Shown: in pieces, positions 1 to 36,413 of the stretch
Layout: every line of letters starts with the position of its first letter
Numbering within the stretch: position 1 is the first letter of the stretch
Virus record (IMG/VR): IMGVR_UViG_3300032373_001203
Coordinates: 1-36,413 of that record
Direction: 5' to 3' (one strand)
Length of the DNA: 36,413 nt
DNA from: a virus
Taxonomy: Duplodnaviria; Caudoviricetes
The notes under the pieces: model-generated
The model's input: the letters and a program-made list of their open reading frames with translations, nothing else
Databases searched by the model: none
What the model was told of the DNA's origin: nothing
Position numbers and translations under genes: made by a program

Positions 1-1239
1 TCACTCCTTGGCACCGAGAAGTGCCTGATATTCTTCCAGCTTGGTAATGGCGGCTTGGGCCATGGGGTACGTTGTGACCGTGTAAGTTTCGATGATGGTA
101 TCGACGCTTTTTTCCGTGTGTCCTGTAATGGCAGCCACTTGACGTTTGGTGCATCCAGCTTCGTACAGGCGGATAACAGCCGTACGGCGCAGGTCGCGTC
201 GCTGCAATCCACGCGCACGTAACCCGCAAGCGTTTGACACGGCATCCCACCGCGACGCGAAATAACGCGCCTTGAAGGGCTGCCCATCGTGGGTACGCAA
301 GAGCGGGCCGTGTGCGATGTTTTGCTCGCGCAGCCTTTTTACCAGTGCGTCTAGGGTGGGCTTAAATTGTGTGTGAACAGGTATCCACACCCGTGCGCCA
401 GTTTTTTGCTGATAGACGTTGATTTTTTCCCCGTCGTAGTCGGCAAGCGTCATGTTCAACATATCGCCTGGGCGCTGCCCGGTGTACGTCAGTAGGGCAT
501 GAGCAAAAGCCATTGCGGGCTCCACCCGCCACTGCGGAATACGCCCCTCTCGCAGTTCCCAAAATCCACGTTGGGCGACCTCCGAGAACAGGGCTTCCTC
601 CTCATATGTCCAATATTGCCGTCTGGATTTAATACCTTCCTTTCTGCCAAACGCAGATACAGCACTACAGGGGTCCCATTTGAGGCCGAAAGTGACAGAG
701 TTTTTGCAGGCCACCTTAATCATGACCTTCACAACCGCAAGAATCTGGTTGGCCTTGTAGGGGGTGTCGATAAAGCTTTCATGCAATGCCGCCACGGCTT
801 CTGTGGTCAGGTCGCAAACCTGAAAATGCCCCCAACGCTTAAGGATGGTGTTGTCGATGTTGTTGCCATAGTCGTAGGCGGTTTTTTCCTTAAGGCGCGC
901 CCACTCACGAGATGGGCGGACATTCCGCGCTTCATTACCACGATAAACCTCTGCCAGATGGACAAAGGTGCCGGGCGGAGGTGGCACGCTCTTATCTTGG
1001 ATGTTTTTTATTTTGAGTTCAGATTCTTGATTGCGGGCATCCACAAAATTTTTAAATTGAGGCGAGAGAGGATCTTTATATGGGATGCGCATGCGCTCAA
1101 GCATGGGCGGCACGGAATAGTACAAAACGCGGTCGACCTTGCGCTTGTTGTGGCGGACAACACGCTTCACGTATTTGTGCTTAATGGTCACTTTCATGGG
1201 CCGACCCCTTTGCGGCATGAACCAACGCCGCTCTGTCAT
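1..1239 (-). CDS. int: Tyrosine recombinase / phage integrase
   Basis: Catalytic-type motifs TGQRPGD (R), QQKTG (K), RDLRRT (HxxR position), ITGHT and a C-terminal Tyr. The start could be 1218 or 1197. Confidence 0.93.
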   Translation of the reverse strand: MTERRWFMPQRGRPMKVTIKHKYVKRVVRHNKRKVDRVLYYSVPPMLERMRIPYKDPLSPQFKNFVDARNQESELKIKNIQDKSVPPPPGTFVHLAEVYRGNEARNVRPSREWARLKEKTAYDYGNNIDNTILKRWGHFQVCDLTTEAVAALHESFIDTPYKANQILAVVKVMIKVACKNSVTFGLKWDPCSAVSAFGRKEGIKSRRQYWTYEEEALFSEVAQRGFWELREGRIPQWRVEPAMAFAHALLTYTGQRPGDMLNMTLADYDGEKINVYQQKTGARVWIPVHTQFKPTLDALVKRLREQNIAHGPLLRTHDGQPFKARYFASRWDAVSNACGLRARGLQRRDLRRTAVIRLYEAGCTKRQVAAITGHTEKSVDTIIETYTVTTYPMAQAAITKLEEYQALLGAKE

Positions 1240-1510
1240 CGCGCTCGCAAAGCGTGGGAGGAACGGAAGGCGCGCACGAAATTAAACCACGCTTGCGCCT
1301 CAGCGCCAAATCGACCTCTTCGCGCGTCCAGCCCTGAAGGTCTTTATCTTTGTCCCTGAGTCCGTGCTCTTTGAGCTTCTCAATACGCCGCCTGAGCGTG
1401 GTCGTGCTGCGCGTCCCGCACCCCAAATATTCCTTGAGGACCGGAAGTGATAGCACGGCTGGCCAGTGACGCTTGGCATCCATGTTCGGGTTCTTTATCT
1501 CCGTGTCCAT
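1181..1510 (-). CDS. Probable excisionase / winged-helix DNA-binding protein
   Basis: Small basic protein overlapping the int 5' end; WPAVLS..LKEYLG...WTREEVDLAL pattern typical of Xis/AlpA-like proteins. Confidence 0.6.
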   Translation of the reverse strand: MDTEIKNPNMDAKRHWPAVLSLPVLKEYLGCGTRSTTTLRRRIEKLKEHGLRDKDKDLQGWTREEVDLALRRKRGLISCAPSVPPTLCERDDRAALVHAAKGSAHESDH

Positions 1511-1540
1511 TGCGAAATGGCGGGCGTTTTGCAATGGGTG

Positions 1541-1840
1541 TTAAGCGCCTGGTTCGTAAGTGTCGGGTTCGGACACCGCTTGCGGGCAAGCATGGGCGAG
1601 GGTTTGTTTGAGCACGAGCCATGTATCCGCGCCCCATTCATTGTCTTCGGGGTTGCAGGTGTGCTCTTCGATGATGCCCAGCGTCCTGAGTTTTTCTTCG
1701 ATGTCGAAGGAATCCGGCGCGTGAGTTTGTTTTATCTCGTCCCAAACCCACAGAGCGAAGTGGACGCATGCGTCCTTGTCGGTTTGGCTCAAGAGCGCGA
1801 TGGTGCTGCCAGCGCGGTTGGCGTTCGGTGTATCCGTCAT
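1541..1840 (-). CDS. Hypothetical phage protein
   Basis: ATG start overlapping the stop of the upstream gene; part of the leftward operon. Confidence 0.7.
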   Translation of the reverse strand: MTDTPNANRAGSTIALLSQTDKDACVHFALWVWDEIKQTHAPDSFDIEEKLRTLGIIEEHTCNPEDNEWGADTWLVLKQTLAHACPQAVSEPDTYEPGA

Positions 1841-2100
1841 GGCGTAAGTTCCTTGTCCGCGGTGTCGCTGGGAAGGGACGAGTGGCGGATGTCCGGCTCG
1901 CCATCGGTATCGACGGTGGCGTATAGGTCCGCGCCTTTCGGCAACGTGATTTGCACCATGGGCGGCGCGCCTTTTTCCGCCACGATAACGCAGCGTTCAA
2001 AGTCAACGGCACGGCCATCGATGGCGACGCCGCCAACGCCCTGTGCTGTAATCGACAGGCTGATACGTGGCGGTTGTGACGGTTTGGAATGGGTATTCAT
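1837..2100 (-). CDS. Hypothetical phage protein
   Basis: 4-nt ATGA overlaps on both sides. Confidence 0.7.
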   Translation of the reverse strand: MNTHSKPSQPPRISLSITAQGVGGVAIDGRAVDFERCVIVAEKGAPPMVQITLPKGADLYATVDTDGEPDIRHSSLPSDTADKELTP

Positions 2101-2408
2101 GGTCCGCTTCCTTCATCTTCATAAATAAAGTGCAGAGGTGGCGACGCGACGCCTGCCCGCAGCTCCCGTTTTGTAGCGTTAGGGAGTGATGCGCCAGGAG
2201 CGCGCGCGGGCGTCGCGATGGGAAACAGGGGCGCGTGAAGCGCGCCGATGCGGGCGGCTTCGGCCGCACAAGCGCAAAACAGCATGTCGATGTCGCCATC
2301 GTTGATGCGCCCGGCGTATTTGGTGCCGAGCGCGACGATGCGCGCCGCCAGAACGTTGCCGTCCATGCAGCGCGACAATGCGTAAAATACAGGGTCTTTC
2401 GTCGCCAC
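2097..2408 (-). CDS. Hypothetical phage protein
   Basis: Fills the gap between the clamp gene and the next ORF; 4-nt overlap at its 3' end. Confidence 0.6.
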   Translation of the reverse strand: MATKDPVFYALSRCMDGNVLAARIVALGTKYAGRINDGDIDMLFCACAAEAARIGALHAPLFPIATPARAPGASLPNATKRELRAGVASPPLHFIYEDEGSGP

Positions 2409-2412
2409 AATC

Positions 2413-3540
2413 TCACCCCGCCATACGCATGATAAATTTGTCCACGTCGGGGCACGTGTCTGCGAGCACCGTTATGGGTTTGTTCGTGTCGGAATCGACA
2501 TAGAGGGTGACGGTGTCGGCGTTGATGCGCTCAAGCCATCCTAAAAATTGCACTTGCTTGATGGAGGCCGCTGGCGGTTTGCCTAACACTTCTGCGGGGA
2601 TGTCGTCCCTATATTCGTCGCCACCTTCGCCCGCGGCGCACAGGAAAATGCCGCTTTCGGTGTGCGATAAGGTGACGATGGGATGCAGCTTGTCCAAAAC
2701 CACACCGGCGCGCTTGAGCGCATCGCGCAAAACCGTTGCGTTCACTCGGTAGCCGGTGTCGGTGTCCGCGCGCGGTAGGCTTTCGTAGGCTGGAAAGCGC
2801 GCATCGATGAGCTTTGAGACCATCGCGCGCGATCCGCACTCCATACGGACGAGACGGTCGCTGGTGAACAGGCGGGCGGCTCCATCCCAACCGTCCAAAA
2901 CGCTGAGCATTGCGGGGATGGAGGCGTCAGGCAACAGCACGCCGGGAAATCCTCCATTGATGTTGGGCAGGGCGACATCGTCCGCGGCACCCAAGGCAAT
3001 ATCGACCAACTGGTAAAAATCCTGCGCGACGATGCGCAGCACGCCGTCGCGGACATGAAAAAACTCACCGGCGGAATGCACCCGCTCGCCGTGCTTGCTT
3101 TTGTACATGTCGCCTTGGGCGAGACGCATGGCGTCGTGCAACGACTTGGCGGACACCTCCCAAGGCTCCACCTCGACCTCGCGAATGAGGGGAAACTCGG
3201 TATCGGGCAGCACTCGCAACTTGAACGAAGAGCGCCCTGCGCGCACGGCGGCGACCGGCGCGCCGCTTGTGTGCTCGACCTCAATCAGCGCGCCTTCGGG
3301 GCTGCCCAAAACCGCGTTTTGCAGTTGGGCATGATTAACGAGTGCGGTTCCGTCTTCACCGTCGTGCATTTCGAGGCTTTGAGTACACCATATGTCCATG
3401 TTGGTGCACGTAACGTCCAAGACGCCTGCGCGGACAACGAGGCACACCTGCTCCAATACCGCCAAAGTGGATTTGGCGCGGGCCTTGCCCACATAGGCCA
3501 GCGCGGACGCCAGCGCAGCGCGTTCTATTACAATTTTCAT
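2413..3540 (-). CDS. dnaN: DNA polymerase III beta sliding clamp homolog
   Basis: 375 aa from MKIVIERAAL; motifs TNMDI, GRSSFKLRVLPDTEFP and SKLIDARFPAY are characteristic of DnaN; ATG overlaps the upstream stop. Confidence 0.9.
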   Translation of the reverse strand: MKIVIERAALASALAYVGKARAKSTLAVLEQVCLVVRAGVLDVTCTNMDIWCTQSLEMHDGEDGTALVNHAQLQNAVLGSPEGALIEVEHTSGAPVAAVRAGRSSFKLRVLPDTEFPLIREVEVEPWEVSAKSLHDAMRLAQGDMYKSKHGERVHSAGEFFHVRDGVLRIVAQDFYQLVDIALGAADDVALPNINGGFPGVLLPDASIPAMLSVLDGWDGAARLFTSDRLVRMECGSRAMVSKLIDARFPAYESLPRADTDTGYRVNATVLRDALKRAGVVLDKLHPIVTLSHTESGIFLCAAGEGGDEYRDDIPAEVLGKPPAASIKQVQFLGWLERINADTVTLYVDSDTNKPITVLADTCPDVDKFIMRMAG

Positions 3541-3995
3541 AAGCCCCTGTCCTTTTGCTTCACCATCTTCGCCACGTATTCGCGCACATCGTGCAACCAG
3601 TTTTGGTTCGCACCGGGCCAGTAGAGTTCGACGCCCCAGTCTTCGTCTTCCGAGGTGTCGCCGCACGTCGAGCCCTGAAACGCCCAAAGGTCGGGGTTCT
3701 CAAACAGGGCGAGCATTTTGTTTCTTGCGCGGGGCGTGAGGTTCGCCAGCTCCTGGGCGGCGGGCATGGGAGGGAGGTTTTCCAGCCACTCGGCCCAATC
3801 GCGGGCCCTTTCTTCGCCATGCTCAAAGATGTCGGGCTTGTCGCGGTTCAATCCCCACAACGGGTCGTGATGTTCGCGCACGCATGCACCCAAGCGCCCA
3901 AACGGCATGTCGGCAAAGGCTTGCAGCTCTTCGGTCGTGTAAGGACCACCCGTGTCGGGGTAGGACAACTCCATCTGAGAGGGGAGACGGCTCAT
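3537..3995 (-). CDS. Hypothetical phage protein (152 aa)
   Basis: Coupled ATGA overlaps on both sides; globular composition. Confidence 0.75.
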   Translation of the reverse strand: MSRLPSQMELSYPDTGGPYTTEELQAFADMPFGRLGACVREHHDPLWGLNRDKPDIFEHGEERARDWAEWLENLPPMPAAQELANLTPRARNKMLALFENPDLWAFQGSTCGDTSEDEDWGVELYWPGANQNWLHDVREYVAKMVKQKDRGL

Positions 3996-4162
3996 ATCAG
4001 ATTTTCCAGCACCTTAAACAGCCACGCCGAACGGATGAGCGCCAGGGTTGTAAGCGCGCTGTATAAAATGAAAACCAGCGCCGCAATATCGAACATGTCG
4101 TCCATGCGCTTGACAGGGTCTTTGGCGGTGATGGGCGCGCCGCCTTCGGTGAGAGATTTCAC
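3992..4162 (-). CDS. Small membrane protein (56 aa, not in the ORF track)
   Basis: Translated by hand: GTG start, MKSLTEGGAPITAKDPVKRMDDMFDIAALVFILYSALTTLALIRSAWLFKVLENLI; GTGA and ATGA overlaps with both neighbours. Confidence 0.65.
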   Translation of the reverse strand: MKSLTEGGAPITAKDPVKRMDDMFDIAALVFILYSALTTLALIRSAWLFKVLENLI

Positions 4163-4347
4163 AACACACCCCCAAACCGATAGCCGCCCAAGGCAAGCAG
4201 ACCTGCAAGGGTCAGCACGACGAGGGTGCAGCCCAGCGTGATATCGAGCACGGCTTTATTGCGCTTACGGCGACGCCGTGACGTGCCGGGTTCGATGAGA
4301 GGCAAGCGCGCCGTGGGTGTATGGGTGGGGTTCAAATCGGGTTTCAT
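4159..4347 (-). CDS. Small membrane protein (62 aa)
   Basis: MKPDLNP..., basic RRRRKRNK patch followed by a hydrophobic helix; purine-rich RBS upstream. Confidence 0.65.
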   Translation of the reverse strand: MKPDLNPTHTPTARLPLIEPGTSRRRRKRNKAVLDITLGCTLVVLTLAGLLALGGYRFGGVL

Positions 4348-4357
4348 GACGCTTCCC

Positions 4358-4600
4358 TCACATGCCCAGCGCGCGCTTGTAGACGTCGAGAATGTCTTCG
4401 AGTTCTTGGCGCTCCGACACATCCATTTTGCGCAGACCGACAATGGTGCGGAGGATTTTGACGTCGAAGCCGGTGCCCTTGGCTTCGGCATAAACTTCGC
4501 GAATGTCCGCCGCCAACGCGGCCTTTTCTTCTTCCAATCGCTCGATGCGTTCGACGAAAGAGCGCAAGCGGTCGCCGCCAATCCCTCCAACGTCAGTCAT
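4358..4600 (-). CDS. gapR: GapR-like nucleoid-associated protein (DUF2312)
   Basis: [42 protein letters not shown]...[10 protein letters not shown] matches the GapR family signature. Confidence 0.95.
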
Positions 4601-4820
4601 AGCGCGCACCGTTGCGATTTTCGTGAACCAGTGCCCTTTGTGCGCTGTCGAGGCGTTTCACGGCCTCTCCAAAGGTCGAATACAGTGGCGTCAGGTCGTC
4701 GTCGTGGTCGGTCGCCAGTGCGACGCACAGAAATTCGGAAGTGCTGAGCGAATTCGTCACGGCGTCGAAATCGCCGCCGCTCAAGATGGCGTCAATGGCG
4801 TCTTGCTCTCGTTCGTTCAT
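4593..4820 (-). CDS. Hypothetical protein, first gene of the leftward early operon
   Basis: ATG with AAGGGA RBS; overlaps the gapR start. Confidence 0.7.
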
Positions 4821-4973
4821 GGTGAATATTCCCTTGTCCGTGGTGTTTGTCCGTAGCGTGCGTCCGGGAGGGGTGGCGGCCCGTCAGAACGACAGAAACC
4901 GCCACCGGCACCGGCAAGCAACACGCGAAAGCCACCGGCGCACCCCATGGGGAACCCCACGGACAAACTCAAC

Positions 4974-5024
4974 ATCACAGAAAAATGTGATACAGTCCAG
5001 TTGCAAATCACAGAAAAATGTGAA
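4974..5024. promoter_or_regulatory. Left operator pair (PL-like): ATCACAGAAAAATGTGAT and ATCACAGAAAAATGTGAA
   Basis: Two near-identical 18-bp dyads (ATCACA-N6-TGTGAT) at 4974-4991 and 5007-5024, upstream of the leftward operon; the same motif occurs between the repressor and cro. Confidence 0.85.
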
Positions 5025-5141
5025 TTGTGTGCGCGCCTTTGTGGAAGAGCTGGGGAAAACTACCCTTTTTGTTGATTTTTCTAGGGCGTGAGGCTTCAAT
5101 GAGGATGTTCCTCTGCAAAAGCACGAATCGGAGCCCGTGCC

Positions 5142-5492
5142 ATGAAGCTCATCTTTTCGAACATGATTAACCGTCCCCTGTTGCGACTTTGCGCTTGGGC
5201 CACGGCTATGCCCGTTTTGATTTTGGCGGTTGTGATATTTGCGGGGGACGCGGAGGCCGCGGTTCGCTTGCGCGCATGTCATGGCGGCAGCTGCTCAGTA
5301 ACGTGGCTGGGCTGGCTGAGCTTGGCGCTGGGCGGGGTTTGCGTCGCAGGTGGCTTCTTCGACCCCATTACCCGCTTTATCGGGGAAGAGGGTGAACAGC
5401 ACGCGGTGGGCAGTGCGCTCAACAAAACCCGCATATGGTCGTTGGCGGCGGGTGTGATGTTGATGGGCTTCGCGGGTTACGCTTTGCTGTAA
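5142..5492 (+). CDS. Membrane protein (about 3 hydrophobic segments), cargo gene
   Basis: GGAG RBS, ATG start, hydrophobic helices; convergent with the nuclease gene. Confidence 0.7.
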   Translation: MKLIFSNMINRPLLRLCAWATAMPVLILAVVIFAGDAEAAVRLRACHGGSCSVTWLGWLSLALGGVCVAGGFFDPITRFIGEEGEQHAVGSALNKTRIWSLAAGVMLMGFAGYALL

Positions 5493-5514
5493 TTTCTCGT
5501 CTGCGGGGGGGAGG

Positions 5515-6297
5515 CTATAGGCTATTGCTCCATGCCATGAACTGCCCTAAATCCATGACATCGATGCGTTTGCCGTCCGGCGCATGTGCAGCTGCGCGGC
5601 GCAACCATGCGACCGCACCGGGACGCCAGCCGGGGCCGTCAATGACGATAACGACACGCTGTTCTGGAATGGCGGCGGAGGTGGCGGCATTGACGAACAA
5701 ATAGGGCAGCTTTTCGTCGGTCGAGCCTCGCGATTGCTGCCATTTGGCTTCGATACGAATATCGGCGGACAGGCGTGGGGATTTCAGCACGAACTCGGTC
5801 CGTCCCTTGCCCCCGTAAATGGTGGTGTAGGGGGCATCCAGAAGCAACAGGTGCTCTGGGTGTGCTGCGGGGTCTTTGGCCCAGTCGCGATGACGTACGG
5901 GGGAAAACCCCCGCGCGCTCAATGTTGTCTCGATGATGCGTTCCAAGGATTGACCGTGGAGGGCGGCGTTTGCCTTGTTCGGCGGTATGGCGGTGGGAGC
6001 AGGACGAACCTTCGGGGTTACCCCGGCGGCCAGGGCCCCACTCAGTGCGGGACGATTGTCGAAGTCGGATCCGCGTGTGGGTAAATTGGGTGCGGTGGCG
6101 TATCCCGCCCAAAATGCCCCCAGCAATACGCCGACCATGACACTCCATCGCAGTCCGCGATGCGCCAGGATGCGCTTTATCGGATGCGGTTTGAGCGCAT
6201 CGGCAAAGATTTGGCGCACTTCGTCTTCGATGTTTTCGTTGGACGGCCTGGTTTTGGCATCTTGGCCATAATGAGAGGTCCCACCCTTGTGTTGCAT
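5515..6297 (-). CDS. PD-(D/E)XK restriction-endonuclease-like protein with an N-terminal transmembrane helix
   Basis: C-terminal domain GQSLERII...GRTEFVL...IRIEAKWQQSRGSTDEKLPY...VIVIDGPGW; TM WSVMVGVLLGAFWAGYAT followed by a Pro/Ala-rich linker. Confidence 0.8.
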   Translation of the reverse strand: MQHKGGTSHYGQDAKTRPSNENIEDEVRQIFADALKPHPIKRILAHRGLRWSVMVGVLLGAFWAGYATAPNLPTRGSDFDNRPALSGALAAGVTPKVRPAPTAIPPNKANAALHGQSLERIIETTLSARGFSPVRHRDWAKDPAAHPEHLLLLDAPYTTIYGGKGRTEFVLKSPRLSADIRIEAKWQQSRGSTDEKLPYLFVNAATSAAIPEQRVVIVIDGPGWRPGAVAWLRRAAAHAPDGKRIDVMDLGQFMAWSNSL

Positions 6298-6336
6298 GAT
6301 TTGTACCCCTATACAGTCATAGTTGAATACAGGAAC

Positions 6337-7164
6337 ATGCGGACGATTTCAAACATGACAGACCCCTTTTTACGTTGGCCGGGCGGGAAGCGCCGCCTGT
6401 TGGGCGAACTGCGTCAGCATATGCCGGAAACCTACAAGGGTTACTTCGAGCCGTTCATCGGCGGTGGTGCGCTGTTTTTGGCGGAACGCCCGGACTACGG
6501 CTACATAGGCGACGCCAACCCCGAACTCGCCAACGTCTACAATGTGGTCAAGCACAAGCCCACTCAACTCATTGCGGAACTGGCCCTCCACCGCAACACG
6601 GCGAAAGACTATTACAAAGTGCGCCAAGCGGACCGGGACGCGGATTTCACCGGGTGGTCTGACGTGCGCCGTGCGGCGCGGTTCGTGTTTCTCAACCGCA
6701 CATGCTTCAATGGCTTGTGCAGGATGAATGCCAAAGGGCAGCTCAATATGGCTTACGGGCGGCTGAAAAACCCGGACATCACCCAGGCGCGCGCCATCTG
6801 GGCGGCGCACGCGACGTTGCGCCGGGTGCGTATCGCGCATGCGTCTTTCGATGAGGTGTTGAAGTTGGCTCGTCCTGGCGACTTCGTTTATTTTGACCCG
6901 CCCTATGTTCCGTTGAGCCCTACGGCCAACTTTACCGACTACGCCGCCGGCGGCTTCGGCGCGGATAAACACCGCGAGTTGTGGCAGTTGTGCGTCAAAT
7001 TGCACCGCCGCGGCATCAAGTGGATGGTGTCGAATTCTCGCACGCCCCAGGTGCTCGATTTGTGGCGGGCGTTCACCACCCACGAAATCGATGCCCGGCG
7101 CACCATCGCAGCGGGCCCCAAGGGGCGCGGGCGCGTTAAAGAGGTTTTGGTGACGAATTACTGA
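6337..7164 (+). CDS. dam: Dam/DpnM-family (D12 class) DNA adenine methyltransferase
   Basis: PFLRWPGGK, YFEPFIGGGALF, LNRTCFNGLCRMN, FVYFDPPY, MVSNS, KEVLVTNY; alternative start at 6355. Confidence 0.93.
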   Translation: MRTISNMTDPFLRWPGGKRRLLGELRQHMPETYKGYFEPFIGGGALFLAERPDYGYIGDANPELANVYNVVKHKPTQLIAELALHRNTAKDYYKVRQADRDADFTGWSDVRRAARFVFLNRTCFNGLCRMNAKGQLNMAYGRLKNPDITQARAIWAAHATLRRVRIAHASFDEVLKLARPGDFVYFDPPYVPLSPTANFTDYAAGGFGADKHRELWQLCVKLHRRGIKWMVSNSRTPQVLDLWRAFTTHEIDARRTIAAGPKGRGRVKEVLVTNY

Positions 7165-7585
7165 CGGCCATATCCAGCATCATACTGGCCGTGGCTTTGT
7201 CGAAAGGTGTATTGCGCTTGCTGAACTGTTCGTAAAGTACGAGGGCCAAATTGGCGGTGCTCTCAGGCGGCAACACAATGGCGTGCTCATCCATAAAGTG
7301 TAGCGTCGCTGCAATACAATCGCGCATCAAATAGCGCGCATGTTTGACTTTTTCGCCGGTTAGAAGATATTCGCTCGTGGTGCCGAGAAGCTTTGCCGCG
7401 CGGGATATTTCGCGAGTCGGAAGCAGCGAGCGGTTTTCGTACTTGGCGTAAATGCCAATCGGCATACCCAGCTTATCGGCCATGTCTTGTTGCGAAAGCT
7501 TTGCCGCCTTGCGCGCCGTTTGGAGGCGCTCTCTAAACTCGCACCGATATTGTTCGGCTACTTGGGGCGGTTTGTCGGGCATCAT
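7136..7585 (-). CDS. XRE-family HTH repressor (second)
   Basis: RLQTARKAAKLSQQDMADKLGM...YAKYEN...LGTTSEYLLTGE is a classic HTH_3; no S24 peptidase domain. Confidence 0.9.
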   Translation of the reverse strand: MMPDKPPQVAEQYRCEFRERLQTARKAAKLSQQDMADKLGMPIGIYAKYENRSLLPTREISRAAKLLGTTSEYLLTGEKVKHARYLMRDCIAATLHFMDEHAIVLPPESTANLALVLYEQFSKRNTPFDKATASMMLDMAVSNSSPKPL

Positions 7586-7587
7586 CG

Positions 7588-8073
7588 CTACGTATTGTCA
7601 ACCGCAAGCTGGATGTAGTCGGTTACGGTTTGCTCGTCTGCGGTGGTTTCGCCCGCACGGCTGAACCGCTTGTAGAGCAGGGCAACGGCACGGGCCTTTT
7701 TATCGTTGGGCAGGGTTCTGTTGCTGCTTTTCAGCGCGGTGTCCACAGATGACATGATGGATGCCAGCAAGTCACTGTCGATGGGGCCTGCATCCATGAG
7801 GCTGCCCGCACCCGGGGGGATTTCACCCAACAATTCACCGATGGGGCGCTCTATGGCGCGGGCGAGACTTTCCAGCACTGGAACGGATAGAGAATCCGCA
7901 TCACCGTTCAGAAAACCATAGAGCTGATTTGGCGTGCTGAGCCCCGCCTTGCGCGCCCAAGACGCGGCTTGCAGACTGTAATGGGTCATAAACGCGCGTA
8001 GCGCGGCACGGCGCGCATCGGCGCGGGCCTTGGGTACGTGCTCATGGGTGGTTGATGCTGCCGTTTCGCTCAT
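7588..8073 (-). CDS. HTH repressor (CI-like, first)
   Basis: AASWARKAGLSTPNQLYGFLNGDADSLSVPVLESLARA HTH; divergent from the cro-like gene. Confidence 0.85.
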   Translation of the reverse strand: MSETAASTTHEHVPKARADARRAALRAFMTHYSLQAASWARKAGLSTPNQLYGFLNGDADSLSVPVLESLARAIERPIGELLGEIPPGAGSLMDAGPIDSDLLASIMSSVDTALKSSNRTLPNDKKARAVALLYKRFSRAGETTADEQTVTDYIQLAVDNT

Positions 8074-8107
8074 ATCCCCAAGTTGCCCCAAACCTTTTCC
8101 ACACGCG

Positions 8108-8157
8108 ATAACATAAATCTGTTATTTGCCGTATTGACCATCACATTTTAATGTGAT
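8108..8157. promoter_or_regulatory. Right operator pair / PR-PRM switch: ATAACATAAATCTGTTAT and ATCACATTTTAATGTGAT, with TTGACC -35 box
   Basis: Dyads at 8108-8125 and 8140-8157 between the divergent HTH genes; TTGACC at 8134-8139. Confidence 0.85.
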
Positions 8158-8167
8158 GTTTTGAGGC

Positions 8168-8419
8168 ATGGATACAAACGCCACACCGCATAGCGTTGAC
8201 GACGTCATTGCACGCATCCGCGCGTACAAGCTGCACACAGGCCGGCGCAGAAGCGTTCTCGCCTTGGATGCGGGCCTATCCGTTAATGCGCTACGCGACA
8301 TGGACGACCCGGAGTGGAGCCCCACAGCCGACACCTTGCGCCAATTGGAGAAAATCGTTCCCAAAGGCTTCACGGTGGCGGGTGCGGCGGGCCGGAGCGC
8401 GCTTATCGCGACGCCCTAA
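8168..8419 (+). CDS. Cro-like HTH protein
   Basis: SVLALDAGLSVNALRDMDDPEWSPTADTLRQLE; small protein divergent from the repressor. Confidence 0.8.
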   Translation: MDTNATPHSVDDVIARIRAYKLHTGRRRSVLALDAGLSVNALRDMDDPEWSPTADTLRQLEKIVPKGFTVAGAAGRSALIATP

Positions 8420-8495
8420 TCGTGCCCGCTTTGGCGGCCTCGTTCCATTGCGAAAGGAAAGCCCGCGCGCAACGCGTGCGGCTGAGTGAGACGCC

Positions 8496-9032
8496 ATGAC
8501 CAAATGCACGGACCCCAATTCGTTCCCCGGCGCGATAAGCGACATCATCGACCTTGTGGGAAAACCCGAAATGTGCGCCGTTTCGGGGCGCGCGGAGCGC
8601 ACACAAAACCAGTGGGCCGACCCGGAAACCCCCACGGTGCCCAATTTGCGCCAAGCCTTGGCGTTGGATGCGCTGTTCATCCAGCGCGAGCGTGAGCGAC
8701 GCGAGGGGCTCAATCAAGGCGGCGTCATTCGTCCGCCCATTTTGACGGTCTATCAAAACCTGCTCGAAAAGAAATGCGGCACCCTCGTCACGGCGCAAGC
8801 GGATTATGCGTTTCCCGGCACGGTTCTGACCGAAATGCTCGACATATCCGAGGCGGTGGGGTGCTTTTCCGCCGCGCTGCGCGATGCGACAACCCCCACA
8901 AGTCCCGCTGGCGTTGGCCTGTCGGAAATCGAGCGTAAGGAGACGTTACGCGCCTTGAAATCGGTTCGTGACGAGCTGGACGACATGGAAGCGGCCATCC
9001 GTGCCTCAGACAAGGGGGCACCTCATGTTTAA
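8496..9032 (+). CDS. CII-like phage regulatory protein
   Basis: Position after cro; N-terminal HTH-like segment (QWADPET...NLRQALALD) and a helical C-terminus. Confidence 0.55.
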   Translation: MTKCTDPNSFPGAISDIIDLVGKPEMCAVSGRAERTQNQWADPETPTVPNLRQALALDALFIQRERERREGLNQGGVIRPPILTVYQNLLEKKCGTLVTAQADYAFPGTVLTEMLDISEAVGCFSAALRDATTPTSPAGVGLSEIERKETLRALKSVRDELDDMEAAIRASDKGAPHV

Positions 9033-9360
9033 AGCAATTGTGTTTGCCCCCCACATGCCCGCCGGAACGGTGCAGCGCGCGGTGTCCGGGGCGTTTCCCG
9101 TGAAACATGAAGATGATGCCGACGTGTGCATCATCGATGTGTGTGGCGGTGCGCTGAAGGCACCAGCGCTGGCGGCGGCGCGGCGCACGTTGAGGGCGTT
9201 TCGTCGCAAGACCGTTTATCTGTGCGGCGAGGTGAGCCCTGCAACTCTGCCGCAAGATTTGCTGAGCAGCCCCCAAGTGCAAATCGAGCGCGGGCATACC
9301 GTTACGGAATGTCTATGGTTTCACGAATATCGCCTGAAAGGGGGGCTCAAACATGCCTAG
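9025..9360 (+). CDS. Hypothetical phage protein
   Basis: AAGGGGG RBS, ATG at 9025, overlaps both neighbours. Confidence 0.7.
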   Translation: MFKAIVFAPHMPAGTVQRAVSGAFPVKHEDDADVCIIDVCGGALKAPALAAARRTLRAFRRKTVYLCGEVSPATLPQDLLSSPQVQIERGHTVTECLWFHEYRLKGGLKHA

Positions 9361-9661
9361 TTTGAGCCTCAAGGATTCCAACCCCACCCGGCACACACGA
9401 ACGAAGCAGACGCCGCCGCCCTTGAGCAAATGTGCCGTTTCGGTGGTGCGCACGGCGTCCGGCGCGGCGCTTGTGCCATCGCCCCGCCAAGCCCTGGCGG
9501 ACTACACGCCCCACGCCTGCCAATACATCGAAGGCGAAGCCAAATCGCGCCGCGCCAAAGGCGACGCCATTTTTTGCGGCAAGCCGGTTGTGAAAGACGA
9601 GAGCTGGTGCGCCGAGCATCTGGCACGGTGTCGCATCAAAAAACAGGCGGGTGATGAATAA
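9353..9661 (+). CDS. GcrA C-terminal-domain-like protein
   Basis: CQYIEG...FCGKP...SWCAEH matches the C/C/C/H pattern of the GcrA C-terminal domain; the N-terminal HTH is absent. Confidence 0.7.
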   Translation: MPSLSLKDSNPTRHTRTKQTPPPLSKCAVSVVRTASGAALVPSPRQALADYTPHACQYIEGEAKSRRAKGDAIFCGKPVVKDESWCAEHLARCRIKKQAGDE

Positions 9662-11256
9662 TGCTGGTTTACGGTTCCGTCTGCTCCGGTATCGAGGCCG
9701 CCACCCAAGCGTGGAGGTCTTTGGGATGGAAATGCGCGTTCGTGTCGGAAATCGAGCCGTTTCCCCAAGCCGTATTGCGCCATCACATGGGTTGCAACAC
9801 GCTCGCGCGGTCGCGCAAACGCAAGAGCACACCCCGCAAATCCGGCGGCGTGCCGAATTTGGGCGATTTTACGGGCATCCGCCCCCACTGGTTGAGAAGG
9901 ATGGGAATTGACCCAACAACGATTGACGTTCTCGTCGGAGGAACCCCCTGTCAAAGCTTTTCCTGCGCGGGACAGCGAGGCGGATTGGATGATGTCCGTG
10001 GTGAACTCACCATTGAGTTTTTTCGCCTTGCTGACAGAATGCGGACCTTATGGCTGGTCTGGGAAAACGTCCCCGGCGTCCTGTCCATCGACAAAGGCGA
10101 AACTTTCGCGGAAATCCTTGGGCTTCTCACCGCATACCGTCCCGAGGTCCCAAAAAACGGGTGGCGCAATTCCGGCGTGTGCCACGGTCCCGGGCCTTAC
10201 GGCGTCGCATGGCGAGTGCTTGACGCTCAGTACTTCGGCGTGGCCCAGCGCCGCAAGCGTCTGTTTCTTGTCGGATATCTTGGAGACTGGCGACGTGCCA
10301 CCGCGGTACTTTTTGAGCGCGAAAGCCTGTGCAGGCATCCTACGCCGCGCCGAGAAGCGGGGGCGGGAGTTGCCGGAACTCTTGAAGCGCGCGCTTCAAC
10401 AGGTGGCTTTGACCCAGGAGCCCACGGAGCCGCAACCGGATACCTCCAAGCCGTAGGCATCGACGGAACCGGAGAAGTCGGACACGCCTTGACGGCGAGC
10501 CGGACGGCGACTGGACGCATGGACCCGGACGGTCAAACCTTTGTGGCCCGGGTCGCGCCAACAATTAGCAGCCGCGCTTCGTATGACCGCGGCGACGGAA
10601 GTGAGCCAATCGTAGCTCACACCTTGCGCGGCGAAGGCCTCGACGCCAGTGAGGATGGGACGGGACGGGGAACGCCGCTGGTTCCTATCGCCATTCAGGA
10701 GCGCGCAGGGTGCGAAAATCCCAATGCAGGACCGGGCGGCAAGGGCTTTCGTGACGATGGGTTGGCCTACACGTTGGAGGCGCGCCAAGTGCCGCAGGCC
10801 ATCGCCTTCGATTGTAAGGCCAGCGCCTCATTTATGCCCCGGCCCATGGAAGAAATCGCGCCGACCATGCGGGCGATGAACAGCGTGACCGGCAATCAAA
10901 ACGCCGGTGGCCAGTTGGCGGTCGCGGTGTCGCTGCGCGGTCACGACGGCGGTGCCACGGCTGAACTTGGCGGCGAAGTTTGCCCCGCCATGCGCACAGG
11001 TGGAGGGGGCGGCGATAAGCCGCATGTTCTGAGCGATATGGCGGTGCGCCGCCTGATGCCCCGCGAGTGCGAACGTTTGCAAGGGTTCAAAGACAATTAC
11101 ACCGCCATCCCTTGGCGCGGAAAGCCCGCCGACGAATGTCCTGACGGTCTGCGCTACAGGGCCATTGGAAATTCAAAAGCCGTCCCCGTGGTGCGGTGGA
11201 TTGGCGAACGCATAGAACGTGTCAATCGGTTGGCGGGTGATAGGGGGGCACCATGA
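9661..11256 (+). CDS. DNA (cytosine-5) methyltransferase with an expanded variable region
   Basis: Motifs SVCSGIEA (I), GGTPCQSFS (IV), WENVPG (VI), AQRRKR (VIII), RRLMPRECERLQGF (IX), YRAIGNS (X). Confidence 0.95.
   Translation: MLVYGSVCSGIEAATQAWRSLGWKCAFVSEIEPFPQAVLRHHMGCNTLARSRKRKSTPRKSGGVPNLGDFTGIRPHWLRRMGIDPTTIDVLVGGTPCQSFSCAGQRGGLDDVRGELTIEFFRLADRMRTLWLVWENVPGVLSIDKGETFAEILGLLTAYRPEVPKNGWRNSGVCHGPGPYGVAWRVLDAQYFGVAQRRKRLFLVGYLGDWRRATAVLFERESLCRHPTPRREAGAGVAGTLEARASTGGFDPGAHGAATGYLQAVGIDGTGEVGHALTASRTATGRMDPDGQTFVARVAPTISSRASYDRGDGSEPIVAHTLRGEGLDASEDGTGRGTPLVPIAIQERAGCENPNAGPGGKGFRDDGLAYTLEARQVPQAIAFDCKASASFMPRPMEEIAPTMRAMNSVTGNQNAGGQLAVAVSLRGHDGGATAELGGEVCPAMRTGGGGGDKPHVLSDMAVRRLMPRECERLQGFKDNYTAIPWRGKPADECPDGLRYRAIGNSKAVPVVRWIGERIERVNRLAGDRGAP
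9908..10456 (+). CDS. Putative overlapping +1-frame ORF inside the C5 MTase (beta-polypeptide-like)
   Basis: 182 codons open in the +1 frame, TTG start after AAGGA/GGGA; contains GECLTLSTSAWPSAASVCFLSDILETGDVPPRYFLSAKACAGILRRAEKRG. Confidence 0.55.
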   Translation: MTQQRLTFSSEEPPVKAFPARDSEADWMMSVVNSPLSFFALLTECGPYGWSGKTSPASCPSTKAKLSRKSLGFSPHTVPRSQKTGGAIPACATVPGLTASHGECLTLSTSAWPSAASVCFLSDILETGDVPPRYFLSAKACAGILRRAEKRGRELPELLKRALQQVALTQEPTEPQPDTSKP

Positions 11257-12698
11257 CCGTGCGCATCCTCATCGGTGACGTATTTGACCGCTTGGCGGGC
11301 TTGGACGCCGAAAGCGTGCATTGCTGCGTGGTTTCGCCGCCTTACTGGGGCCTGCGCGATTACGGTGTCGAAGGGCAAATCGGGTTGGAGCCGACGATGG
11401 GTGAGCATCTGGACGTGATGGTGCGGGTGATGCGCGAGGTACGCCGGGTTTTGCGTCCCGACGGCACCGTGTGGCTGAACTATGGCGACTGTTACGCAAC
11501 TCAGCCCAATGGCCGCAGCGCGGCGGACACCAACGACCTGAGCCCAGACGACCGCACCTTCCGCGATAAGCCGTTTTCCACTGTCGGCGCGGTGTTGGGC
11601 TCATCTGATGCCGACGCCAAACGCTCGCAAAATGGTTATGAGGCATATAGGCCATCTCACGGTAATCGCGTGGTCGCGGGTGGATACCTTAAGCCCAAAG
11701 ACCTCTGCATGGTGCCCCAGCGCCTCGCCATCGCCCTGCAAGACGACGGTTGGTGGGTGCGTTCTGAAATCATCTGGCACAAACCCAACCCGATGCCCGA
11801 AAGCGTGAGCGACCGTCCCGTTTCTGCCAACGAAAAGGTGTATCTGCTCACCAAATCGGAGAGGTATTTCTACGACGCCGAAGCGGTGCGCGAAAAAACC
11901 GATGAGAAACCGACACTCAATGCCGAGAACCCGGGCGGTCAAAAATACTCGTTCAAACGGGCCAACTCAAAGCGGGCCGAAGCCCACCCCGGCCAGAGTG
12001 AGGGCACCCACCGGGCGGACCGCGAAGACATCGATTATTGCGGCACCCGCCACCCCCGCAACGTCTGGACCATCGCCACACGCCCGTTTCGCGTCGAAAT
12101 GTGCACGATATGTAGGTATGTATACCTAAATGAGCAGCTCGGGCTTATCCGCGTTGAAACCTACAAAGACGACAAGGGCGTCGAGCGCAAACGCAAGTTC
12201 TGTACCTGTGGGGCGCACGATGCGTGGTTAAGCCATTTTGCCACGTTTCCACCCGCGCTGGTCGAACCGTGCATCCGTGCGGGCACGTCGGAGTACGGCG
12301 TGTGTTCCGAGTGCGGTGCACCCTATGAGCGCATCGTCGAAAAAGTCCATGAGGACGGCGGCGCGGTGCAGTCGGGACAAGCGTCGGCGCTGAAATTCGG
12401 GGCCACACCGGAGAAAGGCGGTACGTACAAGCGGCTCATCACCCGCACGGTGGGCTGGCGGGCGACGTGTGCGTGCGGTGAACATACACAGGTTGGCGCA
12501 CCGGTCCCTGCGACCGTTCTGGACCCGTTCGGCGGGGCGGGCACGGTGGGCTTAGTGGCGCGGGCACTGCAACGCCGTGCAGTGCTAATAGAGTTGAACC
12601 CAAACTACGCCGCCATCGCTCGTAAACGCATCCATGAGGCTGAGCCACTGTTCAATCCGGTGTCGGTTTTTTCCTATCGGGGAGAGGCCGCAGAATGA
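11253..12698 (+). CDS. Beta-class N4-C/N6-A DNA methyltransferase with Cys-rich insertions
   Basis: VVSPPY precedes VLDPFGGAGT; IIWHKPNPMPES, HFATFP; CxxC/CxCG pairs. Confidence 0.93.
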   Translation: MTVRILIGDVFDRLAGLDAESVHCCVVSPPYWGLRDYGVEGQIGLEPTMGEHLDVMVRVMREVRRVLRPDGTVWLNYGDCYATQPNGRSAADTNDLSPDDRTFRDKPFSTVGAVLGSSDADAKRSQNGYEAYRPSHGNRVVAGGYLKPKDLCMVPQRLAIALQDDGWWVRSEIIWHKPNPMPESVSDRPVSANEKVYLLTKSERYFYDAEAVREKTDEKPTLNAENPGGQKYSFKRANSKRAEAHPGQSEGTHRADREDIDYCGTRHPRNVWTIATRPFRVEMCTICRYVYLNEQLGLIRVETYKDDKGVERKRKFCTCGAHDAWLSHFATFPPALVEPCIRAGTSEYGVCSECGAPYERIVEKVHEDGGAVQSGQASALKFGATPEKGGTYKRLITRTVGWRATCACGEHTQVGAPVPATVLDPFGGAGTVGLVARALQRRAVLIELNPNYAAIARKRIHEAEPLFNPVSVFSYRGEAAE

Positions 12699-13729
12699 GC
12701 CGTATGCCTGATTACGATTACTGTGCGCTCACATGGGCGACGTTTTACCCGCGTGACTGGTTGACCGACACACGCAACTTACAGGTGGCGGAACGGGGGC
12801 TGTTTATCGACATTCTGTGCGCCATCTACAACGCCGGCGGACCCATCGAACATGACGAGGACTATCTGTGCCGTCTGGGCGGATACAAAAACGTGCGCTC
12901 GCTGCGCCGCGAACTGACGCCGTTACTGGATAAAAAAAAGCTGCACAAGTTGAGCGACGCCGACGGCGGGGACTGGCTGATGAACAACCGCGCCGAAGAG
13001 GAAATCGAAAAGGCCCGCATCCGTCGCGATAAGAACAAAGACAGAACGGAGGCGGCGCATTCATCCACACAAACGGGGGATAAAAAGGGGGATGAAAGTG
13101 TGAAAAAAGCAAAGTCTGGCAAAAAAGGCGTCAAAAAGTCTCGAAAAAGTTCTAAAAAAATGTCGGAACATTCAGACAACACCGTGCAAAATCAAGGCGA
13201 TAATTTAGACATACCACAACCACCGCCAGCCCCACGGACGGACTCTTCCGTCCCGCCCCTACAGGGCGGGGACGGAAAGAGTCCGTCGCCGCCGGTCGCG
13301 GCTGCGCTGCCTGATGGCGCGCCGCTCACGGCGGAGCAGCTCAATATGAGCCGAGCGTGGTTGTGGGCGCGGGTGGTGGCATGTCTGGGCAAAGGCGTGA
13401 ACGGCGAAGCGGATGCCGTCAAGCGAGGCTGGACTGCCGAAGTGCCAGCCATAGATGAGCGCGGCCTGAACGCATGGGTACTTCCGCTGCGCCTACAACG
13501 CATTGAGGCGGGTGTGTGGCACGTCGGCGCGCCCACGCGGCTCATCCGCGACCATGTGCAGAGCGCCTACGCCGCCGCCATCGAGGCGGCCATCAACGCC
13601 GTCATGGTATTTTACAAACCCAGGAATGAGCATGTGGACGGTCAAAATGACGGGCAAAATGATGGGCAGATGGATAGGCAAGGCGGCATGTCCGACACAT
13701 GGGTCCTTGCGTTGCACGTCGGCGTTTAA
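12695..13729 (+). CDS. Phage replication initiator: DUF1376/YdaU-like N-terminus, DnaA domain I-like C-terminus
   Basis: FYPRDWLTDTRNL...ERGLFIDILC...NNRAEEEI at the N-terminus; AWVLPLRL...GAPTRLIRDHVQSAY at the C-terminus. Confidence 0.8.
   Translation: MSRMPDYDYCALTWATFYPRDWLTDTRNLQVAERGLFIDILCAIYNAGGPIEHDEDYLCRLGGYKNVRSLRRELTPLLDKKKLHKLSDADGGDWLMNNRAEEEIEKARIRRDKNKDRTEAAHSSTQTGDKKGDESVKKAKSGKKGVKKSRKSSKKMSEHSDNTVQNQGDNLDIPQPPPAPRTDSSVPPLQGGDGKSPSPPVAAALPDGAPLTAEQLNMSRAWLWARVVACLGKGVNGEADAVKRGWTAEVPAIDERGLNAWVLPLRLQRIEAGVWHVGAPTRLIRDHVQSAYAAAIEAAINAVMVFYKPRNEHVDGQNDGQNDGQMDRQGGMSDTWVLALHVGV
13075..13165. repeat. Phased A-tract region, candidate replication origin inside the initiator gene
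   Basis: GGGGGAT twice, then A5-7 tracts starting at 13121, 13133, 13144 and 13154 (10-12 bp period). Confidence 0.5.
13637..13684 (+). repeat. Degenerate 12-bp tandem repeat x4 (DGQN/DGQN/DGQM/DRQG)
   Basis: gacggtcaaaat gacgggcaaaat gatgggcagatg gataggcaaggc. Confidence 0.75.
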
Positions 13730-13744
13730 GGGGGGAACGGAGCC

Positions 13745-13990
13745 GTGCAAAATCTTTCATGCAAAATCAGCAACGAAAGACGCCCCACCTTGAGCGACGT
13801 GCGCAAAGCGTTTCCTAGGCAGGCGCGCACTGTCGGTGGGGTGGTCGTTACCGCGCGGCCCGTCTTCGATGTCGTCACGCGCGAGCTGAGGGATTGGGGA
13901 TTGGGCTTGGGTCTGGCGTTGTGCATCGAGCGCGGCTTTAACGAACCCGGTGAGGTGTTCGACCGCGCCAAGCGCTTGTTGGGGGCATAG
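13745..13990 (+). CDS. Hypothetical phage protein
   Basis: GGAG RBS and GTG start; fills the operon gap. Confidence 0.6.
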   Translation: MQNLSCKISNERRPTLSDVRKAFPRQARTVGGVVVTARPVFDVVTRELRDWGLGLGLALCIERGFNEPGEVFDRAKRLLGA

Positions 13991-13991
13991 G

Positions 13992-14399
13992 ATGGCTTGG
14001 ACGCGCGAGCGGGTGCGCGACGAACTGGTCGACGCCATGGGCATCATCGTGCGCGCTCCGGACCCGGTGAAGTCGATGCTCAAGGCTCAGCCGCGCCACC
14101 GCATCGTGCGCGACGCGAACGAGAGCTACGGCTACGACGACCCGGCGCGGGGCTTGCCGCCGACCGACAAGGACATCGAATGGGCTGAGGAACGTGTGCG
14201 GTGGACACGCTGGCTGGATGCCCAAACGTGCAAATTTGTACGTTTGCGTGCGTTGCTCAAATCATGGGAATTCATCAAAAAGGCCGACATTCCACGCCAC
14301 CGTTCACGCGGCACCTTGAGCAAAACCGTCAATGCCGGATTGGATGAAATCGCCCGTCGCCTGAACGCCCTGGATGAGCATCGTCGTAAAAATCTTTAA
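13992..14399 (+). CDS. DUF6362-like protein, putative late-transcription regulator
   Basis: MAWTRERVRDELVDA...PPTDKDIEWAEE...WLD...GLDEIARRLN pattern; Q-like position just before the late promoter. Confidence 0.65.
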   Translation: MAWTRERVRDELVDAMGIIVRAPDPVKSMLKAQPRHRIVRDANESYGYDDPARGLPPTDKDIEWAEERVRWTRWLDAQTCKFVRLRALLKSWEFIKKADIPRHRSRGTLSKTVNAGLDEIARRLNALDEHRRKNL

Positions 14400-14414
14400 A
14401 AATAGGAAAAAAAT

Positions 14415-14454
14415 CTTGACACTTTGTGCAAATTATGAGATGTTTTGTGTCAAG
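14415..14454 (+). promoter_or_regulatory. Putative late promoter; CTTGACAC...GTGTCAAG inverted repeat
   Basis: Perfect TTGACA at 14416-14421 in an AT-rich intergenic region; 8-bp inverted repeat at 14415-14422 and 14447-14454. Confidence 0.6.
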
Positions 14455-14547
14455 GTTCGGTTTCGAGCGCCAGGGCGGCCCCTCTCCCCGCCCTTTCCTT
14501 TTCGCAAGGTCGGCTCCCGCACCTTCCGGCCGTTTCGCGGCTTCAAG

Positions 14548-14597
14548 CAAACACTGCCCCATGTCGCCCTCTCGCGCGGCATGGGGTTTGTGTTTGT
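14548..14597 (+). terminator. Hairpin in the late leader (tR'-like)
   Basis: GCCCCATGTCGC / GCGGCATGGGGT stem followed by TTGTGTTTGT. Confidence 0.5.
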
Positions 14598-14659
14598 GGG
14601 TCCTCGGCGGACGGGGGGGCAAACGGCGCGCGTTCATTTCAAGTAGGCGGAATATTGGT

Positions 14660-15028
14660 ATGGCGAAGGGTGAAAAAACGGGCGGGCGGACGACGGGCAC
14701 GCCCAACAAACTGCCTGCTGAATTGCGCCAGCGCATCGTCAATGAGGTGGACCCGGTTAAGTTTTTGGCGGCCTATGTCAATGGTATGCCCATCGCAGGC
14801 GTGGATGCGGTCGGCAACGCGGTGGAAGAGACCGCGCCGTTGGACAAGCGCAAGGACGTGGCGCTCAAGGTTTTGGATAAGCTCGTACCGAGCCCCAAGG
14901 AAAGCGAAAGCACGCTCAACCTCAACGGCTCGCACGAACAGTGGTTGCCTTGGCTGGATAGGGACGAGCCGCCCAAACACTTAGGCGGCGGCGACGGCGG
15001 CGACACGCCAAAAACCAAGATGCACTGA
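14660..15028 (+). CDS. terS: Terminase small subunit
   Basis: KTGGRTTGTPNK N-terminal motif; directly upstream of terL. Confidence 0.75.
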   Translation: MAKGEKTGGRTTGTPNKLPAELRQRIVNEVDPVKFLAAYVNGMPIAGVDAVGNAVEETAPLDKRKDVALKVLDKLVPSPKESESTLNLNGSHEQWLPWLDRDEPPKHLGGGDGGDTPKTKMH

Positions 15029-15042
15029 GCGCGCATCCCATC

Positions 15043-16665
15043 ATGAGCGAGATACCCGACGTCAGCGCGAACCTGCAAGAATTCAGGGTGCGCAAGCGCC
15101 TCAAGGACGTCTTCGCTTTTTTTGCCGAAAAAATACTGAAAATCCGCACCAAAAGCGATGGATTGCAACCGCTTAATCTAAACCGTGAGCAAGAATATGT
15201 TCACCGCAAGTTGGAGGAACAAAAGAAGCAAACGGGCCGTGTGCGGGCGCTTATTCTCAAGCCCCGCCAGCGCGGTATCAGCACCTACATTGCGGGACGC
15301 TTTTATCACATCGTCACGCACACCAAGGGGTTGCTGGCGATGATTTTGACGCATCGCCAAGACGCCACGGACAAGCTGTTCAAGATGGTGGACCGTTTTT
15401 ATCAGCACAGCCCGCAAATGGTGCGGCCTGTGGCGGACACCTCCAACGCCAAGCGCTTGATGTTCAGCGGGTTGGATTCCGGCTACGAAGTCGCCACCGC
15501 AGGCGCGTCGGAAATCGGACGTTCAGGCACCTATCAGTTGGTGCATTGGTCGGAAACGGCGTTTTGCACCAATGCCCAGATGCACATGGACGGCGTTATC
15601 GATGGCGTGCCCGATGAAGACGGCACCGAAATCATCATGGAAAGCACCGGCAACGGTGTCAGCGGGGTGTTTTACAACCTGTGTATTCAGGCCCTGAAAG
15701 GTGAGAGCGAATTTCTGCTCATCTTTTTTCCGTGGTTTTGGGCGGCGGACTATCGCAAGGCCGCTCCCGAAGGCTGGCGACCGCCCGATACGGTCAACGA
15801 CCAGGGCGAAGCCGTCAACCGTTGGGAAGACTACGCCGCCCTGCACGGCTTGGACCGCGACCAACTGTATTGGGCGTTCGTCAAAAGTCGTACCAAGGCC
15901 CAAGCCGCGGGCGTGGACCCGGCGCTGGGGCCGTTTTGGAAGTTTCAACAAGAATACCCCGCCACGGTGGAAGAGGCGTTCCAGACGTCCGGCGAAGGCG
16001 GAATTATTTCGGTGGACGCCATCATGCGCGCCCGCCGTGCTCAACTGCCGGACCCACCGTCGAGCTTGCCGTTGATACTCGGTTTTGACCCCAACGCACG
16101 CGGCGGGGATTTGTCATGGATTATCAGCCGCCAGGGCCGGGTGCTGGGGCGGCATTGGAATAAGCACAAAAAAACCAAAACCCTGCAAGAACGCGTCGGC
16201 ATGGCGACCCGCGCGCTGGACCAAACCGGCGCGGACATGATGTTCATCGATGCGGGCAACGGCGGTGCGGACATTTACGACGTGCTGTGCGAGCTGGGTT
16301 ATGACGAGCGCGTCATGATGGTGGATTTCGGCGGCGCGGCGGACAACGACAACGAATATTTGAACAAACGCGCCGAAATGTACGGCCTCGCCAACATCTG
16401 GATTACCGACCTCGGCGGCGCGGATATTCCCGACGACGACCTGTTGCATATGCACTTGGCGGCGTCGCGCGAAAAAGACCGTACCACCGACCGAAAACTG
16501 CAAGTCGAAGAAAAGAAAGCCATCATCGCCCGCGTCAAATTCAGCCCCGACGGCGCGGACGCCACGGTTCTGACTTTCGCCTTTGCGGTGGAAAAACGAA
16601 GCCACGACCCGCGCGGCGACGACGCGGGCGAGGTTGTCAGCGATTACGACGAACTCAACCATTAA
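15043..16665 (+). CDS. terL: Terminase large subunit
   Basis: LILKPRQRGIST (Walker A-like), LVHWSE (Walker B), MESTGNG, FQQEYPAT..EAF, ILGFDP nuclease motif, SPDGADA. Confidence 0.95.
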   Translation: MSEIPDVSANLQEFRVRKRLKDVFAFFAEKILKIRTKSDGLQPLNLNREQEYVHRKLEEQKKQTGRVRALILKPRQRGISTYIAGRFYHIVTHTKGLLAMILTHRQDATDKLFKMVDRFYQHSPQMVRPVADTSNAKRLMFSGLDSGYEVATAGASEIGRSGTYQLVHWSETAFCTNAQMHMDGVIDGVPDEDGTEIIMESTGNGVSGVFYNLCIQALKGESEFLLIFFPWFWAADYRKAAPEGWRPPDTVNDQGEAVNRWEDYAALHGLDRDQLYWAFVKSRTKAQAAGVDPALGPFWKFQQEYPATVEEAFQTSGEGGIISVDAIMRARRAQLPDPPSSLPLILGFDPNARGGDLSWIISRQGRVLGRHWNKHKKTKTLQERVGMATRALDQTGADMMFIDAGNGGADIYDVLCELGYDERVMMVDFGGAADNDNEYLNKRAEMYGLANIWITDLGGADIPDDDLLHMHLAASREKDRTTDRKLQVEEKKAIIARVKFSPDGADATVLTFAFAVEKRSHDPRGDDAGEVVSDYDELNH

Positions 16666-16693
16666 CAAACCGAGCATAGCGAAAGGAAACCCC

Positions 16694-16906
16694 ATGGGTG
16701 GACTATTTAGCGGCCCCAGCATGCCGCCGATGCCCGCGCCCGCGCCCGCGCCGTCAACGGCCGACGACGCGGAAGCCAAGGCCGCATCCGAGCGCGAAAG
16801 AAAGCGCCAGCTTCTGGCCGCCAGCGGAGCCAACAACATCAAAAACGGCCCTGGTGGATTGACCGAAGTCGCGCCGACGCAAAAGAAGGTTCTGTTAGGC
16901 GGATGA
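16694..16906 (+). CDS. Small virion protein upstream of portal
   Basis: AAAGGA RBS; MGGLFSGPSMPP...KKVLLGG typical of the small gene before podovirus portals. Confidence 0.75.
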   Translation: MGGLFSGPSMPPMPAPAPAPSTADDAEAKAASERERKRQLLAASGANNIKNGPGGLTEVAPTQKKVLLGG

Positions 16907-16925
16907 GGCTTTTGGGAAAAACCGG

Positions 16926-18596
16926 ATGAACACCATGCGTACCCATCCACAGCGAACCAAAGTCGAGAACGTACTGGCGCGTCACGACAACGCGCAGGAC
17001 GCCAAAAGGCCCTTGGAGGCTGATTTTCGCGACATCGCAAAGTTTGTTTTGCCCCGCGCCATGACGTCGTTCGGCATGGGCCGCGAAGCGCGGCGCGGCG
17101 TGGTGAGCGACGTCGCCAAGGATGCGTGCGAAAACACCGCGTCGGGTATCGACGGATTGCTGTTTGGCGGCACCGACCATTACACGGTGAAAATGCGCGA
17201 TAAGCATCTCAATGAGCGCGACGATGTTTCCGCCTACACCGCACACATGGCCGAAACCCTCAACGCCGCCCTGCGTACGCCACGCTCGGGATTTGAAAGT
17301 GCGCGCCAAAAGGCCATGCAATCGGCGGTCGCGTTCGGTGCATTGTGTGTGTTTTCAGAAGACAACCCTTCTGGCATGCACCTGTCGTTTCGCGCCGTTC
17401 CCATCGCCAAGACGTACTTTTTAGAAAGCGATGGGCAAGGTCGACCCAGTGGTGTGCAGGTCCTCACCAGGATGGCGGCGCGTGAAGCGGTGGCGAAGTT
17501 CAAGTCGATTGCAAACAGTACCTTGCCGCAAAAGATTGTGGACGCGGCAAGCGATGAAAAACGCGCCGGAACCATGTTCGAATTTTTGCACGAAGTGCGC
17601 CCGCGCGATGTCTATGCGCAGGGCAAGCGCGACGCACTCAATCTGCCGTTTGCATCGACCTATGTCAGTTTGGACGGACAACCACAAGTCGTTTCCGAAG
17701 GCGGTTATCATGAACAGCCCTATCATACGGCGCGGTTGATGGGGTTGGAAGACAGCCCTTGGGGTTGGTCTTTCGGGTTGACGGCGCTTTCGACCATCAA
17801 GCGGCTGAATAATGTCGTGCGCACCGATTTGAAAGCGGGCCACCGCATTGTCGAGCCGTCTCATTACGTCGTCAGCGGTGCATTCAAGGGGCGTATTGAT
17901 CGCCGCCCGGACAAACTGACCTATACCAAGCCCGACAAAGCGGGCAACGCCCCCGAAATTCGCAAATGGCCGGGGCCCGACGGCTTGGCGTTCGGCATGC
18001 AAATTGAAGAAAAGCTCGAAGCCCAGGTGCACAAGGCGTTCTATTCGGATTTGCTGGACATTCCATTGTCGCCCAACATGACTGCGACCGAATACCTAGG
18101 GCGGGTTCAGCAGATGATGCGGCGCATGGGCTCGCCTGTCGGCAACATCGAAAATGAGTTCGCCTTGCCGGTGGGGCGGCGCAGCTTCAACATGCTGTGG
18201 CGTGCCCGTCAGTTCGATTTTGAAGCCATGCCGCAAGTCTTGCAGGGGCTCGGCCCTGGTGACTATATCGTCGAATTTATTTCACCGTTGGAGCGATCGC
18301 GTCAAGCGGGCATCGCCGAAAGCATCCTGCGCACCATCGAAGGCGCGGGGGTTATCGAGCAAATTGCGCCGGGTTCCCGCGACAATCTCGACGGCGACCG
18401 CGCCCTGCGCCTGATGGCGGAGGCCAACAAAGCGCCGGAGGGTCTCGTGCGCGACCAAAACGATGTGCAGACCATGCGCCAGCAGCGCCAAGCCGCCCAA
18501 GAACAGCAGCAACAAGCGGACATGGCGGAACGTGCCGTCGGCGGGGTCAAAACCTTGGCTGATGCCGCCGGTCGCCTTGAAGGTGCAAAACCATGA
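16926..18596 (+). CDS. Portal / head-to-tail connector protein
   Basis: 556 aa; MTATEY, VEFISPLERSR, EGGYHEQPY motifs of T7-like connectors. Confidence 0.92.
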   Translation: MNTMRTHPQRTKVENVLARHDNAQDAKRPLEADFRDIAKFVLPRAMTSFGMGREARRGVVSDVAKDACENTASGIDGLLFGGTDHYTVKMRDKHLNERDDVSAYTAHMAETLNAALRTPRSGFESARQKAMQSAVAFGALCVFSEDNPSGMHLSFRAVPIAKTYFLESDGQGRPSGVQVLTRMAAREAVAKFKSIANSTLPQKIVDAASDEKRAGTMFEFLHEVRPRDVYAQGKRDALNLPFASTYVSLDGQPQVVSEGGYHEQPYHTARLMGLEDSPWGWSFGLTALSTIKRLNNVVRTDLKAGHRIVEPSHYVVSGAFKGRIDRRPDKLTYTKPDKAGNAPEIRKWPGPDGLAFGMQIEEKLEAQVHKAFYSDLLDIPLSPNMTATEYLGRVQQMMRRMGSPVGNIENEFALPVGRRSFNMLWRARQFDFEAMPQVLQGLGPGDYIVEFISPLERSRQAGIAESILRTIEGAGVIEQIAPGSRDNLDGDRALRLMAEANKAPEGLVRDQNDVQTMRQQRQAAQEQQQQADMAERAVGGVKTLADAAGRLEGAKP

Positions 18597-18940
18597 GCGG
18601 TGATTTAGATGAGGGTGAATTCGAAGACGTTCTCGACGCCTTCGAAGGCGATGCGGGTGCGAAACCGACCTTGTTTGAGCGTGCGTTCGGTTACTTTCAC
18701 AGGCTGTTCAACCGCCGCCAGCGCGATTATCGCGCCACCTTCACAACGCCGCAAGGCAAGCGCGTACTGACGGATTTGGCGGGGTACTGCGGCGTTATGG
18801 CCCAGGCCCCGGCAGGCACCACAACCACGGACCTCGCCCGGATGCAATTTCAGCGCGACGTTTTTATTCACATTTCAAGCCAACTCAACATGTCGCAAGA
18901 CGAACTTGTCGAGTTGGCCAGAGCCTACGCAAAGGATTAA
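18593..18940 (+). CDS. Bbp19-like phage protein
   Basis: DYRATFTTPQGKRVLTDL motif; sits between portal and scaffold. Confidence 0.7.
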   Translation: MSGDLDEGEFEDVLDAFEGDAGAKPTLFERAFGYFHRLFNRRQRDYRATFTTPQGKRVLTDLAGYCGVMAQAPAGTTTTDLARMQFQRDVFIHISSQLNMSQDELVELARAYAKD

Positions 18941-18943
18941 ACG

Positions 18944-19870
18944 ATGAACGAGCAAACGACCGCCCAAATAGCCGACCAGACGACCGCCACGCCAGCCAAC
19001 GCAACGACAACCGAAACCACCCACGCGGCTGCGCCATTAGGTGGGGATGGCGCCAAGGGTGGCGGCGAACAGCCGGATATGGTTTTGGGTGGCGGTGCGG
19101 GCCCTTTGGAAGGTTTGTCCGAAGAATACCGAAACCACAAAGCGTTGCGCGGCTTTAAGAGCCACGACGAAATTGCGAAATCGCTCATCGAAACCCAAAA
19201 AATGGTAGGTGAAAATCGCCTTAAATTGCCCGGTGAAGACGCCACGGCGGAAGAACTGGACAGTTTTTACGCCGCATTGGGGCGTCCCGAAAACGCCGAC
19301 GATTATCAATTGGACGTGCCGGACAACTTGCCTGTCGGTGTGGAATTTTCAGACCAGGACTTACAAGCTTTTAAAGGCGTGTTTCACGAGCTTGGGCTGA
19401 GCCAGGACCAGGCTCAACTCGCGTTTGCGCGGCGCAACGAAATGGCGCTTGCGGGCCTTGAACAGCAAACCGCAGAGCGCGCCGAAACCTACCGTCAAGG
19501 CCAGGGTGAATTGGACGCCAAGTGGCGCGAAGAGGGACGCGACCCCAAAGCTGTGACCGAGCAAATCAATCGTATCATCGATGAATTCGGCGGGCCGCCC
19601 ATCAAGGATTGGCTGCGCACCACCGGAGAAGGCAACAACCCCGCCATGCGCGAGTTTCTAGGCGGCATCGCCGCCAGCATGGGCGAGCACGGTTATGTGT
19701 CCGGCAACGCCGCCGCCAGCGCCGCAACCCGCGAAGGCGCGCAAAAGGAAATTGACGCCTTGAGTTCCGACGCCGGGTTTCAGGCCGATTTCGGCGGTAA
19801 AAACGGTCCCGCGGCGCGCAAGGCCGCCTACGGCAGATGGCAAACTCTGAACGATATCGCCGCCGCTTAA
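18944..19870 (+). CDS. Capsid scaffolding protein
   Basis: Acidic; FYAALGRPENADDY and FHELGLSQDQA motifs; located before the capsid gene. Confidence 0.8.
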   Translation: MNEQTTAQIADQTTATPANATTTETTHAAAPLGGDGAKGGGEQPDMVLGGGAGPLEGLSEEYRNHKALRGFKSHDEIAKSLIETQKMVGENRLKLPGEDATAEELDSFYAALGRPENADDYQLDVPDNLPVGVEFSDQDLQAFKGVFHELGLSQDQAQLAFARRNEMALAGLEQQTAERAETYRQGQGELDAKWREEGRDPKAVTEQINRIIDEFGGPPIKDWLRTTGEGNNPAMREFLGGIAASMGEHGYVSGNAAASAATREGAQKEIDALSSDAGFQADFGGKNGPAARKAAYGRWQTLNDIAAA

Positions 19871-20057
19871 CGCTAAATTCACAGTTTTAGACCGGGTTGC
19901 CTGGGGCGAAGGCTTCGGGTCCGGCGGACACCTGGAAAGACAGGCGCAGGCGGACGCATCCGTCGAGAACGGGTCCGGACAATCCTTGCAAGAACTTGGA
20001 TGAGCCGGGCTGCCCCGACGCTCCTAACCCTTCCATCAACCCATAGGAGCATCTGAA

Positions 20058-20990
20058 ATGTCTATGGTCTATACCGATGGCGTGGAGCTGCATAAGCGCC
20101 GCGTCACTTATCACAACACCCTCAATCTTGCGATGCAGCAAGAAGACGCGCGCGTCTGGGATTTGTGCGAAGAGCACAATTTGGAAGCCGAGGGCATGTC
20201 CTTCGATTCCATTGCCGCAACCAAAATGACGAAAGTCACCTCCAAGCTGCAAAAGACGCCCCACGTCGATATGGGGCATGAACGGCGCTGGTTGCGTTCC
20301 GCCAACTATGTTTGGAGCCCGACCCCACTGGACTCGTTTGACAAAACCACGGTGCTGACCGATGTCAACTCGTCTTACATCCGCGCGGGCAAGGCGGCGG
20401 CCAATCGTACCAAGGACGAAGTGTGCCTCGACGCCATGCTGGCGAACGTTAAGGCCGGCATGGACAATCCCGGCGACAGCGCGGATATCGTGTTCCCCAC
20501 CACACAAGTCATTCATGTGAACGCCGGGTCCGCAGGGTGGGACAAAGCCAACCCCGATATCACGGGCACGGCCGTCGGCTTGAACGGTAAAAAGCTTAAG
20601 TTGGTGAAAGTTCGCTTCATGGCAAACGAAGCGCCGATGGATGAGCAAATCAACATCGCTATCAATAGCGTTGGGTTTGAGCACCTCATGGACGACCCGG
20701 AGATTTCCAACAAGGACTATTTTCTGGGCGAGTTCAACGACAAGGGCAAGGTCTCCGCGCTGGGTTACAACTTCGTTCACACCGAAGCCGTCCGCACCGA
20801 TGCAAACGGGTTTTTGCGCCTTCCCGCATGGCAAAAATCCGGTGTGCGCCGCGCCGTGACATCGGATTTGCAGACCCGCTTATCCGAACTCCCGGACCAA
20901 AACTACGCCATGCAGGTGTGGGCGGGAATGGGCGTCGGCGCGGGGCGCGGCGACGAAGGCCAAGTCGTCGAAATCAAGGCCAAGATTTAA
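20058..20990 (+). CDS. Major capsid protein
   Basis: Strong AGGAG RBS; 310 aa; AANRTKDE and GAGRGDEGQVVEI motifs; follows the scaffold gene. Confidence 0.85.
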   Translation: MSMVYTDGVELHKRRVTYHNTLNLAMQQEDARVWDLCEEHNLEAEGMSFDSIAATKMTKVTSKLQKTPHVDMGHERRWLRSANYVWSPTPLDSFDKTTVLTDVNSSYIRAGKAAANRTKDEVCLDAMLANVKAGMDNPGDSADIVFPTTQVIHVNAGSAGWDKANPDITGTAVGLNGKKLKLVKVRFMANEAPMDEQINIAINSVGFEHLMDDPEISNKDYFLGEFNDKGKVSALGYNFVHTEAVRTDANGFLRLPAWQKSGVRRAVTSDLQTRLSELPDQNYAMQVWAGMGVGAGRGDEGQVVEIKAKI

Positions 20991-21003
20991 GGAGTAAGCC
21001 CTC

Positions 21004-21453
21004 ATGGCTATTACAACCCAAGACAGCACTCAGCTCGCCCGCGAACTGGGTACGGTGAGCGGGCACAATATGCCCACCGATTACAGCGGCGGCGTACATA
21101 TCTTCGCCTTCGATTTCACCCAAACGGGTGTGGGCGATATCGCCAGCATCGGGCGGTTGGTCAAAACCCCGTTCGGCCGCATGCGCATCGTGGACATTGA
21201 ATTCGACCATTCCGCGTTGGGCGGCACCATCGATATCGGCCACGCGGCCTATTCAGATACCGGCGGAACCGCCGTCGCGGCGAGCGCAACGGCCTTCAAA
21301 GCGGCCAGCGCCACCACGATGGCGGGCACTAAGCGCGTGTTCGTGAACCAAGTGGTGAATTCGCGCGACGGCATCATCGTGCAGTTTACGTCCGCCGCCG
21401 CCATTCCGGACGGTGCAACCGTCAGCGGCGTTATCCGCGCGGTGCCCATCTAA
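21004..21453 (+). CDS. Probable capsid cement/decoration protein
   Basis: AAGGAG RBS; beta-rich 149 aa protein between the capsid gene and a terminator. Confidence 0.6.
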   Translation: MAITTQDSTQLARELGTVSGHNMPTDYSGGVHIFAFDFTQTGVGDIASIGRLVKTPFGRMRIVDIEFDHSALGGTIDIGHAAYSDTGGTAVAASATAFKAASATTMAGTKRVFVNQVVNSRDGIIVQFTSAAAIPDGATVSGVIRAVPI

Positions 21454-21497
21454 GCCGCGCTTTACGCATAACAAAACAAACCAATCTGTCTCCGACT

Positions 21498-21531
21498 GAA
21501 GGGCCTCGCATCCGTGGGGCCCTTTCTTTTT
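21498..21531 (+). terminator. Rho-independent terminator after the head genes
   Basis: GAAGGGCCTCGC-ATCC-GTGGGGCCCTTT followed by CTTTTT. Confidence 0.85.
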
Positions 21532-21553
21532 CAAAGCCCTTCAGGTCCTGACC

Positions 21554-22126
21554 ATGAACGATATCCACATCGCCAATCTTGCACTTATTCCGCTTGAAGA
21601 CGGGCCACTGTCGTCTTTGAACGAAGCGTCCGAGGCCGCGCGCCTGTGCAAGGCGGCGTTGGCGGGGGCTATCGAAACCGTGCTTGTCGAGCACGACTGG
21701 AATTGCGCAACGCGCTTGAGCACTTTGGGTGCTCCCCTCAGCCAGTCCCCCGCACACGGTTTCGCATACGCCTACCAATTGCCGCCTGATTGTTTGCGCG
21801 TGCAACGCTTAGGCGGCCCCGGCGACGACATCGTGTGGAAACGCTTTGGCCGTGAAGTTCACACCGACGTCACGCCGGGGCCGGACCTGAGTTACACGGC
21901 CCTCATCCGCACCGAAGACATGGACCCCGCGTGCGCAAACGCGGTGGCCTTTCGCTTGAGCGCGCTCATCGCCCGCAAACTCACCGGCTCGGCCACCCAG
22001 TCCAATCTCGCAAACGCCTTGGCCGAACAGGTTGGCGCCATCGGGGCCAGCCTCGATGCATCGGAAGGCGCCGCAGACGTGACCGACGCGCAAGGCGGAG
22101 ATGTTGGCTGGGCCGACGATGTGTAG
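21554..22126 (+). CDS. Tail tubular protein A / adaptor (T7 gp11-like)
   Basis: IANLAL..L, HDWNCATR and YAYQLPPDCLRV motifs. Confidence 0.85.
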   Translation: MNDIHIANLALIPLEDGPLSSLNEASEAARLCKAALAGAIETVLVEHDWNCATRLSTLGAPLSQSPAHGFAYAYQLPPDCLRVQRLGGPGDDIVWKRFGREVHTDVTPGPDLSYTALIRTEDMDPACANAVAFRLSALIARKLTGSATQSNLANALAEQVGAIGASLDASEGAADVTDAQGGDVGWADDV

Positions 22127-22143
22127 GGAAGGAATGTAGGGCG

Positions 22144-24120
22144 ATGCCGAAAGTTTCCCTTAAAAAAGCCAGCTTCAACGGCGGTGAAATCTCGCCGCGC
22201 CTGGAAGAACGCGACAATCTCGCCAAGCACGACAGCGGGTGTCGACAGCTTCTCAATTTCACCGTGCGCGCGGGCGGCAACGCGGCTTTTCGCCCCGGTC
22301 TGCGCCTTGCGGCTTCCGCCAAATTTGCCGACCGCAAGGCGCGCCTGTTGGGCTATTGGTTCAACGCCGGACAAGCCTACATGCTGGAGGCCGGGCACAA
22401 TTACATTCGCTTTTTCACAAACGGCGCACCCATCATGAGCGGCGGGGCGCCTTATGAAATCGCGACGTCCTACGATGAGGCGGACGTATTCGCCATTCAA
22501 TACGTGCGCAGTGCGGATGTCATGTATCTGGTTTGTCCAGGCCATCCCATCAAAACCCTGACCCGCAACGGACACACCGATTGGGTACTTGAAAACGCAC
22601 CGTTAACGGGTGGGCCGTACCAACGCGCCAACATCGCCACAGCGCGCACCCTGGCACCCTCTGCGTTAACAGGCACGGGCATCGCCATCGCCGCCGTTGG
22701 CTTCACCCCCTTCACATCCAAAGACGTCGGACGGATGGTGTCCATCACGCATGCGGCCACAACGGGCGAAGCCACCATCACCGCTGTGACGGACGCCATC
22801 ACCGTGACGGCGGATGTGAAAACCGACTTCAGCAGCACCGCCGCATCCAGCGCGTGGCGGTTGGGTCAATATCCGGCGACCATATGTTTTTGCCAGGACC
22901 GTTTGGCGGTCGGCGGTGGGGACGACCCCAACCGCATTTTCATGTCGAAAACGTCAAACCACACCGACTTCACCTTGGGCAACGTGGACGACGACGCCAT
23001 TGAAGTGCAAATTCTTGCCGACGACGTACACGATGTGCGCTGGTTGCAATCGTCGCGCACGGCTTTGATGTGCGGCACGGATGCGGGCGAATGGAAAATC
23101 TCGTCAGGCGTTTCCTCCGACACCACCATCACACCCAACGCCTTCAAGGTCGAACAGCACGATAACGTCGGTTCCGACACGCAAAGCGCAAAACGTGTTG
23201 GCGGCTCGTTCCTGTTTGTTGATCGCACGAAAAGAAAATTGCTCGGTTTGCGCTATGCCCTTGAAAGCGACGGGTACGTTACCGAGGAACATTCCTTGAT
23301 GGCCAACCACATAACGGCGAGCGGCATTGTGGATGCGGCGTGGCAACAGGCCCCTGATAGAATGCTTTGGTGCTGCCGTGGCGATGGGGCGCTTTTGGGT
23401 TTCACCTTTGCCCCAGAGCATAAAGTCGAAGGTTGGCACCGCCACGAAACAGCCGGGCAATTCGAAAGCGTCGAAACCATCCCCGGAGCCAATGCGGACG
23501 AAACGTGGTTTGTGACGTGCCGTACCGTCGGGGGGCAAGTGCGGCGCTTTGTGGAAATCATGGTGAGCCCCTTCGACCACGAAACCGCTTGGGAAGACGC
23601 TTTTTGTATCGATTGTGGAATTTCCTATGACGGCGCGCCCAAAACGCATTTTACCGGCCTTGACCATTTGGCCGGGGAAGAGGTTCACATATTCGCCGAC
23701 GGCAGCACCCTGCAACCCCAAACGGTGGGCGGAGACGGCTCCATCACGTTGCCCGCCCCCGCGTCCAAGGTCCACGCCGGGTTGGGCTATCGCGGCGTGT
23801 TGGAACCGACCATTCCCGATGCCGGGTCACGCGAAGGCTCAAGCGTGGGTAAACGCAAGCGCGTTATCAGCGTATCGCCTGACGTTCGCTACGGCATGGG
23901 CGCGCGCATCGGCCCGGATGAGGCCCGCGCCGACCCGTTCATATTTCCGTACATGCCCGCCACGCTGGACACTCGCCCCGCGCCGTTCACGGGTGAAAAG
24001 ACGCTCAGCATCGCGGGCGGCTGGACGACGGACCCGCGCGTCGTGCTCGTCAAGAAAAACGACCCGACACCGTTGGAACTTCGGGCATTGGGCATTCGCA
24101 TGAAGGTGAACGATGGTTAA
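22144..24120 (+). CDS. Tail tubular protein B / nozzle (T7 gp12-like)
   Basis: SFNGGEISPRL, FRPG, YPATICFCQDRL, GWHRHET, GLDHLAGEEV. Confidence 0.9.
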   Translation: MPKVSLKKASFNGGEISPRLEERDNLAKHDSGCRQLLNFTVRAGGNAAFRPGLRLAASAKFADRKARLLGYWFNAGQAYMLEAGHNYIRFFTNGAPIMSGGAPYEIATSYDEADVFAIQYVRSADVMYLVCPGHPIKTLTRNGHTDWVLENAPLTGGPYQRANIATARTLAPSALTGTGIAIAAVGFTPFTSKDVGRMVSITHAATTGEATITAVTDAITVTADVKTDFSSTAASSAWRLGQYPATICFCQDRLAVGGGDDPNRIFMSKTSNHTDFTLGNVDDDAIEVQILADDVHDVRWLQSSRTALMCGTDAGEWKISSGVSSDTTITPNAFKVEQHDNVGSDTQSAKRVGGSFLFVDRTKRKLLGLRYALESDGYVTEEHSLMANHITASGIVDAAWQQAPDRMLWCCRGDGALLGFTFAPEHKVEGWHRHETAGQFESVETIPGANADETWFVTCRTVGGQVRRFVEIMVSPFDHETAWEDAFCIDCGISYDGAPKTHFTGLDHLAGEEVHIFADGSTLQPQTVGGDGSITLPAPASKVHAGLGYRGVLEPTIPDAGSREGSSVGKRKRVISVSPDVRYGMGARIGPDEARADPFIFPYMPATLDTRPAPFTGEKTLSIAGGWTTDPRVVLVKKNDPTPLELRALGIRMKVNDG

Positions 24121-24613
24121 AACCTCAAACTTTGAAATCGTGCCGTTGGAACCGCATCATATTCTCACCATGAAGCCACGCGCCATGGAACGCGCGGTGT
24201 TCGACATCGCAGGGGACTTGGAAACGTTCGCCGCGCGTCTGGCAGCGCCCGGCATGGCCTACGCGGCGTTGGACGGTGCCGAAGTGGTGGGGTGTGCGGG
24301 CATTGCCCCGATGCACCCCGGCGTGGGCGAGGCGTGGTCGCTGTTGTCCGAACGCCTGCAACCGGACAAACCCGACCGCGCATGGGCAGTGGTGCGTCGC
24401 GCCATGCGCCGGGGGATCGATGCGGCGTTCGATATCGGATATCACCGCGTGCAGGCGACCATTTCGACGAATTTTAAACATGCGGACGCTTGGATGCGCG
24501 GGCTTGGCCTAACGCCCGACAGCACACCCGACAGTAATGGGCACCTGATGGCGCAATACGGCGCTGACCGCAGCGACCACTGGATGTATTCACGAACACG
24601 GGACAAGGATTGA
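24113..24613 (+). CDS. GNAT-fold virion assembly protein (T7 gp13-like)
   Basis: VVGCAGI...GVGEAW...RVQAT...WMRGLG; position after the nozzle gene. Confidence 0.7.
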   Translation: MVKTSNFEIVPLEPHHILTMKPRAMERAVFDIAGDLETFAARLAAPGMAYAALDGAEVVGCAGIAPMHPGVGEAWSLLSERLQPDKPDRAWAVVRRAMRRGIDAAFDIGYHRVQATISTNFKHADAWMRGLGLTPDSTPDSNGHLMAQYGADRSDHWMYSRTRDKD

Positions 24614-24617
24614 AGCG

Positions 24618-25097
24618 ATGGGTCTTGAAACGGCCTTATTGGCCGCCAGTGTTGGAATGTCCGCCGTCGGCAGTATCCAACAAGGCAACGCGCAAAAATC
24701 CGCGCACGATTACAACGCCGCGATGGCGAACCGTGCGGCGGCTGAAAAGCGCCAAGCCGCAGAATACAACGCAAACCGCCAAAAGGAATCCGACCAAAAA
24801 TTGATGGGCACCATGCGCGCGCGCATGGGGGCGAACGGCATGGACGCGGGGTCCGGTTCCGCCCTGACGCTGCTCACCACGACCGCCGCCGAAGCGGACC
24901 GCGATTATCGCCAAATTCTCAGGAACGGCGCGCTTGAGGCCGGTGCGCTGGAAGGCGAAGCGGGCTTGCAAGGGCTTTACGGTTCAAGCGCCAAGACGGC
25001 GGGGTATTTGAACGCGGCGGGCACCCTTATGGGCGGTCTTTACCAATACAATAAGCCGAAATCGACCACCCCAAAAACATCCAAATACACCGAATAG
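24618..25097 (+). CDS. Internal virion protein (gp14-like)
   Basis: Ala/Gly-rich with a hydrophobic N-terminus; RARMGANGMDAGSGSAL motif. Confidence 0.8.
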   Translation: MGLETALLAASVGMSAVGSIQQGNAQKSAHDYNAAMANRAAAEKRQAAEYNANRQKESDQKLMGTMRARMGANGMDAGSGSALTLLTTTAAEADRDYRQILRNGALEAGALEGEAGLQGLYGSSAKTAGYLNAAGTLMGGLYQYNKPKSTTPKTSKYTE

Positions 25098-25129
25098 AGT
25101 TACCCCTCACTCATCTAAAGTAGATAAAA

Positions 25130-27151
25130 ATGGCTATCATCCCCAAACGCTCCGGATACGTCCAACCGCAGGTCGCCCCCCCGCCCCAGGCGAACCCCTC
25201 CGCCATCAGTCAGCTTAGCCACGCCTCGCAAAACTTCGCTGCGAGCATGGGAAACATCGCCGCGTTGGCCAGCGACGCCCGCGACAAAGACTATGTCGAC
25301 AGCACGGTGGCTGAGCTGCAAAACAGGTTCGGCGAGCGCTTCATCAAGGCCAAAACAGAAGCTGGCACCTACCCCGATAAGTTTGCCGACAACCTAAAGT
25401 CGGAGTTTGACAAAAGCATCGAGGACGCGCTCAAAAACGCCCCCAACGACCACACCGCCGATGTCGTGCGCAAACACATGAAAAATGTGGTCGGCGGATA
25501 CAAAAATAAGGCGCTGATTTTCGAGGCCAACGCCATCGGTTCATTTCACAACGCCCGGCTTGGCGAGACGTTGGACGCGCACCTTAAAACCGTTTTTCGC
25601 ACGCCCGAAGACGCCCCGGACGCTTACGCCTTGGGCCTTGTCGCCATCGACAACAAAGCCGATGTTTTGTCGCCCCATGCGTTGCAAGCGCAGCGCGATG
25701 CGTGGAAAGGCAAGGTTTACGGCACCGCCTTTGAAGGCTTTCTCGACACGGACCCACGTGCGGCGTTGAAGGAGGTCGAAAGCGGTGCATGGGACGATGT
25801 GTTGTCGTCCGGTCAAATTCAAAAGGCCACCGCCAAGGCGCGTCAAAAGGTCAAGATGCTGGACGCCGAGGCCGCGGCCGCGGACAAATCGCGCTTGGCG
25901 GAACTGCGCACCACCGTGACGTTGAGTTTGGCGGATGAAAAAGCCGCGCGCGCGGCGGGTAAGGATGCCGGTGCGGGCGGCGTCACTGACGAGATGGTCA
26001 AAACCGCCTATGGCGATCAGCCCGACCGCGCACAGCAAATCTTGGGCGAGCTGGAGGTGCTGGAACGCGTCGCGGGCGCGCGCACGGGCCTCATCGCCGC
26101 GCAAACCGTTGAGGATGAAAAAGCCATCATCGCAAACTTCGCGCCCGCCGCGGGCGAAGCTTACGTTTACGCGGAAAATGCTCAGGCGCAGGATGCGTTG
26201 CGCGCCATCCAGCGCCAAAAACGCCAGGCGCTGCAAAACGACCCGATAGGCTATTCGGCCCAGACCGGGCTGGTTGCGTTGAGCCCGTTCGACCCCACCG
26301 ACGCAAACGCCGTGAAAGCTCGCGTTCAGGCCGCCAAGAAGGTTCAGGGCTATTACCGCCTGCCCAACATGGCGTTGTTGACGGGAACGGAGCCGGATTG
26401 GCTGGCGAACACCTTCAAATCGGCGGACAACGCTCAGCGCGTCAAGATGTTGGAAACGCTCAGCACCACGCTGGACCGGGGCGCTTATCAGGCGTTGGCG
26501 GCGCAGATGTTCGGTAAAGACCAGCCGTTTATGGGCGCGGTCGCGGGCATTGCGGGCGGCGGGCAGATGGAACTGGCGCGCCGCGTGCTTGAGGGGGCGG
26601 ACATCCGCCGTGCCGAAAAAACCATTTTGCCCAAATCGGTCGATACCTTGCCCCACATCAACACCCGCGTGGGCGACGCCTTTCGGTTTTTGCCCGCGCT
26701 CAAGCCCGCCTACACGGACGCGGCGCTGGCGCTTTACGCCTATGACGCCAACGATGGCGGCGACCGCTCCGCCATCGTGAACACGGACCGATTGAACCGT
26801 GCGCTGGACCGCGTCACCGGCGGCATTGTGACGTGGAACGGCGTCAAAACCCTGGCCCCGATGCGCGGCATGGACGACGACGCGATGGAAAACGCAATGA
26901 ACAGCCTGACGGACGCCGAGTTGCAGGTGTACGGCAACGGCCAGCCCATGACCCTGTCGGGTCACGCGGTGACGGCCCAACACATTCGCGATTACGCCAC
27001 AATGGCGGTGGTCGGCCCGAACCGCTACGCCGTGTTGCTGCGCGGTTCGCCGTTGATGGTCGCCGGGGATGGCGGCGTCGCACGCTACACCATCGATTTA
27101 AACGGGGCCTTTAAGGCGGCTCAATTCGGGGAGGGGCAAAACAAGCCATGA
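25130..27151 (+). CDS. Internal virion / ejection protein (gp15-like)
   Basis: 673 aa, helical and Ala-rich; operon position. Confidence 0.7.
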   Translation: MAIIPKRSGYVQPQVAPPPQANPSAISQLSHASQNFAASMGNIAALASDARDKDYVDSTVAELQNRFGERFIKAKTEAGTYPDKFADNLKSEFDKSIEDALKNAPNDHTADVVRKHMKNVVGGYKNKALIFEANAIGSFHNARLGETLDAHLKTVFRTPEDAPDAYALGLVAIDNKADVLSPHALQAQRDAWKGKVYGTAFEGFLDTDPRAALKEVESGAWDDVLSSGQIQKATAKARQKVKMLDAEAAAADKSRLAELRTTVTLSLADEKAARAAGKDAGAGGVTDEMVKTAYGDQPDRAQQILGELEVLERVAGARTGLIAAQTVEDEKAIIANFAPAAGEAYVYAENAQAQDALRAIQRQKRQALQNDPIGYSAQTGLVALSPFDPTDANAVKARVQAAKKVQGYYRLPNMALLTGTEPDWLANTFKSADNAQRVKMLETLSTTLDRGAYQALAAQMFGKDQPFMGAVAGIAGGGQMELARRVLEGADIRRAEKTILPKSVDTLPHINTRVGDAFRFLPALKPAYTDAALALYAYDANDGGDRSAIVNTDRLNRALDRVTGGIVTWNGVKTLAPMRGMDDDAMENAMNSLTDAELQVYGNGQPMTLSGHAVTAQHIRDYATMAVVGPNRYAVLLRGSPLMVAGDGGVARYTIDLNGAFKAAQFGEGQNKP

Positions 27152-29394
27152 CCGACTTTCTGCCGATTTCCGCGCGCGACGAACGTAACGCCCTGCAAAG
27201 TCTATCTGTGTTGCAGCCCGCGGCCGTGCCGCCCACCGGGGCGGGCGACAATGCAGCGGCTTCTTGGAACGCCATGGTGTTCGAAAACCTCGCCGTATCC
27301 GACGAACTGGCGTTGGATGCCGGGTGGAGCCACTACCTTGATGGTGTCGAGCGTCAAACCGGCGAACGCATCTTTAACCCCGCGAAGTTTTACATGAACG
27401 CCCTTGGCATCGACGGCCCCGTCGACTGGATGGGCGGCGCCGTCGATGCGGCGTCCGAGGCCGCGTTCGGGGCAAGCCTGGGGTTGACGCGCCAATCGCG
27501 CTACGAAGCCGCCGCCGCCGCCGCCAAGACAAAACTGCAAGCCCTGAAAGCGCGCTTTCCCGATTTGAAGGTCAAGGGACACGAAGAAATACTGGCGCAC
27601 ATTTCCCGTGTTTCAAAAGCGGTGCGCGACGAAACCGCGTTGGTGCGCGCCGGGTCCGACGGATGGGGCGATGTGGGCGCGTTTGCAGGCGGCGCAGGGG
27701 CGGCGGTGCTGGACCCGCCGAACCTTGCCACCGTGATGCTGGGCGCACCGGCGGGGGCGGGCCTCTTGCGCACGTTTTTGGTGGAGGCCGGCCTTGGCGC
27801 GGCGGTAGAGACCGCCACCCTGCCCAGCGTCGCGGGATGGAAACGCGACATCGGTGTTGAGTTCACAGCCGGGGATATGGTCGAGAACGTGGCTTCCGGC
27901 GCGGTCGGTGCGGGCGGCCTGGGGGTTGGCGTCAAGCTCATAGGCCGGGGGTTAGGCGCGTTATCGGACGCATGGCGCGCCGCCCGTCAAGCGGGCGCGG
28001 TGCCGGACACCCCGGAAACCCGCGCGGCCGCCACGGTGGTCGAAACCGCCCGCGACATCACCGAACAATCGCCGTTCGAAGATTCCGTCGAAGGCCAAGC
28101 CGCACACTTAGCGGCGATGGCGGAGGCTGAGCAAGCATTAGCCAATGGAGAGCTTCCATCTGGTCGGGCATTGGATGATTACCTCAATCACCGTCGTGCA
28201 CGCATCAATGACTTGGTTGAACGCGCTGATGGCGCGACGACCCATGCCAAAAATGAAGGAACTAACCCTGCTGACGCCGATGCCATTTTTTATGGACGTC
28301 TAGCGGACTGGCAGTTTGAGGAAATTATCGGGGAAGCGAGTAAGTATTTACCGGAAGGGCATAATCTGGGTATTGCCCAGCGGCGGATGGATACCAACGC
28401 AGTGCACAAAGTCCTGCGTGACCACGGTAGCGATGAAATTCCATTTAAACCCAAAGATTTTCAATCTGTTCCAGATGTCTTGGAGAGGGGGGAGCTTGTA
28501 CAGACAAAACTGAAAAAGGGGCGTCTGGGCATTGAACGTCGCATGATGATTGATGGCAATTGGCTGCATGTGGTTGAGGCTATAGACTATGTTAGTTCAA
28601 AAACTCCACCAAAAAAAATAATGCTACGTTTTCACACGGCGTATTGGAATAAGGGACCCAAAAAAAGAGGCCCCCCTCCCCAAGGGGAGGGTTGGCCTCA
28701 ACAGCCGCTGCAAGTGCCTGAATCGCCTAAGCGCCTCACGGCTCACGTCCAAAACGACCTTGCCGGTCCTGATTACAGAAGTATAGCAAATAAAAATGGT
28801 GAAGAAAACAGCTCTCGTGCCATCAGCGATGCAATGCTGAAAGACGTTCTCGCGGAACACCGCCGTTTCAGCAAAGCCAAGGCGGGGCTTGACACCGACA
28901 GTTCCGCCTATGACGCGGAAGTCTCCAAACATGTAAAAAACAAGGAAGCCATCGCCCGCAAGCATGGGCAAGAATACGGCGTGGACAGCCCGATGGCTGA
29001 ATTTGAAGTGGAGATGTCCGTACACGGCCTCGACGACATCATCTTGCGCTTGGGCAGCACCGCTCAACACATGAAAATCGCCCGTGCCGCGCGTGACGCC
29101 ATGAGCGCGCGAGGGCCCGCCGATTTAAGCCCGCCCACCCCGGCAGAAGCTCGCGCCGCCGTCGAAGAGCTGGACGCCATGCGCCCGGCTCAAGAACAGG
29201 CCCTTTACCGCGATGTGCAGCGCATCGTCGAAGAAAAACCCGACCGCATGATTGATTTTGAAGACCCTCAACCCGACGGCAGCGTCACGTCGGGCACCGC
29301 CACGGCACGCGATTTAATGGACAAGGCCGCCGACGACATTCGCGCGGTCGAGGCATTCCGCGCGTGCGCCGTGGGCAGAAAGGCAGACACATGA
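27148..29394 (+). CDS. Internal virion protein with an inserted low-GC domain (PBECR-like nuclease candidate)
   Basis: Gly/Ala-rich membrane-active N-half (LDPPNL motif); central segment about 28120-28820 with shifted composition and an HKVLRDHG...DF..VPDVL motif. Confidence 0.7.
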   Translation: MTDFLPISARDERNALQSLSVLQPAAVPPTGAGDNAAASWNAMVFENLAVSDELALDAGWSHYLDGVERQTGERIFNPAKFYMNALGIDGPVDWMGGAVDAASEAAFGASLGLTRQSRYEAAAAAAKTKLQALKARFPDLKVKGHEEILAHISRVSKAVRDETALVRAGSDGWGDVGAFAGGAGAAVLDPPNLATVMLGAPAGAGLLRTFLVEAGLGAAVETATLPSVAGWKRDIGVEFTAGDMVENVASGAVGAGGLGVGVKLIGRGLGALSDAWRAARQAGAVPDTPETRAAATVVETARDITEQSPFEDSVEGQAAHLAAMAEAEQALANGELPSGRALDDYLNHRRARINDLVERADGATTHAKNEGTNPADADAIFYGRLADWQFEEIIGEASKYLPEGHNLGIAQRRMDTNAVHKVLRDHGSDEIPFKPKDFQSVPDVLERGELVQTKLKKGRLGIERRMMIDGNWLHVVEAIDYVSSKTPPKKIMLRFHTAYWNKGPKKRGPPPQGEGWPQQPLQVPESPKRLTAHVQNDLAGPDYRSIANKNGEENSSRAISDAMLKDVLAEHRRFSKAKAGLDTDSSAYDAEVSKHVKNKEAIARKHGQEYGVDSPMAEFEVEMSVHGLDDIILRLGSTAQHMKIARAARDAMSARGPADLSPPTPAEARAAVEELDAMRPAQEQALYRDVQRIVEEKPDRMIDFEDPQPDGSVTSGTATARDLMDKAADDIRAVEAFRACAVGRKADT

Positions 29395-31865
29395 GCGCCA
29401 ACATCCTCGAATGCTTGAACGCATTGGTGCTGAGCCGCGAAATCTCGAGCACTCAGGCCGCCGATATCCAAGTCACGTTTGAGCATCACCGCGAAACGTT
29501 CGCACACACCATGACCATGAGCGCGGCGGAGCGCGCAGCGGCGGAAAAAACCGCGTTGCAGTTGGCCGAGGAAAAGGCTCTGCAAAAGCGTCAACGCGCG
29601 CTGCACATCCAAAAAGCGGATGAAATTCTGGGGCGTTTGGCGCTTCCCGAATACGAGCAAAGCATAGGCGAGGCTGCAATTTCGCACCTCACCAAAAGCA
29701 AGACCGCCGCGCCTTGGGCCAACGTCGAATACCGCAAGGGCAGTTGGGAGGGCATCTTGCGCGGCCTGTTCATCGATGGCATCGATGCGTTTCGCTCCAA
29801 AACCGTCGGGTTGCGCCAAGATAAAGCGGGGCTCAAGGATTTTGTGCAAGAGGCTTATCGCGGGGTACGCGAAGACGCCGGCGCGGACACCGGCAACGCC
29901 ACCGCGAAGGGTGCGGCCAAATCGTGGGCCGACATGACCGAAACCGCACGCCTTGCCGCCAATCAAGCGGGGGCCGACATCAAAAAACGTTTTAATTGGG
30001 TGGTGCCCAACGTGCACAGCACCCGGCACATTCACCGCGCCGGGTTCGACACTTGGGTGCGCGACGTGCTGGCGATGAATGTTGAGGTTCTGGATGAGGT
30101 CACCGGCTTGGCGCTCAAAGGTGACAAACTAGGCGAGGCCGTGGGCCAGATATACCGCACGTTGGAGTCCGGCGGCATGGATAAGCTGGCGCAAAAGCCG
30201 TTCGTGGGCCAAGCGCGCAAGCTTGCAAACCGCATGGGCGACCCGCGCACGCTGCAATTCAAGGACGCGGAGGGCTGGCTGGCGTACAACGAAAAATACG
30301 GCTCCGCCGACATTTTCGGCTTGCTGATGAGCCACATCAACCAAGTCTCGCGCGACATCGCCATGTTGGAGGTCTTGGGTCCCAACCCAGAGGCGATGAT
30401 AAGGCAGATGAAAAAGACCGTTGAAGAAGCGGGAGAGCCCGACGGAATTTTGCGCTCCAAGGCCGAACACCTGCAAAACATCTACGACGTGCTTTCAGGC
30501 CGCCTCAACAGCCCGGTGCGCGAATTGTGGTATCGGCTGTTCGGCGGCACGCGTAATGTGCTTTCCACCGCCATGCTGGGCCGTGCGCCGTTGTCCGCTG
30601 TGTCCGACATCATGTTTTTGAAAAAGACCGCCGCGTTTAACGGCCTGCCGTCCATGAAGGTGCTGGCCAACTACGCCAAATCCATGAGCCCCACCAACCA
30701 CGCCGACCGCATTTTGGCGTCGCGCCAAGGCATCGTCGCCGACAGCTGGACGGCGCGCGGCGTGGCGGCGGCGCGCTACCAAGACGAGTTGTTGGGTGAC
30801 GGCTGGACGGCAAAACTGGCCGACACCTTCCACCGTGTGACGGGCCTCACGCAAATGACCGAAGCCGGACGCAAGGCGTTCGGGCAGGAATTCTTCGGCT
30901 ATCTGGCGGACAACGCGGGCAAGGCGCTGGATGAGCTGGACGGACCGCTCAAGCGCGCGTTTAAGCGCCACGGCATCACGTCGGAACTGTGGGACGCCGC
31001 GCGCAAGGTCAAGCCCATGGAAATTGAGGTCGATGGCGTCAAGGTGCCGTTCATGGAATTAACCGATTTGGCGCGCTCAGGCGACGCCAACGCGTTCAAG
31101 GCATCCCAACGGTTGCACGAAATGATTTTGCAAGAAACCGACCTCGCCGTACCCAGCCCCGACGCACGCACCCGCGCCTTATTGGTGGGCAGCACCCGTC
31201 GCGGCACGTTTTGGGGTGAGGTGATTCGTTCCGTGACCATGTATAAATCGTTTTCCGTCACCGTGATGCACACCCACTGGTTGCGCGGCGCGATGGAGGC
31301 CAAGGCGAAGCGCTATGGCTATCTGCCGTCTTTGATGGTGGGCTTGACCGTGATGGGCGGCGCTTCGGTACAAATGAAAGAAATCGCCAAGGGCCGCGAC
31401 CCGCGCGACATGTCTGAGCCGTCCTTTGCCGCCGCAGCGTTCATGCAGGGCGGCGGGTTGGGGATTTATGGCGATTTTCTCTATTCGTGGCTGTCGCGCG
31501 CCCAGGGCACCGCCTTGGAAACATCCGCGGGACCGTTGGCGCAATTGGCATTGACCGATGCGCCGCGCCTGTCTTTTTCCAACGCCCGCCAACTTTACGC
31601 CGGCGAAGACACCGGCTTTGCCGCCGAAATGGTGCGCTTCATCAAACGCTACATGCCGTTTTCCAACGTCTGGTATTTGGGGCTGGCGTTCGAACGCACC
31701 GTGTTCGACCAAATGCAAATGATGGCGGACCCCAAATGGGCGCGCAGCTTTCAACGCATGGAAAACCGCGCGCGCAAAAACACCGGACAGGAATACTACT
31801 GGGCCCCCGGCGACATGGCACCGGAACGCGGCCCCGATGCCGCGGCGGCCGTGGGCATGGATTAG
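29391..31865 (+). CDS. Large internal virion / ejection protein
   Basis: 824 aa; GPNP, RGTFWGE..RS...YKSF, KGRDPR, QGGGLGIYGDFL motifs of BPP-1-like large internal proteins. Confidence 0.8.
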   Translation: MSANILECLNALVLSREISSTQAADIQVTFEHHRETFAHTMTMSAAERAAAEKTALQLAEEKALQKRQRALHIQKADEILGRLALPEYEQSIGEAAISHLTKSKTAAPWANVEYRKGSWEGILRGLFIDGIDAFRSKTVGLRQDKAGLKDFVQEAYRGVREDAGADTGNATAKGAAKSWADMTETARLAANQAGADIKKRFNWVVPNVHSTRHIHRAGFDTWVRDVLAMNVEVLDEVTGLALKGDKLGEAVGQIYRTLESGGMDKLAQKPFVGQARKLANRMGDPRTLQFKDAEGWLAYNEKYGSADIFGLLMSHINQVSRDIAMLEVLGPNPEAMIRQMKKTVEEAGEPDGILRSKAEHLQNIYDVLSGRLNSPVRELWYRLFGGTRNVLSTAMLGRAPLSAVSDIMFLKKTAAFNGLPSMKVLANYAKSMSPTNHADRILASRQGIVADSWTARGVAAARYQDELLGDGWTAKLADTFHRVTGLTQMTEAGRKAFGQEFFGYLADNAGKALDELDGPLKRAFKRHGITSELWDAARKVKPMEIEVDGVKVPFMELTDLARSGDANAFKASQRLHEMILQETDLAVPSPDARTRALLVGSTRRGTFWGEVIRSVTMYKSFSVTVMHTHWLRGAMEAKAKRYGYLPSLMVGLTVMGGASVQMKEIAKGRDPRDMSEPSFAAAAFMQGGGLGIYGDFLYSWLSRAQGTALETSAGPLAQLALTDAPRLSFSNARQLYAGEDTGFAAEMVRFIKRYMPFSNVWYLGLAFERTVFDQMQMMADPKWARSFQRMENRARKNTGQEYYWAPGDMAPERGPDAAAAVGMD

Positions 31866-31876
31866 GGACGCAATAC

Positions 31877-32185
31877 ATGTTTGACAAACTGCCCCCGGAA
31901 TTTCAGCAATTCGGCTTGGGAATTATGGGCTTCCTGCCCACCGCCGCGCTGGCGCGATTCCTCGTCCATCATCGTTTGGTGCGCCTTGGGCACCGCAATA
32001 TGTGGTCGCCTCAGCTTTGGGTGGAAGTGCCCACTTGCATCTTTAGCGCCATCATCGGTGGCGGCATTGCCGAAGGACTTGGATGGGAGGGGTTGGCGGC
32101 ACAGGCGATGGTCGGATTTTGCGGATGGATGGGCCCACACGGCCTGGAAGTCTTCGCCTCGAAGTGGATAACCAAGGGTAGGTGA
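31877..32185 (+). CDS. Putative holin
   Basis: 102 aa with 2-3 hydrophobic helices, GWMGP motif and a basic C-terminus; last gene of the late operon. Confidence 0.7.
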   Translation: MFDKLPPEFQQFGLGIMGFLPTAALARFLVHHRLVRLGHRNMWSPQLWVEVPTCIFSAIIGGGIAEGLGWEGLAAQAMVGFCGWMGPHGLEVFASKWITKGR

Positions 32186-32367
32186 ACCCATAAGTTTTAG
32201 GTGAGCACCCCAAAAGGCGATGTCCGCTGCACTCAGCGTGACATGTGACGCCACTTTTACCACCCCTCATAGAGTGTGCAAAAATCACGCCTACATTTTT
32301 TAGTGCGTCACGCCTATGCTTGGCAAATTGTGATGTAGAGAAAGGGTCGGGGAGTGAGAATGCCAAC

Positions 32368-32925
32368 ATGAAAAATGCGCAATTGGTTTTCACCGAGAAA
32401 CACAGAATATCGTTTGCAGCTGCAAATCTCTGTAAGGGGGCGGTGCGTTTTTTCTTAATTGTGGCTGTGATTTTTGGAAGCGTTGCCTTAGCGGCGCTTT
32501 CAAGTCTTTTTTCAAGTATGGGCGTGCCGGATGCCGCCTTTGTTTTATCCGGCCTGTTACATGTGAGCTTTTTCACTTCGTCCGTTTCTGCGCTGGCGGC
32601 GCAGCAGTTTTTTTGGGGGGAAAAGCACTACTCACGGGCTCTGCGGGGCATGGATGTGAATGCTTTGAGTTCAAAAGTCAGAAGTGGCGATACCAATAAG
32701 GCCGTCAAGGATACTCTCTTAAAAACGGCATGGTTCCCCTTGGTCTTAGGAGGGGTGCTGTACATTGCTATACCGCTAGATATCTTCCGCTTAAACTTCA
32801 CATGTATGGCCGTTCACCACACATTGGAGGACAAGCCCGATTACAATCTCACCTACAGGGTGAAGCAGCTCAACTGCCCAGACCTAAAAATATCACCGCA
32901 AGAGCGAAGGGCGGACGAGGGGTAG
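32368..32925 (+). CDS. Low-GC cargo membrane protein (about 3 TM)
   Basis: ATG at 32368 after GGAG; hydrophobic helices; own AT-rich upstream region. Confidence 0.65.
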   Translation: MKNAQLVFTEKHRISFAAANLCKGAVRFFLIVAVIFGSVALAALSSLFSSMGVPDAAFVLSGLLHVSFFTSSVSALAAQQFFWGEKHYSRALRGMDVNALSSKVRSGDTNKAVKDTLLKTAWFPLVLGGVLYIAIPLDIFRLNFTCMAVHHTLEDKPDYNLTYRVKQLNCPDLKISPQERRADEG

Positions 32926-33083
32926 CGCCTTGGGAGGCCGCACGCGGGGCGCTGCACATCAACACTCAAGCAATATAATTAATTTCACACGCCCCCCCCT
33001 TTAGCATACGCTTGGGACAATGCATTCAAGGTAATACGTTAAAGACATGTATCAGAAAAAATTTGACTTGTTAGGTAGGGGCA

Positions 33084-33965
33084 ATGACGGAAGGGTTTAG
33101 CGAAGACCGCATCGAAATTCATTTTGATGTGCATCAACCCATCGAATTGACTGAAATGACATTGGCATTTCAGGCCCTCGGTCGTGACTACAAAAAATTT
33201 ATCAACGAGAAAATTCGTGCAGAGGGCGGCAAGACGAATGACGACGATGTGAAGCTGTACATCACAAAGATTGAATCAAACTGTATTTTAGCAGAGCTGG
33301 CGGGAGCCTCACAAATTGTAGGGGCATATTTTACCCTTATGGATTATCAGAGCATTTTCATCGATTATGTTCGCAATTTTGGGAGTGTTGTCGATTATTT
33401 TCGGGGTTTATCTACATCAAAAGATGTGAAGGCTGACGATATTGAGTGCACTAAGGCCGGTGCACAAGCAATCTCAGACGTGATGTCCGTTGTTGCTAAA
33501 AATCATGATGGCAAGTTTGCCATTCGGGCTCGGGCGGGCTCTGAAACCGCCAGCGGACACAAAGTGTATGCAGAGGTTGAGCTAACAAGTGACGAAGCGG
33601 CAGAGACTCAGCGAGGCGCGCTTATTGCTCAAAAGGTCTTGGATTATCGGGGCAAAGCAGATTACGAAAATGTTCTTATGTATTTCCAAAGAACAAGCAC
33701 AGAAGACACTAAGGCTGGCGGTAGGACGGATGACAAGGCCGTAATCACCTCAATCGCTGAAAAGCCTCTTCCTGTGCATTTTGCATCACGCCTTGACCAA
33801 GCCAAAATCAACGACATGAAAAGCGACCCGCACCAAAACCCGTTCAAGTCGGCGTATCGTGTTGACGTGAATGTTGAGGTCGATAGAAAAGGCGTGCCGC
33901 GATTTTATCGTGTATTGCACCTGCATGAAATATTACCAGAAGATGAAAATGATAAGGCTCCGTGA
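33084..33965 (+). CDS. Low-GC cargo protein of unknown function (293 aa)
   Basis: Long clean ORF, AGGTAGGGG RBS, AT-rich upstream region, codon usage unlike the core genes. Confidence 0.85.
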   Translation: MTEGFSEDRIEIHFDVHQPIELTEMTLAFQALGRDYKKFINEKIRAEGGKTNDDDVKLYITKIESNCILAELAGASQIVGAYFTLMDYQSIFIDYVRNFGSVVDYFRGLSTSKDVKADDIECTKAGAQAISDVMSVVAKNHDGKFAIRARAGSETASGHKVYAEVELTSDEAAETQRGALIAQKVLDYRGKADYENVLMYFQRTSTEDTKAGGRTDDKAVITSIAEKPLPVHFASRLDQAKINDMKSDPHQNPFKSAYRVDVNVEVDRKGVPRFYRVLHLHEILPEDENDKAP

Positions 33966-33985
33966 GGTGTGTGAGTGAGGCTCGA

Positions 33986-34207
33986 TTACGCGCCCGTTGC
34001 TGCGATGATGTCAGCATCGGTCGCGGCGCTGTTTGTTGCCTCGGTGTTCTCGAAAGCACGGTCTATTACCTGCTGAACTTCCATAGGTTCAACGGTCGCC
34101 ATGCGGCTGCGGTCGCAATACCGAACTACCGCTTGCCGTAGCAGTTCTATCTCGGCGTCGCGGTCTGCGATGAAGCCGCGATACATTTTTAAATCTTGGT
34201 CATTCAT
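33986..34207 (-). CDS. Hypothetical phage protein
   Basis: GGAGG RBS and ATG. Confidence 0.7.
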   Translation of the reverse strand: MNDQDLKMYRGFIADRDAEIELLRQAVVRYCDRSRMATVEPMEVQQVIDRAFENTEATNSAATDADIIAATGA

Positions 34208-34220
34208 GGTTCAAACCCTC

Positions 34221-34418
34221 CTAATCTTCCATCGCTAAAGACAGGCGAAATTCGTGTACCCAAAGTTCTTTAGCGGTCCCCGCGTCGAACCATTCAACGC
34301 AATATAGGGGTGCGCTATCAGGTTTTATTTGCGCGGTAGTGACAATCGTCACTAGGTCTTTGTCGCCATCAACAAGGACGTGATCCTTAGGCAAAAATTT
34401 GATTTCAACTGTTCGCAT
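34221..34418 (-). CDS. Hypothetical phage protein (small beta-barrel-like)
   Basis: GGAGG RBS and ATG; YCVEWFDAG motif. Confidence 0.7.
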   Translation of the reverse strand: MRTVEIKFLPKDHVLVDGDKDLVTIVTTAQIKPDSAPLYCVEWFDAGTAKELWVHEFRLSLAMED

Positions 34419-34430
34419 CGTTGCCCCCTC

Positions 34431-34721
34431 CTAACCGCGCGGCTGCTTTTTCCGCTTGCGCATTTCTTCCGGGGTCACAATTGTGCCGTTAGTTGCGCAC
34501 CACGACAGACAGCCAAGTTCGGGCTTAGTCCAGTCCCCATCTTCAAAAGCGCAAATCCCGTCCACCAAAAACTTGTCCGTCAATTCGGGATGGGTGGTTA
34601 GGATCGACACGAACTGGCCCGCAAGTTCAGAACTTGAGACGCCCGCATGCCAAGCCACATCAGTTGCAATTTCGGCAATGCGTTTGATGGCTTGCGCTGG
34701 CGTTAGGTCTGTTCTTCTCAT
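34431..34721 (-). CDS. Hypothetical phage protein
   Basis: GGAGG RBS; tightly packed with neighbours. Confidence 0.7.
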   Translation of the reverse strand: MRRTDLTPAQAIKRIAEIATDVAWHAGVSSSELAGQFVSILTTHPELTDKFLVDGICAFEDGDWTKPELGCLSWCATNGTIVTPEEMRKRKKQPRG

Positions 34722-34735
34722 AGTCAAAATCCCTC

Positions 34736-35236
34736 CTAGCCGAACAGCGGCATGGGTGCCGGTTCGGGTTCTGATTTTTGTTTCGTCTTGCGGGTCGGCT
34801 CATTCGGCCAAGCCACCATCCAGGGCTTGGGCGCGTCCAGTTCGCCACTCTCTTGCCACTTGAAATAGCCAAGCTGGCCGACTGCCGGGATTGGATCGAC
34901 GGCAAGGTGATCGGCCAACACCAACCCACGCGGCCCAAAGAACCAGGGGCTTTCGTGTGCGCTCACAATCTCTGTGACGGTCACAATTCCAATGATCCCG
35001 CCGCGCACCAACTTGTCAGGGCGCGGGACAGTGAGGCCGGAAGTCTTTTCGATGAAATGGCCGTCGCAATCGTATTCGTCCTGCGTCATGCCCTTGCTGG
35101 CGTGGATGCAGATACGGCGCGGCTTCATGCCATAGCGCACGGCGGCGGCGCTGCGGTTCTCAATATCCTTGTGAGCGTGGATGATTGCCCAGGCCCACGG
35201 TTGTTTCACTGACAGGGCGATTTCTGGCAAGTCCAT
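34736..35236 (-). CDS. ASCH-domain protein
   Basis: ALSVKQPWAWAII...KDIENR...IHASK...RGGIIG...SPWFFGP...GQLGYF. Confidence 0.88.
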   Translation of the reverse strand: MDLPEIALSVKQPWAWAIIHAHKDIENRSAAAVRYGMKPRRICIHASKGMTQDEYDCDGHFIEKTSGLTVPRPDKLVRGGIIGIVTVTEIVSAHESPWFFGPRGLVLADHLAVDPIPAVGQLGYFKWQESGELDAPKPWMVAWPNEPTRKTKQKSEPEPAPMPLFG

Positions 35237-35297
35237 GTTCGTTTCTCCATCCGTAACCGAGATGCCATAACGCGGCGTCAAACGGGCGGGTTGTAAA

Positions 35298-35654
35298 TCA
35301 GTCGTTTACGTCCTGTGCGTCGTCTTTGGCCGGGGTGTCGGTTTGGGACGTTTGTTCCGCGATAGCGGTCCTAAGGTTTTCAGGTGTGAAAATACCTAAG
35401 CCGTTGTTGAGGTCGAACTTCATGAAGTCGATCAACAGCGCTTCGATTTCCTTGGTGTATTTTTTGTCGTCTGGCGTGATGTCGTTGCCTCTCTGGTCTT
35501 CGCAAAGACACGCGTCCGACGTCCCGCGATTATTGCGGGCCGTAATGTGCTGTCCTGAATTCGAAGTGATCGCGCGCGCAGGATGTGCGTCGGACGATTG
35601 AGGCGGGAAGGGGACTCCCACCGCCCTTTCACGGCGGCAACAGGGGAAAGACAA
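35298..35654 (-). CDS. Hypothetical protein, start uncertain (only the C-terminal ~60 aa look coding)
   Basis: C-terminal part is protein-like; a GAGAGG RBS precedes an ATC rather than an ATG, so it may be a pseudogene. Confidence 0.35.
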   Translation of the reverse strand: MSFPCCRRERAVGVPFPPQSSDAHPARAITSNSGQHITARNNRGTSDACLCEDQRGNDITPDDKKYTKEIEALLIDFMKFDLNNGLGIFTPENLRTAIAEQTSQTDTPAKDDAQDVND

Positions 35655-35776
35655 AAAGCGTTTCCAAAACGAGTGGTGTGTGGTGCCGTTTGATGGTGCG
35701 TCGTGGTCACAACATTGGAAACGAAAGAGAGATAAAATATATTTGCATCACGGCATTGGCGTTTTTTGCTCAAATA

Positions 35777-35822
<46 letters not shown>

Positions 35823-35826
35823 ATTC

Positions 35827-35867
35827 AAGGCCCTGGAAACGTTGGTGTTTCCAGGGCCTTTTTCTTT
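35827..35867 (+). terminator. Rho-independent terminator after the tRNA fragment
   Basis: Perfect 14-bp stem AAGGCCCTGGAAAC / GTTTCCAGGGCCTT followed by a T tract. Confidence 0.85.
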
Positions 35868-35881
35868 ATAGAATCCATCCG

Positions 35882-35924
35882 TTCCGACAAGCATTCCGGA
35901 TGTCATTCCGACAAAGTGCTGATT
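35882..35924. repeat. Integrase arm-type repeats with an IHF-like site
   Basis: TTCCGACAA / TTCCGGATG / TTCCGACAA at 12-bp period, then CAAAGTGCTGATT. Confidence 0.6.
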
Positions 35925-35994
35925 TAAAAGATAGTTTGTGTATGAAAGCCACCTAATCAAAGTCACTTCAGTGGCAAGCCCCTAGTATAGCGGC

Positions 35995-36033
35995 GCGCGA
36001 GTTTTTGCACAGATTAGCGCGAGTTTTTGCACA
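35995..36033. repeat. Perfect 17-bp direct repeat GCGCGAGTTTTTGCACA x2
   Basis: Copies at 35995-36011 and 36017-36033 (22-bp period). Confidence 0.85.
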
Positions 36034-36173
36034 CCGTTTTTCGTTAGAAACTGTTTTTCGGGCGGTGGAAATGAGGCGGATTTAACGCTTCGAAGGCCTC
36101 GCCCCTGCCGACTGTCTCAATCGACGCTTCCAGCGTCCTGCCCTTACGGTACAGGAAGGGCGAGAATTTTCAC

Positions 36174-36413
36174 CTAATTGACCCTAGGCTTCTTCGACGG
36201 AGGCGGTGGCGGCGGATTAGTGGAGGGGGAAGCCATCTTCTTATGGTTCACACTATAAGAGACCGAGTTGGGAGAACCAGCGAGTTTGGACCGGCGTTCC
36301 TCGCGCAGGCGTTCACGCTTCCATTCGAACAGCCACCAGAGCGACAAAACGGCCACAGCACCGCCCGCGCCGGTCATGATGACGTACCCGATCCACATAG
36401 CTATCGTATCCAT
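36174..36413 (-). CDS. Small single-TM hypothetical protein beyond the att site
   Basis: N-terminal hydrophobic helix, basic and Pro-rich tail. Confidence 0.6.
   Translation of the reverse strand: MDTIAMWIGYVIMTGAGGAVAVLSLWWLFEWKRERLREERRSKLAGSPNSVSYSVNHKKMASPSTNPPPPPPSKKPRVN

Follow-up and report, generated by a model that had tools for sequence, protein, structure and literature searches.

Restriction enzymes are regarded as cytoplasmic proteins that kill the cell if their methylase is missing. Phages are considered almost devoid of complete restriction-modification systems according to the available part of PMC10734518, which describes two pairs of methylase and nuclease that are encoded by viruses and whose site has a GATC core: Nph3I, from the temperate phage NrS-3, and Mis1I, from a marseillevirus. 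Avoidance of one palindromic Type II site, to an observed/expected ratio (O/E) below 0.1, is documented in dsDNA phages; in the accessible part of PMC6286503 such elimination is notably rarer in temperate phages and is ascribed to host enzymes. Avoidance of GATC itself has been attributed to a conflict between DpnI and DpnII systems where methylated and unmethylated lineages mix (PMC4687349, available in part). SNIPE is a single-pass inner-membrane nuclease that cuts phage DNA at entry and whose location averts autoimmunity (PMC13190303, also available in part).

The locus analysed here lies on a phage DNA of 36,413 nucleotides (the window). Like Nph3I and Mis1I it is a virus-borne methylase-nuclease pair, here with a predicted GATC site, although the accessible text of PMC10734518 mentions no transmembrane segment for those enzymes. 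As in PMC6286503, one palindrome is nearly eliminated from a dsDNA phage; unlike the cases in its available part, the only candidate enzyme found is on the phage itself and on a few host chromosomes. As in DpnII-type systems (DpnM/DpnB, MboI), the methylase is a D12 enzyme closest to DpnM, and the predicted structure of the nuclease has the DpnII, Tsp45I and BanI clusters as neighbours in the Atlas. In contrast to those systems, the nuclease belongs to PF20472 and not PF04556, has a domain of about 150 residues behind an N-terminal membrane segment, is encoded divergently from the methylase and has no DpnA-like second methylase next to it. Most hosts are Dam-less, in keeping with the conflict model; however, the available part of PMC4687349 deals with chromosomes carrying DpnI-like enzymes, whereas here DpnI was not found and the chromosomes are undepleted. 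Finally, SNIPE is a cytoplasm-facing GIY-YIG enzyme that tells self from non-self by location, whereas the window nuclease is a PD-(D/E)XK enzyme, predicted to face the periplasm and paired with a Dam methylase.

GATC content of the window

By eye, the first-pass annotation had counted eight GATC sites in positions 1-34,300, where it expected about 120 at roughly 60% GC. Exact counting returned the same eight (1071, 2831, 6068, 17898, 18295, 23221, 24415 and 26015), at a GC content of 0.589 and against 114.5 expected from a maximal-order Markov model or 125 from a zero-order model. The O/E was 0.07 (z -19), and the next lowest 4-mer was CTAG, at 0.42. The site-free gap noted between 6,068 and 17,898 is real (it spans 11.8 kb and, given the expected rate, has a probability of about 7e-18), and GATG, GATT and GATA are indeed plentiful (230, 112 and 80 occurrences). 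From 34,301 to 36,413 we found 8 sites for 10 expected. GGCGCC, GCCGGC, CTGCAG, AGGCCT and GANTC are also low in the window.

Shuffling synonymous codons within genes (36 genes, 31.4 kb, n=300) gave 101.7 +/- 8.6 sites with a minimum of 80, as compared with the 8 observed. Before a codon starting with C, Asp is encoded 99 times by GAC and 4 times by GAT, and the codon preceding an Ile ATC ends in C in 162 cases and in G in one. The palindrome is thus far under its subword expectation, independently of codon use and of host signature, the latter judged on relatives. About 93% of GATC sites have been lost in the phage lineage through synonymous changes. Integrase and structural genes are depleted to an equal degree, indicating that the bias is old.

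From its gene set, we take the core to be that of a temperate BPP-1/epsilon15-like podovirus. Pieces of its C5 methyltransferase gene are 87-89% identical to Magnetovibrio-family genomes. The N6/N4 methyltransferase gene occupies the position of the GANTC methyltransferases of sinorhizobial prophages (PMC5537653, available in part) and, by this analogy, is possibly GANTC-specific. At the DNA level the right end matches a Magnetovibrio-family locus at 72%, with one GATC site common to both, and it was likely acquired recently. No full tRNA was found there by Rfam or ARAGORN; the tRNA fragment, labelled Lys from our own reading of its anticodon loop, is likely the att site, and loose ends at 35,777 lead on to the 5' half of a tRNA.

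The metagenome contig L107 matches window positions 6,935-28,593 without a difference, and contigs of run X2 span all bins of both window halves; as both may be the source of the window DNA, they bring no independent support. A gap in the contigs of run X1 at about 4.7-9.9 kb was discarded as a finding, since all sampled words of 5,400-7,200 were present (about 79% read).

Table 1. Features of the window
Feature	Position	Strand	Evidence
GATC-depleted core (first gene the integrase, last gene 33,084-33,965)	1..34300	.	8 GATC vs 114.5 / 101.7; genes by PHROGs/Pfam
Tyrosine integrase	1..1239	-	phrog_1 3e-30, PF00589
PDDEXK_11 (PF20472) nuclease of restriction-endonuclease fold; hydrophobic helix at the N-terminus, linker rich in Pro and Ala	5515..6297	-	Pfam 5e-37, residues 113-259
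Predicted signal-anchor, nuclease residues 51-70	6088..6147	-	Kyte-Doolittle 15-residue maximum 1.79
Intact Dam-family (D12, DpnM-like) adenine methyltransferase	6337..7164	+	PF02086 4e-55; TIGR00571 over cut-off
C5 cytosine methyltransferase	9661..11256	+	PF00145; 0 GATC vs 5.7 expected
N6/N4 methyltransferase, upstream of replication gene	11253..12698	+	PF01555; 0 GATC vs 6.2 expected
Accessory right end, inside prophage	34301..35830	.	7 GATC vs 8 expected
3' part of tRNA-Lys-like gene	35777..35828	+	52/52 bases identical in G025

The Dam-nuclease cassette and its family

Methylase and nuclease are encoded by separate, adjacent genes. The methylase has intact motifs (FEPFIGGG, SAM-binding, and DPPY), and DpnM is its closest PDB entry (1.5e-64). 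We mapped EcoDam residues, with roles taken from the available part of PMC4417163, onto the DpnM alignment ourselves: N120, L122 and R124 are retained, and K9R, Y119F, P134A and Y138L are changed. Judged from sequence, K9R, P134A and Y138L could alter specificity; the one-off words GACC, GGTC and GAAC are not depleted in the window. Scanning the surroundings of the cassette for promoters and terminators found no more than chance would give.

In the nuclease, E168, E183 and K185 are invariant across 24 homologues, so that it combines the PD-(D/E)XK fold with the catalytic residues of an endonuclease. Its predicted fold is closest to BstEII (Z 10.4, rmsd 3.5, 130 aligned), while a Foldseek search with the model returned nothing at E 0.001 or better, and no solved homologue was found by sequence. 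Pfam gives PF20472 only: the DpnII-family profile (PF04556) is unmatched, the DUF4041 and GIY-YIG domains of SNIPE-type proteins are absent, and no PADLOC or NCBIfam model matched. We found no homologue in the GenBank phage set, one in plasmids, and no known recognition site for any PF20472 member; we infer that the enzyme cuts unmethylated GATC.

The structure model has a helix at residues 47-67, and the hydrophobic segment is flanked by four Lys or Arg residues on its N-side and two after it. By our own hydropathy and charge heuristic, this excess of basic residues on the N-side places the nuclease domain towards the periplasm. The enzyme is therefore predicted to be anchored in the membrane, the catalytic domain lying outside the cytoplasm. 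The first-pass annotation had no such anchor.

A D12 methylase adjoins the PF20472 nuclease in 67 of 80 genome loci and is fused to it in L005 and L006; another adenine methylase is present in 7 of 9 further loci scanned. The cassette is rare, occurring in 6 of 401 genomes of the order. Among 21 host-family genomes, 19 have no strong Dam-type match, and the two matches both lie beside a PF20472 nuclease. A hydrophobic N-terminus was found in 30 of 160 family members. On a tree made by a quick method from 75 of the 160 rows (all 30 hydrophobic members and the first 45 others), these members cluster (4 changes, against 23.7 when shuffled), and the three prophage-linked forms group together (SH-aLRT 95) and, at the next level, with Magnetovibrio-type forms (98). 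The N-termini of chromosomal relatives resemble classic signal peptides. Two loci with tandem genes also have a hydrophobic extension (L009) or a signal-like start (L149), which indicates that gene divergence and export are not strictly coupled; the extension of L072 is borderline.

Among mostly non-subscription papers, with REBASE outside the scope, we found none on PF20472/PDDEXK_11. Similar sets of papers yielded none on a signal-peptide-bearing, periplasmic, Dam-paired prophage nuclease, none on periplasmic, secreted or exported restriction and, in main texts, none on a prophage combining its own system with GATC depletion.

GATC in related phages, hosts and Dam-carrying viruses

The cassette is syntenic in both depleted phages, the window phage and a distant sister prophage in a Magnetospira MAG (G002); these are the only two phages of the lineage measured and both carry it, so that they offer no within-lineage contrast. 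The structural genes of the sister contain 15 GATC sites for 66 expected (0.23), and the whole prophage 43 for 133 (0.32). In the sister's host, the chromosome (828 sites for 786 expected) and a second prophage both have an O/E of 1.05. Magnetovibrio-family chromosomes range from 0.90 to 1.01, and further prophages carried by these hosts have values close to 1. Alphaproteobacterial chromosomes are near 1 for GATC in any case. For 79 terminase-related viral loci the median was 0.95, with none below 0.1, and 13 loci with a distant portal gave 1.02. Among the words tested, GATC alone was low in the two phages without being low in either host group; GANTC, GGCGCC and GCCGGC were low in Magnetovibrio-family chromosomes as well and normal in the sister. 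Close relatives of the window were found neither among GenBank phages (megablast) nor in IMG/VR scans with terminase, portal and capsid, and none of 21 genomes in the family of G001 had a close portal.

These results indicate that the depletion is a trait of the phage lineage. On the values of the sister's host and of the Magnetovibrio family a host trait is unlikely, and host signature as a cause was ruled out on these chromosomes of relatives. Selection against GATC, as proposed in the first-pass annotation, is thus supported by a depletion that is independent of codon use and by near-normal GATC in related host chromosomes.

The Dam gene of the sister is frameshifted and about 118 codons short, the catalytic motif being among those missing, while the nuclease gene beside it is intact. 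The break could be an assembly error of the MAG, and G002 is incomplete. The predicted hydrophobic N-terminus and the intact nuclease next to a broken Dam in this incomplete MAG would speak against a soluble cytoplasmic endonuclease that kills without its methylase. From a 72,282-base contig with a nuclease (P0003) and a portal (P0028), no Dam was among the best 120 matches; a 123,358-base contig with another portal (P0029) gave no nuclease match.

Avoiding a site while carrying its methylase had been presented as a paradox. The puzzle is weaker than it seemed, since 53 of 79 other Dam-carrying viral loci have an O/E below 0.8 (median 0.62); extreme depletion is indeed rare, with 1 of the 79 below 0.1. 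The median was 0.56 in 27 viral loci with a restriction-like neighbour, again with only one below 0.1. Viral loci carrying both Dam and PDDEXK_11 gave 0.91, 0.94 and 0.66, and a fourth 0.89. Having a nuclease along with Dam does not, in general, purge GATC. PF20472 loci of at least 10 kb (L003-L080, n=63), mostly of the signal-less form, had a median of 0.68, confounded by taxa that avoid GATC on other grounds, and 40 of the 63 were at or below 0.78. Five chromosomal carriers of the signal-bearing form showed no avoidance (0.80-1.07). Dam with GATC avoidance is thus common by itself; the nuclease, with its predicted export, is the new part.

Candidate agents of the avoidance

Three causes had been proposed: a Dam-linked nuclease, host GATC restriction and a methyl-directed, DpnI-like threat. 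The Dam-linked nuclease family is the best supported, the cassette being present in both depleted phages, and the causal step is our inference. We give an even chance to the reading that avoidance was driven by the cassette family, consisting of Dam and a predicted GATC-cutting, exported PDDEXK_11 nuclease; the selective agent would be such a nuclease, carried by the phage or by chromosomes and prophages of related hosts. Selection by it would have removed GATC from the phage through synonymous changes. The exported enzyme would attack unmethylated DNA crossing the envelope and so shield the lysogen from competing phages, whose GATC content is normal. Hosts whose chromosome is protected by compartment would not need to avoid GATC, and a phage protected by scarce sites would keep Dam as a dispensable back-up. 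On the best reading, cassette-driven avoidance thus leaves the phage largely independent of methylation. Since an exported enzyme is normally apart from the replicating DNA of its own phage, and since the cassette is rare, the selection may be weak. More tentatively, and against the balance of our expectation, an exported subfamily of Dam-paired, restriction-fold nucleases may carry out methylation-gated, sequence-specific restriction in the periplasm; this lineage would have captured one, turned the signal peptide into an anchor so as to arm the lysogen against other phages, and erased GATC so far that its methylase became dispensable.

Somewhat less probable still is that an unrelated GATC restriction enzyme of a present or past host removed the sites first, after which the Dam-nuclease pair came without cost. 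Elimination in response to Type II enzymes is documented (7.1% of site-genome pairs are below 0.1 in the available part of PMC6286503), and both the further low words of the window and the equal depletion of integrase and structural genes, pointing to an old bias, would fit. However, three of those words follow the Magnetovibrio-family chromosomes and are normal in the sister, other prophages in the same hosts are near 1, and no DpnII-type enzyme was detected in 301 genomes of the order nor any MutH/Sau3AI-like enzyme in 201, in searches limited to these families that detected their positive controls. If the cassette were merely a passenger, the case would be one of unusually strong but ordinary site avoidance in a temperate phage.

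We consider it rather unlikely that the phage's own Gm6ATC was the liability, cut by DpnI-like nucleases of Dam-negative hosts, site loss then evading both kinds of enzyme. Of 42 genomes with IIM enzymes, 38 avoid GATC, which has been ascribed to the DpnI/DpnII conflict (PMC4687349, available in part), the scarcity of Dam in the host family agrees with such a threat, and Dam-carrying viral loci are often depleted. However, the 16 such loci with GC of at least 0.53 have a median of 1.0 and a minimum of 0.77, and about 100 site changes would be a costlier way out than dropping Dam. DpnI was found in 0 of 401 genomes of the order, a weak negative as the positive control gave no signal.

Less likely again, the nuclease would work in the cytoplasm or at lysis, perhaps breaking down host DNA that is unmethylated, and the purge would guard under-methylated new phage DNA from it. 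Selection would then act directly on the phage. Where giant viruses encode Type II systems themselves, the sites are under-represented in 8 of 17 cases (available part of PMC4687349), and a phage locus (L351) that has an integrase and a Dam gene coupled to a DUF6996/6997/7226 gene contains 0 GATC for 76 expected. SNIPE, in the part of PMC13190303 available, shows that an anchored nuclease can face the cytoplasm. Against this stand the signal-peptide-like N-termini of chromosomal relatives, a charge bias predicting export, and the persistence of an intact nuclease with a broken Dam in a host of normal GATC content.

Mutation or composition is very improbable: despite the C5 methylase and a slight excess of GATT/AATC (+28, z 2.7), codon usage, deamination and MutH-directed repair were ruled out by shuffles that all kept at least 80 sites, by the larger excess of GATG/CATC, a transversion from GATC (+79, z 6.5), and by the absence of MutH in 201 genomes, and host signature by host-group chromosomes near 1.

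The near-total loss of GATC gives a predicted substrate for the nuclease. A restriction-like nuclease anchored outside the cytoplasm would be an unusual restriction defence. If true, a signal-peptide-bearing, Dam-paired subfamily would give a function to PF20472, for which neither PADLOC nor NCBIfam has a model. It would also place sequence-specific restriction at the cell envelope and raise anew the question of whether entering DNA can be screened ahead of the cytoplasm, a question that so small an enzyme makes testable.

GATC in the phage core

Between positions 1 and 34,300 a computed count gave 8 GATC sites against 114.5 expected (O/E 0.07, z -19), bearing out the depletion reported in the first-pass annotation, whose eight positions read by eye were all exact. 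The second-lowest tetranucleotide, CTAG, stood at 0.42 in the same interval. The loss spanned integrase, replication, methylase and structural genes; the final 2.1 kb held 8 sites against 10 expected. When synonymous codons were shuffled in 36 genes, 300 runs gave 101.7 +/- 8.6 sites with a minimum of 80. The avoidance depended on context: at codon junctions of the window GAT before C occurred 4 times versus 99 for GAC before C, and NNC before ATC 162 times versus once for NNG before ATC. Lost sites turned up chiefly as GATG/CATC (+79), with a smaller excess of GATT/AATC (+28). This fits selection and led us to reject cytosine deamination as the cause. By itself, depletion of this kind is already known, and the present case is a strong one: the accessible text of PMC6286503 describes site elimination in phages as rarer in temperate ones, and that of PMC4687349 treats GATC as a special case of avoidance.

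The window is a complete virus record. It encodes an integrase, sliding clamp, repressors, three methylases, a replication gene, terminase, portal and capsid; tail and internal proteins of podovirus type are also annotated, and no tail-fibre or endolysin gene was recognisable in this annotation. Given the position of the likely att site, the GATC-normal stretch at 34.3-35.8 kb would be an accessory end within the prophage.

Features in the window and in the loci compared
Feature	Location	Strand	Remark
Homologue of the DNA polymerase III beta clamp, encoded by the phage	window 2,413-3,687	-	
PF20472 nuclease	window 5,515-6,297	-	
Variant-letter clusters, sequencing run X2	window 6,196-8,164		nuclease start and two repressor genes; suggest a co-occurring version of the immunity region
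Dam-family methylase	window 6,337-7,164	+	
Two further methylases	window 9,661-12,698		
Moron-like gene	window 33,084-33,965	+	phrog_9226; AT-rich, GC about 0.46; 0 GATC versus 4.3 expected
phrog_3193 protein	window 34,736-35,281	-	presumably ASCH-like; 68% identical to gene beside C5 methylase in genome G006
tRNA 3' piece	window 35,777-35,828		likely att site; 52/52 identical in genome G025
Sister methylase	L002:4633-5088		frameshift and deletion of about 118 codons; adjacent nuclease intact
tRNA-Val, end of sister prophage	L002:10,998-11,072		att site unlike that of the window
Dam fused to PF20472 nuclease	L005 and L006, about 9,170-10,456		single reading frame; two Chloroflexota genomes
Dam with overlapping DUF6996/DUF6997/DUF7226 gene	L351:9926-12090		IMG/VR contig of 34,666 bases, with integrase
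Second Dam-family gene	L391 (G159:C1:2291032-2294805)		5 GATC in 3.8 kb at GC 0.68; adjoining genes carry no annotation

Phage and host chromosomes

We infer that the host belongs to the GTDB family of the Magnetovibrio MAG G001. A small early gene had 71-86% DNA identity to most of 21 genomes of this family, pieces of the C5 methylase had 87-89% identity in two, and tetranucleotide correlation with the window was 0.49-0.58 for three family genomes versus 0.31-0.41 for four others. Chromosomes of the family had O/E of 0.90-1.01 and thus lacked the depletion. A distant sister prophage is split across contigs of Magnetospira MAG G002, and its main structural proteins are 44-61% identical to those of the window. 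It had 15 GATC where 66 were expected in the structural genes and, counted as a whole, 43 where 133 were expected; GATC recovered just past the last structural gene (34/35), as in the window. The sister's host had 828 versus 786 expected in 94 kb, and a second prophage of that host 108 versus 103. Other words were also low in the window, namely GANTC (0.31), GGCGCC (0.16), GCCGGC, CCWGG and CTGCAG (0 of 6-8); for GANTC, GGCGCC and GCCGGC this milder depletion recurred in Magnetovibrio-family chromosomes but not in the sister. Of all words tested, GATC alone was low in the two phages without being low in either host group. Pooled O/E was 1.02 in 13 distant-portal loci of the order; among 80 terminase-related viral loci, the 79 with enough expected sites had a median of 0.95, none below 0.1 and two below 0.35. 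On these comparisons, made with chromosomes of relatives, GATC avoidance is a trait of the phage and unlikely to be one of the host.

The Dam and PF20472 cassette

In each of the two phages, the genes for a Dam-family methylase and a PF20472 nuclease lie side by side in divergent orientation. The window methylase has intact motifs and DpnM as closest match; three EcoDam base-contact positions are kept and four differ, so that GATC specificity is likely, not certain. The nuclease keeps the invariant E168, E183 and K185, its predicted structure resembles restriction enzymes (BstEII, Z 10.4), and DpnII, Tsp45I and BanI clusters are its neighbours. There were 224 genome loci, and among the 80 best of them a D12 methylase adjoined the nuclease in 67 (64 in tandem, two of these fused, and 3 divergent); another adenine methylase was present in 7 of 9 scanned among the remaining 13. 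From this linkage PF20472 is likely a restriction partner; PADLOC and NCBIfam hold no model for it.

In the window nuclease a hydrophobic helix spans residues 51-70, preceded by basic residues and followed by a long linker, and the nearest relatives of this nuclease have signal-peptide-like N-termini (P0004-P0021 and P0152-P0275 are such nucleases). Thirty of 160 PF20472 members exceeded the hydropathy cut-off and clustered on a quick tree (4 changes versus 23.7 shuffled), where the three prophage-linked forms made one clade nested with Magnetovibrio-type forms. Chromosomal signal-like forms adjoin Dam in Rhodospirillales (L001, L070, L149, L152, L154). Five chromosomal carriers of the signal-bearing form showed no avoidance (O/E 0.80-1.07); 63 loci, mainly of the signal-less form, had a median of 0.68, a comparison confounded by taxon.

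The incomplete sister host MAG yielded no further strong Dam-type gene, and a third prophage contig with nuclease and portal had no Dam among the best 120 matches listed. An intact nuclease beside a broken Dam, and the Dam-less contig, would fit an enzyme held away from the chromosome.

Cassette and depletion

Host restriction and a DpnI-like threat had also been proposed as causes. In sampled genomes of the order we found no DpnII (0/301) or MutH/Sau3AI-like enzyme (0/201), positive controls being detected, and no DpnI (0/401; no positive control gave signal). PF20472 occurred in 6/401 and strong Dam-type matches in 9/191; in the host family such matches occurred in 2/21 genomes, both adjoining a signal-bearing nuclease. 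Among these four types, the cassette family is thus the only GATC-linked nuclease found in the host group.

Counting against the cassette as cause, GATC avoidance alongside Dam is common in viruses: O/E was below 0.8 in 53/79 viral Dam loci (median 0.62), although a value below 0.1 occurred once and the median for the 16 GC-rich loci was 1.0. With a restriction-like neighbour the median was 0.56 (27 loci) versus 0.72 for 53 others, and four loci with Dam and PF20472 gave 0.66-0.94; such a neighbour is not generally accompanied by a purge. L351 had 0 GATC in 20.8 kb versus 76 expected. All or part of the DUF6996/DUF6997/DUF7226 protein, likely a restriction enzyme family, followed Dam in 20/80 viral Dam loci; the scan covered a gene downstream of Dam in 71 of the 80.

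Phage-carried GATC-core systems appear in the accessible text of PMC10734518, and a membrane-anchored anti-phage nuclease in that of PMC13190303; there the nuclease faces the cytoplasm, whereas ours is predicted to face outside. Within the literature open to search, no paper on PF20472 or exported restriction enzymes was found. An exported nuclease would not evidently meet its own phage, so the selective pressure would have to act through related cassettes, carried by hosts and by heteroimmune prophages. Run X2 contains variant alleles across the repressor region, a hint that such relatives coexist. GATC was measured in two members of the lineage, in which the purge may have come before or after the cassette. 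We regard true periplasmic restriction as rather unlikely, and a link between the signal-bearing, Dam-paired nuclease subfamily and the purge as about as likely as not.

Follow-up and report, generated by a model that had tools for sequence, protein, structure and literature searches.

The cassette and its genomic setting

The window, meaning the whole stretch of 36,413 nucleotides that was analysed, has the gene content of a temperate phage with an alphaproteobacterial host (Table 1), and its terminase and capsid genes are found to the right of position 8091. Bases 1-12,297 are identical with part of L114 (119,831 bases). A tRNA-Lys gene in L114 has 46 bases in common with positions 35777-35822, and the element in the window is thus an integrated prophage.

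The center of interest is a nuclease gene and a Dam-family methylase gene that are transcribed away from each other. Their coordinates and divergent orientation were described in a first-pass annotation of this DNA and are confirmed here. The two start codons are 39 bp apart if the methylase begins at ATG 6337 and 57 bp apart if it begins at ATG 6355. No sigma-70 consensus promoter was found in the spacer (6298-6336), where the scan gave nothing above chance.

Table 1. Features of the window discussed in the text, with positions counted from its first base.
Feature	Position	Strand	Remarks
Integrase	1-1239		
GapR-like gene	4358-4609		
Two operator-like palindromes, likely OL	4975..5023	.	TCACAGAAAAATGTGA twice, upstream of left arm; pattern count, role assigned from lambdoid layout
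Hydrophobic ORFan, 116 aa	5142..5492	+	About three hydrophobic stretches by hydropathy
PDDEXK_11 nuclease, 260 aa	5515..6297	-	N-terminal export signal or anchor
Nuclease aa 109-260, PD-(D/E)XK domain	5518..5973	-	DpnII-like by alignment; no cysteine
Nuclease aa 70-108, Pro/Ala linker	5974..6090	-	Low model confidence; no start codon
Nuclease aa 51-69, hydrophobic helix	6091..6147	-	Signal anchor or signal-peptide h-region; predicted N-in/C-out
Nuclease aa 1-50, predicted cytoplasmic tail	6148..6297	-	Conserved helix aa 23-35; basic patch aa 41-50
Divergent spacer, 39 bp	6298..6336	.	AT-rich; GGGG ribosome-site-like run before nuclease ATG; no GATC
Dam/DpnM-family N6-adenine methyltransferase	6337..7164	+	Intact FxGxG and DPPY motifs
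HTH regulators	7136-8091		
XRE-type HTH regulator	7136..7585	-	Convergent with dam, overlaps dam end
Likely CI-like repressor	7588..8091	-	51% identical homologue after dam in second prophage
Operator-like palindrome, likely OR	8141..8156	.	Ahead of cro-like gene (8168-8419); pattern count
att-like repeat, 46 bp	35777..35822	.	Identical to one tRNA-Lys gene end, L114's other prophage end

Palindromes of the type TCACA-N6-TGTGA occur four times in the window, while 0.11 would be expected by chance, and those at 4975, 5008, and 8141 flank the cassette. They support the earlier placement of these genes between PL and the repressors and suggest that the cassette belongs to a lambdoid immunity region. 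A related prophage (G002) has the cassette in this slot too, but no XRE-type regulator was seen at the matching place. No close relatives of the window phage were found among the viral contigs searched by terminase or repressor, and the comparison of the slot is therefore limited to this second prophage. A search for RNA data sets that include this region listed none. Contigs from one DNA run, which may be the source, span the cassette, the main pieces covering both the nuclease and dam without differences, and no joint skipping the cassette was seen among them. A low-depth allele of the N-terminal tail of the nuclease, a weak observation, has nine changes, five of them at third codon positions, and no stop.

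In phage lambda, rexAB occupies the part of the immunity region that separates the repressor from the left operators. The resemblance to this exclusion slot, pointed out in the first-pass annotation, holds for the position only; neither the nuclease nor the small gene next to it has a PHROG match. Furthermore, of the nine exported copies whose context is known, at least five have ordinary cellular neighbors and no phage genes in view, so the cassette is not an exclusion gene confined to prophages. Also counted earlier as a third, membrane-associated member was the small gene at 5142-5492. It is indeed hydrophobic and placed in the slot, but it does not belong to the cassette, since it is absent beside every other nuclease copy examined and has no homologue: the search returned only the gene itself, no Pfam, NCBIfam, or PHROG family scored above cut-off, and no match reached 0.9.

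The nuclease and its N-terminus

The nuclease is a member of PF20472 (PDDEXK_11), which matches amino acids 113-259 with an E-value of 5e-37 and 127.3 bits against a gathering score of 23.7 (model positions 4-143 of 145). This was the sole family in the Pfam scan; PF04556 gave no match, the GIY-YIG and DUF4041 domains are absent, and no PADLOC, NCBIfam, or PHROG family was assigned. The motifs TEF (167-169), IEAKWQ (182-187), and GSTDEK (191-196) are found as first described, and the predicted catalytic residues E119, E168, E183, and K185 are all present. They are the majority residue in 148, 152, 158, and 137, respectively, of 170 family proteins. With 1192 clusters at E-values up to 0.001, PF20472 is a large family lacking annotation, and the literature search brought up no paper that mentions PDDEXK_11 or PF20472 by name.

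When a profile of 163 family domains was compared with seven DpnII-family proteins using hhalign, 121 columns were aligned, in the C-terminal half of these proteins (P 86.8, E 4.2e-6). The four motifs are in register, with Glu in the family where DpnII has Asp. In the reverse direction a single-HMM search gave a weak result (E 0.002-0.07 on seven sequences). The domain thus aligns as a probable homologue of the catalytic half of DpnII/MboI and may be called DpnII-like. The alignment spans residues 149-272 of the 291 in DpnII only, and the N-terminal part of DpnII, about 145 residues, is missing from the window domain. It is therefore not a PF04556 member, and its specificity may differ from that of DpnII or be absent. 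The predicted model of the domain mostly has pLDDT above 90. Its best match among solved structures is BstEII (Z 10.6, rmsd 3.6, 131 aligned), followed by Can2, Bax1, and BspD6I, and among its structural neighbors in the Atlas are DpnII/Tsp45I clusters with a TM of about 0.7. Foldseek gave no match at E 0.001 (best E 2.7e-3), and the nuclease profile had no match among PDB sequences.

The basic residues, the hydrophobic stretch, and the Pro/Ala linker noted earlier ahead of the domain are all found: K41, R42, H46, R47, and R50 precede the hydrophobic segment W51-A69. The claimed membrane helix stands as a segment, but it is only moderately hydrophobic, with a best 19-residue Kyte-Doolittle mean of 1.38 and a crude insertion sum of +1.1, and it may be either an anchor or a cleaved signal. 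The charges flanking it are +4/-0 before and +2/-2 after; the two other long forms, P0002 and P0004, both have +5 before and 0 after.

The long start is supported by the conservation of amino acids 23-50, of which 21/28 are identical in P0002, the nearest relative, and by the recurrence of this motif in a third protein, P0004. In the predicted structure model of the window nuclease a helix covers residues 20-35. Compared with P0002, 137/152 residues are identical in the domain and 19/38 in the linker. There is no in-frame ATG or GTG between helix and domain, as first reported, and no TTG either. ATG54 and TTG58 are placed inside the hydrophobic helix, while the next start codon downstream is a TTG at L118, within the first conserved helix of the domain. 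A soluble isoform made from an internal start was considered and ruled out, as the linker is without a start codon.

When it comes to the family as a whole, 30 of the 170 proteins carry a hydrophobic N-terminal signal or anchor as judged by simple hydrophobicity and charge scales. Most of these are short, with a basic residue, a hydrophobic core, and an AxA-like site, and 23 of the 30 are more positively charged before the hydrophobic segment than after it. In a tree of 35 chosen rows the window nuclease is found in a group of 12 rows that all have signals (support 96/92), where it is joined by a single long form and two short forms with signal peptides (99/96). A tree holding all 16 signal rows together was rejected (AU p 0.0005, for a grouping informed by earlier trees), indicating that export arose more than once; P0070, P0146, and P0182 belong to the second signal-bearing group. 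Mis-called start codons were discarded as the source of the signals, since 30 different sequences are signal-like and the catalytic domain and the signal cluster together on the tree. The sources of two signal-bearing proteins give the name Magnetospirillum.

When a Sec signal is cleaved, the domain behind it ends up outside the cytoplasm. The short signal-peptide relatives are therefore the strongest argument for an N-in/C-out orientation of the window protein, and this reading, proposed in the first-pass annotation from the positive-inside rule, is strengthened by them as well as by the loss of cysteines. The domain is cysteine-free in 28/30 signal-bearing proteins versus 16/133 of the others, a contrast that includes the middle residue of E-x-K. 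G004, which acquired its signal independently, keeps two cysteines. The loss fits an oxidizing compartment, yet it is a clade-level trait and the rows are not independent. Predicted catalytic residues are lost in several exported copies (L215, P0065, P0047, and P0070), while all four are retained in the window nuclease and the majority of its group.

The methylase, gene linkage and GATC

The methylase matches PF02086 (E 2e-55) and TIGR00571 (248.5 bits, cut-off 114.85), and its closest solved structure is DpnM (2dpm, E 2e-64). Of K9, L122, R124, and P134 in E. coli Dam, which we take to be the residues reading GATC, the first three are kept in the hairpin of the window methylase and the fourth is replaced by Ala. 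This position is Pro in 129/132 hairpins read, and Ala or Gly in all five divergent Dams of the tree; no paper on P134G was found in the literature. GAAC, GACC, and GAGC are without strong depletion, their ratios being 1.08, 0.85, and 1.06.

All nine signal-bearing copies with context adjoin a dam gene, which is intact in eight, so that the combination of membrane segment and Dam linkage proposed for the window recurs in its homologues. Seven are divergent (the window, G001, G002, G003, G118, G149, and G1044) and two are tandem (G164 and G004). Five full-length divergent Dams were included in the tree; they fall into a single group (SH-aLRT 92) whose split matches that of the nucleases, showing that dam and nuclease co-descend. 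In G002, dam has a frameshift and an internal deletion, while the nuclease next to it appears whole. A search of this incomplete genome assembly turned up no full D12 gene, and the broken dam may be an assembly artifact. The nuclease of G149 has altered catalytic positions, and one locus carries an extra nuclease fragment. No sensor or import partner is conserved beside the nuclease. The cassette is rare, being found in 6/401 in the order, and a class-wide sample contained no copy beyond the center genome (1/401). G001, G002, and G003 are annotated as Magnetovibrio, Magnetospira, and Rhodospirillales. ComEC was considered as a linked function, but it is present in 3/5 hosts and 10/14 controls and hence uninformative; a dprA gene lying some 2 kb away from one copy was regarded as a coincidence.

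Most family members are soluble. For the soluble cellular form, the 80 best loci were taken from 310 in genomes and the 80 best from 281 in metagenomes; removing the four signal-bearing loci and the window's own, with near-duplicates kept, left 155. In these best-80 samples a methylase is placed directly upstream in tandem at 139/155 loci (128 Dam-like and 11 beta-class), while 16/155 have no methylase upstream, 10 of these with less than 1.1 kb of sequence. None of the 139 methylase-linked loci is divergent. Judged by gene order, the soluble relatives, with their genes in tandem, are arranged as in an ordinary Type II system. The soluble proteins have about 10-14 residues ahead of the domain and keep their cysteines. 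Members without a membrane segment, which had been named as evidence against export, are thus common, but they belong to a separate operonic group and leave the export reading of the window protein standing. Among the plasmids searched one copy was found, soluble and dam-linked, and the nuclease had no match among 50,697 phage records.

Positions 1-34000 of the window contain eight GATC sites, while 113.4 are expected, and GATC is the most depleted 4-mer of this prophage. Ratios in eight alphaproteobacterial control phages (20 kb each) are 0.83-1.12. In the second prophage the ratio is 0.52 versus 1.13 in its host flank, and host GATC near exported copies is not depleted, with ratios of 0.84-1.13 in six alphaproteobacterial host stretches. 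The 33 viral nuclease loci were grouped into 20 distinct phages. GATC is completely absent from 9/13 phages that have the nuclease without dam versus 0/7 with dam (Fisher p 0.005, a value limited by the nine GATC-free phages falling in about three lineages). In one lineage, a clade of 10 rows, the six nuclease carriers are all GATC-free and the four others all have GATC, the slot not being visible in one of these. Independent pairs on supported branches number only two (sign test p 0.5). Phages other than nuclease carriers avoid GATC too: 15/26 sister phage loci without a visible nuclease have zero sites (records 6-48% complete). Taken together, GATC is the likely target of the nuclease, as judged from genome composition and homology. 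Both the retention of dam and the avoidance of GATC are also predicted by a cytoplasmic cutter.

A candidate restriction system split across the inner membrane

The reading we tentatively prefer, and which may well turn out to be wrong, is a methylation-sensitive restriction gate facing the periplasm, i.e., a restriction-modification system of two compartments split across the inner membrane. The Dam-type methylase would mark GATC on host and phage DNA in the cytoplasm, while the DpnII-like nuclease would be exported to the periplasm and there cut incoming double-stranded DNA lacking the mark. An N-in/C-out helix probably tethers the nuclease in the window prophage and in two relatives, while the majority of the exported group have what looks like a cleavable signal peptide. 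DNA from a cell bearing the cassette, be it the chromosome of kin or the phage's own progeny, would carry the methyl mark and be let through. The nuclease would cut foreign DNA that is unshielded in the periplasm, whether taken up by competence, delivered by gene transfer agents (GTA), or injected by phages whose transfer step is exposed. Here we infer the topology, the GATC specificity, the block by methylation, and the expression in the lysogen. Both transforming DNA and GTA DNA cross the periplasm according to the available parts of the sources (PMC12378983; PMC6473078). An anti-phage role is not assured, since many tailed phages shield their DNA across the periplasm.

The cassette shares with the DpnII/MboI systems the order of the catalytic motifs, a methylase closest to DpnM, adjacent genes, and a genomic GATC signal, and with Type II systems in general the separate, adjacent nuclease and methylase genes. 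DpnII cuts unmethylated GATC. The window nuclease differs from it in having a domain of only about 150 amino acids, with neither the N-terminal part nor a PF04556 match, and an export signal in addition; the genes are divergent and the methylase has Ala for P134. With the soluble PDDEXK_11 proteins it has the domain and the dam linkage in common, whereas these contain cysteines and are encoded in tandem operons.

An ordinary cytoplasmic Type II system, in which the nuclease has a membrane tether or is exported by leakage and the domain or a fraction of it faces inward while Dam protects the chromosome, is in our view unlikely. It would account for dam being kept at all nine loci and intact in eight, for the depletion of GATC in both prophages, and for the marginal hydrophobicity of the window helix. 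There is also a precedent in SNIPE, described in the accessible parts of PMC13190303 as a nuclease that spans the inner membrane once and attacks DNA as it enters. SNIPE consists of GIY-YIG and DUF4041 domains, PhoA-LacZ fusions placed its N-terminus in the periplasm and the nuclease in the cytoplasm, and it discriminates by place and not by modification (PMC13190303, same parts). The charge bias predicts the reversed topology for the window nuclease, which is also linked to a methylase. Arguments against an inward-facing enzyme are this bias, positive-inside in all three long forms, the short signal peptides and AxA-like sites found in the nearest relatives, and the loss of cysteines from the exported group. 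The undepleted host GATC around exported copies is another. In G002 such GATC is combined with a broken dam and an intact-looking nuclease, a situation that a cytoplasmic cutter should not tolerate and that favors export.

It is also rather improbable that the protein is a non-specific exported DNase that blocks transformation or scavenges DNA, with dam as a relic or as an anti-restriction methylase of the element. Such nucleases are carried by mobile elements: IdeA and SxnA of Vibrio ICEs and Dns of the Campylobacter CJIE1 prophage are periplasmic or extracellular and degrade transforming DNA (PMC12378983, available parts, where they are described without a methylase partner). The missing DpnII N-terminal part and the broken dam at one locus would agree with a similar role here. 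The window domain differs, however, in being restriction-like and in co-descending with Dam, the two trees splitting alike. Adjacency to dam has moreover been kept over two gene arrangements and at least two signal origins (by the AU test above), and the GATC pattern of the family tracks the presence of dam. Another membrane nuclease, Mpr of Mycobacterium smegmatis, is reported in the accessible text of PMC9262609 to be single-pass and linked to phage resistance, a non-specific, methylation-independent exonuclease unrelated to known nucleases.

Export might instead serve to store the nuclease until the envelope is breached by superinfection or lysis, whereupon unmethylated DNA would be destroyed and Dam-marked DNA spared. 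This would explain export and the need for Dam jointly, and it fits the strong GATC loss where replicating phage DNA may be under-methylated at lysis. The lack of a conserved sensor or import partner and the same arrangement in chromosomal copies without nearby phage genes make it very unlikely. A periplasmic protein that binds DNA or senses methylation without cutting, or a decaying cassette, would suit the altered catalytic positions in several exported copies, the broken dam, and the locus with an extra nuclease fragment, but is highly improbable given that the window and most of its group keep the four predicted catalytic residues and that the domain is better conserved than the linker in P0002.

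The arrangement is real and recurs, and it would be a variant of Type II restriction-modification that is apparently undescribed. In a literature search covering mostly open papers, no title or abstract reported a restriction enzyme that is exported and has a methylase as its cognate partner, and the word periplasm is absent from the accessible text of a 2026 short review of anti-phage nucleases (PMC12904381). In the parts of the sources available, discrimination of self from non-self by methylation is described for cytoplasmic enzymes, while the envelope nucleases compared here are non-specific or inward-facing. If the proposal is true, the cassette would act as a kin filter on gene flow, blocking foreign DNA while keeping exchange among relatives, and the prophage could favor its own progeny. 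The question of which phages leave their DNA exposed in the periplasm as they inject it also becomes testable. The wider picture is held more tentatively still: such a kin filter with repeated origins of export, derived from a parent family, PF20472, that would be an unrecognized compact GATC restriction enzyme used without a methylase by some GATC-purged lytic phages. For this family the prediction is a GATC endonuclease of 150 residues. Its soluble members are often annotated as 4-diphosphocytidyl-2C-methyl-D-erythritol kinase by their sources.

Phages carrying a soluble nuclease, with no dam at the locus

A soluble PDDEXK_11 gene, that is, one encoding no N-terminal signal, is found in the phage loci L002, L004, L007-L012, L014-L017, L020-L025, and L031-L033. 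GATC, the likely target proposed for the nuclease/Dam pair, is completely absent from this phage set, where 11-35 sites per locus would be expected, and no dam-like gene is found within the locus DNA. In several of these phages, the replication genes are clustered as in large lytic phages. Their soluble nucleases in this set are possibly phage-borne restriction enzymes directed against host DNA.

In the sister phage locus L248, which has no visible PDDEXK_11 nuclease, the corresponding slot is bordered by a conserved 324-aa gene on one side and by the next large replication-type gene on the other. The 178-aa gene occupying it has no Pfam match, and the locus contains neither GATC nor CCGG. This gene possibly encodes another nuclease, the slot then being exchangeable.

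Variant layouts of the nuclease family

In L214, a C-terminal nuclease fragment is found upstream of dam and a full signal-bearing nuclease downstream, an arrangement that might be the trace of a rearrangement between nuclease-dam layouts. P0070, P0117, P0146, P0182, and P0183 make up a second signal-bearing group, which is cysteine-free and has altered E-x-K motifs. At 11 loci, including L085, L088, L039, and L069, a beta-class N6/N4 methylase replaces Dam as the partner of the soluble copy.

Site depletion and other genes in the window

The 1.8 kb at 34001-35776, beside the att-like repeat, hold seven of the 16 GATC sites of the window, the observed/expected ratio being 0.8 here versus 0.07 in the rest. 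None of its ORFs has a Pfam match, and the region was likely gained recently. GANTC is also under-represented in the whole window (about 0.3 of expected), and several 6-base palindromes are scarce, e.g., GGCGCC (5 against 32 expected) and AGGCCT (2 against 12). Besides Dam, the window encodes two further methyltransferases, of C5 and N4/N6 type, in the early right operon, and both contain long insertions.

Coordinates of features in the window and in related loci
Feature	Position	Strand	Remark
Sliding-clamp (DNA polymerase III beta) homologue	window 2413-3687	-	
GapR-like protein gene	window 4358-4609		
C5 methyltransferase	window 9661-11256		early right operon
N4/N6 methyltransferase	window 11253-12698		early right operon
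Fourth operator-like palindrome	window 34963		inside 34001-35776
Soluble PDDEXK_11 gene, GATC-free phage loci	match near 5000		full-length loci
dam with two nuclease neighbours	L214:8060-10018		genome G164
178-aa gene	L248:1256-1789	+	in PDDEXK_11 slot of sister phage
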